Of a DNA stretch of 64,000 bases, positions 1 to 64,000 are shown piece by piece (within the stretch, counting starts at the first letter, position 1; the number at the start of each line of letters is the position of its first letter). Position numbers and translations under genes: made by a program. The notes beneath the pieces are model-generated. The model saw only the letters and a list, made by a program, of their open reading frames with translations. It was not told the origin of the DNA and did no database searches. The stretch comes from a virus, in IMG/VR virus record IMGVR_UViG_3300045988_152007, positions 60,475 through 124,474 of that record; one strand, given 5' to 3'.

Positions 1-13
1 ATATAATAATTCA

Positions 14-451
14 TCATTTTACAGGTTCCACCTTACAATAACAAGCATTATAGAAATCTTCTTTGTTATCGTATTCATCACGATGTTCCGGCCACCATTC
101 TACTGTTAATTCTGTTTTCATCCCATGTTCAAATTGTTTTATACTATCAGACCCATTCGCTACAATCCAGGTATTAGATTCGCCATAAGGTGTATAACCA
201 ATTAGTCTAAAACAATCTTCATCTTTCTTGTCGCGTGCTTCATCTGTAATAAGAGTCCTATTATAATAACATTTACTTAATACATCAGCTACATTACGAT
301 ATTCCATATAATGCTCATGATAACAATCGCAAGCTACTTTCATTAACATGCTGCCAGTGATATCATACCTTCGTGCTTCAGATGGAGTGGCCCGCACTTT
401 CTAATAATCGCCTTCTGGCGACCAAAATTCGTATAAATAATCTTTATCCAT
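14..451 (-). CDS. hypothetical early protein, N-terminally extended relative to ORF-track 14..397, with one in-frame TAG
   Basis: ATG at 451-449 is preceded by AGGAGG (aaaggaggataatATG) and is in frame with the 14..397 ORF. Codon 17 is TAG (+ 401-403). Stop is TGA. Confidence 0.45.
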
Positions 452-642
452 ATTATCCTCCTTTGCCCAAAATGGCTTGACATAATTAAAATTTTTTTGT
501 ATAATATATTTAGAAAATAGTTCTATATAAAATTTAATCTTCTAAATGTAAACGTAAATAAATAGCTACTCCTAATAGGATTAGACCCGGAATGAGAAAC
601 CATAGCGGGTCTAATGTAGAATGAATAATTGTCAACATTAAT

Positions 643-1104
643 TTAATGACCAAAATACAACCACCACTTTGCCGTAGACACTTCTGCAAGGGCAAGTCTG
701 CAATTCTTAATGCTCACTAGATAACTATTGTAAATTTCCAACTGTCGTTTAACTAATTCACTACTGGACAATTCAGGATAAATAGATGCGAAAATAACAG
801 CATTTTCAGGAGTCAATGCAGCATAGGTATCTTTTTCGTGGTCAAGATAATTAGCGACTACATCATTAATTGTCACTTGGATGGTTTGCATTTCAGTTTC
901 ATATACTTCAATTTTCTTATTGTATTCAGGCACTTTACTAATTGATAGAGCACAAACAATAATGCCAACAGCTGCAACAAATGCAAGGATACCGCCGATT
1001 GCTACCCAGCCTACGCCTTTTCCTTCATAAGAGCCATATCTTAAATTAAGCATGACACCAACAATAATAAGAATAATGCCAATAACAAGAGCCACAATAG
1101 TCAT
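643..1104 (-). CDS. small membrane protein (N-terminal TM helix)
   Basis: 153-aa ORF with hydrophobic N-terminus MTIVALVIGIILIIVGV. TAA stop. Confidence 0.5.
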   Translation of the reverse strand: MTIVALVIGIILIIVGVMLNLRYGSYEGKGVGWVAIGGILAFVAAVGIIVCALSISKVPEYNKKIEVYETEMQTIQVTINDVVANYLDHEKDTYAALTPENAVIFASIYPELSSSELVKRQLEIYNSYLVSIKNCRLALAEVSTAKWWLYFGH

Positions 1105-1458
1105 TTATTTATCCTCCATAATACAATCACAGACGAATTGATTTACCCATTCCCAGAAATGATAACCATTGAACATAGTAAAATCAAGGTCATCAAATCT
1201 CTTATTGCCAAGCAATTTCTTTTCCTTGTCCCAGATAGTTAGATACACAACAGCATAATTCCCGCTGCCATCTTCATAACTGCCATGAAAAATATCATCA
1301 CAATGAATTATAAATCTGCCCCTCCACAGAGGGTCATCATGCAGATTCTTATTCATCTTCTTGATACGATTAACAACCTTACGTTTCAGATTCTTCTTAC
1401 TATTGGAGCTGTGAGAACTTTCCCAATACTTATCATTCTTCTTCATTACTTCTTCCAC
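1105..1458 (-). CDS. hypothetical protein
   Basis: 117-aa ORF tightly packed with neighbours. TAA stop. Confidence 0.45.
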   Translation of the reverse strand: MEEVMKKNDKYWESSHSSNSKKNLKRKVVNRIKKMNKNLHDDPLWRGRFIIHCDDIFHGSYEDGSGNYAVVYLTIWDKEKKLLGNKRFDDLDFTMFNGYHFWEWVNQFVCDCIMEDK

Positions 1459-1781
1459 TCCTTAATTCTGTACTGATACATACCTTTAGAATAATCTGTC
1501 GGGTCTTTCACTACAATGAAAATTGCATCATAATAAGGCGGATTATCAATAACAGTATAATCAATATCTTTATGATAACCGCATCTATCAAGTGCAATCT
1601 TAACTGTCTGTACCATGCCTTCACGTACAATCCAAATGCTATGAGTATTAGCCAGATTTGCCTGTACCATCATTGCACTATTAGGAATAGACTTCAATGC
1701 TTTATAAATAACTCTACTCGCACAATCCTTTTCGCCAATTACGCCTTCTGCAATCAGTCTCTCTTCATCAGTCTTTACCAT
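1446..1781 (-). CDS. hypothetical protein
   Basis: 111-aa ORF that overlaps its neighbours by a few nt, suggesting translational coupling. Confidence 0.45.
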   Translation of the reverse strand: MVKTDEERLIAEGVIGEKDCASRVIYKALKSIPNSAMMVQANLANTHSIWIVREGMVQTVKIALDRCGYHKDIDYTVIDNPPYYDAIFIVVKDPTDYSKGMYQYRIKEWKK

Positions 1782-2107
1782 TGTTTTACATCCTCCACAT
1801 AAATAAATTCAAGATATTTGTCTACATAAGACATAAATGCCAGCTTACCTTCACCCAAGAGACAAGAGGTTTCATAGAGGAACCACTGTTCTGTTGCTTC
1901 CAGACTTGTTTCATACATTTGCTTTTGGATGTAATAGATAAGTTCATCTGCTACATCTTCTACAACTGCCCGCCGCACTTCTTCAATTTCGGCAAATGTC
2001 TCTTTCCACGTTAGTTTGCGTTCAAGAGCAATGAAATCATAGGTGTCCATAAAATCATAATTGCCTTCATCAAGCGGCAAATGATTAATAACAATTAAGC
2101 CATTCAT
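1775..2107 (-). CDS. hypothetical acidic protein
   Basis: 110-aa ORF. Confidence 0.45.
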   Translation of the reverse strand: MNGLIVINHLPLDEGNYDFMDTYDFIALERKLTWKETFAEIEEVRRAVVEDVADELIYYIQKQMYETSLEATEQWFLYETSCLLGEGKLAFMSYVDKYLEFIYVEDVKQW

Positions 2108-2460
2108 TAATATGCCCTTTCTGCAATATAATTGCTAAAAATCGGCGGATATTCGCCAAACACTTCATTAAACTTTTTTTCCATTTCATGTTCCTTATTT
2201 ACATCAATTTCAAGATGGTTAAGACGATTATAATTGAATGACGAATCAAGGTCAATACTAAAAAGGCGATAACCAAAGAAGACATGGTCCAGCCAATCAT
2301 AGCCATAGCAATCAGAAATTACAAGGTCATCTTCTTGAAGAATTTCAAATGTTTCATTCGGATCAATTTTTGCTCGTTCACAATATTCTTTAAATGAAGG
2401 AACATTACCTTCACCAAACATAAAACCGCGGCCTACAAATACTTCATATTCAACACTCAT
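2107..2460 (-). CDS. hypothetical protein
   Basis: 117-aa ORF. Confidence 0.45.
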   Translation of the reverse strand: MSVEYEVFVGRGFMFGEGNVPSFKEYCERAKIDPNETFEILQEDDLVISDCYGYDWLDHVFFGYRLFSIDLDSSFNYNRLNHLEIDVNKEHEMEKKFNEVFGEYPPIFSNYIAERAY

Positions 2461-2566
2461 GATATATCCTCCTTGACAATTTTTTTATTTCTCATTTCTT
2501 TATATAAATATTTTATAATATTTTTTTATAAAAATAAATAAGGCCGATTGGGATAGCCAACCGACC

Positions 2567-3064
2567 TTATGTAATAGGTTTACAAACTCCAGGAGGAAGT
2601 GTAATAAATGTCTCACTATTCAAGGCATTCCAGAGACAGAGCCACTGACGATAATCATCATATTTTGTATAATTAATTGTTTTTACATTAGGTACTTCGC
2701 CATCGGCACAAGTCTTAATAAATACTGAACTATTATCAAGTTTATATGTCTGATAATAGCCATTATCCAAAAGAACAATAACAGAATTATTACTGCCCCA
2801 TTGAATATAAGTATCTTCTGACATAAGTTTAAGTTCGTGATAGTTTTCTACTTCAATTACTGAATGTTCTTTGCTGTCAGGAATTCCACAATAAACAACA
2901 GCAAATAGTGAACTGATAACGATGGCGGCCATACAAGTACAAACGGCTGCCCATAGAAATTCGGCCTTAAACCACTTCCAAATTTTTGAAAAGCTATAAT
3001 ATTTAATATACTGCTGAATACTATAAACAATGGTAATGGCAGCGGCGATCAAGAAAAAAATCAT
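2567..3064 (-). CDS. membrane protein (multiple TM segments)
   Basis: 165-aa ORF with hydrophobic stretches MIFFLIAAAITIVYSI and AAVCTCMAAIVISSLFAVVY. Confidence 0.5.
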   Translation of the reverse strand: MIFFLIAAAITIVYSIQQYIKYYSFSKIWKWFKAEFLWAAVCTCMAAIVISSLFAVVYCGIPDSKEHSVIEVENYHELKLMSEDTYIQWGSNNSVIVLLDNGYYQTYKLDNSSVFIKTCADGEVPNVKTINYTKYDDYRQWLCLWNALNSETFITLPPGVCKPIT

Positions 3065-3263
3065 TCTTCTACTTTCCCTCCCATAAATTCAATAAAATCG
3101 CGGTTTTCGAGAGCATTAATAGTAAGTTTATACCTTTTTGATAAAGATTCAACCATTGTTAATTCGTACAAATTTTTTTCAATTTTAATGATATACATAA
3201 TAGGAATAATAGCAGTATTAACATGAATAGGATATGGATATCCTTCAGCTTTAATTTTATAAA

Positions 3264-3479
3264 TCATATATTACTCCCACAATTTTTACAATAAATTTTA
3301 TCATCTACGATAAGAACTTGATTATTTTGAAGGATAGTGCCACACCTGGTACAATGCGGTGGGTTAGAGCAGAAGAATTTACAGCCTGGATCTTCATCAT
3401 CGACACGCAAGCCAGAGACGATGCGGCATTGACCTTGAACACGATAGCCGCATCTGCCGCATCGACGCAAATTTACCAC
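3264..3479 (-). CDS. zinc-ribbon protein (Cys-rich)
   Basis: 71 aa with CGRCG...CTRCG...CKNCG motifs. Confidence 0.45.
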   Translation of the reverse strand: MVNLRRCGRCGYRVQGQCRIVSGLRVDDEDPGCKFFCSNPPHCTRCGTILQNNQVLIVDDKIYCKNCGSNI

Positions 3480-3705
3480 AGCACATTCTCCTGAATTGCA
3501 TCAAGTGCTTCGGCACTTACTTCAAGACAATCATCAGGGGCGAATGCTTCAAGCTCTACCTTATTAATGCTATCAAAATACTGGTAAATCTTTTCCATAG
3601 CATCAGTATATCCTTCATCAACGTCATTATCAGAATATACGAGTCCTGTCTCATCTTTTGACTTGTCATCATAATTCCAATTTACTTTATATCTAAAATA
3701 CATAT

Positions 3706-3981
3706 TTAATCCTCCAAACTTGGAATAGCTCTAATGTAGTAATTAATTCCGCCAAAGAAAAGAGCAATACATTTATTACTACACTGATATTTCTTCCACC
3801 AATCACGTAATGTATCTGTATATTCTTCAAGAGTATCGGCATCATCAAGTTTATTAATGCCATAATTATATTCGATAAATGCTTCTTCTTCGGCGATAGA
3901 TAGAACAAGTTCTTCGGCGGAGGCTCGGCTATCGCAGCAGATTAAATCATCACTGCAACTATCCCAAACAACATATTTCAT
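3706..3981 (-). CDS. small early protein, paralog family member (MKYV..C..AEE motif)
   Basis: 91 aa. N-terminus MKYVVWDSCSDDLICCDSRASAEELVLSIAEEEA resembles that of 4278..4553 and 4554..4886. Confidence 0.45.
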   Translation of the reverse strand: MKYVVWDSCSDDLICCDSRASAEELVLSIAEEEAFIEYNYGINKLDDADTLEEYTDTLRDWWKKYQCSNKCIALFFGGINYYIRAIPSLED

Positions 3982-4275
3982 TTAATTAAGCTCACTTTCA
4001 TAAATTCCATTTAAATTATATCCGCCCTTATAAAGTATATAACCTTCAAGAGTTTTGTTATATTTAGAAGCTAATCTTTTCCATTCTGTTAAAACATTTT
4101 CTTCAGTGTAAATAGATATTAGATGATTATATGTATTTAAACTTTCTTGTTCTACGCATGAAAGAACAAATTCTTGTGCGTCATTAAGATTTCTAAAAGA
4201 ATATACTTCATAGTTATTACCATAATTATTAATTTCACCATAATTATTACTATCTATAACTGTATAAATTTTCAT
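3982..4275 (-). CDS. hypothetical protein
   Basis: 97-aa ORF. Confidence 0.4.
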   Translation of the reverse strand: MKIYTVIDSNNYGEINNYGNNYEVYSFRNLNDAQEFVLSCVEQESLNTYNHLISIYTEENVLTEWKRLASKYNKTLEGYILYKGGYNLNGIYESELN

Positions 4276-4277
4276 AA

Positions 4278-4553
4278 TTAATATTCTCCTAATTCTTCAA
4301 TAATAAATCGACCACTCATAAACCAAAGAGCTGTGCCGTAATGAGTTTTGCATTTCATTTCTGGATGTCTTGATTTTCTAAATTCAAAACTGTTATTGAA
4401 GAAATTATCTACACCTTCATACATTGCTTGATAATATACATCTTCTTCAGTTAATGCCAGAATAGCTTCTTCGGCATCTGCACGAGTGTTGCAAATATAT
4501 CGAGGGATTTCACAACAAGCATCATCATCAATTTCAGAAATTAAATATTTCAT
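4278..4553 (-). CDS. small early protein, paralog family member
   Basis: 91 aa. MKYLISEIDDDACCEIPRYICNTRADAEEAILALTEEDVY. Confidence 0.45.
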   Translation of the reverse strand: MKYLISEIDDDACCEIPRYICNTRADAEEAILALTEEDVYYQAMYEGVDNFFNNSFEFRKSRHPEMKCKTHYGTALWFMSGRFIIEELGEY

Positions 4554-4886
4554 TTAGTACTCCTCTCCAATAGAATAGTTATAATATTCACCAGCCATAA
4601 GAAGAGTCCAACCATAGAAAGAAATATCTTTATCGTCAAATGGAAATCTAAATTTATTATACTCTTTCCAGTCAAGAACTTTATCATTGAGATAAACTTC
4701 CATAGGATTTTCACCAGGTTTTACTGTAATTTCTGTTTCATTATAATAATAATCATCAAGGAATGCCCTATATGCTTCTTCTTCGGCGGCGGCAAGAATC
4801 AGTTCCTGCACATCAGCTTCAGTATTACAGATACCAAGAATACCAGGATAGAAGTTATCAAAATAATCATAAGCAACATACTTCAT
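4554..4886 (-). CDS. small early protein, paralog family member
   Basis: 110 aa. MKYVAYDYFDNFYPGILGICNTEADVQELILAAAEEEAY. Confidence 0.45.
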   Translation of the reverse strand: MKYVAYDYFDNFYPGILGICNTEADVQELILAAAEEEAYRAFLDDYYYNETEITVKPGENPMEVYLNDKVLDWKEYNKFRFPFDDKDISFYGWTLLMAGEYYNYSIGEEY

Positions 4887-4973
4887 AATTTATTTTCTCC
4901 CTCATTTTTATATATATATTTTAACAAATTTTTTTATAAAAATAAAAGAGCCAGATTTACTCTGGCTCTTTGA

Positions 4974-5273
4974 TTATCTATTTACTTCTTCAACGATTAC
5001 AATAGCATTATGAATTACGACACGATTACCATTATAATCAAAGAATGTTTCATTTTCTGATTCACTAATATCAATCATTGCCGGACCATATTCCCGCAAG
5101 AGATTACCATTGTAATCATAGACAGACACAATACGATAAAGACCGCCAGTGTAATTACTTCTCCAACTCTTTAAGGTACGCTGGAAATTCGCACCACTGA
5201 ATGTAAAAATCAACATACCAATTACAAGAGCCACAACAATAATAACAATCAGGACGCTACTTCTACTTCTCAT
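4974..5273 (-). CDS. membrane-anchored protein
   Basis: 99 aa with N-terminal TM VLIVIIVVALVIGMLIFTF. GGAG RBS upstream. Confidence 0.45.
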   Translation of the reverse strand: MRSRSSVLIVIIVVALVIGMLIFTFSGANFQRTLKSWRSNYTGGLYRIVSVYDYNGNLLREYGPAMIDISESENETFFDYNGNRVVIHNAIVIVEEVNR

Positions 5274-5284
5274 ATTATTTCTCC

Positions 5285-5574
5285 TTATAAATCGTTTGTT
5301 TTACAGAATAAATACATTACGAATGCAATGATTACAAAACCAAAAATAAATATTTTAATCATTGTACAAACTGCCAAGAGCATAAAAGGTAAGACAAATA
5401 AAAATGGTTAAGAAAAATAGTTCCATTAATCAGTAGCCCTCGCTAATACAATTCCAATAACTACACCAATTAAGGTACATAATACTATTACAATCATTAT
5501 ATTTCACTCCCTAATGCTGCTCCAACTAAAACGGCAAATATACAGAGGATAAAAACTCCTATAATTAAATCCAT
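5285..5574 (-). other. cluster of four tandem, overlapping micro-ORFs encoding 23-26 aa hydrophobic peptides
   Basis: Minus-strand reading gives MDLIIGVFILCIFAVLVGAALGSEI, MIVIVLCTLIGVVIGIVLARATD, MELFFLTIFICLTFYALGSLYND and MIKIFIFGFVIIAFVMYLFCKTNDL. Each start overlaps the preceding stop as TAATG or ATGATTAA. Confidence 0.3.
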
Positions 5575-6944
5575 TAATTATCCTCCAAAGTCATTTCTTC
5601 TTCAATTTCTTCCATGTCAGGCACTTCTGCATCAACCTTAATCAGGTTCTCAAGCACTTTAAAATTATAAGATTTATCTTTTGCAACATCGAAACGAGTG
5701 CCGTTCATCTTACGAATAACTACGCCCTCAATAACATGAGAAGAATCAATCGTAGAAGGAATATCCTCATATTTAGCAATTCGTGCTAGAAAATCCTCTT
5801 TAGTGGTGTAAATAAAACGTTCAAGTTCAGGCACAGTTTCAAAACCCATCTGTTCAGCACGTTGCTTAACAAGGTCCCAAGGATATTCAATTACTACTCC
5901 TTCTGGAGTGGTATAAGTCATACGATAAACAAAATAGCGATTAAGATGCTTATTGTCACCAGTAGGAGAACAACCATAAGAGAAGGTAGTGGTCTTACCA
6001 TATTGTTTGATAAATGCTTTATCTTTAGTTTTAGTGTTATCACCCGGCGTCATAATAGGTGCGTTAGGAGCATAGAATCCTGCAATTTCACCGAAGCATT
6101 CCTCATTGGGCAGAAGCTTACCCTTGAAACGTTCGCCCCAAGCTCTACGGAAATCATCATTACCATAGAAACCGCCAACACTATTATTGGTAAGAACAGT
6201 GCGGCGAGTGCCAATTAGATAACGCATTTCAGTTTTAGGAGTAAGGTGGGACTGTGCAGACATACGCCATTTCTTCGGTAACCAATTGCTGTGTGCAATA
6301 AGTTTAGTAAGGAAGAAACCGTTTTCACCAATAATTGCAGTTTGATATGCGTTTCGAGAGCTGGTACCATGAACTTTCTCGGTCAGGCAAATGATATCAC
6401 CCGGTTTAAACATATCCATATTAAAACGAAGCTGCGGAGTATCAATATGTTCTGCGAAGAACGGGTACTTAATGCGGCATTTCTTTGCAGACTTACGGTC
6501 GCGTTCGCCGCGTGCAGTAGGTTGTGAAGCTCTGGGCTTATGCATCGGCACGTACTTCTCGGCAATCACATGACCATTAAAGGTAGATACAATATCACCT
6601 TCAGCTAGATTGCTAATGTCGCCAAAAGAAGCAAGACAAGTAAGCGGAAGTACCAGGCCTTCAGACTTATTGCCGCGTAGACGAATTGCACCAATATTAC
6701 GCTTCACAGGGTCAATGAAACCACCAGCCGGATTACCATTTTCATCCTGGCGGCGGAAGAGATCATTTGCCTTACCAAACTCTTCGCTAATCTGACCATC
6801 CGTAGGAAAATAGACGTAAAGGTCATTTTCATTCACGGATTTATCAACAATGGTAGTAATACCAAATACTTCACAGGTATTCAGACGGTCAGCATTTTCC
6901 GCAGGTCTAATGTTTTTTACTTTACAAATATATACATTATACAT
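5574..6944 (-). CDS. ATP-dependent RNA ligase, Rnl2-like nucleotidyltransferase with N-terminal extension
   Basis: 456 aa. Motif I KVHGTS (KxHGxN-type), motif III FGEIAG, motif IV EGVVIRK, motif V AKDK. Confidence 0.55.
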   Translation of the reverse strand: MYNVYICKVKNIRPAENADRLNTCEVFGITTIVDKSVNENDLYVYFPTDGQISEEFGKANDLFRRQDENGNPAGGFIDPVKRNIGAIRLRGNKSEGLVLPLTCLASFGDISNLAEGDIVSTFNGHVIAEKYVPMHKPRASQPTARGERDRKSAKKCRIKYPFFAEHIDTPQLRFNMDMFKPGDIICLTEKVHGTSSRNAYQTAIIGENGFFLTKLIAHSNWLPKKWRMSAQSHLTPKTEMRYLIGTRRTVLTNNSVGGFYGNDDFRRAWGERFKGKLLPNEECFGEIAGFYAPNAPIMTPGDNTKTKDKAFIKQYGKTTTFSYGCSPTGDNKHLNRYFVYRMTYTTPEGVVIEYPWDLVKQRAEQMGFETVPELERFIYTTKEDFLARIAKYEDIPSTIDSSHVIEGVVIRKMNGTRFDVAKDKSYNFKVLENLIKVDAEVPDMEEIEEEMTLEDN

Positions 6945-6976
6945 TTATGTCTTTTCCTTTCTTAATTTTAGTTAGT

Positions 6977-7129
6977 TTTCTACTGGAGTAAAGAAGTTGA
7001 GGCTTTCGGTTAGCCATCTATTTGCTTCGGGATCAAAGTAAAGGACACGGAAATATCCGCTATCGTCTCGGAAAATTTGTGCGATCGTATAAGTCTTACC
7101 GGAGACATTGTTTTTCATTTTCATAATTA
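6977..7129 (-). CDS. small hypothetical protein (50 aa)
   Basis: MKMKNNVSGKTYTIAQIFRDDSGYFRVLYFDPEANRWLTESLNFFTPVEN, overlapping the start of the upstream gene. Confidence 0.3.
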
Positions 7130-7402
7130 AATCCTTTCGTTATAGGGGATGCGGCTATAGCCCATAATCATAGGCCATATCATTTTAATTAAATCTGGAT
7201 AAGAAGTTAGAGTGCTTAAATACTCTATCTTCTTTTCTTCTACTATTGGTGTATATGCGGGACGAGAATGTTCTTTTTTGAGTTCTACCAAGTTTTTTGC
7301 CAATTGAACTCTTTTGTCCAAAAGGCGTACTATCTTCTCATCATAGGCCGCAATCTCATTCCGCATTTCAGTTGCACGGTCAAGATATTCGTCAAGATTC
7401 AT
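7127..7402 (-). CDS. chorismate mutase (AroQ)-like small protein
   Basis: 91 aa. MRNEIAAYDEKIVRLLDKRVQLAKNLVELKKEHSRPAYTPIVEEKKIEYL aligns with the AroQ pattern LRxxIDxLDxxLLxLLxxRxxLxxxVGxxK...P..D..RE. Confidence 0.4.
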   Translation of the reverse strand: MNLDEYLDRATEMRNEIAAYDEKIVRLLDKRVQLAKNLVELKKEHSRPAYTPIVEEKKIEYLSTLTSYPDLIKMIWPMIMGYSRIPYNERI

Positions 7403-7685
7403 TCGGACGCCACCTTACAATCATCGTATTATTGGTAAAACAAGTTGTAAACTTATTAGAATTAAGAATTTCTTGAAGTTTCTTAACGGTATAATTGCTT
7501 GATGACGGAGTATCATCGGGAGAAATGACAATGGTATAGGCATATGCACCATTTGTTGCCGCTTGTAGCATTGCCGGCGTATTATTTGTGATGATTTCTT
7601 CTGCTCTTTCAGTTGCCGCACGTTCCTTGTTGGCTTCCGCTTCAGAGGTAAGAGTAGTAAGTTTAGCAAATAAGTTTTTATCCAT
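7392..7685 (-). CDS. hypothetical protein
   Basis: 97-aa ORF. Confidence 0.4.
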   Translation of the reverse strand: MDKNLFAKLTTLTSEAEANKERAATERAEEIITNNTPAMLQAATNGAYAYTIVISPDDTPSSSNYTVKKLQEILNSNKFTTCFTNNTMIVRWRPNES

Positions 7686-7745
7686 TTTTTATTTTTCCTC
7701 TATTGTTTATATATATATTTTATAATATTTTTATTTATTTTTCAA

Positions 7746-7946
7746 TTAAAATGGATATTGAATGTTTCGGCGAAGTCTCTCATATGCGGCAATATAATAG
7801 ATTTTATCATCACATTTGTATTTAGCTTTTCTACCACTCCAAAAGGTAACATGAATAGTGTTAGTAGTATTGTCGCCTTTTACGAAGCGAATGTCATTTT
7901 TCACTTGATGTTTGCGTTGAAGGCCTGTATAGATAGTAATTACCAT
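7746..7946 (-). CDS. hypothetical protein
   Basis: 66-aa ORF. Confidence 0.35.
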   Translation of the reverse strand: MVITIYTGLQRKHQVKNDIRFVKGDNTTNTIHVTFWSGRKAKYKCDDKIYYIAAYERLRRNIQYPF

Positions 7947-8236
7947 GGGTCAACATCTCCATAGCTACCGTAATATTTCATATTGGTATTATTTACTGCT
8001 TCATTGCGTGCGGCTCGCATAATATCCATCCATTTATCTTGGGCAGCATCCCAATATTTTTTATCTTTGAAGGAATAAACAGCTATCGTCTCTTCTGTGG
8101 TATCTCCTACAGTTTGAATTTGCATTTTATATTTTTCATTTGGGTCGGTATAAAAACTAACGTAGAGGATGGCCGATGTTTTATAGCAGCAAAAATTTTT
8201 ATTATCTGTTGTAAATGTGAAATATGGATTAATCAT
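7940..8236 (-). CDS. hypothetical protein
   Basis: 98-aa ORF. Confidence 0.4.
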   Translation of the reverse strand: MINPYFTFTTDNKNFCCYKTSAILYVSFYTDPNEKYKMQIQTVGDTTEETIAVYSFKDKKYWDAAQDKWMDIMRAARNEAVNNTNMKYYGSYGDVDPW

Positions 8237-8438
8237 AAGTCATTAAATGTATCTATAGCGTCTTGATAATCTCTTATGTTATCGAATGTAAATGTTTCAA
8301 TACCGTTAGATTTAGTTGTAAGTTCCATTGTTAATTCATTATTTAATTCATTTTGAGTATAGAATTTTACGTTTACAATATCATTAACGACATAGAAAAA
8401 TATATTATTATCATCTAGGGCAAACTACATAAACTTTT

Positions 8439-8906
8439 TCATACAAGAGCCTCCAGATATTTATCCACTGTTTTAGTATAGTCAGCATAATTAATTTGTG
8501 TATTCCACTTTTGGATATCGGCCAGAATGCTGTCAATAGTTGTAAGAGTAGGTGCGTTGCCATAATTAGTGGTATCTATTTCAAATGCGGGCTTAGGAGT
8601 AGGCTTAGGGGCGAGTGCGAATTTTTCACATGCTGCAATATTTTTCTTGAAATTCACTTTTCCATAATTGCCCATAGTGCCAAGGCAGTAAAGATTATCT
8701 TTATCATTGGGGTTAATCATATAGGCATACATGCAGTCGGGCAGTAATTTATGATAGGGGTCATAATCTTTAAGGCAGTAGATAGTAGTAGCACTAAGTC
8801 CGCCCTTGGTGAGTAGCCTCTTCTGGAACTCTTCACCATTAAGGACCCAGACTTTAAGATTGTTGTAGCTACCAACTTTGCCATTTTGTTCACGATAATT
8901 TGGCAT
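8439..8906 (-). CDS. hypothetical protein
   Basis: 155 aa. TGA stop overlaps the ATG of a downstream micro-ORF (ATGA). Confidence 0.45.
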   Translation of the reverse strand: MPNYREQNGKVGSYNNLKVWVLNGEEFQKRLLTKGGLSATTIYCLKDYDPYHKLLPDCMYAYMINPNDKDNLYCLGTMGNYGKVNFKKNIAACEKFALAPKPTPKPAFEIDTTNYGNAPTLTTIDSILADIQKWNTQINYADYTKTVDKYLEALV

Positions 8907-9121
8907 TTAAGATTTTCCTTTCTTATCTTTTATCTTATATATATTTTATCAAATTTTTTTATATTTTTCCACTATTTATAAAACCAATAGGTATATTTTT
9001 ATTTCAACTTATATCAATTAAACTTGTTATAAATTACTTAAAATTTTTTGGGCCACCGCGGTTAAGAATATTATTCATATTTTTATATATAGTAGATTAA
9101 TAAAAGAAAAGGAGAATATAT

Positions 9122-9274
9122 ATGCCAAGTAAACGTGAAGGCTATCATAATATTGCAACTCGTGTTAAGGATGAAGAAAAGGCACGTATTGATGAATTCT
9201 GTAAAGAAAATGATATGAGTGTTTCGCAATTAATTAGAAAAGCCATTAAAGAATATATTGATAAGGAGAAGTAA
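9122..9274 (+). CDS. ribbon-helix-helix (CopG/Arc-like) DNA-binding protein
   Basis: 51 aa. MPSKREGYHNIATRVKDEEKARIDEFCKENDMSVSQLIRKAIKEYIDKEK. GGAGAA RBS. Confidence 0.55.
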   Translation: MPSKREGYHNIATRVKDEEKARIDEFCKENDMSVSQLIRKAIKEYIDKEK

Positions 9275-9469
9275 TACAAAGTGAACAAAGAACAAAATAA
9301 AAATATGATTATTTATTCATTAGCTGTTATGGAAAAGCTAGTGGAAAATGGTCATTTCCCTATATAGACTATGCCCAATCCCAAATATCCTGAATATAAT
9401 TGCTGGATATTTAAGGTTGATGATGATTTTATGAGGGATTTTGTTGAAGCTCAAAGGAGGTAATTATTT

Positions 9470-9991
9470 ATGGCAGTTGAAAAGCCGAATAAAGAAAAAT
9501 TTACCTTCTGGGCTAATATGAGAGAAACTATTGAATAGAATGAAGATGTAGAATTAAAATATAAATTATATAGTGCATTAACTAACTATGGATTGTATGG
9601 TATTGAGCCTGATGAGAATGATAAAGATTATGGAGTTATTATGATGCTGTTATAGTCTATGAAACTTACTATTGATAAGTCTAAAGAGGTTAGTAAATAG
9701 AAAGCAGAAGCAGGAGCAGCTGGTGGAGCATAGTAGAGAATTTATAAAGAAGATGTAGAAAAAGCGATAGTAAAAGCTGTTAAAGATAAAAATGGAGTTC
9801 CTACTAAATAGGAAGCAGTTGATGCTTATTTTAAAATTTTTGGTTAGAAGATTAGTACCAGAGCATTAGACAGAGTAGATTATAAAGCTCCGTAGATATT
9901 TGAATTAGCATAGAAGGTATTAAATGGGACCTATAGGACAAATGCGACAAATGAGACAAAAGCAGACATTTGTCTTGAATGGGACAAATGA
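9470..9991 (+). CDS. hypothetical protein, TAG-recoded (about 9 in-frame TAG), C-terminus overlapping iteron array
   Basis: ATG after GGAGG. First in-frame TAG at 9536-9538. Sensible translation continues to TGA at about 9989. Confidence 0.35.
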
Positions 9992-10220
9992 GTTTTGTCC
10001 TATTTTTAAATGAAAGTATTAAAATGTCGATAGGACAAATGCGACATAACTAAATAAAAATCTAAAAAAATTAGCAAAATGACTTAGTTTAGGACAAATG
10101 CGACAAATGCGACAAAAGCTGAAGAAAGAAAATGTCCTGTCCGATTTGTCCTATTCAGGACATCGAACATAACATATTTGTCCTATTGTGTCCCATTCGG
10201 TCCACAATAGGACAAAACAG
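9934..10220. repeat. iteron-like cluster of direct and inverted TAGGACAAA(TGCGACA) repeats
   Basis: Direct copies at about 9934, 9981, 10031 and 10090 (taggacaaatgcgacaaatgcgacaaaagc). Inverted copies tttgtcctat at about 9994, 10144 and 10176, plus aataggacaaaac at 10206. Confidence 0.6.
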
Positions 10221-10261
10221 GGTATTTTCTTGAATGGCGGTGTTGGCCTTGTGGTTGCAAA

Positions 10262-10330
10262 GAAATGAATTGAAAAATGAAATCAAAAATTGAAAGGAAA
10301 AATTGAATTGAAAAATTATGAATTTAATAT
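10262..10330. repeat. AT-rich tract with reiterated GAAAAATTGAA motifs adjacent to iterons
   Basis: gaaaaatgaaatcaaaaattgaaaggaaaaattgaattgaaaaattatgaa. Confidence 0.4.
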
Positions 10331-10940
10331 GAAATTATAGAATCGTGAGAATTTGTTAAATATTTATAGAACATTAGAACCATTATCATCATTTAGTAAA
10401 TATAATGATTGGTTAGATAGAGAATATATAGCTATGATAGTTCCAGATAATTATAAAGAAATATGTGTAGATGATTAGAAAAAATTAACTAAACCTTATT
10501 GGACATATAAATAGAAATATTATAATTGGTTTGGAACCAAAGATGAATTTGATGCTATGGTTGCAAGATAGTAGGAAGAAAGACGAAAATTACTTGAACG
10601 ATAGTCTAAAAAAAATGTATCATAGGTATGTGATGGTGGAGTATATGGTATATATAGGAATGGATAGTTAATTTATATAGGTAGTACTGTTGATTTTAAT
10701 AAAAGATGGAATGAACATAAAAGAAATATTAAAAATCATAATAATAGTTTATATGTATATAAACTATTAAATGAGTAGAGAGATAATATTGAATTTAAAC
10801 CAATTATAAAAGGAGAGGATTTATTATGTGATAGAAATATAACATCTGCTGATTTAAAAACTATAGAGTTTGCGTTAATTTTATTATATAAACCTTGTGG
10901 GAACATAGCAGGTAGATTATAGCCATTTAGATATAAATAA
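10329..10940 (+). CDS. GIY-YIG homing endonuclease, TAG-recoded
   Basis: Motif VYGIYRNG(TAG)LIYIGSTVDFNKRWNEHKRNI. About 9 in-frame TAG. TAA stop at 10938-10940, followed by hairpin gtaggctaattgtatattagcctac. Confidence 0.6.
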
Positions 10941-11304
10941 AGTAGGCTAATTGTATATTAGCCTACAAGAGATATAATTATAAAGAAGGTATTATAAAAA
11001 TTTAATATAAATTTAATTTAAAATTAATATTAGTTAATATAGAATCATTTATGAATTATAATAATTTGAGAAAAGATTGTTATAAAATTGATATAAATTG
11101 TATTAAATTAGGGAGTGGGTGTGCCCCTACTGCACCAGTGGTACCCCTATTCTCCATATATCGACCGACATCAATTATTCATCACCCTAATGCAATTATA
11201 TCTTTTTTTAATATTATATCATATTTTTTTATAAAAATCAAATTTGACTTTCCAAAATTTTCCAGCCAAAATAAAAAAATAAGAAAAGGGCATAAGCCCT
11301 TCTC

Positions 11305-11700
11305 TTACCACCCCATCATATTAAGGAACTTATCAATGACTTCATCAGCAGAGCCATTGACCTTGTATACCTTAGCCTTTACTTTCTCAGCAGGCTTCTC
11401 AACCGTCTTACCAAGGTCTTCAATAGCACGACCAATCTTATCAGCCATATCAAAAACCTTCATCAGGTCTTCCGGCTTGACCTCAATGTCATAACCATAA
11501 TAATCCTTAGCAAACTTCACCAGGCCAGTGCAGATAGCCTGTGCATCCGCGGCCATTGTCTGATCTCTCTTGGACTTTTCAGCCTGAGCCTTCAACTCTT
11601 CTGTTCTCTTGGCCTGTGCCTTATTCAGTTCCTCAGTGATGCTCTTGGCAATATCCTCTGCGGATTCACCCTTCATCAGACGATCATAAAAATCATACAT
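11305..11700 (-). CDS. hypothetical protein (K/E-rich, coiled-coil-like)
   Basis: 131-aa ORF with a terminator hairpin at its 3' end. Confidence 0.5.
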   Translation of the reverse strand: MYDFYDRLMKGESAEDIAKSITEELNKAQAKRTEELKAQAEKSKRDQTMAADAQAICTGLVKFAKDYYGYDIEVKPEDLMKVFDMADKIGRAIEDLGKTVEKPAEKVKAKVYKVNGSADEVIDKFLNMMGW

Positions 11701-11860
11701 ATGTATATTACCTCTTTATAAAGATTTCCAGAACTCTTTATTCTGTATATATATTATAAAATATTTTTTTAAAAATTGCAAGTTTCGGGAAAAACATGCG
11801 GCATATGAGAGGCTGCTAGATTGAACAAAAAATTGCCATATGAGGGTTTAAACGGGAATT

Positions 11861-11887
11861 CCGACCAAGTCTTGCCAGACCGGTCGG
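11861..11887. terminator. GC hairpin ccgacc...ggtcgg, possible bidirectional terminator
   Basis: ccgaccaagtcttgccagaccggtcgg, followed on + by a T-rich tract. Confidence 0.35.
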
Positions 11888-11943
11888 CTCCAATTTATTT
11901 ATTTAATTAATTGAAGTATTTTTAATACTTCATCATACCCATA

Positions 11944-12519
11944 CTAATTTATCAATCGAGTTGTTTCCTTTGTTATTTCTTTCCTATTCATTAACATCCA
12001 AGCAGTATTCTCTTTATTAGTTCCCCATCTTAAATTTGATAACCTATTATTCCCTCTTTTTCCATCAATATGGTCTACTGTCAAATTTTGGAAATCAGGG
12101 CTAGGGTGCCAAGATTGTAATACAATTCTATTCATTCCATATCTATGATAATCTAATTCTACATACTAATATCCATCTATTATAGTTCCCTATAAAATTT
12201 TTTTATCATATTTTTTTCTAACCCTTCCTAAATCTGATACTTCGTACAAGTTAGAACAATAAGTAGTTATCCATTTTTCATTTTTTAATTCTTCTTCAGA
12301 TAAATGAGAATAATTATCAAGTTCTCGTTTTTTAGAAAAAAATTTTTTATCTAATATCTATGGTTCTACTTCTTGAATAGTATAATCAGCCGTTTCACCT
12401 TTACCAATTTTTGTAATTAAATACCCTTTAGCTAAATTTTTAGAGCAGAGCAAGGGAAAATTGGTTTCTACCATTCCAACTGTTGTATTAATATATTTTG
12501 CTAATTCATATTTGTTCAT
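11944..12519 (-). CDS. HNH homing endonuclease, TAG-recoded (3 in-frame TAG)
   Basis: ATG at 12519-12517 after AAAAGGAGG. N-terminal NLYEVSDLGRVR motif. C-terminal HNH VDHIDGKRGNNRLSNLRWGTNKEN. The in-frame TAG at + 12166-12168 was verified codon by codon. Confidence 0.6.
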
Positions 12520-12628
12520 AATTTTTACCTCCTTTTACATAATACTATAAAATTCGGGAAAAATCAATTTTCGTAAAATGTCCGAATTTTTTTTCGGAAA
12601 ATTTACAATTATCAAATTAAATCAAAAT

Positions 12629-12656
12629 TCCGGTCGCGTCAACTGTACGCGACCGG
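12629..12656 (-). terminator. rho-independent terminator (9-bp GC stem)
   Basis: ccggtcgcgtcaactgtacgcgaccgg, with a U-tract on the minus strand. Confidence 0.55.
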
Positions 12657-12720
12657 TTGAAATTACCATCTGTTCCAATATTTTCCTTGGAAAAATTTTC
12701 CAATTATGATTCCAAAAAGG

Positions 12721-12750
12721 ATGGAAGATGTTTCCATCTTCCATCTATTT
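12721..12750 (-). terminator. hairpin terminator at gene end
   Basis: gatggaagatg...catcttccatc, followed by ctttttgg on the minus strand. Confidence 0.4.
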
Positions 12751-13107
12751 CCTTGGGCGCATCAGGGTCAGCCGGTATTTAATTCCATTGTAAGTAAATT
12801 CCATTTCTCGTTCTGGATTTGCAATGGTAATATTACCCAAATCCAAATCGGGGTAGGCATCTTCCAAGGAACTTTCCAAATACTGGATTAGTTCCCTTTT
12901 ATCTCCATCAGGTTTTCGCTCCCGCCTTACATTTTCCACTTTCTTCCGGTCGGCACGTCTTGCCTTTTTTGCTCCTGCTTCAAGCTCCGGCGGCAACTCA
13001 AACAGCTTTTCGCCCCTATCAATTCGCTTGTCCATTTCCAAAACCTGTTTGGCTTCTTCAATGGAAATTTTAAGCGAATTTGCCAACTTTTCAGCGGTCA
13101 TTGACAT
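12745..13107 (-). CDS. small basic protein, paralog of 15024..15422
   Basis: 120 aa. Shared pattern IEEA..VL..DK.IDR..K...L.PE and C-terminal Y.LTL..R. Confidence 0.5.
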   Translation of the reverse strand: MSMTAEKLANSLKISIEEAKQVLEMDKRIDRGEKLFELPPELEAGAKKARRADRKKVENVRRERKPDGDKRELIQYLESSLEDAYPDLDLGNITIANPEREMEFTYNGIKYRLTLMRPRK

Positions 13108-13199
13108 TTTACCGTCCTATTAGAATTTTATTTACTAGGAACTAGCTAGAACTAGCTGGGAGAAGTAAGGGGAGCTTTCTCCCCTTACTTCTTTTTCGC

Positions 13200-13577
13200 T
13201 CATGCCTTGGTGTAGTAGACACGCCGCTTTTCAGTGGTCTTAATCACCCTGCCATCTTCCACAAGAGTTCTGAGCAGATTCGCCATTCTCTGCGTGGACA
13301 TATCGTTCTCATGGTTGGCATTGAAATCTGCCACAACCGGAAGCTCCTTGAGCAGTTCGGCAATGGAGTAAGTCCGGTTGGCTTCCATCTCCTGATAAAT
13401 CCGCTCCACCATCGTGGCGTTCTCGACCTGCTGTGCAGTCTCCTTCTTTTCGCCGGACTTCTTGGAAACAGAAGCAAGCAGGGCTTCCAGCTTCTCACGA
13501 ACATCAGACGCGAGGACGATGTTCTCATTGTTCAGAACGGTGTTCAGAGCCTGAGCATAGGTAATCTTCTTTTCCAT
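13200..13577 (-). CDS. winged-helix-like protein, paralog of 15469..15855
   Basis: Start moved to ATG 13577 (AGAAAGGAATTGATAATTATG). C-terminus SIAELLKELP...VIKTTEKRRVYYTKA is near-identical to the paralog. Confidence 0.5.
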   Translation of the reverse strand: MEKKITYAQALNTVLNNENIVLASDVREKLEALLASVSKKSGEKKETAQQVENATMVERIYQEMEANRTYSIAELLKELPVVADFNANHENDMSTQRMANLLRTLVEDGRVIKTTEKRRVYYTKA

Positions 13578-13648
13578 AATTATCAATTCCTTTCTAGCGG
13601 TAGGTCGCAACCCTTATTTGTTTTGTGTTCCTCTCTTGGAACAATTAT

Positions 13649-13677
13649 ATTGTATCACAAACCTTTTGATTTGTCAA
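13649..13677 (-). promoter_or_regulatory. sigma-A-type promoter TTGACA-17-TGnTACAAT
   Basis: Minus-strand read: TTGACAaatcaaaaggtttgtgaTACAAT. Confidence 0.5.
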
Positions 13678-13802
13678 TACCTTAATTGAATTTTCCACGA
13701 TTTTTTTTCGGCTGACATTTTATCGCGGAACGCTGGAAGTAATTGTCAGAATGGCAATTTCAATACCGTAGCTATGATAATTTTGGGAGAGTTGGGAGCT
13801 TT

Positions 13803-14660
13803 TTACAGCTCCCAATCACTGTCAAATCTTCCCAACTTCTTGTAGGGGAAATATTCAATGCCCATTTCAAACTTGTGCTTGGTCTTTGCTCCAATAAGGG
13901 CGAACAGCATAGACTCAATAATTGCGTCCTCTAATGCAGTATGACTTTCTTCAAAATCTTCCTGCTGGAAACAATAGGCAAATGCCTTTTCTGCGTTAGT
14001 CGGATAATATTTGCCGCTTGCGGTTCTCCACTCATTATCATAGCACATCTGTTTATATTCAGGATTATTCAACAGGTGTTCACAAGACAGACCCCACAAG
14101 TCAAACAGCGGATACGTCTTGCCATGGAAGCGGAAAACATCCGGTTCAAACTCTTTCTGCGAATGGGGCTTGCTTCCGTGGGCGATTGCTTCACATCTAT
14201 CATTCTGATATGCTTCCCACTCAAAGAAATCAGGGGCATAGAGCTTGGAAACATACAGGTCAGTGAATGGAATAGCTTTCTTAAAGTCAAACATACTGTT
14301 ATATGCTCCAACAGCTACAACAGCGTCCAAATCTTCAATCAGTTCATTGACTGCGGTATTCCAATCCGTCAGCTTGATTTCTCCGGCTTTCAGACGCTCC
14401 AAATAAATCGGACGCTTACTTGCATAATATGCAGTATTGAAAACTGCGGGAACACTGAAAATTTCAGAAATAAGGTAGGACGCACGCTTGTAAACATTGC
14501 CCCGAATATCCACAATCTGCCATCCCAAATCATAAATCAGCGGCTTGGCGATTGCGACATCTTTTTTCTGGTTTGCATTAAACTTTGCGGCATAAGGAAG
14601 TGTCGCAGTTTCACAATCCAGAATCAGGTAATACTTTCGACGCTTATCAAGTTTAGTCAT
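13803..14660 (-). CDS. DEDDh (DnaQ-like) 3'-5' exonuclease
   Basis: 285 aa. Exo I YLILDCETATL, Exo II YNSMFDF, Exo III HTALEDA. Confidence 0.65.
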   Translation of the reverse strand: MTKLDKRRKYYLILDCETATLPYAAKFNANQKKDVAIAKPLIYDLGWQIVDIRGNVYKRASYLISEIFSVPAVFNTAYYASKRPIYLERLKAGEIKLTDWNTAVNELIEDLDAVVAVGAYNSMFDFKKAIPFTDLYVSKLYAPDFFEWEAYQNDRCEAIAHGSKPHSQKEFEPDVFRFHGKTYPLFDLWGLSCEHLLNNPEYKQMCYDNEWRTASGKYYPTNAEKAFAYCFQQEDFEESHTALEDAIIESMLFALIGAKTKHKFEMGIEYFPYKKLGRFDSDWEL

Positions 14661-14900
14661 AGGGTTTCCATCCTTTTAATAATGTCAATCAGGGTTTGCC
14701 ATCGCTCCCTCATTGCTCTTATATATTATCACACCTTGCCCAAAATGTCAAGAAGAATATTTATTCATTTTCAATGAATATTTATGCACGCTTTAACACT
14801 TTAATGTAGTAAAGTGCGGCACTTTAAGGATTTAATACTTTAATCAAATGAAGCAGAGTTTTGGTAAAAAAATTGGTAAAACTGGTAAATATTGGAAATT

Positions 14901-14927
14901 CTGCCCGGCTAGGTCGTGGCCGGGCAG
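14901..14927 (-). terminator. rho-independent terminator
   Basis: ctgcccggctaggtcgtggccgggcag, with a T-rich tract on the minus strand. Confidence 0.55.
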
Positions 14928-15023
14928 CCCAAATGTCAATAGATAAAAATGCACAAAAAATCCTTAAAAATTCATTAAATTATACAAAAATGCTGGAAAA
15001 ATTTTCATTTTCCAGCATTTTCT

Positions 15024-15422
15024 TTAAGTTTTTGATGCTCTCTTTTGTATCAGGGTCAATTCGTAGCGGTTGCCGCCACTTGTAAACATGATTGTACGCT
15101 CTTTATTTGTGATTTCTTCATCAATCACTTCAAAATCTGCCGTTTCTGTCAAATATTTTGACAAACCGGCAATAATCGCACCTTTAATTTCATTAGGCTT
15201 ACGCGGGCGATAGACATTGCTTTTCTTAACTGTATGCTCTTTGACATTAGCAAGTTTCATTGCTTGCTTATGTTCTTCTGGACTTAAATCAAAATCAACC
15301 TTCTGATTGCGGTCAATAGCTTTGTCGGCGTCCAGAATGTCAACTGCTTCATCAATCGAACATTCCAGCTTGTCAACAAGATTATCGACTTTTGCCCATT
15401 CCTTTTCAGTCAACTCTCTCAT
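15024..15422 (-). CDS. small basic protein, paralog of 12745..13107
   Basis: 132 aa. IDEAVDILDADKAIDRNQK...GGNRYELTLIQKR. Confidence 0.5.
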   Translation of the reverse strand: MRELTEKEWAKVDNLVDKLECSIDEAVDILDADKAIDRNQKVDFDLSPEEHKQAMKLANVKEHTVKKSNVYRPRKPNEIKGAIIAGLSKYLTETADFEVIDEEITNKERTIMFTSGGNRYELTLIQKRASKT

Positions 15423-15468
15423 AGGCTCTCCTTAAATAGTGGGGCGGATTTCTCCGCCCCTTGGTTTA

Positions 15469-15855
15469 TCACGCCTTAGTGTAGAACACTCTGCGTTTCT
15501 CGGTGGTCTTAATGACCTTGCCACCATCGACCAGCGGCTTCAACAGGCTTGCGAGCTTCTGAACCGACAGTTCAGTTTCGTGGTTGGTGTTCCAGTCATT
15601 GACCATCGGAAGCTCCTTCATCAGCTCTGCAACGCTGTACTTACGCTCGAATGCCATCTGCTCATAGATTGCATCAGAGTAGGCGGCGTTTTCTTCCTGC
15701 TCCTTGGCCTGCTTCTTGTTTTCCTTCTTGTTGTCCAGCAGTTCAATCTGGTGATTGATGAAATCAATCAGGTCAGTGTCTGCATCATGCTGGGCGAGGA
15801 AGTCAGAAACAGTAGTGAACATTTCCTTGCGGGTGGGGGCTTTAATCTTTTCCAT
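15469..15855 (-). CDS. winged-helix-like protein, paralog of 13200..13577
   Basis: 128 aa. ...SVAELMKELP...VIKTTEKRRVFYTKA. RBS GAAAGGATTGATACC-ATG. Confidence 0.5.
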   Translation of the reverse strand: MEKIKAPTRKEMFTTVSDFLAQHDADTDLIDFINHQIELLDNKKENKKQAKEQEENAAYSDAIYEQMAFERKYSVAELMKELPMVNDWNTNHETELSVQKLASLLKPLVDGGKVIKTTEKRRVFYTKA

Positions 15856-15904
15856 GGTATCAATCCTTTCTGGTTTTTAAGTGTTTCCTTCACTTGTTGA
15901 CTCA

Positions 15905-15933
15905 ATTATAACACATCAGGTACTATTTGTCAA
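15905..15933 (-). promoter_or_regulatory. sigma-A-type promoter TTGACA-17-TATAAT
   Basis: TTGACAaatagtacctgatgtgtTATAAT. Confidence 0.5.
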
Positions 15934-16035
15934 GAGGGAATTTTATTTATTTTTGAAATTTTTTCGGATTTCAAACCGTGATGCTAACTTAATAGCAATA
16001 GGTTTTTCTCTAACCGTTCCCTCTTGACATTATAG

Positions 16036-16064
16036 AGTATATCACATTTCAGGATTTTTGTCTA
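16036..16064 (-). promoter_or_regulatory. promoter TAGACA-17-TGnTATACT; part of a 130-bp cassette repeated at about 20770-20900
   Basis: TAGACAaaaatcctgaaatgtgaTATACT. The same element recurs upstream of the 19663..20727 gene. Confidence 0.45.
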
Positions 16065-16123
16065 TTGGCAAGATGCACAAAATTTGCATGAAAAAATTGT
16101 GCAAAATGCTAAAAAATTAAAAT

Positions 16124-16152
16124 GCCGCCCGGTGTGCAGGACATCGGGCGGC
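16124..16152 (-). terminator. rho-independent terminator
   Basis: gccgcccggtgtgcaggacatcgggcggc. Confidence 0.55.
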
Positions 16153-16173
16153 TCAAATGAACCGCCCAATTTT

Positions 16174-16584
16174 TTAGGAATTTTCATCCAAACCGCAGGC
16201 AATTTCCAGAAGATTACAGATATTCAAAATATCATAAATTTCTGGCTGTTCAAAATCATCATCATCTTCCCGCCACTCCCAGCAAATGCAACCGCAGTAT
16301 TCACCATTGGCATTCAATGGATAGTAATACCAGCCATTGTCAATTCTTGATGCTTCTCTCAAATTTTTCGGAAACCAACAATTCTTTGGTTCAGTATTAT
16401 AGCTTGCAACAGGTGTGCCGTCTGCACCATAAATTGCAACCGGCATTTCATTTCTTTTGAACCAAGCAATAATAACCTTAATAAGAAATTCCATTTTACC
16501 CCTCCACCAGATTTTCCTTGATAAATTCATCATCTTCATAGAAGAACTCGCCCCATGAAAATTTACAAATCCAAAGGGCTTCAT
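16174..16584 (-). CDS. hypothetical protein (Cys/Trp-rich)
   Basis: 136-aa ORF. The true start may be the internal MEFLIK. Confidence 0.4.
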   Translation of the reverse strand: MKPFGFVNFHGASSSMKMMNLSRKIWWRGKMEFLIKVIIAWFKRNEMPVAIYGADGTPVASYNTEPKNCWFPKNLREASRIDNGWYYYPLNANGEYCGCICWEWREDDDDFEQPEIYDILNICNLLEIACGLDENS

Positions 16585-16641
16585 AATGGTCCCACTGGAC
16601 CGCTTGGGCGATGTAACCGCCCTTTCTGAACTTCTTCCCTT

Positions 16642-16917
16642 TCATTCGTTAAAATCCTTCTTTCCATCAAGAATTGCCTCAATCTCCGAAGTGGTCAGGC
16701 AGTCAATCTTTTCTTCAATCTCATGGAGAATATCTCCATCATCTCCGCAGATTTCATCGGTGATGTTCAGCCATTCATCATAGATGTGGAGCAGAACAAA
16801 ATCGCCCGACTCGATTATTGCACCACAACAACCGCAGATAATTTCATCTCTGTCCTGATTCCAGATACCCGCCTGAACAGTTCCCTCGTTATCCATGAAA
16901 ATAACCTGATAATTCAT
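16642..16917 (-). CDS. hypothetical Cys-rich protein
   Basis: 91 aa with CGCCG and CGDDG motifs. RBS AAAGGAAATGATACA-ATG. Confidence 0.45.
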   Translation of the reverse strand: MNYQVIFMDNEGTVQAGIWNQDRDEIICGCCGAIIESGDFVLLHIYDEWLNITDEICGDDGDILHEIEEKIDCLTTSEIEAILDGKKDFNE

Positions 16918-16947
16918 TGTATCATTTCCTTTCCTTTTGATAAATCA

Positions 16948-16977
16948 ATTATATCACAGGTCAAGGGGCTTTGTCAA
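16948..16977 (-). promoter_or_regulatory. sigma-A-type promoter TTGACA-18-TATAAT
   Basis: TTGACAaagccccttgacctgtgaTATAAT. Confidence 0.45.
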
Positions 16978-17384
16978 GCCCCTTGATTAAATTTCTTGCC
17001 AATTTCCTGAATATCTTCAAGTACTTCTTCATAAGACCGCCACTCGCCATAGTGGTATTCAGGGTCATAATACCACAGACCATAGTGGTCAATCAATCCC
17101 ATGACAATTTTAATGGGAACTTCATAGCCCATTTCATCAAAATAATCATTGATGAATTGTGCCCAAGCGTAAGAATGAATTTCAACAGCTCCAATTTCAT
17201 CACATTCAGGATAATCAAAACTATTGATTTCTTTACCAAGGACATTGAACATTTTTATTGGTTCGCAATTTTCAGTTTTACACAGATCTTCGTATCTGCA
17301 TTTCCATTCATGATGAATACATTCCGCTTCATCGTCGAACACCTGCCCGCAAAAGTCGCATTCATAGGTCGTAATTTCAGTCAT
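16974..17384 (-). CDS. zinc-finger protein
   Basis: Start at ATG 17384 after GGAATTGATAATC. N-terminal CDFCG...CIHHEWKC. Confidence 0.45.
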   Translation of the reverse strand: MTEITTYECDFCGQVFDDEAECIHHEWKCRYEDLCKTENCEPIKMFNVLGKEINSFDYPECDEIGAVEIHSYAWAQFINDYFDEMGYEVPIKIVMGLIDHYGLWYYDPEYHYGEWRSYEEVLEDIQEIGKKFNQGA

Positions 17385-17415
17385 GATTATCAATTCCTTT
17401 CCTTTTGGTACTATT

Positions 17416-17444
17416 ATTATATCAAATTTTTTTTAATTTGTCAA
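17416..17444 (-). promoter_or_regulatory. sigma-A-type promoter TTGACA-17-TATAAT
   Basis: TTGACAaattaaaaaaaatttgaTATAAT. Confidence 0.5.
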
Positions 17445-17493
17445 GCCGGTTGGGAATTTTTTTTTATAATTTTTTTCCCAGCCGGCTTGTTTT

Positions 17494-17724
17494 TTATTTC
17501 ATGATTGCATGAAATTCTTCTGTATGCCCGCACTTATCACAAGTGTAATAATAGTTTTTTGAACCACGCCAATTTGTAGCACTAGAAAACTGATACTGAC
17601 CATCACATTCGCAGTATCCATTGTTCCAGCGATTATGGTCTCCCTCTGCTTCTTTATACATAAGAGTCGCAACGCCAAAAGCGATAGCAAGTGCAACTAA
17701 AATAGCAACAATTTGCCGCCCCAA
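17494..17724 (-). CDS. small membrane protein with C-terminal zinc ribbon
   Basis: 76 aa. TM IVAILVALAIAFGV. CECDG...CDKCGH. Confidence 0.4.
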   Translation of the reverse strand: MGRQIVAILVALAIAFGVATLMYKEAEGDHNRWNNGYCECDGQYQFSSATNWRGSKNYYYTCDKCGHTEEFHAIMK

Positions 17725-17819
17725 GTTTCAGGGGCAAGAAAAGCAATCATTAGAGGAAATACGGCCATGACAGCCCATGCAATATAAAAACTAGGATTTG
17801 TAAGCATTTGTATCACTCC

Positions 17820-18131
17820 TTAAATATAAATAACTCTATTGCCACCAGCAGGCGGATTTGTATTATCTACTGTAATGTCAGTTTCCCCGTCCTGACCATC
17901 TTCATCTTCATACTCGACATGGAATGTCAAATCTCCAACATTATCCAGATAATCCTGAATAGCCTTAATAATTGCGGCCATGTACTTTGCTTCTTTCTCT
18001 TGGTCTAACTGGTTAATTCTTGTCTGTGCTAATGCAATCAGGGTCTGTAATTCTTCGGGCTTCATGTTGTTTATATAATTGTGCAAGTCCTGCAAATTCA
18101 TTGCTTCAACAATAGCGGATTCAAAATTCAT
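17820..18131 (-). CDS. hypothetical protein with acidic C-terminus
   Basis: 103 aa. RBS GAAAGGAATTGATATC-ATG. Confidence 0.45.
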   Translation of the reverse strand: MNFESAIVEAMNLQDLHNYINNMKPEELQTLIALAQTRINQLDQEKEAKYMAAIIKAIQDYLDNVGDLTFHVEYEDEDGQDGETDITVDNTNPPAGGNRVIYI

Positions 18132-18160
18132 GATATCAATTCCTTTCTTTTGATAAATCT

Positions 18161-18189
18161 ATTGTATCACATTAGGGGTTGTTTGTCAA
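18161..18189 (-). promoter_or_regulatory. sigma-A-type promoter TTGACA-17-TACAAT
   Basis: TTGACAaacaacccctaatgtgaTACAAT. Confidence 0.5.
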
Positions 18190-18372
18190 TCCCTTATTCT
18201 TCTAATTTTCTAATAATTGCATTGATAAGACTTAAAACGCCTTCAATAATAGCACAGATTGCAAGTGCTACGCCAACTTTAACCCCACAGAGATAGAGAA
18301 TACCTAAAATAATAATAACTAAATCCATTGTATTAACTCCTTTCTTTCATGGTAGGCTGTTAAGCCTACCAT

Positions 18373-18786
18373 TTATTTAATCATCGGGCAAGTGTTCATA
18401 CCATTGTCTTTCATCCAGCGGATAAAATCTTCTGCGGACAATTCTTCTGACAATCTCTTGAAACTCATGTCATAATTCAACGGCTGATACAATGTTTCAC
18501 GTGAAACAGGGAAACAAATTTTTTCGGGTTTGTAGTCTTCGCCTTTCCAGTATCTCATATTTTCGATATGGAATTTTTTGATTCTTCTGTCAAAAGTCCT
18601 ACGCTTGATAGAGCCATTGACATAATTGCTACAAATAGCTACCGCAAGGTCTGTTGTGTTTTTAATTGTCATTGTTTCACGGTCAGGTGGTTCGGAGCAG
18701 TAGACAAGCTGTGTTGACCAATTCAGGATAGGTTCTTGGCCGTCATTCATTTTCATGTAAATGCGTTTCCAGTACAGATTTTTCAT
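18373..18786 (-). CDS. hypothetical protein
   Basis: 137-aa ORF. Confidence 0.45.
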   Translation of the reverse strand: MKNLYWKRIYMKMNDGQEPILNWSTQLVYCSEPPDRETMTIKNTTDLAVAICSNYVNGSIKRRTFDRRIKKFHIENMRYWKGEDYKPEKICFPVSRETLYQPLNYDMSFKRLSEELSAEDFIRWMKDNGMNTCPMIK

Positions 18787-18957
18787 TGTTCATTCTCCTT
18801 TAACCAATCAATAATTTTTTCACCACATTCAATGCAGTCAATGCCTTGGATATCTTCATTATCTCGGCATTTGAACATCAGAGGACAACAAGCACAATCA
18901 TCAAATGTCTCGACCCATTGCTCAATGCAGTATTTAAGTTTTTCGTCAGAAGTCATT
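18784..18957 (-). CDS. small Cys-rich protein (57 aa)
   Basis: MTSDEKLKYCIEQWVETFDDCACCPLMFKCRDNEDIQGIDCIECGEKIIDWLKENEQ. Confidence 0.3.
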
Positions 18958-19076
18958 AGGTATTCCCTCCCTTAACCTTGTACCAATAGTATAACAGGTA
19001 TCGGGAGAAAAGTCAACTGTCATTTTGCACAAAATTTGGGGTAAAAAATTGTGCAATGTGCCAAAAATCTAAAAAT

Positions 19077-19159
19077 CCTCGCGGCTGGACCGTAGCCGCG
19101 AGGCTCAAAAAAATAACACAAGGGACTTATTTTGTTAAGCCCCTTGTGTTATTTTTTTT
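19077..19159. terminator. tandem hairpins; the second is bidirectional with T-runs on both strands
   Basis: cctcgcggctggaccgtagccgcgagg and aacacaaggg...cccttgtgtt, followed by attttttttt. Confidence 0.55.
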
Positions 19160-19607
19160 AATTCTCAATTACAGTGCCAAGGTAGCGAGCAATCATCATC
19201 ACTTCACAGCTCATGTCTTGTGAATCGCAAACTACATAGCCTACGCGGTCACCATCTGCGTCAACCGGGTAAACACCGTAAGTGGCATTGTATTCAAATG
19301 GCTCGTCTTCATCTTCCCATGTCTTCGAGACATAGGACGGAAAGTTTTCCATACCTCGCAATTTTTTATCAGTGTCATAAATTGCAATAGGACGCAAACC
19401 GGAATTTGACGCCATTTTAATAGCAATCTGCAAGGATTCTTCTGCAAATGACCCAAGCGTTGAATACTTCTGAAAACAAACACAGTTATTTTCAATAAAG
19501 ATTTCAAGTGGGTCACCCTCATGAATCCTCAAACTACGGCGAATGTCTTTCGGAATAATTACACGTCCAAGGTCATCAATTCTGCGAACAATGCCAGTTG
19601 CTTTCAT
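19158..19607 (-). CDS. AbrB/SpoVT-type (swapped-hairpin) transcriptional regulator with C-terminal extension
   Basis: N-terminus MKATGIVRRIDDLGRVIIPKDIRRSLRIHEGDPLEIFIE matches the AbrB N-domain. ATG at 19607 after AAAGGAATTGATAAAA. Confidence 0.6.
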   Translation of the reverse strand: MKATGIVRRIDDLGRVIIPKDIRRSLRIHEGDPLEIFIENNCVCFQKYSTLGSFAEESLQIAIKMASNSGLRPIAIYDTDKKLRGMENFPSYVSKTWEDEDEPFEYNATYGVYPVDADGDRVGYVVCDSQDMSCEVMMIARYLGTVIEN

Positions 19608-19637
19608 TTTTATCAATTCCTTTCTTTTGATAGCCCT

Positions 19638-19666
19638 ATTATATCACAATAGGGCTATTTTGTCAA
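19638..19666 (-). promoter_or_regulatory. sigma-A-type promoter TTGACA-17-TGnTATAAT
   Basis: TTGACAaaatagccctattgtgaTATAAT. Confidence 0.5.
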
Positions 19667-20727
19667 GCGTTTTTATTAAAATGTTCAGAAAGATAATTAG
19701 CGTATATTGCTTGGAACTGGAAGCCCAATTCATCAGTTTCCCAATCAACACGATTATTGAAACGTGTCAGATACTGGATGATTTTTCCATCATTATTTAC
19801 TTCGCAAGTGATGTAGGGTTTTTCCGGTTCAGCCTTGTGCCGAATAAAAACAATGTGTGTTTCACGCTTCAATACCTTTGGATAATAGGCACGATAAACA
19901 CAGTTTGACTGATAGTCGGCCTCTGCTTCAAATTCTTTTGCTACCGTTGGCACAAGTACAATAAAATTATTATCTTCAAATGCAAGGTTTGCATTTAACT
20001 GATAGTCTCTGCTTCCTGCTTCAAGAGCAAGGCGTTTTTCCATTTCCATCTGACAAATGGCTAAAAACATATCTTTGTATGTTCTTTCTTTGCCCAATTC
20101 GTTGCAGAGTGTGATATATCTTTCAATGTATTTACTCATAGCATAGAAGCCTTCAAGCAGTTCCCAACATTCATGTTCCATTCGGAACAAAATTTTATCT
20201 GCGTCTTTCAGAATAATTTCATGTACTGCGGGCTTCACATTATTCATCATTCTTAAAATCTGCGGATTGACATTTGAATAACGTACTGCCCGAACAGCAA
20301 CTTCAATTTCATTCCGGCACAGATTTTCAAACTGGCGTTCTTCCAGTGATGCAAGACCTAATTTCAGATATTTAACGCCTTGCTTATCAAGAACATAATG
20401 ATTATAGCTACAGAAATAAGCAATTACACCAAGGATACGCAAATTATATTCTTTGCCGAAGATGCTATAAACAGTTTCTACCATTTCAGTAGACCATTTA
20501 TTAGCATCACTAAAATAAGAGTCATAATCTTTATTTCTTACTACAAAATATCTTGCAAGAAAATTATTATCGGCGTATTCTTTGAGAATCCTTTTTGCTT
20601 CTGGACAAAAATCCTTAACCTTTTTGCCGGTCATACCATAGATACAGCCGTCAGAGAAGTTGAAGCAGGTTGTCTTGCCATTTTCAAGAGTGATGATAAA
20701 CAAGTTCTTATTCTTTTCAATAGTCAT
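19663..20727 (-). CDS. hypothetical protein (354 aa, largest early ORF of unknown function)
   Basis: Long uninterrupted ORF. Its own promoter at 20770-20800 is a copy of the 16036-16064 cassette. Confidence 0.5.
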   Translation of the reverse strand: MTIEKNKNLFIITLENGKTTCFNFSDGCIYGMTGKKVKDFCPEAKRILKEYADNNFLARYFVVRNKDYDSYFSDANKWSTEMVETVYSIFGKEYNLRILGVIAYFCSYNHYVLDKQGVKYLKLGLASLEERQFENLCRNEIEVAVRAVRYSNVNPQILRMMNNVKPAVHEIILKDADKILFRMEHECWELLEGFYAMSKYIERYITLCNELGKERTYKDMFLAICQMEMEKRLALEAGSRDYQLNANLAFEDNNFIVLVPTVAKEFEAEADYQSNCVYRAYYPKVLKRETHIVFIRHKAEPEKPYITCEVNNDGKIIQYLTRFNNRVDWETDELGFQFQAIYANYLSEHFNKNA

Positions 20728-20878
20728 TAGGCTTACCTCTTTCTTATTTTATCTAAACATTTAATTATTATTTCCCTTTGACATTATAGAGTATATCATG
20801 TTTTAGGATTTTTGTCTACTGGCAGAATGCACAAATTTTAGGACAAAAAATTGGTGAAAATGCTGAAAATCTAAAATG

Positions 20879-20905
20879 CCTGCCGCGGCGTTGGTTCGCG
20901 GCAGG
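20879..20905 (-). terminator. rho-independent terminator (ccgcggcgttggNtcgcgg family)
   Basis: cctgccgcggcgttggttcgcggcagg. Confidence 0.5.
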
Positions 20906-20987
20906 CTCAAATGAAAATGTAAATTATTTCCAATAGACAATTAAGAAAAGGGGAATCCAAAATCTGGATTCCCAATTTTTTCAATTC

Positions 20988-21221
20988 TTAAAAAATTTCA
21001 TTTCCTGCCGAAGTATGGACTGTCGCAATGTCATAGCCGCTTTCGCCGATTGTTTCCAGTGCTTTGTCAACTTCTTCCTCGAATTCATCAATGTTATCAT
21101 CGTGATAATCATCCAATTCTTCACAAGTAGGTTCATTGGCCCATCTTTCCATCTTTTTCCACTTATCATCAATTTCTACTATGACAGGAACGCACTTCGT
21201 AATATAAGCTACAACTTTCAT
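20988..21221 (-). CDS. hypothetical acidic protein
   Basis: 77-aa ORF. Confidence 0.4.
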   Translation of the reverse strand: MKVVAYITKCVPVIVEIDDKWKKMERWANEPTCEELDDYHDDNIDEFEEEVDKALETIGESGYDIATVHTSAGNEIF

Positions 21222-21300
21222 TTTTTACCAATCCTTTCAGCCCAAGGCAATCAAAATTTTAATATCTGTTGCTTCTTCAAGTAAAATATCAAGCTGTTCG

Positions 21301-21633
21301 TCATTCATTTGTCGTTTCTTCCTTTTTTACCCAATTGATAATTTTTGTATAAGATTGCAGTCCAAACATCAATTTCTTCATATCCAGAATAAAAAGGTCA
21401 GCATCTCGTTCTGTGCGAAACTCTAATGCATTATTATAATATAATCCTCTTTTATCAACACCTGAATACTTAACAATAATATTTTTAGGAATCATCATTT
21501 TTGTTTCTCCCCTCAAATTTCCAATCAATAGTCTTGATAATTCGGTTAACATCCATTCTATTTTTAATTTTGCCAATAAAGCGGTTAGCTTCTTCTTCTG
21601 TGTCAAAAAGCAGTTCCTCAAAATAGGACACAT
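21301..21633 (-). CDS. hypothetical protein
   Basis: 110-aa ORF. Confidence 0.4.
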   Translation of the reverse strand: MCPILRNCFLTQKKKLTALLAKLKIEWMLTELSRLLIGNLRGETKMMIPKNIIVKYSGVDKRGLYYNNALEFRTERDADLFILDMKKLMFGLQSYTKIINWVKKEETTNE

Positions 21634-21668
21634 TCCAACAATTTACACCAGCATAATAAACTATAATT

Positions 21669-21881
21669 TTAGTCTCCATCATCGTCTCCCCAAATAGCAA
21701 CAGCTAAGGTATAACAATCATAACGTAAATCAGATTGTATCTTGAATAACTTATCGCTCAATTCTTCTGCTTGTGTAAAATCATAAGGATTTGAGATATC
21801 CTTTCTGCTAAGGTACACTTTTCCAGACAATTTTTCAATCTTATTTGCCAAGTCTGTAAGTTCTTTAAGAATATCATTCAT
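21669..21881 (-). CDS. hypothetical protein
   Basis: 70-aa ORF. Confidence 0.4.
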   Translation of the reverse strand: MNDILKELTDLANKIEKLSGKVYLSRKDISNPYDFTQAEELSDKLFKIQSDLRYDCYTLAVAIWGDDDGD

Positions 21882-21905
21882 TTCATTTTCCCCCTATGGG
21901 CTGGA

Positions 21906-22379
21906 TTATTCCAGTCCATTCAAAATTTCTTTCAGCACATCAAGGATGTTTGTGGTCGTGGGGTCGATTGCTCCGCCCAAGTCCCAATCTCTGCGGACTC
22001 TTGCATCATCATCAAAAATCAGGGCTTCTTCATCATCAGCAAGTCTTGCGGCTTCAATCTTATGCTTCGGCGTCCCATAGGCTACACATCGCAAACTGTC
22101 AAATGGAAAACCATATTCTTTCAGCCAAGCTCTCTTTGCTTTTCTGACTTCATCATCATACTGCTTGTTCGGCTCTTTTGACAGCCAAGTGATAACCGCA
22201 ACATTGATACCGCAATTCTGCAAGCTACGGAGTAGACAGGCAAGTTCTGCCATATCAACCAGCGGTTCGGCGGTCTGATAAGGTGTAGGGTCATAGGCTC
22301 GAATCTTATCAAGCCAATCTTCAACCCCATAGAGGTCAACCAGAGTTCCATCAAGATCGAAGCACAATTCCTTAATCAT
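21906..22379 (-). CDS. HAD-superfamily hydrolase, 5'(3')-deoxyribonucleotidase-like
   Basis: Motif I FDLDGTLVD and motif IV LIFDDD. RBS GAGAAAGGAAATGATAAA-ATG. Promoter at 22413..22441. Confidence 0.55.
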   Translation of the reverse strand: MIKELCFDLDGTLVDLYGVEDWLDKIRAYDPTPYQTAEPLVDMAELACLLRSLQNCGINVAVITWLSKEPNKQYDDEVRKAKRAWLKEYGFPFDSLRCVAYGTPKHKIEAARLADDEEALIFDDDARVRRDWDLGGAIDPTTTNILDVLKEILNGLE

Positions 22380-22412
22380 TTTATCATTTCCTTTCTCTTT
22401 TGGAGTATCTTT

Positions 22413-22441
22413 ATTATATCAGATACAAGCGGATTTGTCAA
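22413..22441 (-). promoter_or_regulatory. sigma-A-type promoter TTGACA-17-TATAAT
   Basis: TTGACAaatccgcttgtatctgaTATAAT. Confidence 0.5.
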
Positions 22442-22450
22442 GTGTTTTTT

Positions 22451-22843
22451 TCAAACTAATTTGATATTTTTATAGTTTTCAATAGCCCAAGCACTTGCGA
22501 ATGGCATAATTGACATATCTTTTACACCATTATTTACACTGATTTGGATATTTTTCCCATGGGCATAAGCATACCCGATTTCCCAAGCTGTTCCAGAATC
22601 AGAGTATAGACCATCATATACAGCAAATAGAATATCACATTCTTGAATTGCGGCAACATCCATTTTGAAAACTTCCCTTGCCCAATCTTCCTGCGACATA
22701 TCCCAAGCATTCGGGACAGTATGTTCTTGCGGAACAAATACATCATACCCAAGCCGCCGGAAACCTGCCGCATATGAATCAATTCTTGATTTTGTCTCAG
22801 GGCGGAAGAACGCTCCAGCCATGTAAATTTTCATTTTTATCAT
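22451..22843 (-). CDS. nucleoside 2-deoxyribosyltransferase (NDT)-like protein
   Basis: KIYMAGAFFRPE ... DSGTAWEIGYAYAHGK matches the NDT family. Start moved to ATG 22843 (AAAGGAAAGGAA-ATG), 22 nt downstream of the promoter -10. Confidence 0.6.
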   Translation of the reverse strand: MIKMKIYMAGAFFRPETKSRIDSYAAGFRRLGYDVFVPQEHTVPNAWDMSQEDWAREVFKMDVAAIQECDILFAVYDGLYSDSGTAWEIGYAYAHGKNIQISVNNGVKDMSIMPFASAWAIENYKNIKLV

Positions 22844-22864
22844 TTCCTTTCCTTTTGTATCCTT

Positions 22865-22893
22865 ATTATAGCACAGGGCATACCAGAAGTCAA
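22865..22893 (-). promoter_or_regulatory. sigma-A-type promoter TTGACT-17-TATAAT
   Basis: TTGACTtctggtatgccctgtgcTATAAT. Confidence 0.5.
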
Positions 22894-23001
22894 GCATAAA
22901 ATATTCGTCAAATTACACAAACATTTTGGGAAAATTTTCCAAGGGCTGGGCTGGAAGGATTTGGAAAACTTTTTTACGTTAGCACTTTAACTCGCGAAAT
23001 T

Positions 23002-23028
23002 CCAGCCGCGGCGTTGGATCGCGGCTGG
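23002..23028 (-). terminator. rho-independent terminator (same hairpin family)
   Basis: ccagccgcggcgttggatcgcggctgg. Confidence 0.5.
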
Positions 23029-23211
23029 CTCAAATTCCCCTTCCAAATTATGGGATTGCCAAATTTGCCGCATTTGATTTTTTGACTGGAAAATTATAGA
23101 ATTGAAACAGAAATAAAAATTATTTTTTTTATATAAAAATTATATTATTTTTTTTTATAATTTTCAAAATAGAATTTCCTCCCAAGATATGGGAGGAAAT
23201 TCAAATGGAAA

Positions 23212-23424
23212 TTAGAATTTATCATGCGGAATTTCGGGATAGTCAAGAATTTTTGCAACAAATTCATCGTACTTATCCACCAGCATACAATCTTTTCCAC
23301 AGTGTTTTTGAATATAATGTTCAGCTTCCGAACGACACGAAGCTTCTACAAAAAACAATCGCGGCCAGTCTTTTGTAGGGAGGAAGTTAATTACCAGATA
23401 CTTCCAGGTTTTATATCCTTCCAT
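23212..23424 (-). CDS. hypothetical protein
   Basis: 70-aa ORF. Confidence 0.4.
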   Translation of the reverse strand: MEGYKTWKYLVINFLPTKDWPRLFFVEASCRSEAEHYIQKHCGKDCMLVDKYDEFVAKILDYPEIPHDKF

Positions 23425-23430
23425 TTTTTA

Positions 23431-23658
23431 TCACTCCTTAACATATAATGTAGCATCTACGGCGTAGACTTTTGTATCCTCAGCAAAACAATCAAGTTCT
23501 CCAGTAGATAAATCAATCGAATTGATTTCATCACCGTCATTATCTACGCATTCAGTTTTTATATAAACTGTATCATAGGATGGACATTTGAATACAGTTC
23601 CAATATCCAGAGCTGCGAAGTGGATAACCTGTCTGGGCTTTTCATACTCGATTTTCAT
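23431..23658 (-). CDS. hypothetical protein
   Basis: 75-aa ORF. Confidence 0.4.
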   Translation of the reverse strand: MKIEYEKPRQVIHFAALDIGTVFKCPSYDTVYIKTECVDNDGDEINSIDLSTGELDCFAEDTKVYAVDATLYVKE

Positions 23659-23660
23659 TT

Positions 23661-23984
23661 TTATTTTTCCTTTCTATGTTTGATTAGCTTTTTCGCCATG
23701 TTCTTTTGAATTGCGTCATATACTACTTTCGGCATTTTCATCTGCCCGTTTCGTCTGAAAATTGCAGTTGCTTTGTCCATGTTGACATAATACAAAGTGA
23801 TTAGAAATTCCATCCGGCTATCTGTAATCAAAATCACTCCCGTGCTTGTAATAATCTGCCATTTGTCCTCATATTTGAATTTTGCCACAGGTTCGCCAAG
23901 TCCGGTGTTCATTTGAATTTCAACATATCTGTCCAAGCGGTCTTCCTTGAAATGTTTACTGACTTGCAATTTTGTAATATCCAT
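23661..23984 (-). CDS. hypothetical protein
   Basis: 107 aa. RBS AAGGAGGAAATTAAG-ATG, preceded by a GC stem-loop. Confidence 0.4.
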   Translation of the reverse strand: MDITKLQVSKHFKEDRLDRYVEIQMNTGLGEPVAKFKYEDKWQIITSTGVILITDSRMEFLITLYYVNMDKATAIFRRNGQMKMPKVVYDAIQKNMAKKLIKHRKEK

Positions 23985-24005
23985 CTTAATTTCCTCCTTT
24001 TGGAA

Positions 24006-24023
24006 GAGGGCTTTTTAGCCCTC
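24006..24023 (-). repeat. conserved GC stem-loop GAGGGCTTTTtAGCCCTC immediately 5' of an RBS
   Basis: Related copies at 25585..25604 and 26337..26358. Each sits just upstream of CCAATAGAAAGGA / AAGGAGG and an ATG. Confidence 0.4.
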
Positions 24024-24224
24024 GTTCCTATCATCTTCAATCCAACGGTTCAGAAACTGTTCGCAAGATTCATCCGGATTATCATTAACCGCTTTCTCAC
24101 AAGCCTTTTGGAAAGGACAGGCTTCACAAGAAGGAAGGTGTTTAATAAGTTCAATCAGCATATCCTTATCAAGGACGTTATTTACAAATTCAGACATTTT
24201 CATTTTCATTTCCCCCTTAATCAA
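24015..24224 (-). CDS. hypothetical Cys-containing protein
   Basis: 69-aa ORF. Confidence 0.4.
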   Translation of the reverse strand: MIKGEMKMKMSEFVNNVLDKDMLIELIKHLPSCEACPFQKACEKAVNDNPDESCEQFLNRWIEDDRNEG

Positions 24225-24357
24225 TATAAGTAGACATTAGACAAACCCATTCACGGCTGTTATACTTCGGGCTTCTCTCCCTAGCGTCTGCTAGGGAGTA
24301 GCCATATGCAGTTTCAATTTTTTTTGTGTTGACATTGTACATCTCGAACTCATACAT
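24217..24357 (-). CDS. small hypothetical protein (46 aa)
   Basis: ATG after GAGGAGGG. MYEFEMYNVNTKK... Confidence 0.35.
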   Translation of the reverse strand: MYEFEMYNVNTKKIETAYGYSLADARERSPKYNSREWVCLMSTYID

Positions 24358-24361
24358 GATG

Positions 24362-24544
24362 TTAGCCCTCCTCATCCTCGATGCAACCGCAGACTGTGTA
24401 CCACAGACCCATATACTCGTCATAATTGCGGGCATATGTGTTGCAGAAATCGTTCATAGATTCAGCACTAAAATCATGGTCATTATCAATCCATTCGTTC
24501 AGCAGTTCAGCGATTTTTTCAGTAGTCATTTTTTGTATCTCCAT
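24362..24544 (-). CDS. small hypothetical protein (about 60 aa)
   Basis: MEIQKMTTEKIAELLNEW... The ORF-track N-terminus overlaps the promoter -10 and was trimmed. Confidence 0.35.
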   Translation of the reverse strand: MEIQKMTTEKIAELLNEWIDNDHDFSAESMNDFCNTYARNYDEYMGLWYTVCGCIEDEEG

Positions 24545-24918
24545 TTCATTTTTATCTGTTCCCTTGGAACAATTATATATTACCACACCCTATAGCAAAT
24601 GTCAATAGGAAAGTCAAATTTTTTTATTCGTCAATATGCACAAAGATTCTGGAAATATTTGGTATGGAATTATATACCATAAGCTGGTAGGATATGGGAA
24701 ATGGAATGTAATGTCAAATATGGTAGAATTTGGCTGGAAATATTCGGAATTGATATTAAATGGAAAATGCGGGGCGTGGCGAGCTTGCTGTGGATATATC
24801 AATTTCGCCACGCCCCGGCGAGGCAATTTATTTAATTAAAGTGATAATGAATTAAAGAAGATGATTTGAAAAATGGGCTGGAAACTGTTTCCAATTTCCA
24901 GCCCTTGGAATTTCAGGA

Positions 24919-25236
24919 TCAAACTGCCATATGAGCCAGATTCTGCCATTCATAAATCTTATTTACGCCCATTTCATTTGCAATTTCTCTTGCCTGCCGT
25001 CTGGTGTAGGCGTGTTCAGTGGTGCTGACGTAATATTTTCCATTTTTGAATTGAATACTGCAATTTCCAATCATTCGGTTCAGGGTTCTGGCAATTTCCA
25101 TTGCCTTTTCGGGCTGTTCGCATTCATATGTTGCGATATTCACCTGAAAACCGCCCTTGTACTTTTTGATTTTTCCGTTCTTGATGTTCAGGGTATCGCC
25201 ATCCTGCATTTTCCGAATAGTTCTCACGTTAATCAT
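24919..25236 (-). CDS. small protein, paralog pair member
   Basis: MINVRTIRKMQDGDTLNIKNGKIKKYKGGFQV resembles the N-terminus of 25259..25576. Confidence 0.45.
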   Translation of the reverse strand: MINVRTIRKMQDGDTLNIKNGKIKKYKGGFQVNIATYECEQPEKAMEIARTLNRMIGNCSIQFKNGKYYVSTTEHAYTRRQAREIANEMGVNKIYEWQNLAHMAV

Positions 25237-25258
25237 TTTTTATTTCTCCTCTCAAATA

Positions 25259-25576
25259 TTAAATGTAAAGGCAGGCAGGATTTCCACGCCATCTGTAAAT
25301 TGAAAGCTGATTACATTTCCTGCCAATTTCAACTGCCTCGCGTTTTGTGGACACTCGTTTAGAAATGTCAATGTAGTATCTGCCATTTTCAAGCCAAATG
25401 CCGCATGTGCCTTTGAACTCTCGAACCGCCTGTATTGCCATTTCAGGACTGATGACCTCGACGCCATTAGTAGCTACCTGATAGCCACTCTTGTACCTCT
25501 TGATTTTTCCATTTTTAAGTGTTAGGCCATCGCCGTCAGCCAGTTTCTTGATTGTGCGAATGTTAATCATATCAGA
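25259..25576 (-). CDS. small protein, paralog pair member
   Basis: MINIRTIKKLADGDGLTLKNGKIKRYKSGYQV. The ORF-track N-terminal extension was trimmed to the MINIR start, which has an upstream RBS. Confidence 0.45.
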   Translation of the reverse strand, partial: SDMINIRTIKKLADGDGLTLKNGKIKRYKSGYQVATNGVEVISPEMAIQAVREFKGTCGIWLENGRYYIDISKRVSTKREAVEIGRKCNQLSIYRWRGNPACLYI

Positions 25577-25604
25577 TATTTCCTTTCTATTGGTGGAGGG
25601 CTTT

Positions 25605-25790
25605 TCAGCCCTCCGGTTTATTTTCTTCGTACAGCAGCTCGCCGCGGCTGTATCTCTGGTAGTGGATCTCAAGTAAATCCAAATGGTATTCATAGTAGTC
25701 GGCGTCAATAGGGTCATCGAACGCCTCCTCTATAATCTCCTGAGTATGGTCATTGAACATTTTAATGACTTCGCTATGTTGATTTTTCAT
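25605..25790 (-). CDS. hypothetical acidic protein
   Basis: 61-aa ORF. Confidence 0.4.
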   Translation of the reverse strand: MKNQHSEVIKMFNDHTQEIIEEAFDDPIDADYYEYHLDLLEIHYQRYSRGELLYEENKPEG

Positions 25791-26012
25791 TTTAATCCTC
25801 CATCATCACGAAGAAATTCCAACTACTGTATTCAGGTCTGCCGCCAGCAGGATTATTATGGCGGACCACCTGACAAAATGAAACAGAAATCCAGAGCATA
25901 ATAATTATGCCAGATAATGTTAACGCGAGTTTGAGATTTTTCATTTTGAAATTTTCCTTTCGACTTTTGGATTCATGTGCTCGGTTGAATTGTCAGAAAG
26001 CGGTAGAGGGAC

Positions 26013-26312
26013 TCAAATGTCCCTCACCACTAACGTCAGGTGGTCGGCTGTATGCTCGATTGCCTGTATAATCTGATAGCTTGTGAAATGGTAGGTAGTT
26101 AGCAGACCAGAAGTAAATACCGCAGACCGACTGCCAAACCCTACGATTTCCAGTTCCTGCATGATGTAGAGCTTTTCTTCAAGTTCGCGGTAGAAGGCAG
26201 GCTGCCAAGGGCAGTTGAATGTGCTGGATAATTGCCATTTGCAATAATCAGTTTGAACATTGTTCTTATCAAGAAAACGGATCTCGGCATAGGGATTTCG
26301 TGCAGTTGCCAT
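26013..26312 (-). CDS. hypothetical protein
   Basis: 99 aa. Preceded by a GC stem-loop and CCAATAGAAAGGA RBS. Confidence 0.4.
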   Translation of the reverse strand: MATARNPYAEIRFLDKNNVQTDYCKWQLSSTFNCPWQPAFYRELEEKLYIMQELEIVGFGSRSAVFTSGLLTTYHFTSYQIIQAIEHTADHLTLVVRDI

Positions 26313-26346
26313 ATTGTACCATCCTTTCTATTGGAAGCCAAGGGTT

Positions 26347-26568
26347 TTAACCCTTGGCTCTGTAGGTTTCTTTGCCTTTCTCGAATGTGCTCATGACTTC
26401 ACCAGTCTGCATATCAATGACATCTCTGTCATTCTTTGCCCATATGCTGTAAGCGTGAGCCATACAACGTGCTGCGGTCAGGTTATGGTAGATGGTGCTA
26501 TACTGGCCAGTTGTGTGATTATAGATAGAATACATAATGTTATCCCCTTTCTGTGGTTGGTTGGGCAA
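26347..26568 (-). CDS. hypothetical protein
   Basis: 73-aa ORF. Confidence 0.4.
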   Translation of the reverse strand: MPNQPQKGDNIMYSIYNHTTGQYSTIYHNLTAARCMAHAYSIWAKNDRDVIDMQTGEVMSTFEKGKETYRAKG

Positions 26569-26904
26569 TTAGCCCAACCAAATTTGCTTACTTGTTGCGA
26601 TAGACCAGCGACGCCGACTTGCTGCCAGCCGCTCGACTTCCCACTTGACCCATTCAGAGCAACCGCCTTCGTCCATATCAGCGAAAATATGCTCTACTTC
26701 TTTATGGTCGCTCTTCATAGAGTATTCGGTATAGCTTGCTTCGGCGATCTGCTCAGCGATATAGTCTTTCTGGCCCATCAGCTTATGAAAGGTGGCCTTG
26801 CCATTAGGGTCAGAGAAATTGACCTTGCCCATGGCATTGTTAATGCGGATGATGGTGTTCTGCATAGCTTCCTTACGGATAGCTCTTCTATTGGTTCTGG
26901 TCAT
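26569..26904 (-). CDS. hypothetical protein
   Basis: 111-aa ORF. Confidence 0.4.
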   Translation of the reverse strand: MTRTNRRAIRKEAMQNTIIRINNAMGKVNFSDPNGKATFHKLMGQKDYIAEQIAEASYTEYSMKSDHKEVEHIFADMDEGGCSEWVKWEVERLAASRRRWSIATSKQIWLG

Positions 26905-26960
26905 AATAATTATACCTCCATATATTGTCAGTTGGTTGGTTGGTGGATGGGTGAAGAAGC

Positions 26961-27365
26961 TTATGCTTCTTCACCGTATAGTAAGTCGTGCAGTTTGTAG
27001 AAGAAGTCCTCAAGCATATGCTCGAAGATATCCGCCCATTCTTCGGCCTCGTCTTGTAAGTCTGTTAGTTTTTCATACGCGGCCTCATATGCGACACATG
27101 GGTTGCCGGCTTCCATATCCATATTATAGTCGGTATGTTCCAAGTCATACTCAGCACTATGAATAGCCCATGTAAGATTATCCCATTGCTGAATATTCTT
27201 CGCCGCATACTCATGATACTTGTCCAGCATACCATCATAGTCGAAGCTATTGCCTTGCATATGGTACTGTTTGACATACTTCACGATATCGTCAGCTTGT
27301 TCTGCTAATTCCTCTTTGATTGCTTTCTGTTTGTCCTGTTCACTAGTTTTAATTGCATATACCAT
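26961..27365 (-). CDS. highly acidic protein (D/E-rich)
   Basis: 134 aa with long acidic stretches. First gene behind the 27626-27654 promoter and a long leader. Confidence 0.45.
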   Translation of the reverse strand: MVYAIKTSEQDKQKAIKEELAEQADDIVKYVKQYHMQGNSFDYDGMLDKYHEYAAKNIQQWDNLTWAIHSAEYDLEHTDYNMDMEAGNPCVAYEAAYEKLTDLQDEAEEWADIFEHMLEDFFYKLHDLLYGEEA

Positions 27366-27618
27366 GATTTTACCAATCCTTTACATATTATTTGACTGTT
27401 AGTTGTCACCTATCCGTGTTACTATCTGCCGTAGGCGTTGGATTGCCCTACCGCTTGCACCGCACTTTCCATGTTCTACCATCGCGTCCGCTATGCGGTG
27501 CAGACGCTCGGCTTAGATTCACTTTTCAAGGTTCAACGCCGTTCGGTGCTTCGGCCTCTTTCCGGTCATTCTACTACATTTGCAAGGGCTTGCGTTGTTT
27601 GTGTTCCCTTGCTTTCGT
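27366..27618 (-). ncRNA. long GC-rich structured 5' leader or ncRNA candidate
   Basis: No credible ORF on either strand. Nested inverted repeats include gcaccgca/tgcggtgc and gccgtagg/cctaccgc. Lies between promoter TTGACA-17-TACAAT (27654..27626) and the gene start at 27365. Confidence 0.25.
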
Positions 27619-27625
27619 TGTACTC

Positions 27626-27654
27626 ATTGTACCATAGGACTTCCGACTTGTCAA
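27626..27654 (-). promoter_or_regulatory. promoter TTGACA-17-TACAAT driving the structured leader
   Basis: tgtcaa at 27649-54 and attgta at 27626-31 on the + strand. Confidence 0.4.
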
Positions 27655-27817
27655 GGACTTTTTTCAAAATTTCTTGAATTTTTTTCGCTTGGCGTTTTGC
27701 CTTGCTTGCGTTGTCCCGTGGTCAATTTCTGATTATAGAATAGCACCTATGCACGGAATTGTCAAGTATTTTTTTTCAAAAATCGAAATATTTTTTTTGG
27801 GGGTTAGTCGTATCTAA

Positions 27818-27877
27818 CTCACTTCACTCAAGTAAAGTAAGACAATAGACTTTAACACTTTAGTCAAGTGAAGTGGG
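27818..27877. repeat. long imperfect hairpin flanked by G-runs
   Basis: ctcacttcactcaagtaaagt ... actttagtcaagtgaagtg, flanked by ggggg and ggggggg. Confidence 0.4.
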
Positions 27878-27942
27878 GGGGCAGTGTTTCGTGAAAAACT
27901 TTTTCAATTTAATGTAATAAAGTCTTTCCTGGCAAAATAATT

Positions 27943-28040
27943 TCTAAACTCAATTTCAATTTCAAAAAACGGGACAATAATCTAAACTCATTTTCAATTT
28001 CGGAAAACGATAATCATTTCAATTTTGGAAAACAATTTTT
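27943..28040. repeat. three tandem direct repeats of about 30 bp (TCTAAACTCAtTTTCAATTTCggAAAACG)
   Basis: tctaaactcaatttcaatttcaaaaaacg / tctaaactcattttcaatttcggaaaacg / atcatttcaattttggaaaac. Confidence 0.45.
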
Positions 28041-28053
28041 ATAAAAAAAAATA

Positions 28054-28075
28054 AGCGGGAAAATATTTTCCCGCT
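28054..28075 (-). terminator. terminator of the leftward early operon
   Basis: agcgggaaaatattttcccgct, with a T9 run on the minus strand. Confidence 0.5.
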
Positions 28076-28108
28076 TTAATTTTATTCCTTAATTACTCGA
28101 TACCCATT

Positions 28109-28309
28109 CTATTCTAACGTTTCTTTTGCAAGAGCTACGGCATCACTGGCTTCAGGACATTCAATACATAAAAAAGTTTTACCATCTACTTCGTCAATAT
28201 AAAATTCATAATTATGACCATTTACCATATGCAATTCTTCACGAAGTTTAGAGGGAATCATTAAACGTCCAACTGTATCGAGTTTTCTTGTATAAGCTGT
28301 TTTCAGCAT
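28109..28309 (-). CDS. AbrB/MazE-type swapped-hairpin DNA-binding protein
   Basis: 66 aa. RKLDTVGRLMIPSKLREEL. Confidence 0.5.
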   Translation of the reverse strand: MLKTAYTRKLDTVGRLMIPSKLREELHMVNGHNYEFYIDEVDGKTFLCIECPEASDAVALAKETLE

Positions 28310-28427
28310 TCAACTCACTCCTTTCTTTTTAATTGGGAGAGTGCGAGCCATCCCAGAAATTTCATAACTTATTTTATAAAATTTTTTGTGTTTTGTCAAA
28401 ATTTTCTTAACGAAATCTTAACATAAA

Positions 28428-28865
28428 TTAATCAAAAGGAATAATGCCTTCATTAGGGTCAATTACTCCTCGCTCTTGATGGAACCGATAATTAGTATAT
28501 CCATTTTTAAACTTATAAACTTCTACTTCAGGTATAATATATTGGTCTTCCTTATCTACAATTTTAGAACCAAGAGTAATACCGATTGGATCACCTTCTT
28601 CTTCATATTTAGATAAATCAATAGACATTAAATCTTTTTTATTTTTAATGACATGGACTATTCCAGGTCCAATATATTTTTCTTCTAGCCCTTTATTATA
28701 TTCAATATATTTTTTATCGCTTTTAAAATTCATAAAATCTTCAAGGGCTTTAGTATAGTCTTTATAGATTTTTGCTTCAATAATTTTACCATAAATAAAT
28801 CTGGCCGCACATCCTAAACCAAATGCCGCCCCAGTACCTAAAAGAAGCCCATGGACAAACTTCAT
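28428..28865 (-). CDS. putative lipoprotein (signal peptide with lipobox-like LGC)
   Basis: MKFVHGLLLGTGAAFGLGCAARF. 145 aa. Second gene of the leftward early operon. Confidence 0.5.
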   Translation of the reverse strand: MKFVHGLLLGTGAAFGLGCAARFIYGKIIEAKIYKDYTKALEDFMNFKSDKKYIEYNKGLEEKYIGPGIVHVIKNKKDLMSIDLSKYEEEGDPIGITLGSKIVDKEDQYIIPEVEVYKFKNGYTNYRFHQERGVIDPNEGIIPFD

Positions 28866-28905
28866 TAAATCACTTCCTTCAATTTTTAAATATAATATAT
28901 TTACT

Positions 28906-29059
28906 TTTTCTTACGTTCTTTAACAGGATTATAGGCTCCCTGCTGTTTAGGGTTTTCGCCCCACATAAGTTGATAAATAGCTCTAGTCGCACTATTAGTT
29001 GCTCTACGTTTAGCTTTAGAAGCCATACTACCTAAAATCCCACGAGGTTTTCTCATAAA
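28906..29059 (-). CDS. small basic protein (51 aa)
   Basis: MRKPRGILGSMASKAKRRATNSATRAIYQLMWGENPKQQGAYNPVKERKKK. RBS AAGGAGA. First gene after the leftward promoter. Confidence 0.35.
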
Positions 29060-29085
29060 ATTATCTCCTTTAATTTTATATAAAT

Positions 29086-29114
29086 ATTATATAAAAAATT
29101 TTTATAATTGTCAA
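29086..29114 (-). promoter_or_regulatory. leftward (early) consensus promoter TTGACA-17-TATAAT
   Basis: Minus read: TTGACAattataaaaattttttaTATAAT, then AAGGAGA and the ATG of 28906..29059. Confidence 0.55.
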
Positions 29115-29168
29115 TTTTACATTTTACATAATTTTTTTACTAAATACCATAAAAATTTTTGGCCATGG

Positions 29169-29197
29169 TTGACTTTGCAAATTTTTTGTGTTATAAT
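29169..29197 (+). promoter_or_regulatory. rightward late-operon promoter TTGACT-17-TGtTATAAT
   Basis: ttgactttgcaaattttttgtgttataat. Near-identical 29-mer at 45579. Confidence 0.55.
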
Positions 29198-29225
29198 TTT
29201 TTTAGAAGGATTGGAGGTATTAATC

Positions 29226-30290
29226 TTGATAAAATTAGATTATACTCTTGAAACTCCTGAAGAACGAAATGAATTAGTAAAAAAAATTTTAGAGGAAAAT
29301 CCAAATCCTAATGAAAAGTATTTAGAAATCCTCGCAGATTATTTAATTCTATGTATGGAGAAACAAGAAAAAAAAGAAAAGAAAATATTAACTGATAATA
29401 GATTAATGACAGTTAATAAACGTGAAACTTCTTTTGAAGGACTTGTTTCCCAGTTAGAGAATGGTGAAGATGGTATATATAATTTAATTAATAGTGATAA
29501 AAATATGATATTTTAGCCAAAAGTTACAATTACAAAAAAAGATTTAGAAGAAATTCCTAGCTTAAAACAATTAAAAGACGCTATTACAACTTGGGAAGCA
29601 AAAATGAAAGTAGTAAGTGGTAAAGATGCTTTCACTATAAAAAAGGCATTAATAGAAATGCGCAAAGACCAATATATTATTAAAAATGCTTATCGAAAAC
29701 CAATAGTACCAGTAAAGCTTACACGATCTAAGTATAAAATTAAATTAGATGAAGACGTAAAAGTATTTGATGATGATGGATATCCAATTCCAGAAGGAAT
29801 CTCATTGATGAATCCTGAAATTTGCTCTTGTATCTTATGTAATTATTCTCGATTAAAAGAAGATAGTTGGGATCGTTTTGAAGATGATACTTGGTATCTT
29901 ATTTATGATTTTGAAAATATTTGCGATGAAGCCTTGGCTGATTATCCTATGTTAATGCGCATTGTAGAATGTAAAATTGATGGATTACAAAATATAGAGA
30001 TTCAAAAAATTTTACAAGAAGAATTTAATATTACTCACAGCTTAGAATATATATCAAGTTTATTCCGCAATAAAATACCAAAGCTTATTGCTGATAAAGC
30101 TGTTGATAAATATTTAGAATGGTATTATACAACTCAAGAAAAAGGTAAGTATAAAAAATGCAGTAGATGTGGGCAAATTAAATTGGCTCACAATAAATAT
30201 TTTTCCTATAATAAAACAAGTAAAGATGGATTTTATAGTATATGCAAAAAATGCCGAAATAGTTCTCGTAAAGAAAAAATGAAATCCTAA
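29226..30290 (+). CDS. first late-operon protein (354 aa) with C-terminal zinc ribbon; single in-frame TAG at codon 97
   Basis: TTG start 6 nt after GGAGGT. ORF-track pieces 29169..29516 and 29604..30290 are in one frame and joined across the TAG at 29514-29516. C-terminus CSRCG...CKKC. Confidence 0.5.
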
Positions 30291-30308
30291 AGAAAGGAGA
30301 AATATTGA

Positions 30309-31523
30309 TTGTCCAGCGAAGGTAAACAATATTACTGTGAAAAATGTAATAAAACTATGGATGGAACTTAGTTTTATACATCTAATAATTTAGATAAATA
30401 TCCTAATGATGGTAAATTACCAAAATGTAAAAAATGTATAACAATGCATGTAGATAATTGGAATCCGGATACTTATCTATGGATATTGCAAGAATGTGAT
30501 GTTCCTTACATTCCTGATTAGTGGAATTAGTTAATGGGTAAATTTGCGAAGGATAGAGCGAAAGTCACTGGAATGACAATATTAGGTCGCTATCTCTCTG
30601 CAATGAAATTAAATCAATGGAAAGATTATAGATGGAAAGATAGTCAATTCTTGCAAGACTTACAAAATAAAAAAATAGAAGAAACAATGAAGCAATAGGG
30701 ATATGATGTTCAAGATATTACTACGGCTATTCAACGTGCTTCATTTGCTTTGCCATCAGAAGAATTAAAAGAGCCGCCTCCTCCTGCCCCTCCTCCCCTA
30801 GATTTTGGAAATTCTGCAGAAGATTATTTTAAAGATAAATTAGATTTTGAGGTTCCTGATTTGGGCGCGGAGCTAACAGACGAAGATAAACGATACCTTT
30901 ATTTAAAATGGGGAAAAGGTTATAGCCCTGATGAATGGGTACGCTTAGAGCAATTATTTAATGAAATGATGTAGTCTTACGATATTTAGTCAGCAGGCCA
31001 TATTGATACATTAAAACTTGCCTGTAAGACATCATTAAAATCTAATTAGTTATTAGATATAGGTGATGTAGACGGCGCTCAAAAGATGATTAAAATGTAT
31101 GATTCTTTAATGAAATCAGGCAAATTTACTGCCGCATAGAATAAAGAAGAGTCTGGCGATTTCATTGATTCTGTTGGTGAATTAATAGAAATGTGTGAGA
31201 AACAAGGTTATATCGAAAGATATTACATTGATACTCCAAATGATAAAGTAGATTTTACAATTAAAGATATGCAAAAATATACACGCACTTTAATTGAACG
31301 AGAAACTAATCTTGGCAATATGATTGATTAGGCATTAAAACAAAACGCTAAAGAAGATGAATAGGCTAAAGAAAACGTCGAAGATACAATTGTTGATGAT
31401 GTTGATATGTCTATTGAAGACATTGAAAAAACTTTAGAAGATAAAGATATTGAAGACTTTAGTGAATTTTTAGATAATGAAACAGAGTTAGATATAGATG
31501 CTTTCTCTGATAGGGAAGATTAA
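30309..31523 (+). CDS. putative DNA-packaging protein (terminase small subunit candidate), TAG-recoded
   Basis: TTG start after AAAGGAGA. N-terminal zinc ribbon YYCEKCNKTM...CKKCITMH and acidic C-terminus. Frame verified through about 10 TAG to TAA at 31521-31523, which overlaps the ATG of the next gene. Confidence 0.4.
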
Positions 31524-33274
31524 TGGCGTTACAAGATTTACTTGACCTATCTACAAGTAGGAAAAAAATAGGTCTTTCTGAAGAACGTATTAATGCCGTA
31601 ATGCCAGTCATTCGTAAATATACTGCCTTTTGGCGCGAATATCCAGATTTATTTGTTGATTTTTTAGTACGAGGAACACGTACAGAATAGAAAGAAGGAG
31701 AATTTAAATTTTTCTTCTATTAGCGTGTTTTTTTAAGATGTGTAATGCGCTATCAGTACGTTTATGCAGTTTTCCCTCGTGCCTATTCTAAATCATTCTT
31801 ATCAGTTATGGCATTAATGGTTAGATGTATTCTTTATCCTGGTGTTCATTTATTTGTTACTTCGGGTGGTAAGGAACAAGGCGCGAGTATTCTACATGAT
31901 AAAGTTAATGAAATTTGTGATTTAATACCAAGTTTTAAACGCGAAATTGATTGGGGCCGAGGTAAGAGCCAAGAGAGTAAAGATAAAGTACGTTATGTAT
32001 TTAAGAATGGTTCTGTCCTTGATAATTTAGCTGCGAGAGAAAGTACTCGTGGTCAGCGTCGTCATGGTGGTCTAATGGAAGAATGTGTAGGTATTGATGA
32101 TTAGATTTTACGCGAAGTCATTATACCAGTTATGGCTATTCCTCGTAGAGCTAAGGATGGTACAACTCATGAAGAAGAAGCGGTAAATAAATCATAGATT
32201 TATATTACTACTGCTGGCTATAAAAATACTTATCCTTATGATAGATTAATTGGTTTATTAGTTCGTATGATTACATAGCCTGATAGATGTATGGTATTAG
32301 GTGGAACTTGGCGAACTCCTGTTGCTGTTGGATTACAACAGAAAACATTTATTACTGACCAAAAAAATGAAGGAACTTATAATGAAGCTTCTTTCGAACG
32401 TGAATATGAATCAATTTGGTCTGGTACTGTTGAAGACGCTTTCTTTAATGCAGAAATATTTAATAGAAATAGAATACTGAATTAGCCTGAATACGAAGCT
32501 TCTGGCCGTTCAAGTAAATTATCTTATTATATATTAAGTGTTGACGTAGGCCGTAAAGGATGCGATACTGTTGTTTGTGTATTTAAAGTAACGCCGCAAC
32601 CGCATGGTGAGCCAATTAAAAGTTTAGTTAATATTTATACTATGAATGATACACACTTTGAAGATTAGGCTATTAAACTTAAAAAATTATATTATAAATA
32701 TAAAGCTCGCAGAATTGTAATAGATGCTAATGGACTTGGTGTTGGTTTAGTAGATTTTATGGTTAAGCCATAGATTAATCCTGAAACTTCTGAAGTAATT
32801 CCTGATTTTGGAGTTTATGGTGGAACTCAGGATGATGCAGTTCAAGAATATAAAAAATATAAAACTAATAGTACAGAATTAGATGTTTTATATTTAATGA
32901 AAGCTAATGCACCAATTAATACTGAAGCCCATAGTATTACTTAGTCAGTATTAAATTCTGGTAAGATTAAATTTTTAATTGATGAACGAACTGCTAAATA
33001 GAAATTATTAACTACTAAAGTGGGCTAGAATATGACCACAGAAGCGCGATCTGATTATTTAAGACCATTCAGTTTAACTACTTCATTGCGTGAAGAGATT
33101 ATGAATCTGCGTGAAGAAAATGAAGGTTTAAATATAATTTTAAAACAAGCTAATAAAAGTATTAAAAAAGATAAATTCTCTGCATTAGAGTATGGATTAT
33201 ATTATATAAAAAAAGTAGAAGAAGATAAAAAGAAGAAAAAATTCCGGGCTGCTGATTGGATGTTTATGAATTAA
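31523..33274 (+). CDS. terminase large subunit, TAG-recoded
   Basis: ORF-track fragments 31745, 32291 and 33032 are all in frame with ATG 31523. Motifs GGLMEECVGIDD, ITTAGYKNT, and RNaseH-like nuclease ILSVDVGRKGCDTVVCVF. Confidence 0.65.
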
Positions 33275-33362
33275 GCCGGGCAACTCTTATTATTCTTTTA
33301 AATTAATTTTTAAAAGAATAATAAGAGGAATTTATTTGTAGATAAGAAAGGAGACTTAATAT

Positions 33363-33719
33363 ATGGATGCCAGTCGTGCGGAGATTAAGATTAGAGAAAT
33401 CTTAGAGGAAGCCGGCCTGAATTTTAAGATGGAATATATATTTCCAGATTTAAAAACACATAATGGTCGTCCTTTACGTTTTGATTTTGTCATATTTGAT
33501 GATGATAATAATATTGATTTTTTAATTGAATATCAAGGGAAATAGCATTATGAAGCTAGTAATAAATTTGGCGGAAAACGTGGATTATATCAATAGCAAT
33601 ATAATGATAATCAAAAACGTAGATTCTGTGCTTTACATGATTTACATTTAATAGAAATTCCTTATACAGAAGAAAATTTAATTTCTTATGATTATATAAT
33701 GCGAAAAGCTGGATATTAA
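33363..33719 (+). CDS. small PD-(D/E)XK-type (DUF559/Vsr-like) nuclease, TAG-recoded
   Basis: RFDFVIFDDDNNIDFLIEYQGK(TAG)HY resembles the IEYDGxxH motif. Two in-frame TAG. Confidence 0.45.
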
Positions 33720-33736
33720 TTGAAAGAAGGTGAAGT

Positions 33737-35422
33737 ATGGAATTAGAAAAGGAAGAATTAACCAGAAATGAATAGATACATAAAAAAGGTTTTGACATAA
33801 CTGGAGGAGTACGTGAGTATTCTGCCGTTGGCCCAAATGAGTATAAGAAGATTAAAGTCGGGGTTAAGACATTAGATGATGCTGTCTTAAATCTTGGATC
33901 TTTTAGATGGGACACTTACGGTCGCCGTAGTGAAAAATATAGCCGTGAACGTATTTATACAAAACCTATGGTTATGGATGCTTTAATTCGTAATGATATT
34001 CAAGAACTGCGAAGAATATCACGTTTCTTTTTTAGAGTAAGTGGTATTTATCAAAGAGTATGTAATTATTTTGCAAATATGTATCGTTATGATTGGGCTA
34101 TTGCTATTTAGTCTAATAATACTGATGGTTCTGCTGTTAAAGATATTAATGAAACAAAAGCAGTAAAAGATTTCTGGCGAATTTTAAATTATTTAGATAA
34201 TTCTTATATTAAGAAAATTTGTGGCGATATGGCTCTTGAAGTTATCAAATGTGGAGCTTATTATGCCTATATTGTTCCCTCAAGTACTGGCTTAATTTTA
34301 TAGCAACTTCCTATTGAGTATTGCCGTTCAAGATATTCAGTAGGTAATTTACCTGCTATTGAATTTGATATGAGATACTTTGATACTTTTGTGGATACTA
34401 ATTACCGTAATAGAGTATTAAAATTATTCCCTGATGAATTTACAATAGGTTATCGTCTCTATAAAGCTGGTAAACTTTTACCTGATGTAGCTGGTGATAA
34501 TACTGGTAGTTGGTATTTGTTAGATCCACAAAGCACTATTAAGTTTGCTCTAAATGGTACTAATGATATTCCATTATTTGTAAATGCTATTCCTGCGATT
34601 TTAGATTTGGATGCTGCACAAGATTTGGACCGCCGCAAACAAATGCAGAAATTGTTAAAAATTTTAGTTTAGAAATTACCGCTTGATAAAAATGGTGATT
34701 TGATTTTTGATATTGATGAAGCTCGTGATATCCATAATAATGCTGTTGAAATGCTTCGTAGAGCAGTAGGTGTTGATGTATTAACTACTTTTGCTGATGT
34801 AGATGCTATTGATACTTCTGACAAAAATACTTCTGCCACTACAGATGAATTAGAGCGTGTTGAACGAACTGTATATAATGCATTTGGCGTTTCACGCAAT
34901 TTATTTAATACAGATGGTAATATCGCCTTAGAAAAGTCTATCTTAGATGATGAATCTACCATGCGTAATTTAATTTTGCAATTCAACATATTTTTTGATA
35001 GAATATTATCAGTCCTGAATGTTTAGAAAAAATATAATTATAAATTCTATATGTTAGAAACTACATAGTATAATTATAAAGATTTATCTAAAATGTATAA
35101 AGAGCAAACTTAGATTGGTTTCTCTAAAATGTTACCTTAGATTGCTCTTGGACAATCATAGAGTTTTATTCTTAATACAGCTCATTTTGAAAACGAAGTT
35201 TTACATTTAAGCGAAGTTATGATACCTCCTCTTATGAGTTCTACATTAAATGGTGAAGATATTTTGGGTAAAAAAGATTAGAATGGTTCTAACACTTCTC
35301 AAAATAAAACAAGTGGAAATGCCACTGTGAAAACAGAAACTAAAGAGGGTGGCCGACCAGAAAAAGCTAACGATGAAAAGAGCGAAAAAACAATTGCTAA
35401 TCGTCAAGCTGCTGGTAAATAA
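33737..35422 (+). CDS. portal protein, TAG-recoded
   Basis: 561 codons. Fragments 34370 and 34700 in frame. Position immediately after TerL. Confidence 0.6.
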
Positions 35423-35434
35423 GGAGGATTTATA

Positions 35435-37000
35435 GTGAGACATACAAGTGTTAAGTTAGATACTCCTGTTGAGTTTATTAATATCACTAAAATCAATCCT
35501 TTAATTTCTAAGTGTTAGATTAAGGTCTGCTATGTTAGTGATAAACCAAATCGCAATAGAAGTATTATAACAAAAGAAGTTGCTAAAGATTTAGCATAGA
35601 GTTTACCAGGTAGCCCTATTGTTGGTTATTACAATGAAGCTAATGGAGATTATGAAGAACATAACCGTGTAATTGATATTTCCAATGGTAAATTTGATGT
35701 AAAAGATACCACTGTTCCTTATGGTTTTGTAGATTTAGGGGCAAAAGTTTGGTTTTAGAAATTCTTAGATGATGGAAAAAACGAGCATGAATATTTAATG
35801 ACTGAAGGCTATATCTGGACAGATATCTATCCAGAAAGTAAGCGCATTATTGAAAAAGGCAATAATCAATCTATGGAATTAGATGATGAAAAAATTAATG
35901 CGTATTGGTCGAAAGATAAGAATGGAATGCCCGAATTTTTTATTATAAATGAAGCAATAATTAAGAAACTTTGTATTCTTGGAGAAGATTGTGAACCTTG
36001 CTTCGAAGGAGCTAATATTACTGCACCTACGATGCATTTCTCATTTAGTGATAAATTTAATGAGCAATTATTCTCTATGATGAAAGATTTAAAAGAATTA
36101 TTAGAAGGTAAAGGAGGAACAAAAGTGTTCACAAGATATAGTGTGGAGATTGGTGATTCCATTTGGACTTCTCTTTATTCTTACATTAAGGGCTTCGGAG
36201 CAGGTAATGCAATGATTGAAGAAGTTTGCGAAGACAATGGTAATTTATTTGCTATTGTCAAGGAAGATGATAAGTTCGTTCGTTTAGATTTTTCTATGGA
36301 GAATGATACTTTCACTCCTGGCGAAGTTTCTGAATTAACTGATTATTCTGTTTCTGATAATCCTCAATTCGATCCTGAAAAAGTCGCAGAATTTGCGAAG
36401 AAAAAAAAGGACGAAAAAGATAAAGACAATAAAGAGAATAATGATAATAATAAGGAAGATCCTTCTAAAGACCAGCCAAAAGATGGTGAAAAGAAGGACA
36501 CTCCCGAAAATAAACCAACTGATACTTCTGATGAAGAAGAAGAACCAACTGAGGATGACGAAGAGAAAAAAAAGAAAAAGAAAGCTAAGTACTCTTTGGA
36601 AGATGTAGTTGAATATGGTTTATTAAAAGATGAGTATGCTGCACTTGAAACTAAATATAATGAATTAGTTGAAAAGAAAACACAGCTCGAACAAGAACTT
36701 GCTTCTTTAACTCAGTTCAAAACTGAGGCTGAAAGAGAAAAGAAGCAAGAAATGATTAATAGTTTCTATATGTTATCTGATGATGATAAGAAAGATGTTG
36801 TTGCTAATATTGATACATATTCATTAGATGATATTGAAGCAAAGCTTTCTATTATCTGTGTTCGCAATAAGGTCAATTTCGATACCAATGAAAAGAAAGA
36901 AAATGACCCACTTACATATAATATTAATAATGATGTAAATGACGATAGCATTCCTGCTTGGATTAAGGCAGTATAGGATGTTGCGAAAACTATGGAATAA
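35435..37000 (+). CDS. scaffolding/assembly protein candidate, TAG-recoded
   Basis: GTG after AAGGAGG. Acidic/K-rich coiled-coil C-terminus (EEEEPTEDDEEKKKKKK...LEQELASL). Fragment 35798..36976 in frame. Confidence 0.45.
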
Positions 37001-37024
37001 TAAATTTTTAAGGAGGAAAACCTA

Positions 37025-37801
37025 ATGCTTTTAAAAGATATGCTTAAAGACCTAAGCGGCGTATCTGCTGTTAAGGGCGGCTACGTTGAATATGGCTATG
37101 GTCAGGTTGAGCCTAATCATTTAAGTGCTCAGCGCACTGGTCAGATTTACGCTCAATTACCTGCTAACAAAAATATCCAGCTTCTTGAAAATGGCCAGTT
37201 TGTTAAGTATGACTATGCTGCTGGTGACCTTGGTGAAGTTGATTTCACTGGCAAGGGCGAATGGATGTTAGTTTATAATGAAATTAAACTTTATCGTGAG
37301 GAACAAGCTGATTGCGAATTTGCTATGCGCAAAGACGATTATCAGGCTCGTTATTACAGCCCCTATGATGGCAAGCAGGAAATTGGTACACGTCAGGCTC
37401 GCTATTTAAACGGCAAGGATGCCGAAGGTAATACTTCTATGACTATTACAGATAGTCAGGGTGTACAACATACTTATGAGTATGATGATGTTACTGCTGG
37501 TCCTGATATTCGTGAACTCTTCTATGAAGAAGATCCTTTACATTTTGATGGTCCTTATGAGGCTCGTAGAATGCCTGCTGGCACTAATATGGTTCCTCGT
37601 GTTTTCAAGACCAATGTTGGTGATATTTTTACGACTAATACTATTGCCGAAGCTACTCTTGCAGTTGGCGATGTTTTAAGTCCTCGTGCTGCTGATGGTA
37701 TGCTTTCTAAATCTGGTGATGGCTCTATCCAATGGTAGGTTGTCAAGGTTTATGAAATGCCTGATCATCAGAAGGGCGTTAAGATTATGCGAATCGCGTA
37801 A
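37025..37801 (+). CDS. abundant head protein (decoration/minor capsid candidate); TAG-free for 237 codons, then TAG at 37736 and a 20-codon extension
   Basis: Clean ORF 37025..37738. In-frame continuation to TAA at 37799-37801 was verified. Confidence 0.5.
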
Positions 37802-37818
37802 GAAAGGAGAGAAGAAAA

Positions 37819-38955
37819 ATGTTAGATAGAAAAAATCTTGTTCAATTAATGAAGACTGTCGCTAAGGCTGATCCTTCTACTCCTACTGCTTACAGCTTTA
37901 ATGGCGAAAGCCTTTCTTATGATGCTCTTAATGAAACTCTCCGCAGAGAATTAAATGAACTTGCTGGAACTTATTCTTTATATCGTGATAATAAGAACCT
38001 TATTTTCTCAATGATTGAGGAAACTATTGATGAAGTTCTTCCTAAGAAAGTTGAAGAGCAATATAATCAGTTTGCTGAAGTTAAGACGTTTAAACAGGGT
38101 GACAAGCCTATTTTCCGTAGAAAGTTCAGCAACAATACTCGTGCAAAGCAATTTATCACTCGTGTCGGCCTAGCTGGTATCTATGAAGTATTCAAGCTTG
38201 GTAAGACTGAAGAAAGTTTTGAAGTCCGTACAAGCGCTATCGGCGGAGCTACTCAAATTGGATTTGAGGAATTCCTTGATGGCCGTGTCGATTTTGGTGT
38301 TGTCACTCAGATCGTCATGGAAGGTATGGATGAACTTATCTATAAAGAAATTGCCGGTGCTTTAAAGGCTTCTGTTAACCAGTTACCTCCTGCTAACCGT
38401 TTAGTTGCTAATGGTTTTGATGAACCCGGCTTTGATAAGTTACTTATGATTGCTTCTGCTTATGGTACTCCTACTATTTATTGCACTTATGAATTTGCTG
38501 TTCGTATGATTCCGAAGGATGCTTGGCGTTATACTGAAGCTATGAAAAATGAGCTTTGGAATACTGGCCGTCTTGCTTCCTATAAGGGCTATAAAGTAGT
38601 TATTCTTGAACAGGGCTTTGAAGATGCTACTAATGAAAAGAAAGTCATTGACCCAGGTTATGCTTGGATTATTCCTACTGGTGCTGATAGTAAGCCTGTA
38701 AAGGTTGCTATGGAAGGCAATACCATTGTTGATGAATATACCAATTATGATCGTAGCCGTGAAATTCAGGTTTATAAGAAAGTCGGCGTTATTGCTATGT
38801 TAGCTAATAACATCTGCTGCTATTGTGATACTGAACTTCTTGGTGATATGAAGACATGGCATCTTGATGGCGTAACTGGTAAGGTCCGTGACTATGCTGG
38901 TCAGATTACTGGTTCTCATGATACTATTGATGGCGGTAATGAAGATAAGCCGTAA
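37819..38955 (+). CDS. major capsid protein candidate; contains no TAG codon
   Basis: 378-aa uninterrupted ORF with higher GC than surrounding genes. Followed by a strong terminator. Confidence 0.5.
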   Translation: MLDRKNLVQLMKTVAKADPSTPTAYSFNGESLSYDALNETLRRELNELAGTYSLYRDNKNLIFSMIEETIDEVLPKKVEEQYNQFAEVKTFKQGDKPIFRRKFSNNTRAKQFITRVGLAGIYEVFKLGKTEESFEVRTSAIGGATQIGFEEFLDGRVDFGVVTQIVMEGMDELIYKEIAGALKASVNQLPPANRLVANGFDEPGFDKLLMIASAYGTPTIYCTYEFAVRMIPKDAWRYTEAMKNELWNTGRLASYKGYKVVILEQGFEDATNEKKVIDPGYAWIIPTGADSKPVKVAMEGNTIVDEYTNYDRSREIQVYKKVGVIAMLANNICCYCDTELLGDMKTWHLDGVTGKVRDYAGQITGSHDTIDGGNEDKP

Positions 38956-38991
38956 TTGATATTAACTAAAAATTAATATATAATATTTTTA

Positions 38992-39032
38992 GGGGAGAAT
39001 GGGGAAATCCCCTTCTCCCCTATTTTGTTTTA
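38992..39032 (+). terminator. terminator after the major capsid gene
   Basis: ggggagaatggggaaatccccttctcccc, followed by tattttgtttta. Confidence 0.55.
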
Positions 39033-39055
39033 TGAGTAAAAGGAGAATAAAAAAA

Positions 39056-39622
39056 ATGAGTAAAAAAATTTTAATAGTTACTAATAGAAGTGCTGGAATG
39101 GTTGTTTATACCATTCCTGAAGAAGGTATCCGCAGAGAATTTACACCTGGAGAAACTAAGAAAATTCCTTTTGAGGAATTAGAGAAACTTGCCTATCTTA
39201 GCGGAGGCCGCACTTTGATGGAAAACTTCTTAAAGATTGTGGATACTGAAACTACAGAAGAATTAGGTATTCATACAGAACCTGAATATTATTTAGACGA
39301 CGCTGGAGTTATTAAGCTTCTTACCGAAGGGACTCTTGATGAATTCCTTGACTGTCTTGATTTTGCTCCTATTGGAGTTATTGATATGATTAAGAGTTAT
39401 GCTGTATCTCTTCCTATGAGTGATTACAATAAACGTAAAGCTCTTAAGGATAAAACTGGATTTGACCTTGATCGAGCCTTAGCTAATAAGGAAGCTGAAG
39501 CTGCAGATGATGAACAAATTACTCCAAAAGCTCCTGAACGTAGAGTAAAGACCGAAACTAAGCTCACAACGCCTCCTGGTCGTAGAACTGCTCCTCGGTA
39601 TAACGTTGTAAAAGAAGGTTAA
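39056..39622 (+). CDS. structural protein; contains no TAG codon
   Basis: ATG after AAAAGGAGA. 188 aa. Confidence 0.45.
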   Translation: MSKKILIVTNRSAGMVVYTIPEEGIRREFTPGETKKIPFEELEKLAYLSGGRTLMENFLKIVDTETTEELGIHTEPEYYLDDAGVIKLLTEGTLDEFLDCLDFAPIGVIDMIKSYAVSLPMSDYNKRKALKDKTGFDLDRALANKEAEAADDEQITPKAPERRVKTETKLTTPPGRRTAPRYNVVKEG

Positions 39623-39644
39623 TTATAAATAAGGAGGGTTTTAT

Positions 39645-40256
39645 ATGACATATTTTTATAAGATTTATGAACGCTTTTTAGGTAAAGTAACAGATGATAT
39701 GTATTTAGAACTTACTCCTCATGATACATTTTTAGATTTACGTCAATTACTTGTTGATAGTATTCCTGGATTTGAATTTCCGCGTAAACGATTAGATTAT
39801 GTTTTAGTTGATGAAGATGCTCCTGATTTTATAAAAGGGGAAATTGATGGCGGAAATATTGATATACCATTAGGCGGAGATTTATCTGAAGAAGTAGCTG
39901 GCAGTAACATTGATATAGATAATGCTTTTTAGGAGATATTTTCTGAAGAAAATACCTCCTATTTTAATGCCGATTTGGATGATGAAGAAATTAATATCTT
40001 GGCTTTGATTATGGTTGAAGCTTGGGTAGAACGTCAATTGGCATCTATTGAAGTAACAAGAATGAAATATTCTGGCACAGATTTTAAATTTACTTCATAG
40101 GCAAATCATATGTAGAAATTGTTATCATTGAGAACAGAAGTAAGACGTTAGGCCTTTCATATGCAGAGATTATATAAGCGTCGTAAAACTGATGATAATG
40201 GATATATTAAATCTAACTGGTCTGTTCTAAGGGAGGTAAGTGCCCTTGATGACTAA
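39645..40256 (+). CDS. head-tail connector/adaptor candidate; TAG-free N-terminal 95 codons then recoded
   Basis: INILALIMVEAWVERQLASIEV looks gp6-like. TAA at 40254-40256 verified in frame. Confidence 0.4.
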
Positions 40257-40542
40257 ATATAATTTTAATATAGATAATGATTTAATTAATACTAATATTA
40301 ATAGATTAACTAATTAGATATGGAAATTAATTCCTATGCGCGAAAATGAAGAAGATTGGTTATCTTAGTTAAATACTGTAATTATTGAATTAACTGGTCT
40401 TGGGGAAATTTTTAACGATAGTTAGTATTTAATTCTTTTAAGTAAATTAGAAGGATTAAAAAATATTGAAATTGAATTTCCTATTTATAGAAAGACAGTG
40501 TTTGAAGCTATTACTTTATTAAGGGGGCTTCACATTGAATAA
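40249..40542 (+). CDS. small structural protein, TAG-recoded
   Basis: 97 codons ending in TAA at 40540-40542. Confidence 0.35.
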
Positions 40543-41530
40543 AAATGAATATTTAGATGCAATGTATAACCGTATTCCAAAAGCCAATATGCTTACAAGA
40601 TATTTATATGGCGATGGAGTAACAGGACAACAAGAACGAATGATAAGAGATAAACGTAAAACATTAAGTAGAGCTTTACTTTATTCTTATCAAGCTGCTT
40701 TGGTAAAAAAATTATATGATGATAAAGATACTATTGAACGTCGTGCATTAATTAATCCCGATAAAATAAAATAGGATTATGATGAAAAAATTATTTCAAT
40801 TGGTTTTGAAAGTAATTTTAAAACTGGGGATATTTTTTAGTGGTTAGGTACAAATACTTATTGGTTAATTTATTTACAGGATTTAACTGAATTAGCTTAT
40901 TTTCGTGGTAATATAAGACGTTGTTCTTATGAAATTGCCTGGGAAGATGAAAATAAAAATTATCATAAAACTTATGTTGCTTTGCGTGGTCCTGTTGAAA
41001 CTAAAATTAATTATATTCAAAAGCATGAAATTAGTATAGATACCCCTAATCATTCTTTAAATATATTATTACCTTATAATGATGATAATGTAAAATTATG
41101 TTAGCGTTATAATAAATTTTATTTATAGAATGACCCTAATAAAACATGTTGGCGTATTGAAGCTACTGATTTGTATTCTACCCCTGGAATAATTGAAATT
41201 AACGCTGTCGAGTATTATTCTAATGAAACCGCTGATGATATTGATAATGGTATTGTCAATGGTTTAATATAGTCGGTTCAAGATCCTAATTCAGGTAAAG
41301 AGAATGGCATTATAGGTGATACTTTTATTAAGCCTAAAGTAGTATATGAATATAAATATGATGGAATTAACTCTGGCGAATGGACTTGGGATAAAAAATT
41401 ACCATTAACAGTTAAAGTAAATGAAGAAACAAAGACTTTAAAATTACGATGGGAAACTACATATTGTGGTTAGTTTGATTTATTCTATGGGCCAGAATGT
41501 AAAACCATTGTAGTTGAATCTTTATTTTAA
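40535..41530 (+). CDS. structural (neck/tail) protein, TAG-recoded
   Basis: 331 codons. TAA at 41528-41530 verified. Confidence 0.4.
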
Positions 41531-41551
41531 AGATGAAGGAGAAATCGGAGA

Positions 41552-42142
41552 ATGAAAATTGATAATGTAAAAAATCCAGAGTCAGCATTTTTGGCCCAAG
41601 AGAAAGATATGAGAATTATAGTTGATCGTATGGCCGCGAATCAACGTTTGCGTAAATTACTTTATTATACTACTCCTGATGCGTTAAAAAAACCAGAAGT
41701 AAGTGATTAGAATTTCGCAAAAATGTTTGGCAAGAATATAAGGAATTTACCAAAATTATATATAGATAAAGATGTTTTAAATTATATCGTTATTAGTTTT
41801 GATAATTTTGCTCCTAATGGAGATAATCCTGAATTCAGAGATAATACTATTGAATTTGATATTATTTGTCATTATGATTAGTGGCAGTTAGCTGATTCAT
41901 TTTAGTTAAGACCTTATAGAATTGCTGCTGAACTTGATAGTATGTTAGATAAAAAACATTTAACTGGAATTGGGCAACTTAATTTCGTCGGAGCATAGCA
42001 AATTATATTAACTGATGAATTTGCTGGACTTTGTTTATTATATGATACAATACACGGAGGAGAAGATAAAAAATATATGCCAAATCCTGCTGATGAACAA
42101 ATGTTTATCGAGGATTATTTTAAAATGCCTAAAATGAACTAA
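41552..42142 (+). CDS. structural protein, TAG-recoded
   Basis: 196 codons. TAATG overlap with the next gene. Confidence 0.4.
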
Positions 42143-42876
42143 TGGATTATAAACTTAGTTTAATGTGCGGAACAGATTTACCTGTTCCAGAAATTCCATT
42201 GACTTTTCATTAGCCTAAGATAAAGGAAATAGCATTGATTGGCGAAAAAGAATTTTTTACTGGTGCTCAGTGTCTTTGTATTAATAAAAATAGTATAACA
42301 AATCAGGACAAGAATGATTTGGATACTACTACCAATTTTTAGATATTTATGATGGTAATGCTATAGAAAGATAATGTTAAACGGCGTAAAGCCGCGCAAT
42401 AGGTTCTATCATTACTATTCCCAAATTCAAAGTCTACATTTACTCCTAGATCTATTGTTATTTAGTATAATGAGAGTGACATTTAGATTAATCTTGATGA
42501 TGATAACTTTGAATTATTTTAGTCGGTAGCAAGACAAATTTTTTGTTTTGATACTAATAAAAATGGGCAAGATAACTATAATCCTGCTAATAAGAAAGCT
42601 CAAGAAATAGCTAATAAATTAATGAAAGGGCGTCAAAGAGTCGCTGAACTTAAAGGGGTTACCGATTCAAGCATTTTGAGCCAATACGTTTCTACATTGA
42701 CTATTGGATTAGATTCAATGTCATTAGAAGATTGTATGAATTTAACATTGTATTAGTTATACGATTTAATAGAAAGATTTTCTCTTTACACTAATTGGGA
42801 TATTGATGTAAAGAGTAGATTAGCAGGAGCTAAGTCAGATAAAAAACCTGACAATTGGATGAAAAACATTCATTAA
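42142..42876 (+). CDS. structural protein, TAG-recoded
   Basis: 244 codons. TAA at 42874-42876. Confidence 0.4.
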
Positions 42877-42955
42877 TTTTGTATAAATCGCTTTACTAAT
42901 TTTTGTAGCGAGTTATATAAATAAAATTTAAATTTTATTAAGGAGGAAATAACCT

Positions 42956-44041
42956 ATGAAATTTGGTGTTCGTGAGATATGCGATGTCGTATTAAAAGCT
43001 CGTGCTCCTATGAAGGTTGGTAATAAAGTTTTCTATGCGAACGAACCAGTTCTTTATTTTGATACATTAAAAACTTCTAGCCTTGAAGGTGCTTCTACGA
43101 CCGTATATGCACAAGGCGGACGCGGCAATGCTCGTTTAGTAGCTTGGGATGGCGACCGTACTTTAACATTCACTATGGAAGATGCTCTTATTTCTGCTGA
43201 AGGTTTCATGATTCTTGCTGGAGCAGGTCTTATTGATGCTTCGAAGCAGAATACGATTAAACAGCATGTAACTGAAAAAACAACTGCTGTCGCTCTCTCT
43301 GAAGATAAAAAGAGTGTACAAATTTTTGTTAAGAACTTACCATATGAACAAGTTGATACTACTACTGGTGCGCATAAGGGTGAATTCTATATTTATGCTA
43401 TGCGAGTTGACAATGATGAGCCAGTAACTGAACCTTATCTTCCTACAGTTATTCGTTAGACAGAGGCACCAACAAAACCTCAAAAGTTCTATTTTGATGA
43501 AACTGAAATGAAGTATAAGACCTGCACTGATGAAGAAGCTGATACTAAAGCCAAAGCTGGTACTTAGATTTATTATGGTCTTCAAATTAAGGAAATCACT
43601 TCTACTTACAAAATCGTCGATGAAACTGAAGCCGGGGCAGAACATAAGTTAGAACTCTTTGAAGGCTCTGTTGTTCTTCTTGATTATTATATTGAGAAAG
43701 CCAGCAAGACTCGTCAAATTGAAATTACTGCTGAATCTTTTGGTGGCAACTTCTATCTTGAAGCTTCTACTCTATTCCGTACTCAAGACGGCGTTGATCT
43801 TCCAGCAGAATTTATAATCCCTAACTGCAAGATTCAGTCTAACTTTACTTTCAGCATGGCCGCGACTGGCGATCCTGCGACTTTCACTTTCACGCTTGAT
43901 GCTTTCCCAGGAACTACTCGTTTCAATCCTACTAAGAAAGTACTTGCTGCAATTCAGATCATTGAAGATATTGACAATGATAGTGTCTATCGTACTCAAA
44001 CTATCCATGATCCGATGCACGACAGCTATTTTGATATTTAA
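42956..44041 (+). CDS. major tail (tube) protein candidate; TAG-free for 167 codons, then recoded
   Basis: AGGAGG RBS. The clean 42956..43459 ORF continues in frame through the TAG to TAA at 44039-44041. Confidence 0.5.
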
Positions 44042-44043
44042 TT

Positions 44044-44208
44044 ATGATTATTAGCTCTAATGCTCCACGGCCTATTAAAGCGTTTGAAGTAGAAAAAGTC
44101 GTAATTAAAAAGTCGAAAAAAGAAAATAAAATTTCTCAACAAAAAGAAAATAAAGCTCCTCTCACAGAGGATGAACTTATTGAAAAGATTATTAAAGGAG
44201 AGGGTTAA
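44044..44208 (+). CDS. small protein (54 aa)
   Basis: Followed directly by a terminator. Confidence 0.35.
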   Translation: MIISSNAPRPIKAFEVEKVVIKKSKKENKISQQKENKAPLTEDELIEKIIKGEG

Positions 44209-44230
44209 TCCCTCTCCTTTTTTTATTTTG
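44197..44230 (+). terminator. terminator after the major tail gene block
   Basis: ggagagggttaatccctctcc, followed by tttttttatttt. Confidence 0.55.
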
Positions 44231-44251
44231 TGAAAAAGGAGAGAAAAAGAT

Positions 44252-45571
44252 ATGGCAAAATTAACAAATGCCTAGAAAAATTAGTTAGTTTATTATAAAC
44301 AAAAGGGAGTTTCATATAAAAATGAAGTAAATACTCCTACTTATTTAAATAGTCTTTTGGAAACATATAGAGCAGCAGCTCGACCAAATGATATGATTAC
44401 TAATAAAGAAGTTCAGGACGCTAAATTATTAGAAGAAGTTTTAAATGGAATTAAATAGATACAAAATAATTATAGTAAAAAAATGTCTTTCACTACCGAG
44501 TCTTTAGTAAAAATAGTTTAGGATTAGGCTTTAGCCGAATTATTTAATTAGTTATATATGGTAAATCCTAATTTATTTACTAATGGAGGATTGGTGAAAA
44601 AAGGAGCTAATAGTTCTGAACGTGGTGCTTTATTAGAAAATTTTATGAATGAATTTATTACTACTATTGACTATGCTTTTTAGAATATAGAAATGCCTTA
44701 TGGTCCTTTACCTCAAACACATCGTTCTGGTCAGTTAGTTGATAGTATTAATATGAAAAATTTAATTATTAATGCTGGTGATGGAGCCATAGATAGTGCA
44801 ACAAAAACTGCCATAAATTATTTCTCTAGGCTAGCTTATAAAATTGGGCAGGAAAAAAAAGATTCAGGTAATACTACAACAGAACGTCAAAAAAATAATT
44901 TAAAAGCTGTTACTATTTATACTCAAATTAAAGAAAATGGTAAAGTCGGTGCTATTTAGAGTAAATAGATAAAAGCTGATAATACAGGATTAAATTATAA
45001 TATTTCAATAACAGCTACCGCAACAATGTTAGAACGAGTAGTTAATGCTTTATCATTAGCTACTTTTAGTGATAAAAACTATTTATCAAATAGTTTTATA
45101 GGTTTAGGCCATACTAATCCTTATCGTGTTTTTTTAACCGTAGCCGATGGAGATACAAGTTATAAGTTATATAGATATGCTCGTATGTTAAATTGTATGG
45201 CAAGGCATTCTAAAATGGCCGAGCATAATGATGTACCTAAAATGTTTTTTAGAATTAGAGCTATTTATGAATTAACAGGGGCTAAGCAAAGAGTTGGAGA
45301 TACTAAGTATGCTTATTAGAATGTAATGGCAAATTTTATTAATGATATTGGTCGTACTAAATTTTTAGTTATTAATAATCCTAAAAAAGAAGGATTCTTA
45401 AAAGTTTTATCAACAGCTAAATTGGCAAAAGATATAGAAATGAATTTATATTTTAATAAAAAATAGGGATCTAAAAGTATTTTAGAAAATGATAAAAGAA
45501 GAATGTCCATGGAACAAGCTTTATATAGTCCTATTAGTATGAATTTTGAAAAAATTTTTGAGGATTAGTAA
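44252..45571 (+). CDS. tail-associated protein, TAG-recoded
   Basis: 439 codons with about 15 TAG. Ends in TAG-TAA. Confidence 0.4.
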
Positions 45572-45578
45572 AATTTTT

Positions 45579-45607
45579 TTGACTTTGAAAAATTTTTTTG
45601 TTATAAT
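45579..45607 (+). promoter_or_regulatory. internal late promoter TTGACT-17-TATAAT upstream of the chaperone and TMP genes
   Basis: ttgactttgaaaaatttttttgttataat. Confidence 0.55.
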
Positions 45608-45684
45608 ATATTTGTAAGATAATGAAAATTAAAAAATTTACCTAGATAATTTTTTTAAAATATAATAAAGAAGGAGGCGAGGTA

Positions 45685-46212
45685 ATGGCAAAATTGGCAT
45701 TTTCCAAGCTTACACTTCAAAAAAACTCTTAGGTAAAAGAATGGAGTTTTAATGAGCAATCTATTGAAGTAAAGCAGTATTTGTCTATTAAGGAAAGAAT
45801 GGATATTGCTTAGTTGGTCATTCAACAAGTCATTGATTTTAATAATGAATTTTTGAATGAATTTGCTTTCCATATGTATATGGATTTAGCAATAGTATTT
45901 AATTATACAAATTTATCTTTTACTGATAAGCAAAAAGAAGATTTGTATAAACTTTATGATTTACTTGTTGGATCAGGGTTTATGAAAGAATTGAAGAAGC
46001 AAGTAGATTGTAATCAAACTGATGATTTAGAAGTCTATACTTATGAAACACTTAATGGATATTATAAATATCATAATAGTATTTATGGAATTATGGATGC
46101 TATGAATCAGAATTATTCTAATTTAAACTTAGATGTTAATGAACTGCAAGATAAGATTTCTAATCCTGAGAGTCTATCTTTAGTAAAAGATATTTTAACC
46201 AAGATGGGTTAA
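45685..46212 (+). CDS. tail assembly chaperone candidate, TAG-recoded
   Basis: 175 aa immediately upstream of the tape measure gene. Behind the late promoter at 45579. Confidence 0.4.
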
Positions 46213-46252
46213 AATATTATAATTAATTTCTAATTTAAATAGGAATATTAAA

Positions 46253-46287
46253 AGGCGAGAGGCTTTGTTCCTCTCGCCTTTTCTTTA
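46253..46287 (+). terminator. terminator/attenuator between chaperone and tape measure genes
   Basis: aggcgagaggctttgttcctctcgcct, followed by tttcttt. Confidence 0.45.
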
Positions 46288-46326
46288 TATATATAGAAAT
46301 TTATAATGAGAGAAAGGAGCTATTTT

Positions 46327-49300
46327 ATGGCTAATAACAGTGCTAATTATAATGTTAATATGCGATTTACAGCTGATACAGGTCAAGCTAAATAGCAATT
46401 ACGAGATTTACAAAGTTCATTAGATACTTTAATGAATTAGATAGCAACAAAAAATATTAAATTTTTTGATGTTAATGCCACTAAAAAAGAAATAGATGAA
46501 GCCTCGGCAGCAGTTTAGGAGTTAAAAATTGCTTTAGATTAGGCGACTAATGTTAATACTGGGCGTTTAGATTTATCAAAATTTTCAAAGAGTTTAAGCT
46601 AGAGTGGTTATACTCTTTAGGATTTTGCTACACACTTAGAGAATCTAGGCCCAACAGGTGATAAAGCATTTGTTGCATTAGCATAGTCTGTTATTAATGC
46701 TGAAGTTCCTTTAAAAAGAACTAACGCTATATTAGATAATTTTAAAAAGACATTAGCTAATACAGCCAAATGGCAAATTTCATCTAACTTAATGCATGGA
46801 GTATAGGGTTCTTTATAGAAAGCTTACTATTATGCAGAAGATTTAAATAGATCATTAAATGATATTCGTATAGTTACTGGATAGAGTAATGATTAGATGG
46901 CTGAGTTTGCTGAAAAAGCTAATAAGGCTGCTCAAGCATTAAGTACAACTACTACTAATTATACTAATGCTTCTTTAATTTATTATCAATAGGGTTTAAG
47001 TGATAAAGAAGTTGCTGATCGTACTGAAGTTACTATTAAAATGGCTAACGCCGCAGGCGAAAGTGCTTCTAAAGTATCTGATTAGTTAACTGCTGTTTGG
47101 AATAACTTCTATGATGGTAGCAAATCTCTTGAATATTATGCAGATGTAATGACTAAACTTGGTGCATATACTGCTTCTAGTACTGATGAAATTTCAGAAG
47201 GTATATAGAAATTCGCTTCTGTTGCTAATACTATTGGTCTTAGTTATGAATATGCTACATCTGCATTAGCTACATTAACTGCCAAAACACGTGAAAGTGC
47301 GAATACAGTAGGTAATAGCCTTAAAACCTTATTTGCACGTATTTAGGGTCTGACTCTTGGAGAAACTCTTGAAGATGGTACTGATTTAAATAAATATTCT
47401 AAAGCCCTTGAAAAAGTTGGTATTAGTATTAAAGATCAATAGGGTGAGTTAAAAGATATGAATACTATCCTTGATGAAATGATGAATAAGTGGGATAGTT
47501 TAAGTCGTGCTGAACAAGTGGCTCTTGCATAGACTGTTGGTGGTGTTCGTCAATACACTCAATTAGTTAATCTTATGGAGAATAAAGATTATTTTAAAGA
47601 GCTAGTTGGAGTGGCTAAAAATTCTGAAGGTACTTTACAAGAACAAGCTGATATTTATGCTGAAAGTTGGGAAGCTTCTAAAAAGCGAGTACAAGCTTCT
47701 CTTGAAGAAATTTATAAGCAATTAGTTAGTGATAAATTTTTTATCGGATTAAATGATACATTAAGTGATACATTAAATATTACAAGCAAATTGATTGATT
47801 CATTAGGCGGATTGCCTGGTGTATTAAGTGTTATTTCTACTTTAATGCTAAAAAGCTTCGGTCCTGATATTGTAAATAATATGCAGCGTATGGCTTCCAA
47901 TTTGTTTATTGACAGCGGAGCTGCTGAAAATTAGGCTGCGGTTATGAAGCAGTAGATGATAAATGTTTTAAAGACCTTTACAACTTATGAAGAAAAACCT
48001 GATTTAACAAAATAGGGTTCAGTTGAATTAGAAACAACTACAATGGTTAAAGCTGCAGAGGCTTCTTATGATTTATAGCTAGCAAATAATTAGTTAAATG
48101 AAACAGATAAATTAAGATTATAGACATTATTAAAAATTTCTTAGGCTTATGGACAAATAGCTATAGAATCTAAAAAAAGCATAGAAGCTCAACAAACTTA
48201 GAGTAATAACAATTTACGTAATGCTCGCAATACAATTTTTGAAGATAATAATAAAAAATTTGGTGGAGATAAGGGCGTAATTTATTTTGACAATAACTTA
48301 AAAAAAGGCCAAAAGATTGTTGATAATTTTTATAATGATAAAACAATGCAAGATTTAGAGTCTTTAAAAATTAATTCAAATGGTTCTTTTAAAGATTTTA
48401 TTTCTCAATTTGGTCAATTAGATTTAAATAATCAAAGATATAGTAAATTAAATTAGTTAATTCAATAGGGTAACAATTCTAATCTAAGTAATGGTGCTAA
48501 AGGTACTCTTAGAAAAGATATATTAGCTGAAGTTAATAATTTAAGAGACGTTAATCTTGAAATTGATAATTATGTTAATTAGAAAATTAAAGCAGAAAAA
48601 TTAACAAAAGCTTAGTCTAATGCTTTAAGATAGTGTCTTACAGATTACGTAAATGAGAAAGAGGCTCTTTTGTAGAACAAAGGAGCGGTTGAAAAATATG
48701 AGAGTGCTATTGAAGCTTTTAACGCAGAATTAAAAGCTAGTCAAGGATCTATATATAGTTTTTCTCAAGGATTAGTTTCTAGTTTTTAGGGTATTTCTCA
48801 ATTAGCTATTGGAATCAATAGTTTAAAAGGAATGTTTAATACTTTAAATAATAGCGAATTAGATTTTGGAGAAAAATTAACTTAGAGCATTACTTCGGCA
48901 AGTTTTGCTATTCCTTCTTTAATCAATGGAGTAAATTAGTTAGCTAGTGGATTAAAAGAAATTGGAACTAATTGGAAGGGACTAGGTACTAATATTTTAT
49001 CAATAATGACTGGTTTAGGAGGGTCTTTATAGGGTTCTGACTTATAGGCAGCTTTAAAGACAAAGATAGAGAATAGCTCTGGATTTAGAGCTAAAATTAT
49101 GCAAACTGGTCTTGATGCTTATACCGCCAAGCTTAAAGAATTGGGAGTAGCTGCTGGTTCTGCGGGAACTGCTGAATAGCAATTGGCAGCTAGTGGTGCA
49201 GCGACTCATGCAATGTTTACTAAATCTTTACTTGTTTTGGGTAAATATGCTTTAATAATTGGAGCAGTAGTTGCTGCCATTGCTGTATTGGTTAAAGTAT

Positions 49301-52300
49301 ATAATACAGCTTAGTCTTTTACTATAGAAGAACAAATTAAACGTTCTGAATAGGCTGTTGAGAGTTTTAAAAGTTAGTTAGAAGAAACAAAAAATAAAGC
49401 TGAATAGTTAAAATCAGTATTTGATAGTTATAGCTCTGTTAAATCTGCTTTAGATGAATGTACTGTTGGTACTAAAGAATGGCGTGCATAGTTAACTAAA
49501 GCTAATGAAGAAGCTCTTAATATTTTAAATACTTATCCTGAGCTAAAGAATATGGAAGGTGCTTGGGGCAAGAAAGATACTGGTGAAATTTGGATAGACC
49601 AAAGTGCTGTTGATAAATTATAGTCTATTTATGATAAATAGATTCTTCAATAGCAATATGCTTTAGCTAATGAACAAAGCAATTTAGAAGACTTAAATAT
49701 TGAAAAAGCTAAATAGGACTTAATAAGTAATCTTTAGGGTGTTCTTAATATTTAGAGTGGCAGTACAACTGGAGGATTAACAAAAAATGGACAATATACT
49801 TCAGTAATGCCAGGTATAGCAGATTTAATTTTAAATAATTAGGAAAATTTATAGAATAAAAGTTAGGAAGAACAAGTTAGTATTATTGAATAGGCATTAA
49901 AGAATAATGGATTTGAAACTCTCAATAACAGTACGACTTTAAATGATTATGCCTAGAAAATTGCAGATAAATTTAATACTGATGATGTTCAAGCTGCTAT
50001 ATCTAATGTCTCAAAAGTAATACAAGCAAATACTGATGCTACATTATAGGTTACGAAAGAAGCTTCAGTCCAATAGGCTCTTGGATTAGATACTATGTCT
50101 ACTGAAGATGCTAAAATAACTACTGCTTTGGTAGATGCTAATATTGAAGCTATAAAAAATAGTTTTTATAATGAGAATGGAACTATTAGTTGGGATGACG
50201 GAACTGGTAAGGACCGAGAAATAGGAACTCACGATGAAAATGCTGGTGGAGTTGGTAAAGGAGATCAAGCTTTACGTAATTTATGGGATGCTTATTTAGC
50301 AGCGATTAAAATAGATAAAAATGATAGTGAATATAAATTAGATTAGAAAAATTCTGTAATTGGTGAAGGTTAGAATAGATCATTCCAATTAGAAAATGGA
50401 AAAACTAAATCATTTTCAGAAGTTGCTACTGCGATAGCTACTATGTAGGCTATGGGAAAAGAACTTCAAACTACTTATGCTATGGCTCAAAAATTCTAGA
50501 CTGGTATGAGCAATCAAGGAACTGTAGGCCAAGGTATTTTAGAATTTTTTGGCAATGATGGTGATTTAAGTAATTTTACTCAAGATTAGCTTAAATAGTT
50601 AAAAAAAGATATAGAAAAAGGTTTTGAAGATGAAGATTTACAGAACTTAATTGGATAGAGTTTATTTGGCGAAGATTTTAATTTATTAAAACCTGAATAG
50701 CAAGAAACCGTAAAATCATATATGTCTAATATGATGAAAGAATTAGGCGTAACCAGCGGTAAAGAATTAGGTGAAGCCATAGTAGAAGAAGCATCTCACT
50801 AGATTACTAACATTGAGGATATAAATAATAATAAAGCATTTAAATATATATTAGGGCTTGAAGATGAAGATGATATATCAGAAGCAATTGATGAATTTGA
50901 AGGATATAGTGTTTCATTAAAATCTCGTATTTCTTAGATTGCAGAAGATATATTTAAAGTGGCAGGTAAAAATGGAGTCGCCGCGTTTACTGAAGCGATT
51001 AATACCATAGGAAAAGATTTAACTTTTGATTAGTTAAATAAAATAGCTGATTTTGATTGGTCTTCTGGAACTTGGGAAGAATTTATTGATACCCTAGAAG
51101 ATTTAGGTATTGTTGTGTCAGATGATGAAGGAGCTTGGAAAGGCTTCTATGATATGATGCAAGAAACTGCTAATAAATTGCCTATAGAAGATTTTACTAC
51201 TTTTAGAGATTTGTTAATTGAAATTTTTAACTTGATGGGCCAAGAAGTCGGTAGTTCTATCACTCAAGAAAAATATGATAAGATCACTGAAGGTTTTAAA
51301 GCTGCTGGATTAAATCCTGAAGATTATTATGTTTAGACTGGTCTGGATACCTATGTAAAAGTTAAAGATTTTGATACTGCTGCTAAGAATGCATTAATTC
51401 AGGCTGGAGTAGATAGAGCTGAAGAATAGCATAACGTTGCAGAGGCTCATCAAGAAGCTTGGGGATCCGGTATAAAACAAGGTGGATATATTTTTAATGG
51501 ACAAGAATATACTCAATTAGAGGCAATGCAAAAAGGTTTAACTGATGATTCTGGGGGATCCTTATTACAATAGGCTTTAGATATTTTTGGCAGTCCTGAA
51601 GAAATAGCAAAATTAGTTGGCACCGATGAAAGTGGTAATTATGATTTAGACTTCTATAAACGTTAGGATTCAGCTACTTAGGCTGCTATTATGCAAGGAA
51701 TAATAGATGCTTATATGGCTAATATTGATGGATCATATAATGCTGATTTATTAAGAACTAATGCTTATACTGATGCTAATTCAGTAAAAGAAATGAATCA
51801 AATGACAGGTTTTAATTTAGGTGATGAGGCTAGCTAGCAAGGTTTAGTAAGTTGGGCTGCTAAAAATCAAGATATTGAAGGTAATACTGAAGCTTTAAAT
51901 TAGTATAATTATGAAATGGAGTAGGCTGGAGATAATGCTAATGCCGCCCAAAAAGCTATTAATAATTTATATAATGCTTTACGTAATAATGAAATAAAAG
52001 AAGCTACCAAAGAAATTAGTGAATTAAAAACAAAATATAAAGAGCTGCGTGATGAAGGTGAAGATACTGCTGAAGTAGAAGCTGATTTAAAACAAAAAGT
52101 AAAAGATTTATTTAATTTTTCTGAATCAGATTATTAGATGAATCAACCATTAATAGAAAAATTTTTATGGGGTAATGATGATGAAGCAGCTTTAGCTGGT
52201 CAAGTCTTAGATATGTTTTCTCAAGTAGATAGTGCTTTAATCGAAAAAATAAATGAATCTGCGGGAAAATTAGATTTTTCAACATTATATACTGAAGCTC

Positions 52301-55300
52301 AATCTAAATTAACTGAAATAACTAATCTTTTATCTTAGAACGATGGATTTGTAGTTAATGGTAAAATTACAGCAGATGCTTCTTAGGCTTTAGCTGCCAT
52401 AACTCCTATCAGTGGTTCTTTAGAAGAAATGTGCGGATGGATTAATGCTATGGGCCAAGTAGGCATTCATTTCACTACTGATTAGCTATAGCAATTATTA
52501 GAATGTTTTGCTCAAATGGCTGATATTATGGGCGGTAAAGACATTAGTGATCTTACATCTGATGACGCTGCCAAGTTAAGAGATTTAAAAAGTCAAATAG
52601 GTGATATAGTTTCTGTTGCTTCTGAAGGTTCTGTTGTTACTCAAGGTGATGGCAGCAAATATTTAACCACTGAAAACGGGAATAAAGGTGGTGGCGGAGG
52701 CGGTGGAGGTAAATCTACTAAATCTGCTAATGATATTGGTAAAGAAATTCAAGATGAAGTATTAAAAACAAAAGAAAAGAAACGTGATCGTCTTGAAGCT
52801 TTACGTGAGGGAGCTAATCCAGAAGATTCTGCTAAATATATCCAAGAAGAAATAAAATTATTAAAAGAAGAGCAAGATATTCTTGAAGATTAGATTAAAT
52901 CTTGGAAAAAGTTATTAAAACTTAAAGTAGAAGAATTTAACAAAGAAAATCCAGAATTTGAAATAAAGCTTACTGATGATGGTGAAATTGCTAATGCTTC
53001 TGAGCTATGGGGTAAAGTTTGGGCTTAGTATCAAAAAAATCTTGAAGATGGCATGAGTGAAGAAGACCTGAATGAATGGTTTACTAAAATCAAAGATAGT
53101 CTTGATGGTCCTATGGGTATCCAATAGAACATTGATGAAAATGTCGCTCTTATCGCTCAGAAAGAAAAAGAAGCTGCTGAACTTGAACTCGAAGCCATTA
53201 CAAAAGCTATTGATTGGAAAGTTAAATAGATTGATTATTAGATTAAACGTCTTAATTATTATCAAGAAAAACTTCTTAAATAGGCCCATGGTAATAAACA
53301 AACTATTGAAGCAATGCTTGAAGGATTTGCTTACCAAGAGCAAGAAATGTTATAGCTCTTTGATAAAGGTGCTACATTACGTTAGGGTATTGATTAGTTG
53401 AACGCCGCGAAAGCTAAGTATCCAGGTTATGAACAAATGTTTGATGAATAGATACTTGAATATCAAAGTGATTTAATTGATGTTAATGAAGCTATTCTAG
53501 ATTTACGTAATGATATTGAAGATTTGGTTTAGAATGTTCTAGACTTGGCACTTGATGAAATTGATAAGTAGATAGAACGTCTTGATACTTATACATCGAT
53601 GCTTGACCATCTTAATAATATTATTGATTTATCTGGTCGCTCAATGCTTGATATGGGATTAAAAACTTAGATTGGTGCTACTAAGGTAGAAACAATGTTA
53701 GGTAAAATGAAATCCTTAAAAGCACAAATGGATGGTTTGGCTAAAGCAACTAAAGAGGCTTAGGCCGCTCTCGCTGATCGTCAGGCTGATGGTGATACAT
53801 CTTCTGTTAAATTCTGGGAGAATCAAGTTGAAGTATTAAAACAAGAAACTGAAAAAGCTTCTGATGAATTTTTAGCTTCTTGGGAAGAAACACTTGAAGC
53901 TGCTCAAGATTTATTTGAAATGCGTGTTGAAATGGCCGTTAATGTATTAAGTAATGCATTATCACCATTTGAAACTCTTGAAGATTTCCAAGACAAATAC
54001 GAAAAAGCAAAAACTATCAATGAAGAATATCTTGATGATGCCGAACGCTTATATGAATTAAATAAATTAAATCGTTAGCTAAATTTATAGCTGGCTGATA
54101 CTAATGACCTTTTAGCTAAACAAAAACTTAGAGACATTTAGCAAGAGATTCACGATCTTCAGGCCGATGGCGTCTAGATGAGCCAATATGATCTTGAGTA
54201 TTTGTAGAAGAAATATGACTTACAACTTGCTGAAATAGCTCTTATGGAGCAACAAAATTCCAAAACTTCAATGCGTTTAGTGCGTGATGCCGCTGGTAAC
54301 TGGACTTATGCTTATGATGCAGATGAAGAAAAAATTGAAGACGCCACATAGAAATATGAAGATGCGGTTCATGAATTAGGTAAGTTAAGTAAGGATTATA
54401 TTAATGACGTAAGTGAATAGTTAATTTAGAATCAAATTGATTTTAAAGAAGCCCTACAAGATCTTGATAAAAACTCTGCGGATTATTCAAATTAGCTATT
54501 ATCATTGCAAGAGTATTATGTTGAAAGACAAAGATATTTACTTGATGAATTAAATAAAGGTGTTGTAAATAGTGGATTAACATTCCATGATACTCTCTAC
54601 GGCCAAATGACTGATTTGTATGATTATAATGATGCTTATATGTTATTTGTTAATAATTCTAATACTACAATTAGTGAATTACAAACCAATTATAAAGATT
54701 GGCAAAAAGTTGTTGAAGCAGCAATGAACGTTGCTGGTACATCTTGGGAAAACTTTGGTTCTGATATGGGCGGTACTCTTGATAGTCTTGAAGAACATAT
54801 TCAAAAATTGTGTGATGAAATTGAAGAGCTTGTTAATGTATTAATGGGTTATATTTCTTAGTCTATTGGAATGGTTCTTGATTGGGAATAGAAATATTCT
54901 AAGCGGACTGATGAAGAGTTAGCTAAGAATGAATAGTATATTGATGGTAACTTTGGCAGTAGCGGCGGCGGAAGTGGTGCTAGAAATTTAGTTGGTGTTG
55001 ATTTAAGTGCTATTGCTATTCGTATGAAGAATGGGGAAAGTACTGTTGTTGATAAAAATGGTAACGTTTGGACGAGTATTGATGATGTAGTTACAGCCCG
55101 TAATGAAAAATTAGATAATATGCGTAATGAGGGTCAAGAATTAAAGAATGATTCTAGCACTGATTATTGGACTAAAGACGAAATGAAATAGATTACTAGC
55201 GAAAAAGATGAAAAATGGTTAGATGATATTTTAAACGGAAATGGTGCTGCTTCTGGTGCTTATACTGGTAATTGGGCTAAAGGACAAGGCTTTGGACTTG

Positions 55301-55629
55301 ATAATGGTAAAATTATTAAAGTCCATCCTAAAGAATTAATTCTTAACCAAAAAGATACTTCTAATATACTTCGTGCAGTTGATATTGTTCGTAATATGAA
55401 TGATTGGGTTGATAAACAAGTGCAATCAATGATTAATTTTGGATAGATAAAGTTGGGTAATTTAATTGATAAAACTACTCCACCTGTTTATGAAACTTAG
55501 CCAATTAAGCAAGAAGTTACTATCCAAGCAGACTTCCCAGGAGTTACTGATCATTATGAAATTGAAGAAGCATTGTCTAATCTTAGTAATAATGCGGCTC
55601 AATATATAAGTGCAAATAAATCTAAATGA
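46327..55629 (+). CDS. tail tape measure protein (about 3100 aa), TAG-recoded
   Basis: The N-terminal region matches the TP901-type TMP domain (MTKLGAYTASSTDEISEGI.KFASVANTIGLSYEYATSALATLTAKTRESANTVGNSLKTLFARI). Six ORF-track fragments are in the same frame. I verified 46327-50100 codon by codon: dozens of TAG and no TAA/TGA. TGA at 55627-55629. Confidence 0.6.
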
Positions 55630-55656
55630 GGAGGATTAATTTCCTCCTCATTTTTG
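55628..55656 (+). terminator. terminator after the tape measure gene
   Basis: gaggaggattaatttcctcctc, followed by attttt. Confidence 0.45.
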
Positions 55657-55675
55657 AGGAGAGAAAGGAGTTAAT

Positions 55676-58600
55676 ATGGCTTATAATAGAAAAGAAGAAT
55701 ATTTAGCTACTATAAAAAAGCCAAAAGAAATAACAGATACCTTATTAGAGACTATAGATTATATAGCACGGGCACGTGATGCTGAATTATCATTTGATAA
55801 AACTATAATTGCTGAAGTTATAAGTCTAAACGACGCCAGTACTGGAGAGTATTTTGTTGAATATCAAAAAGGCAAATTCCGTGCTTATGCCCCAGCTACA
55901 TTAACTTATGTATATTCTAAAGGAACTAATGTATATGTAAAAGTACCAGGCGGTGATTTTACTTAGAAAAAAACTATTGAAGGCAAAGCATCTGCTACTT
56001 CTTATACAGAAGAAGAATATAGCGATTTATCTTAGCAAGTAGTTGAAATAAGTGAAATATATAGCAATGGTAATGAATATGGTATCTTAGCTTATGCCCC
56101 AGAACCTAAAAAGGAAGAAGAAGAAACTCCAAAAGATGATAAAGATAATTCATCAAATGATACAAAAGAAGGTACTGCAACTGATACTTAGGCTGAAGAT
56201 AGTAAAGAACCGATAGAAGAGGAAGAAGATAAAAGTAAATATTATGAATAGGTAATTTATGAAAATGATAATCTCACTGAAGATGTAATTTTTACCAGTT
56301 TATTAACTACTTATCCTCGTATTATGATTTAGGCCGATTTTAGAACATAGTTTTATGGAACAATGATGGCTGGTAATTATGGATTAAAAATTGATTTTGT
56401 AGAAAAAGATACAGGTATTGTTTTTAGTCGTAGATTAGATATTATAAATTTCTCTGGTAGTATTTACGATTATGAAGTATTTTCACCATAGTATGTAATT
56501 TATGATTTAACTGGAATTAATTTAATTGGCATAAAAAAAATTACATTTTTTCAAGAAAGATTTTTAAGATATGATACTGTTTTTAACGGTAAAGGTGAGA
56601 TAACTGCGGTTTATAATAAAGAACCTAATCTTTTTGTCAAAAATATAAAACTTAGTTTTGTTGATGTCCAAGATTCTACTAAAGATTTATATTATGTAGG
56701 TATTAGCGCGCCATAGGGTTTATCATTAATTCAAGATACCGATAAAATAAAATTAATAGGCGTTTTTTATTATGCTAATAAAAATATATTAGAAGAAAAA
56801 ACTTGCAAATGTTATTGGTATAAATAGAATCCGGCAGTTCTATCTGGTAGTGAAAAATATGATTAGATAGGCGGCCCTGGGTGGGAATGTATTAATGATA
56901 GTTCTAATGTAAGATTTAATGAACTAACTATTTCGGGCAAAGATGTATATCAATAGATGCGATATAAATTAGTGGTAGTATATAATTCTAATGTTACTTT
57001 ATATAAAGATGTTAGAGTAGTTAAATATTATAATGAACGATTTACTATAATTCCGCAATTTATTAGTGAAAATGAAGTTAAATTATCTATTGTAGATTCA
57101 TTAGAAACTATTAATGAAGCTGATTGGTATGTTGATTTGATGGATGGATCATATTTACCTTTATCTACTGGAGTTAGTTAGATTGATGTAAGTTAGTTTT
57201 TAGAATATGGTAATGTAATATTTTATAGTGTTAGTAAATTAGATACTGGTGATTATGTACCTTGCGAATATAAATTAATTACTTATAAACAAGAATCGCC
57301 CGTGCGAGTAGTATTTAGTGGAACAGATACTTTTTAGTATGATGTTAATGGTAGTATTTCTTTAGATTAGGCTAATAAAGAAATAATTATTACTCCAACT
57401 ATTAGCGTAGATAAGGAAAATATAGGAGTTAAAAGTGTTACTTGGTATTCACCTGATGGAGGAGAACTTTTAGAATATCCTACTACTAAAATTACTAATT
57501 CAATGCTTTCAAAGCTTTGGATAGATAAAACTAATAATGCTTTACATTATTATATTAAACCTAAATATGTAGATACTTATACTAATAATACCTTATCATT
57601 AAAAGTAATAACATTAGCTGATAAAGAATTTAAGTTTAATAAAAGTATTGTTTTTATTAAACCAGGTGACTCAACAGTTAGTGGTTTAGATTATCAATTA
57701 ATTATTAAAGATTGTAATGTTGATGGCAGTGAACTCGATACTAAACCTATTAATAAAAAAAGTGGGTCTGGTTATGAACCGATTTATCTTATGCCAGAAG
57801 TAAGATATAATGGTAATAAAATAATAAATGGTTCTGCTTATTAGGATGCTGTTGGTAATGTCACAGATAAATATAAAATAACTGTTGAAGCAGATCCTAT
57901 CAATTTAGATTGTGAAAAAGTAAATAAAGAAAAAAATGTATTTAAAATTTCAAATCCAGTTGAAGATTGTAAGGGTTAGTATTTTATAAAATTTAAAGTA
58001 ACTATAGGGTTAGAGAATAAAGCTATTACAAATTAGACTTTATATTATTACAAGCCTATAATGGTTAGTACTAATTTTGTAGTTAATAGCATTGGTAATA
58101 TTAATATACCTTCTAAAATTACTTATAATGAAAAGGGAACTCCTTCTTTAATAAATAAATAGATTTCTTTTATGTATAAATATGATGGTAAAAAATTTAT
58201 TGATTTATTATAGGTTACTAATCCAGTGTCTCTTACTGATTATATAATTATAGTTAATTCTACTAATTCTGATAATGTAAAATAGCAATACCTTAGACCA
58301 CAAGAAAATTATCCAGGTGCTTATTTTGCTAAATCCACTGACCAAGTAAAAACAGTTCCTATGGGTGCATTATAGATTTTTTTGCCAGATAATAAAGGTA
58401 GTTTATTTTATCCAATAGTAATGCTTAATAATAAAGATATTACTATTATAACAGATGAAGATAATGATGGTACTAATATACCCGTACTTGATGAAGATAA
58501 TGTAGAATCTGAAAAGCCTCTTGATCCAGGGTTTTCTCATGGTAGGCCTTGGGCGCGAGATGAAGGTAAAACTTATGTAGGTTCTTTGTGGGAAAATAAA

Positions 58601-58972
58601 CGTAGAAAATATACCTTGCCTATCGAAGATCCAGGAAAAGATTTAGAAATTTAGACATTAAGTTTAGAAGCTGAAGAAGAACCAGCGGAAGAATTAGATA
58701 GTTCAGGGTTTGTTTCAGGATTATATCAATATGATATAGATGGTATTCCTACCAATATTTTGCGTTCTGATGGAGTTGTAAAATTAGCAGGAGATGCTTT
58801 ATGTTTTAATGTTGATGGTTCTATTTAGTTAAAAGAAGAAAGTGTGACTAATATTTTAACAGTAGCTAAATTGCTAAATGAGATAGCTACAAATGCTGAT
58901 TTAAAACAATAGTTATCTGATTATATTGCTCCTAAAAATATAAAATTACGTGATTGGTATATTGAAGAATGA
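55676..58972 (+). CDS. large tail protein (distal tail / tail-associated), TAG-recoded
   Basis: Four fragments in frame. 1098 codons. TGA at 58970-58972. Followed by a terminator. Confidence 0.45.
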
Positions 58973-59003
58973 TGGATTTTTATCCATCATTCTTTTTTTT
59001 TAT
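58967..59003 (+). terminator. terminator after the 55676..58972 tail gene
   Basis: gaatgatggatttttatccatcattc, followed by ttttttttt. Confidence 0.55.
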
Positions 59004-59078
59004 TTGGACCAAAATAGTATGTTTACAATATATAATTTTTAAAAATAAATAGAAATAAGAGTTAAAGGAGGTCAATAA

Positions 59079-62000
59079 ATGGCAGCGTCCACAATAAATA
59101 TAAATAGAGTATATCCGCCTATTGTAGATAGTTCAATACCAGCATTTTTAGCAACTGCGGCCTCTATTAATATAAATTTTTCTTTACCTAAATCATTAAA
59201 TTATGAGGATGTAAAGAATATCTCAATTAAATTTGTATAGCAATCCAATAATAAAAGTATAATTAATACTGATAAATATTGGGATGGTATTATTTATATG
59301 GAAAAGCCAACTACCTCTACTGATAATGAAATATATACAGTTACTGTAAATAGTTCAGATATTAAATTAGGAGATACAATAGGTTGGGTTTCTAATACTT
59401 ATTATAAAATTTAGATACGTTTTGGCTATGGGAAAATAGATTATACAGATAAAATTTCATTTTTTAAATGGAAAAAATCTTAGACTGTAGCTGAAGCTTT
59501 TTCAGAATGGTCCAATATTATAATTACTAAAGCAATTGATGATCCAATTGTAGAAATATTAAATAATAAAGATACTTCTTCATTAGATGTAGGATTTATT
59601 TTAATATCAAGTAATAATATAGAAGTTAGCCGTTTCCCTAAATTTGAGGGAGGATATCAAAGCGATACTGAACCATTGGATAAATATCGTTTTAGATTAT
59701 ATGAAGGCAGTTTTAATTCAAAGAATCCTCCAAGTTCTGAGCCATATTTATAGAGTGATTGGCTATAGTATAATGGTGGAGGGAAAGATAAATATAGTGC
59801 TTTAGTCTCTTATAGTTTTAATAGACAATTAGATTAGACTGGAATAAAAATGTATTCATTGATTTTTGATGTTATTACAATGAATAATTATCAAAAATCT
59901 TCTGAATATTATAATTTTACTATTACTGAAAATTATTTAAAATAGTTATAGACTTTAGTATTTACAGTAAAAGATAATACTGAATCTACCATATTATTAA
60001 ATAAAATAGCCGGAGCAAATCAAGTTGCTTTTTAGATGTATAAGGAATATTTTGGATTAAAAGGATAGGCTCCTAAATTTATTAAAGGTTATTATGATGA
60101 TGCAGATGGGTATAATGCGGGAGATATAATTTATCAAACTGGTAATATTAATGAAGATAATATAGAAACTCATGTATTAAGTAAAATTACTAGAATAAAA
60201 GCAATTGAAGATTTTAGTCATAATTTGCGAGCTGATGAAAATGGCAGCTTAGAAATTTATATTAAAAATAATCCTTATGAAGTAAAAGAAAAAATAACTA
60301 TTACTACTATTACTGGTGAAAAAGTAGAACGTGAAATAGATGTAGAAAAATATCAATCTCTTGATGGTACTTTTATTTTATCAAGAGCTTGTGAAACTGA
60401 TAATTATACTCAATGGAAAGATATAGCTCAATTTGATTGGTATAATGAAACTAATTATGATGATAAGTTAACTTTATTATATGAAGATTTTACTGTTGAA
60501 AGTGGAGTTAAATATAAATATGCTTTATAGAAATAGAATGCTGTAGGATTAAGAAGTGCCCCTAAATATGAAAGTGATGATATTGATTCATCACCAGCGC
60601 ATTGGTCTAATTTTTAGTATAGTTATATTTATAATAATGGTATTCAAGTTCGTTTAGATTTTGATTGCAAAATGAATAGTTATAAGCATACTACTTTATT
60701 CCAAAAGCAAGATAGCTTGAATTCTAAATATCCGATTATTTTGCGTAATGGATTGGCACATTATGCAGAATTTTAGTTAGGTGCAAAAATTTCTTTATTA
60801 AGTGATATTGATTCTTCTTTTTTAATGCGTAATGATGCTAAAGGTGGTTATTATCATAGTTGGTATGGAGATATAGTTATTTCAAAAGATAAATATATTA
60901 AAACTTTTGAACGTGATTTATAGAATCCATATAACAATGATTATAATATAAGACAATATAATATTCAAAATGCTTCTACATTTAATACTAATCCAACTAA
61001 TGATAATATATATATGGAACGTATATATAGACATTGGGTAGAAGAATTTTTAAATGATGGTGGTTATAAATTATTTAAGTCACCAACTGAAGGAAATCAT
61101 ATAGTTACTTTAACTAATGTTACTTGGACTCCTCAAGCTTCTTTATATCGTATGATTTATGATTTTAATTCAACAGCTTATGAAGTAGCTGATTGTACCC
61201 CAGAAAATATTATCTTATATTAGATAAATCCATTAACTACTTTGTCTAATAATTCTAAATTAGCAATTTAGAATGCTAGTACAAAAACTAAAACAGTTAT
61301 TGGGCAAGTAGCTCGAACATTTAATGGAAAATATGCACAGGAAATTACTAATAATAAATTATCTATAGTTGATAATAATAAATTTAATCTTACTTATGAT
61401 AACATTTGTAACGCAATAAAACTTCAAGAAGAACAAGAAATAAGTGAAGATAGAAAATATCGAGTAAGAAGAATAAAAGCGATTTGGGTAGAATAGTATC
61501 CTAAACTAAATCTTAAAAATAAAATAGAATATTTAAAAAATAAAACTAGTTCAACTATGATAGGTCAGTTAACTAATGCAGTTGAATTATTAAGATGTGA
61601 ATAGCTTTTATAGGAATATGAAAAAAATTAGACTAATATTATTACTATGATAATAAATGGTAAAGAAATTTCTATGATGCCCAGTCGTATTTATCATTTG
61701 GATGATGCCATTATTGATAGTATGTATTTAAAATTTACTCGCCCTATTTTAATTAATTATATAGTTGATTTAGAGGAAGAAGATTTCTTAGAAATGGTGA
61801 CTGTTATTAAGCGTGAATTTGCACAATGGGGATAGCTTGGTGGAGTATTTACTGATACTCAAGATATTCTTGATAATTATTAGTTCTTTAGAAATGATGA
61901 TACTTAGATAGTTAATGAAAAATATAATTATGGATTATATTCTACATTAAATTTAATGGATATAATAAAAGAAAAAGTACATACTTCTATTTTAAATAAT

Positions 62001-62507
62001 TATAGTGATGAAAAACTTGAATCTACTTTTGATTTATTGTATAATGATATAAATGAATTTTTAAATAGAGTTAAAGATGATACAGAGTCTATTGAAGAAT
62101 TATTAATAACTGGTACATAGTTATTAGAAAATTATAGACCTTTGTCTGGATTAACTTTAAATAAATAGACTGATGCTTGGATGAATGGTTCAGATCAATT
62201 AATTATATATAATTTTACTGGTATTGATAGTATCGAAATTGAAGCAGATGCTAATACAGATTTAGTTTTTTATAGAGAGTATGATCTTGATGCAACTACT
62301 GGTAATTATCATATTAGTTCTCCTGGCACTCATGTACGTATTGGACCTACTAATAAATTAATTTTAAATCCTTTGAAAGATGAGATTGTTAAAGTAGAAT
62401 TTGTTAGACCTACTTATGCAATAGTTAATTATAAATCTGTTTTATCTTTGGAAGTTAAAAAAGGTAAGCAGAAAGAAAAAGATGAATCATAGGAGAAAAC
62501 GGAATGA
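59079..62507 (+). CDS. large tail fibre/baseplate protein, TAG-recoded
   Basis: Four fragments in frame. 1142 codons. TGA stop overlaps the next ATG (ATGA). Confidence 0.45.
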
Positions 62508-64000
62508 GAGAATATCTAAAAGATAGTGAGTTTTTAACTGCATTAGATGAAATGCGTATAAAAAAACATTATATCAAACTTACCATTTTATCTTTTATTG
62601 ATGAAAAACCCATACGAGAAGTATAGGGTATAGCAACGGCAGGCTCTATTACAGTTAATGGGTCTGCCGCCTTGCGCCGCACGATTAGTCTAACAATTAG
62701 CGGTGTAGAAAATGAGAATGACATTAATAATATTGAAAATATTATTTCAATTAATAAAAAAGTAAAAGTAGAGGTAGGACTTGAGAATCCATTTGAAGAT
62801 TATAAAACCTATGGAGATATTATTTGGTTTCCTCTTGGAACATTTGTAATTAATCAAGCTACTTCTTCTACTACAGCTTCTGCTGCAAATATTTCTATTT
62901 CAGGTAAGGATAAAATGTGTATGCTTGATGGTACTTGTGGAGGTACATTACCTTCAGCAGTTACCTTTCATGAGACACAATATGAAGATGAAAATGGAGA
63001 TATTACAATTGAGCAAGTGCCTATATTTACGGTTATTAAAGAATGTGTAACACATTTTGGCAAAGAACCAGAGTAGAATGTTATAATTAATGATGTAGAT
63101 ATGACAGCTAAACTTAGTACAAAATATATGGGCCAAAATCCTATATGGTTTTCTAAAGATTATAAAAGTTTTGTAATTAGTGAAAATGCTCCTGAAGATG
63201 AAAATTTTTTATAGCATAAATTTATTTATGGACAAGACGTAGGATATCAAGAAACAGATTTTACTTATCCAGGAGAATTAGTATTTTCTGCGGGAGATAC
63301 AGTAACTTCTGTCCTTGATAAAATTATTGAATCTTTAGGAAATTATGAATATTTTTATGATTTAGATGGTCATTTTGTATTTTAGTAGAAAAAGAATTAT
63401 TTAAATTATTATTATACTCCTATTACAGAAATAAATGATACTTATTATATAAAAGCTTTTTCAGATAGTAAATATTATTATACTTTTGCAAATGCTAAAG
63501 ATGCATTATCTTATTATAATAGTCCTAAATATGAAAATATAAAAAATGATTTTATTGTATGGGGCGATAAAACTAATAGTAATGGAGTTACTAAAACTAT
63601 ATAGTATCATTTAGCTATAGATGAAAAACCTCAAATTGATTTAGCTAATCAATATATGTGGGATGTAGTTCGAGGTAATGGTGACCATGCTTTTTATTTA
63701 TTTGAGTATAAAAAAAGCAATTATAATTAGACACCTGATAAAAAAGCTTTAGAAATTATTTATTCTGTTAATCATGAAGAAATGGCGGATGAAGTAATTG
63801 AATCTAACATTAAAGAAGATATAATTGAAAATATTTTAAAGAATTATTCTTTTTACACTGGCGATTAGTTTATTTTATATTATAAAATAATATTTTTAAA
63901 TTAGATAAGATATTATAAAATTACTTTATTAGATGGAGAAATTATAGGATTTCAATATCTTGAAGATTTAACTGATATTATTGACTTTACTCATTTAGCT
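62504..64000 (+). CDS. tail protein, TAG-recoded (3' partial; runs off the window)
   Basis: ATG 62504. Fragment 62672..63076 is in frame. Confidence 0.4.

What the first reader, a model, noticed from the sequence alone, without database searches (positions are those of the whole stretch)
21906..22843. Adjacent 5'-deoxyribonucleotidase (HAD) and nucleoside 2-deoxyribosyltransferase-like genes: a base-swapping nucleotide module
The HAD hydrolase has the DxDGT signature and the LIFDDD motif of dNMP 5'-nucleotidases. Its neighbour carries the NDT hallmarks (KIYMAGAFF ... DSGTAWEIGYAYAHGK). Each has its own strong promoter. Together they could convert dNMPs to deoxynucleosides and exchange the base. 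That chemistry is used in salvage and in pathways that install non-canonical bases. The module may relate to DNA modification (anti-restriction) or to nucleotide pool remodelling.
Basis: partly seen in the sequence, partly recalled or inferred. Interest (0 to 1): 0.55.

Follow-up and report, generated by a model that had tools for sequence, protein, structure and literature searches.

The report
Two early phage nucleotide-pool enzymes
Two neighbouring early genes of a large gut phage that reads TAG as an amino acid encode a deoxyribosyltransferase-family enzyme and a small nucleotide phosphatase; both are real but are ordinary, separately inherited accessory genes, not a dedicated DNA-modification module.

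Summary
On the minus strand, 22451-22834 encodes a 127-aa nucleoside 2-deoxyribosyltransferase (NDT) family protein, and 21906-22379 encodes a 157-aa HAD phosphatase. Each has its own near-consensus sigma-A promoter.

The NDT call is solid: Pfam PF05014 E=3.8e-22, and the model matches Bacillus psychrosaccharolyticus NDT at TM 0.83. It keeps the Tyr/Asp/Glu triad, the transferase-type Pro and the 5'-OH-binding Asp. It differs in an invariant Ser where NDTs have Asn, and in a C-terminus about 15 residues shorter.

The "dNMP 5'-nucleotidase" label for the HAD is only marginally favoured. Its family falls equally between NT5C deoxyribonucleotidases and the polynucleotide kinase 3'-phosphatase domain.

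The pair is not a conserved module:
- Only 7 of 80 HAD loci have an NDT gene within 10 kb.
- 26 of 80 NDT loci have the HAD within 6 kb, in variable order and spacing.
- One contig, otherwise 98.6-100% identical across the aligned 20 kb, lacks the NDT cassette.

Nothing else in the window points to base modification, and GATC, CATG and GCGC are strongly avoided.

Most likely these are independent early nucleotide-pool and salvage enzymes that may cooperate where both are present. They are new members of known kinds, of low to moderate interest.

The parts
22451..22834 (-). Residues present: Tyr4, Asp59, Glu85 (nucleophile), Pro35, Asp79, Ser108.
   Evidence: PF05014 E=3.8e-22. Profile against the PDB: 6evs 5.6e-26. 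AF2 pLDDT 93.3. Foldseek against 6evs: TM 0.83. Invariant columns.
22865..22893 (-). Sigma-A-type promoter of the NDT gene: TTGACT-17-TATAAT with extended -10 TG.
   Evidence: It lies inside the 148-aa ORF, which excludes the 22897 start.
21906..22379 (-). Minimal-cap HAD phosphatase, 157 aa. Motif I is D8xD10; motif II is T64. Motif III is K105; motif IV is D123-D124. Cap residues Y17, W22, P33 and Y34 are invariant.
   Evidence: (AF2 pLDDT 95.7).
22413..22441 (-). Sigma-A-type promoter of the HAD gene: TTGACA-17-TATAAT with TG (12/12 matches).
22380..22392 (-). Shared ribosome-binding leader AGGAAATGATAAA. An identical copy lies at 22836-22848 before the NDT gene.
   Evidence: 5 matches with at most 1 mismatch against 0.54 expected.

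Best explanation
These are two independently transcribed early genes in the standard-code early arm of a phage whose late genes read TAG as sense. Related contigs reach about 190 kb, and the phage is siphovirus-like, probably infecting gut Clostridia or another Bacillota host.

Shown:
- Gene 1 belongs to the nucleoside 2-deoxyribosyltransferase family. It has the full catalytic apparatus and the residues that fit a 5'-OH (nucleoside) substrate rather than a 5'-phosphate one.
- Gene 2 is a catalytically intact, minimal-cap HAD phosphomonoesterase. It belongs to a phage-specific family that sits between NT5C 5'(3')-deoxyribonucleotidases and the Pnkp 3'-phosphatase domain.
- Both genes sit behind near-consensus host-type promoters.

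Inferred:
- The HAD dephosphorylates deoxynucleoside monophosphates early in infection, as T5 Dmp does.
- Where the optional NDT cassette is present, it exchanges or removes the base on the resulting deoxynucleosides. Host deoxynucleoside kinases could then recapture them.
- The net effect would be to reshape the deoxynucleotide pool for an A+T-rich genome.

The two enzymes can cooperate, but they are not an obligate unit and are not a DNA-hypermodification pathway.
For: NDT family membership:
- Pfam, PHROGs 7995 and 1817, and PDB sequence and profile hits led by the experimentally characterised BpNDT 6evs.
- The model's best structural matches are all transferases; DNPH1 comes much lower.
- Tyr, Asp, Glu and Pro35 are conserved across the family. 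The +6 position after Tyr is Phe, as in NDTs, not the Arg of Rcl. The position six residues before the Glu is Asp. Per PMC12884076, Asp/Asn at these sites bind the 5'-OH in NDTs, and Pro marks transferases.

HAD phosphatase:
- All four HAD motifs are invariant.
- phrog_2643 (5'-3' deoxyribonucleotidase) gives 6e-7, against 3e-4 for the PNK family.
- Distant relatives carry PF06941.
- The motif I extension DGT[IL][AV]D[LF]xG resembles NT5C's DGVLADFxG. This last point rests on my own knowledge.

Early expression: plus the absence of in-frame TAG in either gene.

Independence of the two genes.

Salvage context for phage NDTs: in Enterococcus phage VPE25 the NDT lies beside a deoxyguanosine kinase and a PnuC-like transporter.

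Precedent for an early dNMP phosphatase: T5 Dmp (bioRxiv 10.64898/2026.04.02.716235).
Against: - No enzyme activity is known for either family.
- The HAD is as close to Pnkp phosphatase domains as to NT5C.
- The NDT has Ser instead of the 5'-OH-binding Asn123 of L. leichmannii NDT. DNPH1 also has Ser there.
- The NDT has about 15 fewer C-terminal residues than characterised NDTs. In those enzymes the terminal carboxylate of the neighbouring subunit contacts the base (PMC4270796). Transferase activity is therefore not assured.
- No deoxynucleoside kinase was found in the window.
- Only about a third of the genome was available.
Confidence: 0.5

Rival explanations
1. The HAD is a polynucleotide 3'-phosphatase, a stand-alone version of the T4 Pnkp phosphatase domain. 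It would heal nucleic-acid ends. Its partner could be the RNA ligase at 5574-6944 (tRNA/RNA repair against host ribonucleases). Or it could be the conserved DEDDh exonuclease-like gene at 13803-14660 (DNA end processing). On this reading it is functionally unrelated to the NDT gene.
For: - 17 of 25 family members hit Pfam PF25109 HAD_PNKP, with a best E-value of 1.8e-5.
- The best PDB profile alignment is full-length to T4 Pnkp phosphatase 5uj0, though E=0.1.
- Several BFVD hits are kinase-phosphatases.
- An RNA ligase (PF09414 plus an OB domain) is encoded in the same early arm.
- An exonuclease-like gene lies about 2.3 kb from the HAD in 67 of 80 loci.
Against: - No P-loop kinase is present in the window.
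- None of the 80 HAD loci had the RNA ligase within 10 kb.
- The family is acidic, with a median net charge of -6.
- The invariant aromatic mini-cap (Y17, W22, Y34) suits a small nucleotide substrate better than a polymer end.
- PHROG and the top structural hits slightly favour the deoxyribonucleotidase assignment.
Confidence: 0.2
2. The pair, or the NDT gene alone, belongs to a pathway that excludes a canonical base or installs a non-canonical one in phage DNA. DmtZ (dAMP hydrolase and deoxyribose-5-phosphate transferase) in Z-genome phages and the PF06941 dTMP phosphatase in dU-DNA phage PBS1 work this way.
For: - Both enzyme families have experimentally shown roles of this kind in other phages (PMC12884076; bioRxiv 10.1101/2025.10.22.683976; PMC12697855).
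- Both genes are expressed early, before replication.
Against: - The NDT cassette is absent from a contig that is otherwise 98.6-100% identical across the aligned 20 kb. A genome-wide base replacement should not be dispensable.
- 91% of HAD loci have no NDT nearby. Phage phAss-1 has the HAD, but no NDT hit was found in it.
- No PurZ-, DatZ-, Dcd- or TS-like partner was seen in the genes scanned.
- The NDT keeps the 5'-OH-type Asp, unlike DmtZ (PMC12884076).
- GATC, CATG and GCGC are 2-4-fold under-represented (z from -6.8 to -8.9). That is expected for DNA exposed to restriction.
Confidence: 0.1
3. The NDT-like protein is mainly a hydrolase, either a deoxynucleoside or a deoxynucleotide N-glycosidase. 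It would destroy particular host or defence-derived nucleosides or nucleotides rather than swap bases. With the phosphatase it would form a catabolic or detoxifying route.
For: - An invariant Ser occupies the position where transferases have Asn and DNPH1/Rcl have Ser.
- The C-terminal tail is shortened in this lineage.
- Two NDTs from phage contigs predicted to be unmodified showed no transglycosylation in vitro (bioRxiv 10.1101/2025.10.22.683976).
- In a related lineage the 5'-OH-binding Asp is replaced by Thr, and an HD phosphohydrolase lies between the HAD and the NDT.
Against: - The transferase-type Pro and the Asp six residues before the Glu are conserved.
- All the best sequence and structure matches are transferases. 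DNPH1 scores E=0.1-0.5 by profile and TM about 0.6.
Confidence: 0.15

Closest known systems
Bacterial type II nucleoside 2-deoxyribosyltransferases (Bacillus psychrosaccharolyticus NDT, PDB 6evs; also Desulfotalea, Chroococcidiopsis and Lactobacillus NDT/PDT)
   Same: - Same fold: TM 0.83 and 35% identity to 6evs.
- Same Tyr/Asp/Glu triad, transferase Pro, Phe-Phe after the Gly-rich loop, and Asp six residues before the Glu.
   Different: - Ser replaces the Asn of the N-L-M motif.
- The C-terminus is about 15 residues shorter.
- The Gln46-equivalent base-binding position is not conserved.
- The gene is phage-encoded and early-expressed.
- Activity is untested.
DmtZ of PurZ0 Z-genome phages (NDT-superfamily dAMP hydrolase and deoxyribose-5-phosphate transferase; PMC12884076)
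   Same: - Phage-encoded NDT-superfamily enzyme acting on the deoxynucleotide pool.
- The Pro and the Glu nucleophile are retained.
   Different: - DmtZ lacks the Asp/Asn 5'-OH binders and takes dNMPs. Its closest solved structures are DNPH1/Rcl.
- The window protein keeps the Asp, and its closest structures are nucleoside transferases.
- No PurZ or DutZ context was seen.
NT5C-type 5'(3')-deoxyribonucleotidases, including PBS1 Dtm (PF06941; PMC12697855) and PHROG 2643
   Same: - HAD core with DxDGT, T, K and DD motifs.
- Small size.
- PHROG 2643 hit at 6e-7.
- Distant relatives carry PF06941.
   Different: - The window protein itself does not reach the Pfam threshold for PF06941.
- Its cap insert is shorter.
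- It has equal affinity to HAD_PNKP.
- tblastn found no similarity to cultured-phage NT5C genes at E<=1e-3.
T4 polynucleotide kinase 3'-phosphatase domain (PF25109; PDB 1ltq, 5uj0)
   Same: - Minimal-cap HAD of about 145-157 aa.
- Collinear motifs over the full length.
   Different: - There is no fused or neighbouring kinase.
- The sequence match is not significant (E=0.1).
T5 Dmp, pre-early 5'-deoxynucleoside monophosphatase (bioRxiv 10.64898/2026.04.02.716235)
   Same: - This is a functional analogy: a non-essential, very early dNMP phosphatase that reshapes pools after host DNA breakdown.
   Different: - No sequence relationship was tested or claimed.
- The role here is inferred, not shown.

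Membership tests
Nucleoside 2-deoxyribosyltransferase family (PF05014) | Significant match to the family profile above the curated threshold | tested here: met
   79 bits against a cut-off of 28.8, E=3.8e-22.
Nucleoside 2-deoxyribosyltransferase family (PF05014) | Catalytic Glu nucleophile with the Tyr and Asp of the triad | tested here: met
   Tyr4, Asp59 and Glu85 (127-aa numbering). Glu and Asp are invariant and Tyr is at least 90% conserved in 25 homologues. They align to the catalytic residues of 6evs and CtNDT.
Nucleoside 2-deoxyribosyltransferase family (PF05014) | Flavodoxin-like NDT fold | tested here: met
   AF2 pLDDT 93.3. Foldseek hits to NDT/PDT structures with E from 4e-9 to 1e-5.
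NDT transferases proper (nucleoside substrates) | Asp and Asn that bind the 5'-OH (Asp92 and Asn123 in L. leichmannii numbering) | tested here: inconclusive
   The Asp is present (Asp79). The Asn is replaced by an invariant Ser (S-x-M) as in DNPH1, whereas BpNDT has N-L-M.
NDT transferases proper (nucleoside substrates) | Water-excluding Pro conserved in transferases (PMC12884076) | tested here: met
   Pro35 is invariant.
NDT transferases proper (nucleoside substrates) | C-terminal carboxylate of the neighbouring subunit reaching the base-binding site (PMC4270796) | tested here: inconclusive
   There are 19 residues after the S-x-M motif, against about 34-35 in LlNDT and BpNDT. No oligomer model was made.
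NDT transferases proper (nucleoside substrates) | Transglycosylation activity between a deoxynucleoside and a free base | not testable with these tools
   Needs an enzyme assay.
DNPH1/Rcl-type dNMP N-glycosidases | Ser/Ser and Arg phosphate-binding residues in place of Asp/Asn/Phe | tested here: not met
   Only one of the three is present (the Ser). Asp79 and Phe10 are NDT-like. Profile E-values to DNPH1 are 0.1-0.5.
HAD superfamily phosphatases | Motifs I-IV (DxD, T/S, K, DD) on a Rossmannoid core | tested here: met
NT5C 5'(3')-deoxyribonucleotidases (PF06941) | Match to the family profile above threshold | tested here: not met
   No PF06941 hit for the window protein at E<=1. Nine of 25 relatives hit it weakly, with a best E-value of 6.4e-6.
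NT5C 5'(3')-deoxyribonucleotidases (PF06941) | Closest structural neighbours are deoxyribonucleotidases | tested here: inconclusive
Pnkp 3'-phosphatase domain (PF25109) | Match to the family profile; association with a 5'-kinase | tested here: inconclusive
   Seventeen of 25 relatives hit weakly, with a best E-value of 1.8e-5. The window protein itself does not. No P-loop kinase is present in the window.
Conserved two-gene 'base-swapping module' | Conserved co-occurrence and adjacency across relatives | tested here: not met
   - 7 of 80 HAD loci have an NDT.
- 26 of 80 NDT loci have the HAD, at distances from 74 bp to 4.5 kb on either side.
- The NDT cassette is present or absent between contigs that are otherwise 98.6-100% identical over the aligned 20 kb.

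The most novel reading that the evidence does not exclude
The widespread phage HAD family is a previously unrecognised class of early dNMP phosphatase. In the lineages that carry the short-tailed, Ser-containing NDT variant, the two enzymes would form a phosphatase-transglycosylase shunt. The shunt would convert host-derived G/C deoxynucleotides into A/T deoxynucleosides, or install or remove an unusual base. That would give TAG-recoded gut phages a pool-rewriting step before the switch of genetic code.
Probability: 0.12. Interest if true: 0.6.

Novelty: new member of a known kind. Interest (0 to 1): 0.3.

Why it matters
If the inferred roles hold, they add an early nucleotide-pool step to a large and almost uncharacterised clade of stop-codon-recoded gut phages. 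The HAD family would be a widespread early phosphatase in that clade, with at least 200 relatives in IMG/VR. Phage NDT-family enzymes have only recently been shown to matter for DNA composition, in Z-genome phages. A short, Ser-bearing variant would therefore be a reasonable candidate for biochemical testing and possibly for biocatalysis. As it stands, the finding is a correct annotation of two accessory genes rather than a new system.

Tried and rejected
- Megablast of 21000-24000 against cultured and deposited phages found nothing.
- NCBIfam had no model for the NDT-like protein and gave only sub-threshold HAD-IIIA/IIIC hits for the HAD.
- A single-sequence PDB search with the HAD gave only a spurious reductase hit.
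- I looked for a conserved HAD+NDT operon in 160 viral loci and rejected it.
- I looked for an HD phosphohydrolase like the one lying between the HAD and the NDT in a related lineage. There is none in the window.
- I looked for a P-loop kinase that would support an RNA-repair triad. There is none.
- PADLOC gave only a weak TIR-like (ThsB) hit at E=8e-4 for the NDT fold. I do not take this as evidence of a defence or counter-defence role.
- Rfam and ARAGORN found no RNA genes in the window.
- The paper on designed phosphodeoxyribosyltransferases (PMC3585086) was not available. The F13R/D92S/N123S logic therefore rests on my own knowledge plus PMC12884076.

Full report
**What is there**

On the minus strand, 21906-22379 encodes a 157-aa protein that begins MIKELCFDLDGT. 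The stretch 22451-22897 is an open frame whose conserved part begins MKIYMAGAFF.

Each gene is preceded by a near-perfect sigma-70/sigma-A promoter with an extended -10 TG. These lie at 22441..22413 (12/12 matches) and 22893..22865 (11/12). The second promoter lies inside the long ORF, so translation must start downstream of it.

Both genes share the identical leader AGGAAATGATAAA before the start codon. In the HAD, the ATG inside this leader is out of frame. Most NDT homologues are 127 aa.

**Genomic setting**

The window is not ordinary standard-code DNA.
- Under the standard code, the plus strand from about 29 kb onward is broken into fragments.
- With TAG read as sense, it becomes a continuous series of long genes. 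These include a 3107-aa ORF with 108 in-frame TAGs and two ORFs of about 1100 aa.
- The minus-strand arm from about 12 to 29 kb, which holds both target genes, is almost free of in-frame TAG. It has higher G+C (0.38-0.43 against 0.27-0.32). It carries twelve near-consensus host-type promoters.

Relatives place the phage.
- The HAD has a 42%-identical homologue in phage phAss-1, and the capsid-like 378-aa protein a 49%-identical one. NCBI files phAss-1 under the "Caudoviricetes code 15 clade".
- The paper describing phAss-1 reports a tape measure protein of about 3150 aa and suggests Clostridia hosts (PMC10607447).
- Contigs carrying near-identical proteins reach 188-195 kb.

Both target genes are therefore early genes, readable by the unmodified host translation system.

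**The NDT-like gene**

Family membership is secure.
- Pfam PF05014 gives E=3.8e-22 and PF15891 gives 2e-11.
- PHROGs 7995 and 1817, both annotated as nucleoside deoxyribosyltransferase, match it.
- The best solved relative is the Bacillus psychrosaccharolyticus NDT 6evs, at 1e-15 with the single sequence and 5.6e-26 with a profile of 25 homologues.
- The AlphaFold model is confident (pLDDT 93.3).
- Its closest solved structures are all transferases: 6evs (TM 0.83, 35% identity), then the Desulfotalea, Lactobacillus PDT/NDT and Chroococcidiopsis enzymes. DNPH1 hydrolases score far lower.

The family alignment shows the following.
- The Glu nucleophile and the triad Asp are invariant, and the Tyr is at least 90% conserved.
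- The Pro described as conserved in all transferases (PMC12884076) is invariant.
- The Asp six residues before the Glu, equivalent to the 5'-OH-binding Asp92 of the L. leichmannii enzyme, is kept in most members.
- The aromatic residue at +6 from the Tyr is Phe, not the phosphate-binding Arg of Rcl. This comparison rests on my own knowledge of the Rcl and LlNDT sequences.

These features favour a deoxynucleoside substrate over a deoxynucleotide one.

Two features depart from characterised NDTs.
- The Asn of the N-L-M motif (present in 6evs) is an invariant Ser, as in DNPH1.
- This lineage ends 19 residues after that motif, against about 34-35 in LlNDT and BpNDT. In NDT/PDT the terminal carboxylate of the neighbouring subunit contacts the base (PMC4270796).

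Transferase activity is therefore likely but not assured.

**The HAD gene**

All four HAD motifs are invariant across 25 homologues. So is a set of aromatic and proline residues in a short insert after motif I: Y17, W22, P33, Y34 and P39. The model is very confident (pLDDT 95.7).

The specific label "dNMP 5'-nucleotidase" is not established.
- The window protein matches only generic HAD models, all below threshold.
- PHROGs prefer the 5'-3' deoxyribonucleotidase family (6e-7) over polynucleotide kinase (3e-4).
- Some distant relatives carry PF06941.
- Yet 17 of 25 family members weakly hit PF25109, the Pnkp phosphatase domain, against 9 of 25 for NT5C.
- The only full-length PDB profile alignment is to the T4 Pnkp phosphatase, and it is not significant (E=0.1).
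- The viral structure library puts an NT5C-type nucleotidase first, then mixes in kinase-phosphatases.

My reading is that this is a catalytically competent, minimal-cap nucleotide phosphomonoesterase. It is slightly more likely to act on free dNMPs than on polynucleotide 3' ends.

**Is it a module?**

No. I fetched 80 viral loci centred on HAD homologues (37-97% identity).
- Only 7 had an NDT homologue within 10 kb.
- 67 had a DEDDh-exonuclease-like gene about 2.3 kb away, the counterpart of window 13803-14660.

In 80 loci centred on NDT homologues:
- 26 had the HAD within 6 kb, always on the same strand. It could lie on either side, at 74 bp to 4.5 kb.
- Close spacing of about 500 bp or less is confined to the window's own lineage and one other locus.

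Three metagenomic contigs with identical HAD genes differ by a clean indel of about 790 bp. Two carry the NDT cassette and one lacks it, and the flanking sequence is 98.6-100% identical. The junctions fall in a repeated promoter-like sequence. Phage phAss-1 has the HAD, but no NDT hit was found in it.

The HAD is therefore a widespread, syntenically anchored early gene, and the NDT is a mobile optional cassette in the same early arm. Both are under purifying selection among close relatives (dN/dS 0.07 and 0.13, from few pairs).

**Mechanism**

The best-supported account has three steps.
1. The HAD dephosphorylates deoxynucleoside monophosphates early in infection. This is functionally analogous to T5 Dmp, a dispensable pre-early dNMP phosphatase that improves virulence by adjusting pools (bioRxiv 10.64898/2026.04.02.716235).
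2. Where present, the NDT acts on deoxynucleosides to exchange, or possibly remove, bases.
3. Host kinases recapture the products.

A salvage role for phage NDTs fits Enterococcus phage VPE25. There, an NDT homologue sits next to a deoxyguanosine kinase, a PnuC-like transporter and a LOG-family gene. Every step beyond "these are the enzyme families, and they are expressed early" is inference.

**Rivals**

- *End-healing.* The HAD may be an end-healing 3'-phosphatase working with the RNA ligase at 5574-6944 or with the exonuclease. However, there is no kinase in the window, and no co-localisation with the ligase was seen in other loci.
- *DNA modification.* This reading has real precedents: DmtZ, the NDT-M2 enzyme from a contig predicted to carry dZ, and the PF06941 dTMP phosphatase of PBS1 (PMC12884076; bioRxiv 10.1101/2025.10.22.683976; PMC12697855). 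Three things weaken it. The NDT is dispensable. No partner genes were seen in the regions scanned. GATC (62 observed against 182 expected), CATG and GCGC are strongly avoided, which is what one expects of DNA exposed to restriction.
- *Hydrolase or detoxification.* This role for the NDT remains possible because of the Ser and the short tail.
- *Defence or counter-defence.* PADLOC gave nothing significant.

**Novelty and verdict**

Both enzyme kinds are already recognised in phage genomes: PHROG families exist, and many Enterococcus, Lactobacillus and Lactococcus phages are annotated with NDTs. What is new is modest. These are members of those families in a stop-codon-recoded gut phage clade. 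The NDT is a short, Ser-bearing variant. The HAD belongs to a large uncharacterised family that sits between NT5C and Pnkp phosphatases.

Noticed in passing
window 28977-64000 (+), also 9470-10940 (+): Late and structural genes are readable only if TAG is sense (code 15). Examples are a 3107-aa tape-measure-like ORF at 46306-55629 with 108 in-frame TAGs, and ORFs of 1098 and 1142 aa. The capsid-like 37819-38955 and its neighbour 38999-39622 have no TAG at all. No tRNA, suppressor or otherwise, was found in the window.
   Followed up: partly
window 12000-28000 versus the rest: The standard-code early arm has clearly higher G+C (0.38-0.43) than the TAG-recoded late arm (0.27-0.32). GC skew flips sign at about 29 kb, where the two divergent arms meet.
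   Followed up: no
window 13677-29114 (-): There is an array of twelve near-consensus TTGACA-17-TATAAT promoters, most with an extended -10 TG, roughly one per early gene or gene pair. Several early genes also share the leader AGGAA(A/T)TGATAAA, which produces spurious 'MIKMK' N-termini in ORF calls, for example at 19616 and 22843.
   Followed up: partly
window 5574-6944 (-): A 456-aa RNA ligase (PF09414 with an N-terminal PHA02142 OB domain). It is 42-43% identical to RNA ligases of large Bacillus phages (PBC2, Thrax, Kirov) and related to those of many mycobacteriophages.
   Followed up: partly
window 13803-14660 (-): A 285-aa protein with no Pfam hit but visible DEDDh exonuclease motifs: LDCET, NSMFD and H-x4-D. 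Its homologues lie about 2.3 kb from the HAD in 67 of 80 related viral loci, making it the most conserved neighbour.
   Followed up: partly
window 10290-10940 (+) and 11899-12519 (-): Two homing-endonuclease-like genes: a GIY-YIG with 10 in-frame TAGs, and an HNH/NUMOD4 with 4 in-frame TAGs on the otherwise TAG-free strand. No group I intron was detected by Rfam.
   Followed up: no
window 19158-19616 (-) and 19663-20727 (-): An AbrB/SpoVT (MazE_antitoxin-fold) DNA-binding protein and a 354-aa PcfJ-like protein (PF14284, 9e-17) lie just downstream of the pair. AbrB-like genes recur in 23-24 of the 80 related loci.
   Followed up: no
L002 8201-8992 versus L003 (related contigs): The NDT cassette is gained or lost between contigs that are otherwise 98.6-100% identical over the aligned 20 kb. 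The junctions fall in a repeated promoter-like sequence (...TTGACAAAATCAACCC...). This suggests that early-gene cassettes are shuffled by recombination between repeated promoters.
   Followed up: partly
whole window: The palindromes GATC (62 against 182 expected), CATG (102 against 203), GCGC (21 against 82) and CTAG (56 against 154) are strongly under-represented.
   Followed up: no
L005, L006, L008 (related lineage): In a divergent lineage the HAD homologue, an HD-domain phosphohydrolase and an NDT homologue lie within about 2.5 kb of each other. In that NDT the 5'-OH-binding Asp is replaced by Thr (STAGSNWE). This may be a nucleotide-acting variant of the pair.
   Followed up: no

What the first reader, a model, noticed from the sequence alone, without database searches (positions are those of the whole stretch)
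25800..27720. Higher-GC block with a roughly 250-nt structured leader/ncRNA candidate and repeated GC stem-loops placed just upstream of RBSs
From about 25.8 to 27.7 kb the GC content is visibly higher than the rest of the early region. Spurious long antisense ORFs (for example 26314..27000) arise from this. The block ends in a 250-nt GC-rich non-coding segment (27366-27618) with nested inverted repeats. It lies between a TTGACA-17-TACAAT promoter and the first gene (the highly acidic protein 26961..27365), which suggests a regulatory leader such as a riboswitch, a thermosensor or a processing site, or alternatively a stable ncRNA. Within the block, three genes are each preceded by a near-identical stem-loop (GAGGGCTTTTtAGCCCTC at 24006 and 25585; CCAAGGGTTTTAACCCTTGG at 26337) immediately 5' of CCAATAGAAAGGA-ATG. 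The block may be a horizontally acquired module with its own RNA-level regulation.
Basis: seen in the sequence. Interest (0 to 1): 0.5.

Follow-up and report, generated by a model that had tools for sequence, protein, structure and literature searches.

The report
Conserved pseudoknotted leader RNA in phage
The roughly 250-base non-coding stretch in front of the first early gene of this gut phage (one that reads TAG as an amino acid) is a real, conserved, folded RNA that matches no described family and most likely controls whether that gene is translated, while the repeated GC hairpins are conserved gene-boundary structures, not terminators.

Summary
The block 25800-27720 has the highest GC of the window. 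A TTGACA-17-TGnTACAAT promoter sits at 27654-27626 on the minus strand. A non-coding leader of about 254 nt follows, then an acidic 134-aa ORF. GC hairpins lie at most gene junctions.

The leader is a structured RNA. It scores nothing in Rfam and its MFE z-score is weak. However, 28 distinct homologues from human and pig gut contigs support nine helices, three of them pseudoknot pairings: 94.6% of cells are paired, and 16 pairs show compensatory changes against about 8 in shuffles and 0-5 in slid controls. Invariant G·U pairs place the fold on the sense strand.

The 3' half (module A) is more conserved than the downstream ORF. In some relatives an unrelated, also structured, module B replaces it at the same breakpoint. 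Both modules carry a 6-7 nt anti-SD complementary to the conserved extended SD, GGAUUG. In module A the same bases also pair with an SD mimic (GGAY), and that pairing is supported by covariation.

Best reading: a new cis-acting translational riboregulator with an unknown trigger. The intercistronic hairpins hold the upstream stop codon in or at the loop and covary. They are probably stabiliser or processing elements. Horizontal acquisition is not supported.

The parts
27737..27765 (-). Upstream promoter-like unit (TTGACA-17-TATTCT here; TTGACT-16-TATAAT in relatives L003 and L004). It is a tandem duplicate of the main promoter unit, including the first ~20 transcribed bases.
   Evidence: (repeat families D1 and D20)
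27626..27654 (-). Main early promoter TTGACA-17-TGnTACAAT (sigma-A/sigma-70 type with extended -10). It is preceded by an A-rich tract.
   Evidence: both hexamers and the TGG before the -10 are conserved in the four relatives aligned, and the same motif is readable in the homologues extracted
27366..27619 (-). 5' leader RNA of about 254 nt. The transcription start near 27619 is inferred from the position of the -10 element and was not measured.
   Evidence: one copy in the window, 293.9 bits
27582..27612 (-). P1: 5'-proximal hairpin GCAAGGG/CCCUUGC with a 17-nt A/C-rich loop. Relatives have CAAGAGGAC/GUUCUCUUG instead.
   Evidence: helix 1: 6 of 9 pairs with changes on both sides
27538..27564 (-). 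P3 hairpin GCCG/CGGC (variants GCGG/CCGC and GCUG/CAGC in relatives). A possible pairing of upstream CGG (27562-27564) with loop CCG (27544-27546), called PK0, is invariant and therefore untested.
   Evidence: helix 3, pair 77/91: GC 13, CG 11, UA 3
27478..27512 (-). P4 (GCCG 27509-27512 with UGGU 27478-27481) plus hairpin HpA1 (CGUCUGC 27500-27506 with GCGGACG 27485-27491).
   Evidence: helix 4: C-G to U-A in L039 and L048; helix 5: U-A to C-G in 7 sequences
27459..27499 (-). PK1: the HpA1 loop ACCGCAUA (27492-27499) pairs with AGUGCGGU (27459-27466). The joining strand AGAACAUGGAAA is nearly invariant.
   Evidence: G-C to A-U in L066; one extra C-G pair in the L003 group; A.C mismatch in 3 sequences
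27428..27454 (-). HpA2 hairpin GCGGUAGG/CCUACGGC. Its 11-nt loop carries the anti-SD CAAUCC (27440-27445).
   Evidence: helix 7: 2 pairs with compensatory change
27412..27415 (-). PK2 3' strand GGAU, an SD mimic that pairs with AUCC (27440-27443) in the HpA2 loop.
   Evidence: helix 8: 100% paired, 2 of 4 pairs compensatory; this helix was not part of the model used to align
27393..27408 (-). HpA3: small hairpin UGAC/GUCA with an 8-nt loop.
   Evidence: helix 9: 2 compensatory pairs, both in L043
27374..27382 (-). Shine-Dalgarno sequence AAAGGAUUG. The extension GGAUUG is complementary to the anti-SD in both leader module types. The start codon ATG is at 27363-27365.
24919..27365 (-). Early operon of 8 small ORFs: 26961-27365 (134 aa, pI 4.3), 26569-26904, 26347-26535, 26013-26312, 25792-25944, 25605-25790, 25259-25570 and 24919-25236. 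None matches a Pfam or PHROG family.
   Evidence: the same genes are called in relatives
26950..26975 (-). Intercistronic hairpin after gene 1 (11 bp). The stop codon UAA lies in the loop and the 5' arm is the last codons of the gene.
26557..26581 (-). Intercistronic hairpin after gene 2 (10 bp, stop codon in the loop), followed by the next RBS. The arms covary in relatives (UUGGUUGGGC to UCUGGUUGAGCU to UAUCUGGUUGGCU).
26335..26360 (-). Intercistronic hairpin after gene 3 (11 bp, stop codon in the loop), followed by CCAAUAGAAAGGA. Relatives L008 and L040 have GGGCUAUGGC/GCCAUAGCCU instead.
26002..26028 (-). Intercistronic hairpin after gene 4 (GGUGAGGGAC/GUCCCUC-UACC, with the stop codon UGA in the loop).
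25595..25614 (-). Intercistronic hairpin after gene 6 (GGAGGGCU/AGCCCUCC, with the stop codon UGA at the stem-loop junction), followed by CCAAUAGAAAGGA.
24875..24904 (-). Intrinsic terminator that ends the operon (13-bp stem, GAAA loop, then AUUUUUC).
   Evidence: conserved in relatives

Best explanation
The segment is the 5' untranslated leader of the first early operon of a phage of about 186 kb that infects Bacillota and reads TAG as an amino acid. It folds into a specific RNA with two parts.

- The 5' domain consists of hairpins P1 and P3 and is shared by all relatives.
- The 3' module of about 140 nt (module A) consists of P4-HpA1 with pseudoknot PK1, HpA2 with pseudoknot PK2, and the small hairpin HpA3.

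Proposed mechanism (inferred). Six bases in the HpA2 loop, CARUCC, act as an anti-Shine-Dalgarno sequence. They can pair with a nearby SD mimic (GGAY, forming PK2), which leaves the ribosome-binding site free. Alternatively they can pair with the real, unusually extended SD (GGAUUG), which blocks initiation on the acidic first gene. The highly conserved P4-HpA1-PK1 core would act as the sensor that biases this choice in response to an unknown ligand, protein or RNA. Module B, which replaces module A in some relatives, is a different sensor wired to the same SD through its own anti-SD (UUAAUCC).

The GC hairpins at gene junctions are a separate feature. They are conserved RNA stem-loops built from the last codons of each gene, with the stop codon in or at the loop. 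They most likely protect or delimit cistron-sized mRNA segments (stabiliser or processing elements) and do not terminate transcription.

Shown: the non-coding status, the fold, its strand, its conservation, the module swap and the complementarities. Inferred: transcription from the predicted promoter, the switching, and its effect on translation.
For: 1. The segment is non-coding, lies downstream of a near-consensus promoter, and has no terminator before the ORF.
2. Homologues occur upstream of the same gene in at least 35 distinct gut-metagenome sequences.
3. Covariation on 28 distinct sequences: 94.6% of cells are paired, against 29-38% when partners are slid. Sixteen pairs change on both sides, against 7.9 +/- 1.3 in shuffles (0 of 500 shuffles reach 16) and 0-5 in slid controls.
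4. The pseudoknot helices PK1 and PK2 and helix P4 were not in the model used for alignment, yet all three show compensatory changes.
5. G.U pairs that are invariant in 28 of 28 sequences (129/142 and 119/153) would be A.C on the other strand. The fold therefore belongs to the sense transcript.
6. Module A averages 90.4% pairwise identity, against 76.1% for the adjacent CDS and 59.9% at third codon positions. The single-stranded joining regions are nearly invariant.
7. Module B (7 distinct sequences) replaces module A exactly after ...AAGUGAAU and occurs with both P1 classes. Its consensus fold contains a 7-bp UUAAUCC:GGAUUGR helix over the SD.
8. In 26 of 28 module-A leaders the HpA2 loop is complementary to GGAUUG over 6 bp (-8.6 kcal/mol). 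Shuffled loops average about -4, and 0-4% of them reach the observed value.
9. The extension 'UUG' of the SD is conserved in 34 of 35 leaders, although pairing with 16S rRNA does not require it (the 16S point rests on general knowledge).
Against: - There is no Rfam match and no known aptamer, so no ligand can be named.
- MFE z-scores are weak.
- Nested-only folding predicts the SD to be mostly unpaired in module A. That model cannot represent a pairing between a hairpin loop and a downstream strand.
- When the anti-SD loop mutates (L033, L039), PK2 is what gets compensated or extended. Complementarity to the SD drops to -5.2 and -3.1 kcal/mol. Selection is therefore demonstrated for PK2, not for the SD pairing.
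- In module-B sequence L045 a change in the SD is not compensated.
- Several compensatory events rest on one or two sequences, and the sequences are closely related.
- The AbrB/MraZ-like gene upstream is even more conserved than the leader. High identity alone is therefore weak evidence.
- No transcript data are available.
Confidence: 0.4

Rival explanations
1. The structured leader and the junction hairpins serve mRNA stability or processing only. P1 would be a 5'-terminal protective stem-loop. The leader core would be an RNase (III, Y or J1) recognition or blocking structure. The intercistronic hairpins would be 3' and 5' protective ends of processed cistrons, as in the T7 early region (leader site R0.3 and RNase III sites between early genes) or SP82 early RNAs in Bacillus. 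There would be no sensing.
For: Tandem promoters, a long leader, an acidic first gene and a hairpin at almost every junction copy the T7 early layout (the T7 facts are general knowledge). P1 begins a few nucleotides from the predicted 5' end and covaries strongly. The hairpins lack U-tracts and are followed within 3-10 nt by the next RBS. They are enriched (6 against 0.46 expected) and covary. The phage's nearest relatives infect Bacillota.
Against: A stabiliser does not need about 140 nt with two pseudoknots and near-invariant single-stranded segments. It also does not explain an anti-SD complementary to the SD in two unrelated modules. No duplex is long enough (about 20 bp) for a classical RNase III site.
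Confidence: 0.22
2. The leader, or its 3' module, acts in trans as a non-coding RNA made at the very start of infection. It could be a decoy or inhibitor of a host factor or defence system, or a regulator of other phage transcripts. It would be either released by processing or active while still attached to the mRNA.
For: Conservation extends to unpaired bases, as expected for a specific binding surface. The module is exchangeable as a cassette, independently of gene 1 and of the 5' domain. It is the first RNA made from a strong promoter.
Against: There is no terminator or obvious processing site between the module and the ORF. There is only one copy and no complementary target elsewhere in the 64-kb window. 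Every homologue found sits in the same cis position, directly upstream of the same gene and SD.
Confidence: 0.13
3. The leader is a processive antitermination element, like HK022 put, lambda nut or Bacillus EAR. It would modify RNA polymerase so that it reads through the hairpins inside the operon.
For: The position just downstream of an early promoter and ahead of a multi-hairpin operon matches put and nut. EAR also contains a pseudoknot (general knowledge). Gene 2 has a conserved basic N-terminus, xxRxNRRxxRKEA.
Against: The internal hairpins lack U-tracts and are not predicted terminators on the sense strand. Only the hairpin at 24875-24904 is. No Rfam family scored anywhere in the leader even at E up to 10; that the library holds an EAR model is my recollection. 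No antiterminator family matches any operon protein, and the gene 2 structure model is of low confidence.
Confidence: 0.07
4. There is no RNA-level function. The conservation would reflect recent common ancestry or a DNA-level element (a protein-binding or replication site), and the apparent covariation would be chance among related sequences.
For: The neighbouring AbrB/MraZ-like gene and terminator are 92-100% identical among relatives, so parts of this region diverge little regardless. MFE z-scores are not significant. Shuffle controls do not account for phylogeny (caveat stated in the output).
Against: Slid-partner controls, which keep relatedness, give 0-5 double-change pairs against 16 observed, and 29-38% paired against 94.6%. 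Compensatory changes occur in nine separate helices, including ones not used for alignment. The invariant G.U pairs are strand-specific. Gene 1 immediately downstream diverges to 76%.
Confidence: 0.05

Closest known systems
Translational riboswitches and riboregulators with an anti-SD / anti-anti-SD expression platform and H-type pseudoknot sensors (for example SAM-II, preQ1-II)
   Same: A 5' UTR location; a compact pseudoknotted core with invariant unpaired bases; an anti-SD that can pair with either the SD or a mimic; no terminator.
   Different: No sequence or structure match to any Rfam family. The ligand is unknown. The anti-SD sits in a hairpin loop about 60 nt from the SD. The downstream genes are phage ORFs of unknown function, not metabolic genes. 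The sensor module is swapped for an unrelated one in close relatives.
Phage T7 early region (tandem promoters A1-A3, leader with RNase III site R0.3, acidic Ocr as first gene, RNase III hairpins between early genes)
   Same: Tandem strong host-type promoters, a leader of a few hundred nucleotides, a small very acidic first protein, and a stem-loop at nearly every early gene junction.
   Different: The hairpins here are short perfect stems of 8-13 bp with the stop codon in the loop, not irregular RNase III substrates of about 2x10 bp. The acidic protein shows no fold similarity to Ocr or anything else. The host is a Bacillota member. Cleavage has not been tested.
Lambda N leader (nutL plus RNase III-sensitive hairpin) and the T4 gene 32 translational operator (5' pseudoknot followed by an unstructured A/U-rich tract up to the RBS)
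   Same: A long structured leader of the first early gene. A pseudoknot is followed by an A/U-rich linker (AAAUAAUAUGUAAAGGA) to the RBS. Autogenous or protein-mediated translational control is plausible.
   Different: No boxA or boxB and no known RNA-binding protein in the operon. There are two pseudoknots and an anti-SD instead of cooperative protein spreading.
T4-type PeSL cassettes (early promoter plus stem-loop repeats flanking small ORFs) and 5' stabiliser stem-loops of Bacillus mRNAs (SP82, ermC, aprE)
   Same: Repeated, partly near-identical stem-loop plus RBS units between small early genes of a mosaic region. The stems lie close to the 5' side of each RBS.
   Different: No promoter accompanies most of the hairpins here. 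The 5' arm is coding and the stop codon lies in the loop. Neither a role in recombination nor a role in stability has been tested.

Membership tests
Any Rfam 15 family (riboswitches, T-box, ribozymes, EAR, pRNA, 6S, tmRNA and others) | Score at or above the family's gathering threshold against its covariance model | tested here: not met
   There were 0 matches at gathering threshold in the whole window. No match at all, even at E up to 10, falls inside 27366-27625. Leader types A and B of relatives are also negative.
tRNA / tmRNA | Cloverleaf or tRNA-like domain detectable by ARAGORN | tested here: not met
   No tRNA or tmRNA was found in the window.
Riboswitch (generic definition) | Conserved structured aptamer supported by covariation in a 5' UTR | tested here: met
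   Nine helices, 94.6% paired, 16 pairs with compensatory change. The leader lies between the promoter and the ORF.
Riboswitch (generic definition) | Expression platform with mutually exclusive pairings that involve the SD or a terminator | tested here: inconclusive
   The anti-SD CARUCC is complementary both to the SD GGAUUG and to GGAY. Module B has an SD-sequestering helix in its consensus fold. Selection is shown only for the PK2 pairing.
Riboswitch (generic definition) | Direct binding of a small-molecule ligand that changes the fold | not testable with these tools
   This needs in-line probing, SHAPE or ITC. The downstream genes give no hint of a ligand.
T-box leader | Stem I with specifier loop, the conserved T-box sequence, an antiterminator/terminator, and a downstream aminoacyl-tRNA-related gene | tested here: not met
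   No Rfam T-box match, no terminator before the ORF, and the downstream genes are unrelated. A conserved UGG-UAG-A is noted, but UGGU is paired in P4.
Intrinsic (Rho-independent) terminator, for the junction hairpins | GC-rich stem followed directly by a U-tract on the transcribed strand | tested here: not met
   On the sense strand the hairpins are followed by CCAAUAG, CCACAG or CAUCCACC. Of the operon hairpins discussed here (24850-27365), only 24875-24904 passes the terminator scan on the minus strand, apart from a 9-bp stem inside gene 1 at 27007-27028 that the scan also lists.
RNase III processing site (T7 / SP82 type) | Extended duplex of about 20 bp, often with an internal loop, that is cleaved in vivo | tested here: inconclusive
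   The stems are perfect and 8-13 bp long, shorter than classical substrates. Cleavage cannot be tested here.
Processive antitermination RNA (put / nut / EAR) | Terminators inside the operon that are read through, together with the family's sequence motifs | tested here: not met
   No internal sense-strand terminators among the junction hairpins, and no Rfam match of any kind in the leader. Modification of RNA polymerase cannot be tested here.

The most novel reading that the evidence does not exclude
Modules A and B are two previously unknown sensor RNAs (orphan riboswitch or trans-factor-sensing classes) that gate translation of the first early operon of phages that recode TAG. They could tie early-gene shut-off to a signal that appears during infection. 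One candidate is the phage's amber-suppressor tRNA, since a conserved UAG-A follows UGGU in the module A core. A host metabolite is another. The cassette-like exchange would let related phages respond to different signals.
Probability: 0.15. Interest if true: 0.8.

Novelty: new variant of a known kind. Interest (0 to 1): 0.5.

Why it matters
Almost nothing is known about how large gut phages that recode TAG regulate their early genes, which still use the standard code. This finding gives a concrete, widely distributed RNA element (human, pig and Hadza gut samples; contigs up to about 190 kb). It has a testable secondary structure, two pseudoknots and a simple mutational prediction (anti-SD against SD mimic against SD).

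If the element senses a ligand or factor, it adds one or two new regulatory RNA classes and a handle on the early-to-late switch in recoded phages. If it does not, it is still a clean example of modular leader exchange and of covarying hairpins that hold the stop codon in the loop at gene boundaries.

Tried and rejected
- Rfam at gathering and permissive thresholds on the window and on four relatives gave nothing in the leader.
- ARAGORN found nothing.
- BLASTN of 25-29 kb against GenBank phages gave no match.
- MFE z-scores were not significant on either strand. Thermodynamics alone would have dismissed the element.
- RNAalifold on the raw MAFFT alignment missed the covarying helices because P1 and P3 were misaligned. 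This was fixed with a covariance-model alignment.
- A small-ORF reading of the leader, including TAG and TGA read-through frames, was rejected because of start loss and frameshifts in relatives.
- There is no second copy and no complementary target in the window.
- An IMG/VR scan for module B returned only chance hits. The genome-contig scan returned one true hit, L033, in a 'Mollicutes' MAG.
- SD accessibility from nested partition functions showed no consistent sequestration in module A. The method cannot model loop-to-downstream pairings.
- Module type does not correlate with the gene 1 sequence. It also does not correlate with the 66-aa or 75-aa AbrB/MraZ-like variant.
- The acidic protein is confidently all-helical (pLDDT 81.5) but has no fold match in PDB or BFVD. 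The Ocr-like DNA-mimic idea therefore stays a guess.
- The gene 2 structure model is too poor to search with.
- Pfam and PHROGs gave nothing for operon genes 1-8.
- Horizontal acquisition found no support (synteny in all relatives; no outside homologues).
Full report
**Context.** The window is part of a phage genome. Small standard-code genes run leftwards on the minus strand from about 28 kb. The plus-strand genes from 29 kb onward are open only if TAG is read as a sense codon. With TAG recoded, ORFs of 3125, 1142 and 1104 aa appear, where the standard code gives almost nothing above 400 aa.

One of these recoded ORFs is a large terminase. Its nearest GenBank relatives are phages of Bacillota: Geobacillus E3 at 47%, Enterococcus VRE9_4 and H1 at 45%, Phass-1 at 42%, and SPbeta-like YonF. 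Related contigs reach 185-193 kb and come from human, pig and Hadza gut samples. The finding therefore lies at the start of the leftward early region of a large gut phage that recodes TAG. There is no tRNA in the window.

**Checking the observation.** The GC claim is correct. The block 25800-27720 is 0.444 GC, against 0.330 overall, and it is the maximum of all windows of that length (z 2.5). The right edge at about 27.7 kb is sharp. The left edge is gradual, because the whole 11-28 kb early region is GC-richer at 0.385.

The promoter TTGACA-17-TGnTACAAT is at 27654..27626 on the minus strand. A second, duplicated promoter unit lies 111 nt upstream at 27765..27737. The leader 27366-27625 is 0.485 GC and has no sense ORF. 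The first gene, 26961..27365, encodes a 134-aa protein with pI 4.27.

The long antisense ORF 26314..27000 exists. It is not maintained in relatives, where the longest antisense frame ranges from 100 to 237 aa, while the three sense genes are called everywhere. It is spurious.

**Is the leader a structured RNA?** Rfam finds nothing, even at E up to 10, inside the leader. The MFE z-scores are -1.36 (sense) and -0.98 (antisense). On those tests alone the idea would fail.

Related sequences change the picture. Scans with protein and DNA patterns, plus contig look-ups, recovered the same leader upstream of homologues of the acidic gene. The sources were IMG/VR, JGI and ENA metagenomes, Logan assemblies and one 'Mollicutes' MAG contig. 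This gave 28 distinct 'type A' leaders of 259-265 nt.

After realignment with a covariance model, I tested a nine-helix structure. It comprises P1, P3, P4, HpA1, HpA2 and HpA3, plus three crossing pairings: PK0, PK1 and PK2.

- 94.6% of cells form standard pairs, against 29-38% when partners are slid by 1-3 columns.
- Sixteen pairs carry changes on both sides, against 7.9 +/- 1.3 in column shuffles (0 of 500 shuffles reach 16) and 0-5 in slid controls.

The clearest compensatory cases are these:

- P3: GCCG/CGGC to GCGG/CCGC to GCUG/CAGC.
- HpA1: U-A to C-G in seven sequences.
- HpA2: G-C to A-U at two positions.
- P4: C-G to U-A in L039 and L048.
- PK2: A-U to G-C, and C-G to U-A.
- PK1: G-C to A-U in L066, plus one extra C-G pair in the L003 group.

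P4, PK1 and PK2 were not in the alignment model, so they are not fitted to it. G.U pairs that are invariant in all 28 sequences would be A.C on the plus strand. The fold therefore belongs to the sense transcript.

The only candidate small ORF in the region loses its start codon and its frame in relatives.

Some caveats apply. The sequences are closely related, and several events are single-lineage. PK0 never varies, so it is untested. Three sequences have an A.C mismatch in PK1.

**Conservation.** Module A (columns 118-240) averages 90.4% pairwise identity. The adjacent CDS averages 76.1%, with 86% at second and 59.9% at third codon positions. Long unpaired stretches such as AGAACAUGGAAA are nearly invariant. 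However, the AbrB/MraZ-like gene upstream is 92-100% identical among relatives. Identity alone is therefore not decisive, and the covariation is the stronger argument.

**Modularity.** Seven distinct relatives keep the promoter and the 5' domain (P1, P3, up to ...AAGUGAAU). They then carry an unrelated 3' module of about 135-150 nt, 'type B'. Type B occurs with both sequence classes of P1 and does not track the gene 1 sequence. The leader is therefore assembled from exchangeable parts by recombination within the clade. Type B is also structured: it has a covarying stem (AUAACGA/UCGUUAU to GUUAGUG/CACUGAC) and a 12-bp hairpin. It is also absent from Rfam.

**Mechanism.** There is no terminator between the fold and the ORF, so any cis control would act on translation or stability.

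In the type B consensus fold, UUAAUCC pairs over 7 bp with the SD region GGAUUGR.

In type A, the HpA2 loop CARUCC is complementary to the same GGAUUG over 6 bp in 26 of 28 sequences. The duplex energy is -8.6 kcal/mol. Shuffled loops average about -4, and 0-4% of them reach the observed value. The same loop bases form PK2 with GGAY, an SD look-alike 35 nt upstream of the real SD.

Two unrelated modules thus each present an anti-SD to the same unusually extended SD. One of them also has a competing, covariation-supported partner. This is the layout of a translational riboregulator, and it is my best explanation.

The evidence is incomplete. Where the loop mutates (L033, L039), PK2 is compensated and SD complementarity falls. 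Nested folding predicts a mostly open SD. Nothing identifies the trigger.

**The junction hairpins.** After genes 1, 2, 3, 4 and 6, and at 24006 in the next operon, the last three or four codons form the 5' arm of a stem of 7-11 bp. The stop codon (UAA or UGA, never UAG) lies in the loop or at its edge, and the next RBS follows within 3-10 nt.

Six stems of 8 bp or more occur in the operon, against 0.46 expected. They keep their positions in relatives, and the arms covary with the coding change, for example UUGGUUGGGC to UCUGGUUGAGCU and GAGCCAAGGGU to GGGCUAUGGC. They lack U-tracts, so they are not terminators. The real terminator is at 24875-24904.

Stabiliser or processing elements, in the manner of T7 or SP82 early RNAs, are the most economical reading. 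This is untested.

**What the operon encodes.** No gene of the operon matches Pfam or PHROGs. The acidic protein is a confident four-helix model without structural neighbours. The gene 2 model is unreliable.

**Horizontal transfer.** The operon and its leader are syntenic in all relatives, and no homologues were found outside the clade. The 'acquired module' idea is therefore not supported. Mosaicism within the clade is evident.

**Verdict.** The leader is a real, previously undescribed structured RNA with two supported pseudoknots and an exchangeable sensor module. Translational control through an anti-SD / SD-mimic toggle is the leading but unproven mechanism (confidence about 0.4). mRNA stabilisation or processing is the main rival.

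Noticed in passing
window 29000-64000 (+): The late genes are open only if TAG is read as sense. ORFs of 3125 aa (46252-55629), 1104 aa, 1142 aa, terminase (31511-33274) and others appear with TAG recoded, whereas the standard code gives seven ORFs of 250 aa or more in the whole window. No suppressor tRNA, and no tRNA of any kind, lies within these 64 kb. The early operon uses only UAA and UGA stops.
   Followed up: partly
window 27690-27766 and 27580-27655 (-): Tandem duplication of the promoter unit, including the first ~20 transcribed bases (ACAACGCAAGCAAGGCAAAAC and ACAACGAAAGCAAGGGAACAC). The upstream copy is followed by its own small hairpin, which swaps arms between relatives (GGC..GCC here, GCC-GCAA-GGC in L001).
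   Followed up: partly
window 27820-27875: Inverted repeat with 19-nt arms (CACTTCACTCAAGTAAAGT ... ACTTTAGTCAAGTGAAGTG, 84% complementary, 18-nt spacer) about 60 nt upstream of the upstream promoter. It is 83-90% conserved in relatives. It could be an operator, for example for the adjacent AbrB/MraZ-like protein.
   Followed up: no
window 27943-28036: Two to three direct repeats of about 29 nt (TCTAAACTCAWTTTCAATTTC..AAAACG, spaced 38 and 25 nt apart), lying between the bidirectional terminator at 28053-28076 and the promoters. They look iteron-like and are only partly conserved.
   Followed up: no
window 28109-28309 (-): A 66-aa AbrB/MazE/MraZ-like protein (Pfam MraZ 1.9e-5; PHROG 'antitoxin'). 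Its gene is 92-100% identical at the DNA level among relatives, far more than the neighbouring genes. It exists in 66-aa and 75-aa versions.
   Followed up: partly
window 24770-24817 (-): A GC-rich inverted repeat (CGGGGCGTGGCGA ... TCGCCACGCCCCG, 18-nt arms, 89% complementary) followed by CAUUUUCC. It lies just after the operon terminator and before the next promoters (24717, 24605). It may be a second terminator or an attenuator.
   Followed up: no
window 25259-25570 and 24919-25236 (-): Genes 7 and 8 of the operon are paralogues (MINIRTIKKLADGDG... and MINVRTIRKMQDGD...). Both are basic (pI 9.8 and 9.6) and of unknown function.
   Followed up: no
L033 (CAMELE010000019.1): A 37.8-kb contig carrying the same leader and gene is binned in an 'uncultured Mollicutes bacterium' gut MAG. 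This is either a host hint or a binning artefact.
   Followed up: no
window 27392-27677 (+): All three plus-strand frames are open across the leader (ORFs of 81, 37 and 79 aa). The plus strand here is very A-poor (AT skew -0.43), so stop codons are rare. These ORFs are composition artefacts.
   Followed up: yes

What the first reader, a model, noticed from the sequence alone, without database searches (positions are those of the whole stretch)
29226..64000. TAG is a sense codon: the whole late structural operon is written in a recoded genetic code
Every plus-strand late gene appears in the ORF track as several short fragments. In each gene the fragments are in the same frame and are separated only by TAG, never by TAA or TGA. 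For TerL, fragments 31745, 32291 and 33032 are all congruent with ATG 31523. The six tape-measure fragments are congruent with ATG 46327, as are the four fragments of each large tail gene. I followed the tape-measure frame codon by codon from 46327 to about 50100 and found dozens of in-frame TAG and no TAA/TGA. Reading TAG as an amino acid restores recognisable protein signatures: the TP901-type TMP domain, GIY-YIG, HNH, the TerL nuclease motif, and a portal-sized ORF. All genes terminate with TAA or TGA. TAG density is about 1 per 18 codons in recoded genes. Stop-codon recoding of late genes is known in crAss-like, Lak and related phage clades (TAG to Gln is the most common reassignment). The promoters here are Firmicutes-style sigma-A and AbrB homologs are present, which points to a low-GC Gram-positive host. 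I cannot determine the encoded amino acid from this window alone.
Basis: partly seen in the sequence, partly recalled or inferred. Interest (0 to 1): 0.9.

Follow-up and report, generated by a model that had tools for sequence, protein, structure and literature searches.

The report
Gut phage reads TAG as glutamine
This is part of a common ~190-kb human-gut phage related to Bacillus phage SPbeta, and it reads the stop codon TAG as glutamine in its virion genes; the effect is real and clear-cut, but it belongs to a kind already described (genetic code 15 phages).

Summary
If only TAA and TGA are stops, plus-strand 28977-64000 becomes 21 tiled genes. These include TerL, portal, an SPbeta-type capsid and tail-tube set, and a 3,108-codon tape measure. 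Together they hold 249 in-frame TAG and no in-frame TAA or TGA. The off-frames of the same genes hold 2,283 TAA/TGA.

TAG encodes glutamine, on two independent tests. In standard-code homologues (Geobacillus E3, Enterococcus VRE9_4, Alicyclobacillus KKP_3916), Gln lies opposite TAG as often as opposite CAA/CAG (20% vs 18.5%; background 5.6%). In 77 related metagenomic loci, TAG interchanges with CAA and CAG.

A tRNA with a CUA anticodon lies in a tRNA cluster of a closely related contig. I could not reach it on the window's own contig.

- TAG density is 1 per 45 codons overall and 1 per 29 in the tape measure, not 1 per 18.
- The major capsid gene and g9 have no TAG.
- Recoding extends beyond the late operon, to homing endonucleases in the window and replication genes outside it.
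- The minus-strand early block (1-28900) has no in-frame TAG in 5,554 codons.

The public protein database already translates this contig with TAG=Gln. A related group (phAss-1) is published. Verdict: new member of a known kind, modest interest.

The parts
29086..29197 (.). Divergent promoter pair between the TAG-free early block (minus strand) and the recoded late operon (plus strand)
   Evidence: minus strand 29114-29086 is TTGACA-17-TATAAT (12/12). Plus strand 29169-29197 is TTGACT-17-TATAAT with a TG extension (11/12). These are consensus matches only.
29226..30290 (+). g1, sigma-factor-like protein, first gene of the operon; one TAG at 29514
   Evidence: PHROG 5767 'sigma factor', E=1e-46. 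TTG start at 29226 follows a GGAGG site. In relatives the TAG aligns to CAA 43 times, TAG 10 and CAG 3.
30357..31523 (+). g2, YonG-like protein; 10 TAG
   Evidence: PHROG 3314. Pfam YonG_N on the homologue in a 98%-identical strain. TAG count.
31523..33274 (+). g3, large terminase; 11 TAG
   Evidence: PHROG 2. 43-45% identical to the TerL of Geobacillus E3 and Enterococcus VRE9_4. At three TAG sites all three standard-code homologues have Q.
33363..33719 (+). g4, homing endonuclease between TerL and portal; 2 TAG
   Evidence: PHROG 9084 and 559. Both TAG sites align to Q in VRE9_4.
33737..35422 (+). g5, portal; 10 TAG
   Evidence: PHROG 2739, E=1e-74. TAG count.
35435..37000 (+). g6, YonD-like head protein; 4 TAG
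   Evidence: PHROG 3313 aligns across residues 8-509 of the long form. Pfam YonD_N. The database calls a shorter form starting at ATG 35798.
37025..37801 (+). g7, head protein; 1 TAG, mostly CAG for Gln
   Evidence: PHROG 35301. Gln codons are CAG 10, CAA 4, TAG 1.
37819..38955 (+). g8, major capsid protein (YonB family); no TAG
   Evidence: Pfam YonB. PHROG 4088. No TAG here and almost none in 77 relatives.
39056..39622 (+). g9; no TAG
   Evidence: PHROG 30998. TAG count.
39645..40256 (+). g10; 4 TAG
   Evidence: PHROG 3853. TAG count.
40249..40542 (+). g11; 3 TAG, which are its only Gln codons
   Evidence: Homologous to VRE9_4 and KKP_3916 ORFs. Codon counts.
40562..41530 (+). g12; 6 TAG
41552..42142 (+). 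g13, YomW-like; 4 TAG
   Evidence: Pfam YomW. TAG count.
42142..42876 (+). g14, YomV-like; 8 TAG
   Evidence: Pfam YomV_2nd. TAG count.
42956..44041 (+). g15, tail tube (YomU); 2 TAG
   Evidence: Pfam YomU_Tube. TAG count.
44252..45571 (+). g16; 12 TAG
45685..46212 (+). g17; 2 TAG
46306..55629 (+). g18, tape measure protein, 3,107 aa; 108 TAG, ends in TGA
   Evidence: Aligns to the annotated tape measure proteins of VRE9_4 and E3. Pfam PhageMin_Tail and NLPC_P60 on the homologue. TAG count.
55676..58972 (+). g19, large tail protein; 25 TAG, ends in TGA
59079..62507 (+). g20, large tail protein; 27 TAG, ends in TGA
62504..64000 (+). g21, tail protein running off the window (1,199 aa in relative L084); 9 TAG so far
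   Evidence: In L084 the operon continues for about 8.9 kb and ends where the strand switches.
9470..9991 (+). DUF6291 gene in the early region; 9 TAG
   Evidence: Database gene call and Pfam. TAG count.
10329..10940 (+). GIY-YIG homing endonuclease in the early region; 10 TAG
   Evidence: Pfam GIY-YIG, weak. TAG count.
11899..12519 (-). HNH homing endonuclease, the only clearly recoded minus-strand gene in 1-28900; 4 TAG
   Evidence: Coding score is positive in all TAG-separated segments. Pfam HNH_3.
12745..13107 (-). Early gene that ends in TAG at the point where its paralogue 15024-15422 ends; readthrough would add 41 aa
   Evidence: The paralogue comparison is my reading of the two translations.

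Best explanation
The window comes from a roughly 188-191 kb SPbeta-like tailed phage of the human gut that decodes TAG as glutamine (genetic code 15).

Shown:
- TAG is an in-frame sense codon in the virion operon and in some other genes.
- TAG supplies 45% of the Gln codons in the late operon.
- Only TAA and TGA terminate the late genes.
- The 29-kb minus-strand early block has no in-frame TAG.
- A tRNA with a CUA anticodon is encoded in a tRNA cluster of a closely related contig.

Inferred:
- On infection, the host's standard-code machinery translates the TAG-free early genes.
- The phage then supplies the amber suppressor tRNA, which a host enzyme charges with Gln.
- Only after that can full-length terminase, portal, tail and tape-measure proteins be made, so recoding acts as a translational gate on late functions.
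- Suppression must be nearly complete. With 108 TAG in the tape measure, a 10% yield of full-length protein requires at least 97.9% readthrough per codon.
- The most abundant virion protein (the capsid) avoids TAG altogether.
For: ORF restoration and stop statistics.

Amino acid, test 1 (unbiased, X at TAG in the query, standard-code subjects): Q is opposite TAG in 51 of 250 aligned sites (20.4%). The background is 5.6%, and Q is opposite canonical Q in 18.5% of sites. Gln has the best log-likelihood (-680) against -722 for Lys, the next best.

Amino acid, test 2 (codon level, 77 IMG/VR relatives): in the 60-90% identity band the window's TAG aligns to CAA 35%, TAG 23%, CAG 8% and GAA 8%. This is the same pattern shown by CAA and CAG codons.

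Counting TAG as Gln raises the Gln content of late genes from 2.7% to 4.9%.

The early block has 0 in-frame TAG in 5,554 codons.

tRNA(CUA): L375 3729-3803, found by ARAGORN and by Rfam tRNA at 49 bits, with a cloverleaf fold of -24.8 kcal/mol. The carrying contig is 191,149 bp. It is about 93% identical to L295, whose contig is 98.6% identical to an IMG/VR strain that is 95% identical to the window.

Hundreds of independent assemblies carry near-identical full-length proteins.

Published precedent: PMC10607447, bioRxiv 10.1101/2021.08.26.457843, PMC9523058.
Against: - The suppressor tRNA was not seen on the window's own contig (scaffold_57). The window and 4.4 kb to its left contain no tRNA.
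- The tRNA's sequence does not resemble the phage's tRNA-Gln(UUG). Its closest match among the tRNAs fetched is tRNA-Thr. Its Gln identity therefore rests on the protein alignments and on general features (U1-U72 mismatch, G73, U35).
- Timing of expression is not measured.
- Some replication genes outside the window also carry TAG (14 in a 580-aa protein), so the early/late split is not clean.
- No release-factor gene was found by a GGQ-motif scan, so how RF1 is out-competed is unexplained.
Confidence: 0.88

Rival explanations
1. TAG is a sense codon but encodes an amino acid other than glutamine, for example Lys, pyrrolysine, Ser, Glu, Tyr, Leu or Trp.
For: ARAGORN labels any CUA-anticodon tRNA as 'tRNA-Pyl'. 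Lys is the second most frequent residue opposite TAG. The suppressor tRNA body resembles tRNA-Thr more than tRNA-Gln.
Against: The log-likelihood for Gln exceeds that for Lys by 42 units and all others by more. At the codon level TAG exchanges with CAA and CAG, not with AAA/AAG, TAT/TAC, TGG, TTG or TCG. The sites where all three homologues agree are Q.
Confidence: 0.04
2. The host itself uses a TAG=Gln code and the phage simply matches it, so there is no phage-driven switch.
For: TAG is almost never a terminator anywhere in the window: 2 of 44 early genes and 0 of 20 complete late genes. The host is unidentified.
Against: The 29-kb early block has no in-frame TAG, which would be unexpected if TAG were an ordinary Gln codon for the host. 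A closely related contig carries its own CUA tRNA. One early gene ends in TAG exactly where its paralogue ends. Within the family, TAG use ranges from 0 to 1.76 per 100 codons. All cultured relatives infect standard-code Bacillota. To my knowledge no bacterial lineage with TAG=Gln is known.
Confidence: 0.05
3. The TAG codons mark pseudogenes, a decaying prophage or an assembly artefact, or they are read only by inefficient leaky readthrough.
For: Under code 11 the operon looks like a field of broken genes.
Against: Only TAG interrupts the frames: 249 TAG against 0 TAA/TGA in-frame, while the off-frames hold 2,283 TAA/TGA. The same full-length proteins recur in hundreds of independent assemblies, including a 185-kb contig at 1,215x coverage. 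Leaky readthrough cannot deliver a protein with 108 TAG.
Confidence: 0.01

Closest known systems
Code-15 (TAG to Gln) recoded gut phages described by Borges et al. (bioRxiv 10.1101/2021.08.26.457843) and validated by metaproteomics for crAss-like phages (PMC9523058)
   Same: In-frame TAG is concentrated in structural genes, there is a TAG-poor early module, a phage-borne CUA-anticodon tRNA is present, and code use varies within the clade.
   Different: This phage is not a crAss-like or Lak phage. Its terminase and virion module are SPbeta-like and belong to a siphovirus with a 3,107-aa tape measure. I did not test whether it falls in one of that paper's named clades.
phAss-1 / proposed Phassvirus and the wider group around it (PMC10607447; GenBank OQ749652, NCBI taxon 'Caudoviricetes code 15 clade')
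   Same: Human-gut siphovirus with TAG=Gln in TerL, portal and a tape measure of about 3,150 aa. It carries tRNA-Sup-CTA genes and shares ancestry with Enterococcus phage EF1. That paper notes TAG recoding in divergent 33%-GC relatives (ctUes22, ctxMM9).
   Different: TerL is only about 42% identical. The genome here is about 188-191 kb against 136 kb, and GC is 33% against 44.5%. The tRNA-Sup sequence and its genomic position differ: in phAss-1 it lies next to NrdD, here it lies in a cluster with ROOL RNA.
Standard-code SPbeta-like phages: Bacillus SPbeta, Geobacillus virus E3, Enterococcus phages EF1, H1 and VRE9_4
   Same: Gene order matches VRE9_4: TerL, homing endonuclease, portal, head genes, tube, giant tape measure. 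The Pfam families are named after SPbeta genes: YonG, YonD, YonB, YomW, YomV, YomU.
   Different: Those phages use the standard code. Their Gln codons stand where this phage has TAG.

Membership tests
Genetic code 15 (TAG=Gln) phage | Conserved phage genes are interrupted in frame by TAG only and terminate in TAA or TGA | tested here: met
   249 TAG and 0 TAA/TGA in-frame in 21 genes.
Genetic code 15 (TAG=Gln) phage | TAG positions align with Gln in standard-code homologues | tested here: met
   Q opposite TAG in 20.4% of sites, against 18.5% for true Gln codons. Gln has the best likelihood. TAG exchanges with CAA and CAG in relatives.
Genetic code 15 (TAG=Gln) phage | Phage-encoded tRNA with a CUA anticodon | tested here: inconclusive
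   Present in a closely related contig (L375 3729-3803). Absent from the window and its left flank. The window's own contig could not be read at the homologous place.
Genetic code 15 (TAG=Gln) phage | Gln detected at TAG positions in peptides | not testable with these tools
   Needs metaproteomics.
Stage-dependent recoding (Borges model) | Early genes compatible with the standard code, late and structural genes recoded | tested here: met
   0 TAG in 5,554 early codons against 249 in 11,187 late codons. Exceptions are three mobile or accessory genes in the early region and some replication genes in relatives. Timing itself was not measured.
SPbeta-like virion module | YonB capsid, YomU tube, and YonG, YonD, YomW and YomV proteins in SPbeta order; TerL of the YonF type | tested here: met
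   Precomputed Pfam hits on the locus that carries the identical capsid protein. TerL hits include proteins annotated YonF.
   By tblastn, the nearest TerL hits in the phage collection are phages of Bacillota and unclassified gut phages; the 25 listed rows and the top organism counts show no crAss-like or Lak phage. A giant tape measure and a tube protein indicate a long-tailed siphovirus.
Proposed genus Phassvirus | High nucleotide identity and shared synteny with phAss-1 | tested here: not met
   No megablast match in the phage collection. TerL is 42% identical at the protein level. Membership of the wider group in that paper was not tested by phylogeny.
Pyrrolysine decoding | TAG positions aligned with Lys or Pyl; pyl genes present | tested here: not met
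   Lys likelihood is 42 log units worse than Gln. I did not search specifically for pyl genes.

The most novel reading that the evidence does not exclude
This family may capture a genetic-code change in progress. Within one SPbeta-like lineage, TAG use in the virion genes runs from zero (members at 74.5% and 62% TerL identity) to 1.76 per 100 codons. In the window, CAG is depleted in late genes: CAG is 9% of Gln codons in late genes (50 of 550) against 60% in early genes (78 of 130). This is as if CAG had been converted to TAG by single C-to-T changes everywhere except in the most highly expressed head genes. The first gene of the operon, a sigma-like factor behind a host-type promoter, carries one TAG and usually carries 1-3 TAG in relatives. 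Suppression could therefore gate late transcription as well as late translation. One early gene that ends in TAG would gain a 41-aa tail once suppression starts.
Probability: 0.25. Interest if true: 0.55.

Novelty: new member of a known kind. Interest (0 to 1): 0.3.

Why it matters
Standard-code annotation shreds this phage's virion genes, so it is easily mis-annotated or discarded even though it is abundant in human gut metagenomes. It extends TAG=Gln recoding to a large SPbeta-like siphovirus lineage that has cultured standard-code relatives in Bacillota. That gives a tractable comparison set for two questions: how codon reassignment arises, and how near-complete suppression is achieved (108 TAG in one gene) with no release-factor gene found by a motif scan. 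The phenomenon itself is already established, so the value is incremental.

Tried and rejected
- Pfam scan of ten late proteins with X at TAG found nothing significant. The informative families (YonB and others) came only from the database's precomputed hits.
- Megablast of 8 kb of the operon against 50,697 phage records found no match.
- A homologue search with g21 returned only short contigs for close relatives.
- Walking by exact DNA pattern returned the same fixed stretch twice.
- ARAGORN on 60 relatives within 10 kb either side of TerL found no suppressor. The first tRNA cluster found (L186) also has no CUA anticodon.
- I then walked both ways round the genome of close strains, using chimeric two-protein queries. 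This reached a second tRNA cluster, which does hold the CUA tRNA.
- A weak Rfam tRNA hit (L186 12413-12480, 32.6 bits) could be read as having a UUA anticodon. I do not trust it.
- The ARAGORN call 'tRNA-SeC(tca) with intron' in L375 is, on my reading of the sequence, a class-II tRNA-Leu(UAA) with an intron at the classic site, not an opal suppressor.
- Sequence comparison of the suppressor tRNA with other tRNAs did not reveal its isotype.
- A TerL scan of species-representative genomes found phage contigs binned into MAGs labelled Mollicutes, Acutalibacteraceae, Clostridium, Bacteroidales and Treponema. These labels contradict one another and give no host.
- A GGQ-motif scan for release factors in the window and 347 kb of close-strain loci found nothing. 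This is a crude test.
Full report
**1. Observation**

The window is 33% GC and contains no tRNA gene. Under code 11 the plus strand from 28977 to the end is a scatter of fragments. With only TAA and TGA as stops it becomes 21 tiled ORFs with short gaps, including ORFs of 3,126, 1,105 and 1,143 codons. Counting from plausible starts, these genes hold 249 in-frame TAG in 11,187 codons and no in-frame TAA or TGA. The other two frames of the same genes hold 1,311 TAA, 972 TGA and 524 TAG. At that off-frame rate, a 3,126-codon stretch without TAA or TGA has a probability near 1e-146. Seventeen genes end in TAA and three in TGA; the last runs off the window.

TerL starts at ATG 31523. The tape-measure frame is right. 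Position 29226 is a TTG behind a GGAGG site, directly downstream of a near-consensus promoter.

Its numbers need correction:
- TAG occurs once per 45 codons overall and once per 29 in the tape measure, not once per 18.
- The capsid gene and g9 have no TAG, and g1 and g7 have one each.

**2. What the genes are**

PHROG profiles identify a sigma-factor-like protein (g1), large terminase, a homing endonuclease, portal and several head and tail families. My own Pfam scan found nothing.

The public assembly index holds the identical capsid protein on contigs of about 191 kb that are 98% identical to the window. Its precomputed Pfam hits for that locus are YonG_N, YonD_N, YonB, YomW, YomV_2nd and YomU_Tube. 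The 3,236-aa tape measure there hits PhageMin_Tail and NLPC_P60. This is an SPbeta-type siphovirus virion module.

By tblastn, the closest annotated phages are:
- Geobacillus virus E3 (47% TerL identity);
- Enterococcus phages VRE9_4, H1 and EF1 (45%);
- Alicyclobacillus KKP_3916;
- the human-gut phage phAss-1 (42%);
- more distantly, Bacillus and Lactococcus phages whose terminase is annotated YonF.

Gene order matches VRE9_4 closely.

**3. Which amino acid**

Test 1. I translated the late genes with X at TAG and aligned them by tblastn to three standard-code relatives. Of 250 residues opposite TAG, 51 are Gln (20.4%). The background is 5.6%, and canonical CAA/CAG Gln codons in the same alignments see Gln 18.5% of the time. 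I built a likelihood for each candidate amino acid from the substitution frequencies in these alignments. It puts Gln first (-680), Lys second (-722), and all others lower. Sites where all three homologues agree on Q include three in TerL (query positions 71, 229, 386) and one in the portal (190).

Test 2. A TerL-based scan of IMG/VR returned 77 related loci at 51-100% TerL identity. At the codon level, in the 60-90% identity band, the window's TAG aligns to CAA (35%), TAG (23%), CAG (8%) and GAA (8%). CAA and CAG codons show the same pattern and themselves align to TAG in 10-12% of cases. Tyr, Trp, Leu, Ser, Lys and Glu codons do not exchange with TAG.

Counting TAG as Gln raises the Gln content of late proteins from 2.7% to 4.9%.

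**4. Where recoding stops**

Positions 1-28900 are a block of minus-strand genes. A codon model trained on the late genes picked 44 of them. They contain no in-frame TAG in 5,554 codons and end in TAA (30), TGA (12) or TAG (2).

The exceptions in this region are:
- a DUF6291 gene (9 TAG);
- a GIY-YIG endonuclease (10 TAG);
- an HNH endonuclease (4 TAG).

One early gene (12745-13107) ends in TAG at the point where its paralogue (15024-15422) ends. This suggests TAG still acts as a stop early in infection.

Early genes prefer CAG for Gln (78 CAG, 52 CAA). Late genes have 251 CAA, 50 CAG and 249 TAG. The capsid gene and g7 keep CAG.

In close strains the operon continues about 8.9 kb past the window. 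Minus-strand replication and nucleotide-metabolism genes follow. Some are TAG-free (the Pol III alpha-like protein, GyrA, GyrB) and some are not (14 TAG in a 580-aa protein). These gene names are my reading of the translated sequences, not profile hits.

**5. The suppressor tRNA**

The exact source contig is on record (ENA ERZ28573108, scaffold_57, 188,411 bp), but only 4.4 kb beyond the window could be fetched from it, and that stretch has no tRNA.

I walked both ways round the genome of close strains, using two-protein chimeric queries. One tRNA cluster (L186) has no CUA anticodon.

A second cluster, reached through a DUF2828 protein, contains in order: tRNA-Thr, Pro, Gln(UUG) and Tyr; a ROOL RNA (327 bits); a 75-nt tRNA with anticodon CUA (Rfam 49 bits, clean cloverleaf); an intron-containing class-II tRNA; and tRNA-Gly.

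The carrying contig is 191,149 bp and belongs to the same 93-98% identity cluster as the window. The tRNA has a U1-U72 mismatch, G73 and U35. From memory, these fit GlnRS identity rules. The suppressors of phAss-1 and of L241 also have a mismatched first pair and G73. Its sequence, however, is closest to tRNA-Thr, so isotype cannot be read from similarity.

No release-factor motif was found in the window or in 347 kb of close-strain loci.

**6. Mechanism**

Shown:
- TAG is decoded as an amino acid with the substitution behaviour of Gln.
- The early block avoids TAG.
- A closely related contig encodes a CUA tRNA.

Inferred:
- The host reads the standard code.
- The phage supplies the suppressor.
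- Late proteins are gated on it.

The gate would have to open almost fully. A 10% yield of a protein with 108 TAG needs 97.9% readthrough per codon. This may explain why the capsid gene avoids TAG, and it leaves the fate of RF1 open.

The sigma-like g1 sits behind a host-type promoter and carries one TAG. In relatives that position is usually CAA, but most relatives carry 1-3 TAG elsewhere in the gene.

**7. Comparison and novelty**

TAG=Gln recoding of phage late genes is established (bioRxiv 10.1101/2021.08.26.457843; PMC9523058; PMC11210395).

A related human-gut group was described in 2023. It is phAss-1, with TAG in TerL, portal and a 3,149-aa tape measure, and three tRNA-Sup-CTA genes. 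That paper noted that divergent 33%-GC relatives are also recoded (PMC10607447). NCBI has a taxon 'Caudoviricetes code 15 clade'.

The protein database already holds full-length, Q-containing translations of this very phage.

This is therefore a new, apparently undescribed member of a known kind. It is a 188-191 kb, 33%-GC SPbeta-like lineage that is common in gut metagenomes. Recoding is graded within its family, from 0 to 1.76 TAG per 100 codons.

The host is not identified. MAG bin labels conflict. Cultured relatives and an SLH-domain protein in a close strain point to Bacillota.

Noticed in passing
L375 2271-2854 (close relative, ENA ERZ27271080 k141_206889): A full-length ROOL RNA (Rfam RF03087, 327 bits against a threshold of 99) lies inside the tRNA cluster, between tRNA-Tyr and the CUA-anticodon tRNA.
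   Followed up: no
L186 9871-10680 and 11770-12308; L375 3917-4277; L186 7350-7495: Several phage tRNA genes are interrupted. tRNA-Gln(UUG) has a 735-nt insert carrying an HNH ORF that itself contains 9 TAG. tRNA-Asp has a 464-nt insert. A class-II tRNA has a 273-nt insert at the position typical of tRNA-Leu(UAA) group I introns. A 146-nt tRNA has an anticodon that depends on the splice site.
   Followed up: partly
L186 9092-9167 and 13054-13141: Two odd tRNAs. One has a short variable arm and anticodon UAG, which ARAGORN calls Leu. The other has a long variable arm and anticodon CCA, called Trp. In each case the body type does not match the anticodon.
   Followed up: no
window 12745-13107(-) vs 15024-15422(-); 13200-13610(-) vs 15469-15855(-): A two-gene cassette is duplicated in the early region. 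One copy ends in TAG where its paralogue ends in a normal stop. Readthrough would add 41 residues.
   Followed up: partly
window 1-28900 vs 29226-64000: Gln codon choice flips between modules. Early genes have 78 CAG and 52 CAA. Late genes have 50 CAG, 251 CAA and 249 TAG. The capsid gene and g7 keep CAG.
   Followed up: partly
window 28082-28309(-): An AbrB/MraZ-fold protein next to the divergent promoters has a TAG nine codons before a TAA. It is unclear whether it ends at the TAG or reads through. The database calls the longer form.
   Followed up: partly
window 5574-6944(-), 7127-7402(-); L005 17400-18880 (just left of the window): Early genes include an RNA-ligase-like protein, a chorismate-mutase-domain protein, a SAM synthetase and a T7 Gp5.9-like protein. 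This looks like a host-takeover or anti-defence set.
   Followed up: no
L375 10001-14579 and 18961-20031: A close strain encodes a DUF2828/DUF7788 protein, an 826-aa protein with a major-vault-protein shoulder domain, and a flotillin/Band_7 protein. All lie near the tRNA and ROOL cluster.
   Followed up: no
L168 4390-7519: On my reading of the translations, the anaerobic ribonucleotide reductase gene appears split into two ORFs by an HNH endonuclease gene.
   Followed up: no
L034, L035, L063, L071-L080: Family members at 74.5%, 62% and 51% TerL identity have essentially no in-frame TAG in the same genes, so recoding has been gained or lost within the lineage.
   Followed up: partly
L380-L387: Phage contigs of this family, up to 176 kb, are binned into species-representative MAGs labelled Mollicutes, Treponema, Bacteroidales, Muribaculaceae, Clostridium and Acutalibacteraceae. 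At least some of these look like binning errors. One 'Mollicutes' MAG holds two different phages of the family.
   Followed up: no

What the first reader, a model, noticed from the sequence alone, without database searches (positions are those of the whole stretch)
37025..44041. TAG-free islands for the most abundant virion proteins, with TAG placed exactly at their C-termini
Inside the TAG-dense late operon, the putative decoration protein (237 codons), major capsid protein (378 codons), the next structural protein (188 codons) and the N-terminal 167 codons of the major tail protein contain no TAG at all. From the 1-in-18 density elsewhere, about 10-20 TAG would be expected in each. These genes also have visibly higher GC. 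Two of them, 37025..37738 and 42956..43459, end in a TAG whose read-through adds 20 and 194 codons respectively. If suppression is incomplete, each gene would yield a short and a long isoform at a fixed ratio. A C-terminally extended minor form of the capsid or tail tube protein is a classic way to make decoration or fibre-bearing subunits.
Basis: partly seen in the sequence, partly recalled or inferred. Interest (0 to 1): 0.65.

Follow-up and report, generated by a model that had tools for sequence, protein, structure and literature searches.

The report
Abundant virion genes avoid recoded TAG

Summary
The TAG-free islands are real. The two-isoform mechanism proposed for them is not supported.

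**Observation.** The + strand late operon (about 29.3-64 kb) uses TAG as a sense codon, about 1 per 39-45 codons, not 1 in 18. Four genes together carry 3 TAG where about 30 are expected (P=3e-10):
- the decoration-like gene, 37025-37801
- the major capsid gene, 37819-38955
- gene 39056-39622
- the probable major tail gene, 42956-44041

**Relatives.** The pattern recurs in all 13 deep TAG-recoded lineages among 80 related loci, and in the published phage phAss-1.

**Codon bias.** These genes show typical high-expression codon bias (CGT, GCT and GGT favoured; ATA, AGG, CGA and GGG nearly absent; CAG preferred over CAA). Standard-code relatives show the same bias, so it does not depend on recoding.

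**The two "C-terminal" TAGs.**
- TAG 37736 sits at a glutamine that is conserved in all 80 homologues. The 20 residues after it are also conserved.
- TAG 43457 lies in a hypervariable insert between two strongly conserved halves of one protein.
- Neither TAG is conserved among relatives.
- The tape measure gene has 108 in-frame TAGs, so read-through per TAG must be about 98% or higher.

**Extra island.** TAGs also stop at a conserved internal ribosome-binding site plus GTG at 36125 inside the scaffold-like ORF, which suggests a nested abundant product.

**Verdict.** This is an ordinary mechanism. A 2026 preprint already noted it for the capsid gene of another code-15 phage.

The parts
29355..64000 (+). 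Late operon in which TAG is a sense (Gln) codon. The gene order is sigma-factor-like gene, unknown gene, TerL, portal, scaffold-like gene, head genes, tail genes, tape measure gene, then distal tail genes.
   Evidence: The ORFs are open only with TAG recoded. PHROG hits: TerL; sigma factor and portal; tape measure. There are 242 TAG in 10,911 codons. Stops are TAA or TGA only.
35435..37000 (+). Scaffold-like ORF (phrog_3313), starting at GTG 35435 after AAGGAGG. Its TAGs are at 35516, 35597 and 35756, with one more at 36974.
   Evidence: In 58 recoded relatives, 187 of 197 TAGs lie in the first 234 codons, counted from the upstream stop codon (ORF 35423-37000).
36125..37000 (+). Proposed nested in-frame product, probably an abundant scaffold. 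It has an internal GGAGG ribosome-binding site plus GTG at 36125. It forms a further TAG-poor island (1 TAG in 291 codons).
   Evidence: A GGAGG plus GTG/ATG is kept at the aligned position in 75 of 80 loci, recoded and standard alike; in 3 more the aligned codon is GTA. The TAG density drops exactly here. No product has been shown.
37025..37801 (+). Decoration-like head protein (phrog_35301), 258 aa, function not established. It has a single TAG at 37736-37738, which is conserved Gln 238.
   Evidence: Relatives have 1.3 TAG per 1000 codons.
37819..38955 (+). Major capsid protein (phrog_4088, PF27364), 378 aa, with no TAG.
   Evidence: 81% identical to a protein that nr names major capsid protein. 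Relatives have 0.33 TAG per 1000 codons. The structure model was too poor to confirm the fold.
38992..39031 (+). Terminator-like hairpin (GGGGAGAA..TTCTCCCC, -25.5 kcal/mol) followed by a T-run, directly after the capsid gene.
39056..39622 (+). Unknown structural-module protein (phrog_30998), 188 aa, with no TAG.
   Evidence: Relatives have 0.58 TAG per 1000 codons. Its codon bias is only moderate.
39645..42876 (+). Five intervening low-copy structural genes with ordinary TAG density: 39645-40256, 40249-40542, 40562-41530, 41552-42142 and 42142-42876. They carry 4, 3, 6, 4 and 8 TAGs.
42956..44041 (+). Probable major tail (tube) protein (phrog_2729 virion structural protein, PF27173), 361 aa. 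Its TAGs at 43457 and 43565 (codons 168 and 204) lie in the hypervariable central insert.
   Evidence: Relatives have 0.32 TAG per 1000 codons.
44194..44233 (+). Terminator-like hairpin followed by a T-run, after the tail protein gene.
   Evidence: -20.3 kcal/mol.
46306..55629 (+). Tape measure protein, 3107 aa, with 108 in-frame TAGs. It serves as the contrast case and sets a lower bound on read-through efficiency.

Best explanation
The window comes from a TAG-to-glutamine (code 15) siphovirus-like gut phage. In its late genes, TAG is one of three glutamine codons.

TAG has to be read by a suppressor tRNA in competition with the host release factor. That makes it the slowest and most error-prone glutamine codon. 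Its cost, in lost or truncated product and stalled ribosomes, grows with the number of times a gene is translated.

Selection therefore removes TAG from the genes translated most, just as it removes other poor codons such as ATA, AGG, CGA and GGG. These genes are the capsid protein, the decoration-like protein, gene 39056-39622, the major tail protein and a nested scaffold product. In genes needed in a few copies (terminase, portal, tape measure, fibres), TAG drifts to 30-55% of glutamine codons, largely at the expense of CAG.

The TAGs at 37736 and 43457 are rare synonymous glutamine codons that this sub-lineage happens to carry. They are not protein ends.

What is shown: TAG aligns with Gln, the depletion is real, codon bias co-varies with it, and the downstream sequence is conserved. 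[quoted passage not shown]
For: 1. **TAG means Gln.** Rare TAGs in these genes fall on conserved Q columns. Codon 238 of the decoration-like gene is CAG, CAA or TAG in all 80 loci.
2. **Depletion in the window.** There are 3 TAG against 30.4 expected, P=3.4e-10. Among Gln-type codons the ratio is 3/41 against 238/489, P=4.6e-8.
3. **Replication across relatives.** In 58 recoded relatives the four genes have 0.3-1.3 TAG per 1000 codons against 10-37 in most neighbours; the scaffold-like ORF (6.7) and 45622-46212 (5.1) are intermediate. All 13 deep recoded lineages show a TAG share of 0-0.07 in these genes against 0.27-0.46 in their neighbours. The published phage phAss-1 shows the same pattern.
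4. **High-expression codon bias.** These genes favour CGT, GCT, GGT and CTT and nearly lack ATA, AGG, CGA and GGG. The same shifts occur in 22 standard-code relatives (r=0.68, rho=0.74). In a PCA of codon usage in the standard-code relatives, with Gln excluded, the capsid, tail and decoration-like genes sit at the extreme of PC1. PC1 correlates with the TAG share in the recoded relatives (rho=-0.60, P=0.025).
5. **Protein conservation does not explain it.** TerL is 72% conserved and TAG-rich. The decoration-like, 39056 and tail genes are 55-59% conserved and TAG-free.
6. **A contrast inside a single ORF.** In the scaffold-like ORF, TAGs stop at a conserved internal ribosome-binding site plus start at 36125.
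7. **Terminator-like hairpins** follow the capsid gene and the tail gene.
8. **Copy number.** The 3107-aa tape measure protein implies a very long tail and hence hundreds of tail-tube subunits. This is an inference from general siphovirus architecture.
9. **Precedent.** Reassigned codons are reduced in highly expressed ciliate genes (PMC10553269). A capsid gene without TAG has been noted in an amber-reassigned Crassvirales phage (bioRxiv 10.64898/2026.08.21.746148).
Against: - There are no expression or proteome data for this phage. "Abundant" is inferred from gene identity, synteny and codon bias.
- The capsid structure model failed (pLDDT 45). The tail model gave only weak tube-protein matches (E>=6e-3). 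The decoration-like protein and gene 39056-39622 have no established function.
- Gene 39056-39622 is TAG-free but only moderately codon-biased in standard-code relatives (PC1 0.32).
- No tRNA gene lies in the window or in the 28 related loci scanned, which span about 21 kb or less each. The suppressor tRNA is known only from relatives (PMC10607447).
- Many of the 80 loci are close relatives, so pooled counts overstate independence. The 13-lineage comparison is the fairer test.
- Some genes not expected to be abundant are also TAG-poor in this window. The sigma-factor-like gene has 1 TAG in 311 codons.
Confidence: 0.8

Rival explanations
1. The TAGs at 37736 and 43457 are leaky terminators. Each gene would then give a major short protein and a minor C-terminally extended protein at a fixed ratio, as in Qbeta A1-type read-through.
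For: Both TAGs exist, and each is the first TAG in an otherwise TAG-free stretch. Some gene callers truncate homologues at this codon: P0160 and P0161 end at Trp237.
Against: - The sequence after each TAG is conserved and present in every homologue, standard-code ones included.
- Stopping at codon 168 would remove the conserved C-terminal half of the tail protein.
- TAG at these positions occurs in only 7 of 58 and 2 of 56 recoded relatives.
- No gene in the window terminates at TAG.
- The 108 TAGs in the tape measure gene demand about 98% or more read-through per codon.
Confidence: 0.04
2. Independence from the code switch. The abundant structural genes are kept TAG-free so they can be translated before the suppressor tRNA is available, or if the host disables it. 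Under this view the driver is timing or robustness, not translation efficiency.
For: TAG-free genes can be translated under the host code. Published models propose recoding as a timing lock on late genes (bioRxiv 10.1101/2021.08.26.457843). An RNA ligase gene at 5574-6944 could hint at tRNA repair.
Against: - These genes lie inside the same operon as TerL, portal and the N-terminal part of the scaffold-like ORF. Those carry TAGs and are needed at the same time or earlier in head assembly.
- This model does not predict the multi-amino-acid codon bias, nor its presence in standard-code relatives.
Confidence: 0.1
3. Horizontal origin. The higher-GC, TAG-free genes were recently imported from standard-code phages and have not yet accumulated TAGs.
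For: They have higher GC and a different codon usage from their neighbours. Standard-code clades are nested within the recoded clade.
Against: - The same GC and CAG excess is seen in the standard-code relatives themselves.
- The pattern is present in all 13 deep recoded lineages.
- Capsid-protein distances track TerL and portal distances (r 0.79-0.81) about as well as those two track each other (0.83).
- Occasional TAGs do arise in these genes, at conserved Gln positions.
Confidence: 0.03

Closest known systems
TAG-to-Gln (genetic code 15) gut phages: crAss-like phages, Lak phages, and the phAss-1 / 'Caudoviricetes code 15 clade' (PMC10607447; bioRxiv 10.1101/2021.08.26.457843; PMC9523058; PMC7886860)
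   Same: In-frame TAG is concentrated in late and structural genes and aligns with Gln. Early genes are compatible with the standard code. Standard-code relatives occur at short phylogenetic distance. phAss-1 shares the head and tail gene order: its capsid protein is 49% identical, and it shows the same TAG-free set of genes.
   Different: Those papers treat late genes as one recoded block. The phAss-1 paper does not comment on avoidance linked to protein abundance. In crAss-like phages, in-frame stops in the capsid gene were even used as a marker of recoding (PMC7886860).
Capsid gene without reassigned codons in an amber-reassigned Crassvirales phage (bioRxiv 10.64898/2026.08.21.746148)
   Same: It makes the same observation for the major capsid gene and offers the same suggested reason, pressure for efficient translation.
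   Different: That work covers a single genome and a single gene in an unrelated phage order. Here the pattern covers four or five genes and 13 lineages. It is also tied to codon bias in standard-code relatives and to an expression boundary inside one ORF.
Reduced use of reassigned stop codons in highly expressed ciliate genes (PMC10553269)
   Same: The reassigned codons are under-used in highly expressed genes, and those genes also have higher GC.
   Different: That is a eukaryotic nuclear code with altered eRF1. Here a phage imposes a suppressor on a host that presumably keeps its own release factor, which should make the cost larger. That last point is an inference.
Programmed stop-codon read-through giving extended capsid proteins, such as the Qbeta A1 protein (from general knowledge)
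   Different: In such systems the stop ends a complete protein and the stop position is conserved. Here the codon lies inside conserved sequence and is not conserved. The defining features were tested and not met.
Nested in-frame scaffold genes such as lambda C/Nu3 (from general knowledge)
   Same: An internal ribosome-binding site plus start codon lies in frame within a longer head-assembly ORF. The C-terminal part is predicted to be the abundant product.
   Different: No protease domain was recognised in the N-terminal part (only phrog_3313, function unknown). No protein evidence exists.

Membership tests
Genetic code 15 (TAG to Gln) phage | Conserved late genes are full length only if TAG is read as sense | tested here: met
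   ORF content is 19.2 kb under the standard code and 53.3 kb with TAG recoded. TerL, portal and tape measure are recovered as single ORFs.
Genetic code 15 (TAG to Gln) phage | In-frame TAG aligns with glutamine in homologues | tested here: met
   Codon 238 of the decoration-like gene is CAG, CAA or TAG in all 80 loci. Rare TAGs in the capsid gene fall on Q columns.
Genetic code 15 (TAG to Gln) phage | TAG is not used as a terminator | tested here: met
   Late gene stops are 15 TAA and 3 TGA. Early ORFs use TAA or TGA, apart from 2 doubtful ORFs.
Genetic code 15 (TAG to Gln) phage | A suppressor tRNA with anticodon CUA is encoded by the phage | tested here: inconclusive
   No tRNA was found in the 64 kb window or in the 28 related loci scanned. 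About 90 kb of the genome lies outside the window. The relative phAss-1 carries tRNA-Sup-CTA (PMC10607447).
Programmed read-through isoforms (Qbeta A1 type) | The stop codon sits at the end of a complete protein, and homologues end there | tested here: not met
   All 80 homologues of the decoration-like protein run to residue 257/258. Tail protein homologues are 320-396 aa, with a conserved C-terminal half after the TAG.
Programmed read-through isoforms (Qbeta A1 type) | The stop codon is conserved at that position among relatives | tested here: not met
   TAG is present in 7 of 58 (decoration-like gene) and 2 of 56 (tail gene) recoded relatives. Elsewhere the position holds CAG or CAA, or variable residues or gaps.
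Programmed read-through isoforms (Qbeta A1 type) | Both the short and the long product are present in virions | not testable with these tools
   This needs virion mass spectrometry.
[quoted passage not shown] | Coordinated preference across many amino acids in the same gene set | tested here: met
   RSCU shifts are seen for Arg, Ala, Gly, Leu, Ile, Pro, Ser, Lys, Phe and Asn.
[quoted passage not shown] | The bias is independent of the recoding and is present in standard-code relatives | tested here: met
   r=0.68 and rho=0.74 between the two sets. PC1 in the standard-code relatives singles out the capsid, tail and decoration-like genes.
[quoted passage not shown] | The biased genes are the most highly expressed or translated | not testable with these tools
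   This is inferred only from predicted virion copy number. No expression data exist.
HK97-fold major capsid protein (37819-38955) | HK97-like fold | tested here: inconclusive
   The AlphaFold model has pLDDT 45 and is unusable. There was no PDB sequence match. The assignment rests on a source name for an 81% identical protein and on synteny.
Siphovirus major tail (tube) protein (42956-44041) | Tail-tube fold, and a position upstream of the chaperone-like genes and the tape measure gene | tested here: inconclusive
   The position is met. The best PDB fold hits are tail tube proteins, but with E>=6e-3 and TM<=0.26. BFVD hits are 'Structural protein [Siphoviridae]' at 1e-14.
Nested scaffold gene (lambda C/Nu3 type) | A conserved in-frame internal ribosome-binding site and start codon | tested here: met
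   A GGAGG plus GTG/ATG lies at the aligned site in 75 of 80 loci; in 3 more the aligned codon is GTA.
Nested scaffold gene (lambda C/Nu3 type) | A separate C-terminal product is made | not testable with these tools
   This needs N-terminal sequencing or mass spectrometry.

The most novel reading that the evidence does not exclude
TAG number could act as a built-in stoichiometry dial. If each sense TAG loses a small fixed fraction of ribosomes, a gene's yield falls as efficiency to the power of its TAG count. The phage would then set relative virion protein amounts partly through TAG count: none in proteins needed in hundreds of copies, 108 in the tape measure protein needed in a few. On this reading the TAG pattern is adaptive tuning, not mutation-selection balance, and the single TAGs in the decoration-like and tail genes slightly trim their output.
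Probability: 0.1. Interest if true: 0.6.

Novelty: new member of a known kind. Interest (0 to 1): 0.3.

Why it matters
- **Cost of the reassigned codon.** The pattern shows that the reassigned codon carries a measurable cost in a code-15 phage. Selection removes it 20-100-fold from the most heavily translated genes, while it makes up about half of the glutamine codons elsewhere.
- **Limit on the "late-gene lock" model.** The most abundant late proteins are exempt from TAG, so recoding cannot be what times their synthesis.
- **Practical consequences.** Capsid genes are poor indicators of recoding in this clade. Code-11 gene callers will truncate the decoration-like and tail proteins at lone TAGs; truncated database entries were seen. 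A sharp fall in TAG density can also flag an internal start for an abundant nested product, as at 36125.
- **Correction of the lead.** The two-isoform idea should not be pursued on the basis of this sequence.

Tried and rejected
- **PDB sequence and profile searches** for the tail, decoration-like and capsid proteins found nothing. Pfam-A found nothing for five proteins.
- **The capsid structure model was unusable** (pLDDT 45), because all retrievable homologues were at least 79% identical. The HK97 fold could not be confirmed, and no fold search was run on that model.
- A TAG-to-Q translation typed by hand is not an exact window sequence. It was redone with the 99% identical P0001.
- **The tail model gave only weak PDB fold matches**.
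- **The suppressor tRNA search found none**, either in the window or in 28 related loci. I considered scanning the viral collection with a tRNA-Sup pattern taken from phAss-1. I dropped this because the pattern would hit every code-15 phage and could not be tied to this genome.
- **Horizontal transfer rejected**.
- **Protein conservation as the cause rejected**.
- **The "1 in 18" background density rejected**.
- **The GenBank annotation of phAss-1 was uninformative**: all products are hypothetical and the genes are fragmented by code 11.

Full report
**What the window is**

The + strand from about 29.3 kb to the end of the window is one long late operon. It is open only if TAG is a sense codon. 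ORFs of 150 aa or more sum to 19.2 kb under the standard code and 53.3 kb with TAG recoded.

PHROG matches identify these genes:
- a sigma-factor-like gene (29355-30290), portal (33737-35422) and a scaffold-like ORF (35435-37000)
- TerL (31523-33274)
- a 3107-aa tape measure protein (46306-55629)

The same order of PHROG families, ending in a tape measure gene, occurs in the cultured standard-code Enterococcus phage VRE9_1. The published code-15 phage phAss-1 is a more distant relative (PMC10607447).

All 18 complete late genes stop at TAA or TGA. The minus-strand genes at 1-28.9 kb have almost no in-frame TAG. No tRNA gene lies in the window.

**Checking the observation**

In-frame TAG density in the late operon is 242 per 10,911 codons, or 1 in 45. 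Excluding the candidate islands it is 238 per 9,289, or 1 in 39. The densest late genes reach 1 in 29-30.

Counts for the four island genes:

| Gene | Codons | TAG observed | TAG expected |
|---|---|---|---|
| 37025-37801 | 258 | 1 | 6.6 |
| 37819-38955 | 378 | 0 | 9.7 |
| 39056-39622 | 188 | 0 | 4.8 |
| 42956-44041 | 361 | 2 | 9.2 |

Pooled, that is 3 observed against 30.4 expected (P=3.4e-10). Restricted to glutamine-type codons, the ratio is 3 of 41 against 238 of 489 (Fisher P=4.6e-8).

GC is 0.37-0.42 in these genes against 0.26-0.32 elsewhere, and GC3 is also higher.

So the islands and the GC difference are real, but the stated background and expected numbers are about twofold too high. 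The region is also not one island: the genes at 39645-42876 have ordinary TAG density.

**Are the two TAGs protein ends?**

No.

*The decoration-like protein (37025-37801).* More than 8000 database relatives exist, and the full-length ones are about 250-258 aa. The segment after the TAG, W-Q-VVKVYxMPDHQKGVKxMRIA, is among the best conserved parts. In the 80 related loci the aligned codon is always glutamine (CAG 37, CAA 36, TAG 7). Every homologue continues to residue 257/258, including the 22 standard-code phages. Two database entries that end at Trp237 are evidently code-11 truncations.

*The 42956-44041 protein.* Homologues are 320-396 aa. They have an almost invariant N-terminal 165 residues, an almost invariant C-terminal 120 residues, and a gap-rich hypervariable insert between them. 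Both TAGs (codons 168 and 204) lie in that insert. TAG at codon 168 is present in only 2 of 56 recoded relatives. Stopping there would delete half of the conserved fold.

*Read-through efficiency.* The tape measure ORF contains 108 in-frame TAGs. At 90% read-through per TAG only 1e-5 of ribosomes would finish. About 98% or more is needed for a 10% yield. A single TAG can therefore generate at most a few percent of truncated product.

**How general is the pattern?**

A scan of IMG/VR with the capsid protein returned 80 loci of about 21 kb. Of these, 58 are TAG-recoded and 22 use the standard code.

In the recoded loci:

| Gene | TAG per 1000 codons |
|---|---|
| decoration-like | 1.3 |
| capsid | 0.33 |
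| 39056-39622 | 0.58 |
| tail | 0.32 |
| most neighbours | 10-37 |

Among the neighbours, TerL has 15.6 and portal 18.3. The scaffold-like ORF (6.7) and 45622-46212 (5.1) fall in between.

A TerL+portal+capsid tree resolves 13 deep recoded lineages and two nested standard-code clades. In every one of the 13 lineages, the TAG share of glutamine codons is 0-0.07 in the four genes and 0.27-0.46 in the neighbours.

phAss-1, whose capsid protein is only 49% identical, shows the same pattern. TAG counts are 0 in its scaffold-like, decoration-like, capsid and 39056-like genes and 1 in 544 codons of its tail gene. The neighbours carry 6-25 TAGs.

**Why: codon optimisation of heavily translated genes**

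The four genes differ from their neighbours across many amino acids in the classic way. CGT, GCT, GGT, CTT, CCT and TCT are favoured, along with the C-ending Phe, Ile and Asn codons. ATA, AGG, CGA, CGG and GGG are close to absent, and CAG is preferred over CAA.

The same shifts are present in the standard-code relatives (r=0.68, rho=0.74). I ran a principal-component analysis of codon usage on the standard-code relatives only, excluding glutamine. It places the capsid, tail and decoration-like genes at one extreme. That axis predicts the TAG share in the recoded relatives (rho=-0.60, P=0.025).

The bias and the higher GC therefore do not depend on recoding, and TAG behaves like one more disfavoured codon. 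In the TAG-rich genes, CAG has nearly vanished. For example, the tape measure gene has TAG 108, CAA 108 and CAG 7. In standard-code relatives the same genes keep 17-35% CAG. This suggests that TAG largely replaced CAG where selection is weak.

Alternative causes do not fit:
- **Protein conservation.** TerL is more conserved (72%) than the decoration-like, 39056 and tail genes (55-59%), yet it is TAG-rich.
- **Horizontal transfer.** Capsid distances track TerL and portal distances (r 0.79-0.81) as well as those two track each other (0.83).

**An internal control**

The scaffold-like ORF starts at GTG 35435. In relatives, 187 of 197 TAGs lie in the first 234 codons counted from the upstream stop codon (ORF 35423-37000).

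Independently, a scan for ribosome-binding sites found a perfect AAAGGAGG followed by GTG at 36125, which is codon 235. A GGAGG followed by GTG or ATG is conserved at the aligned position in 75 of 80 loci, recoded and standard alike, although the flanking codons vary; in three more loci the aligned codon is GTA.

This fits a nested, abundantly made C-terminal scaffold product. It also shows TAG density dropping at an expression boundary inside a single reading frame.

**Supporting anatomy**

Strong terminator-like hairpins follow the capsid gene (38992-39020, -25.5 kcal/mol) and the tail gene (44194-44220).

The capsid assignment rests on a source name for an 81% identical protein and on synteny, because the structure model was unusable. 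The tail assignment rests on three things:
- the PHROG label "virion structural protein"
- its position upstream of the tape measure gene
- weak fold matches headed by siphophage tail tube proteins

**Comparison with what is known**

TAG-to-Gln recoding of late genes in gut phages is established (bioRxiv 10.1101/2021.08.26.457843; PMC9523058; PMC7886860; PMC10607447). Those papers do not discuss avoidance in abundant proteins.

Reduced use of reassigned codons in highly expressed genes, together with higher GC, has been reported for a ciliate (PMC10553269). A 2026 preprint on an amber-reassigned Crassvirales phage notes that its capsid gene has no reassigned codon and attributes this to translational pressure.

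The present case is therefore a well-replicated example of a known principle in a known kind of phage. It adds several further genes, 13 lineages and a contrast within one ORF.

**Verdict**

- The isoform mechanism is not supported.
- The best explanation is selection against a costly reassigned codon in the most heavily translated virion genes (confidence about 0.8).
- Interest is modest.

Noticed in passing
window 35435-37000, internal site 36110-36127: A conserved internal ribosome-binding site (GGAGG) plus an in-frame GTG at 36125 lies inside the scaffold-like ORF. It is kept in 75 of 80 related loci. TAG codons occur almost only upstream of it. This suggests a nested, abundant C-terminal scaffold product.
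   Followed up: yes
window 46306-55629: The tape measure protein is 3107 aa with 108 in-frame TAGs. By the usual length rule it implies an unusually long tail (roughly 450 nm). It also requires near-complete TAG read-through.
   Followed up: partly
window 9464-9991 (+), 10281-10940 (+), 11899-12534 (-): The highest TAG densities in the window (about 1 in 20) are in two small + strand ORFs inside the early region. One has a GIY-YIG-like endonuclease motif. A neighbouring HNH endonuclease gene on the minus strand also carries 4 TAGs. Homing-endonuclease-type genes seem to be TAG-rich.
   Followed up: partly
window 5574-6944 (-): An RNA ligase gene (phrog_968, E 6e-54) has no TAG. It could be relevant to tRNA repair in a phage that depends on a suppressor tRNA, but this is speculative.
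   Followed up: no
window 29355-30290: The first gene of the late operon is sigma-factor-like (phrog_5767). It has only 1 TAG in 311 codons in this window, although its homologues in relatives have an intermediate TAG share (0.26).
   Followed up: no
window 38992-39031, 44194-44233, 46250-46292: Three strong terminator-like hairpins with T-runs lie after the capsid gene, the tail protein gene and gene 45622-46212. A near-consensus promoter-like site (TTGATA-17-TATAAT) sits at 38956-38984, between the capsid gene and the next gene.
   Followed up: partly
window late operon, all sense TAGs: The base after a sense TAG is enriched for A (0.41) and depleted for G (0.23), compared with the base after CAA (A 0.30, G 0.40; chi-square P=8e-5). 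This may be a context effect on read-through or a dinucleotide bias.
   Followed up: partly
window 12000-28000: The minus-strand block of small early genes has GC 0.38-0.43, well above the 0.26-0.32 of most late genes, with strongly negative AT skew on the + strand. The cause was not examined.
   Followed up: no
L007-L023, L069-L071, L073, L074 compared with the other loci: Two standard-code clades are nested among 13 TAG-recoded lineages of the same phage group. The code has therefore been gained or lost at least twice at short evolutionary distance.
   Followed up: partly
window 44044-44208, 40249-40542, 33363-33719: Three small ORFs fall outside the main gene list. A 54-codon ORF follows the tail gene, and its stop lies inside the terminator hairpin. 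A 97-codon ORF with 3 TAGs follows a GGGAGG site. A 118-codon ORF with 2 TAGs lies between TerL and portal.
   Followed up: no
P0160, P0161 (database homologues of 37025-37801): Some public protein entries for this family end exactly at Trp237. They were truncated at the sense TAG by standard-code gene calling, which is an annotation artefact that propagates in databases.
   Followed up: partly
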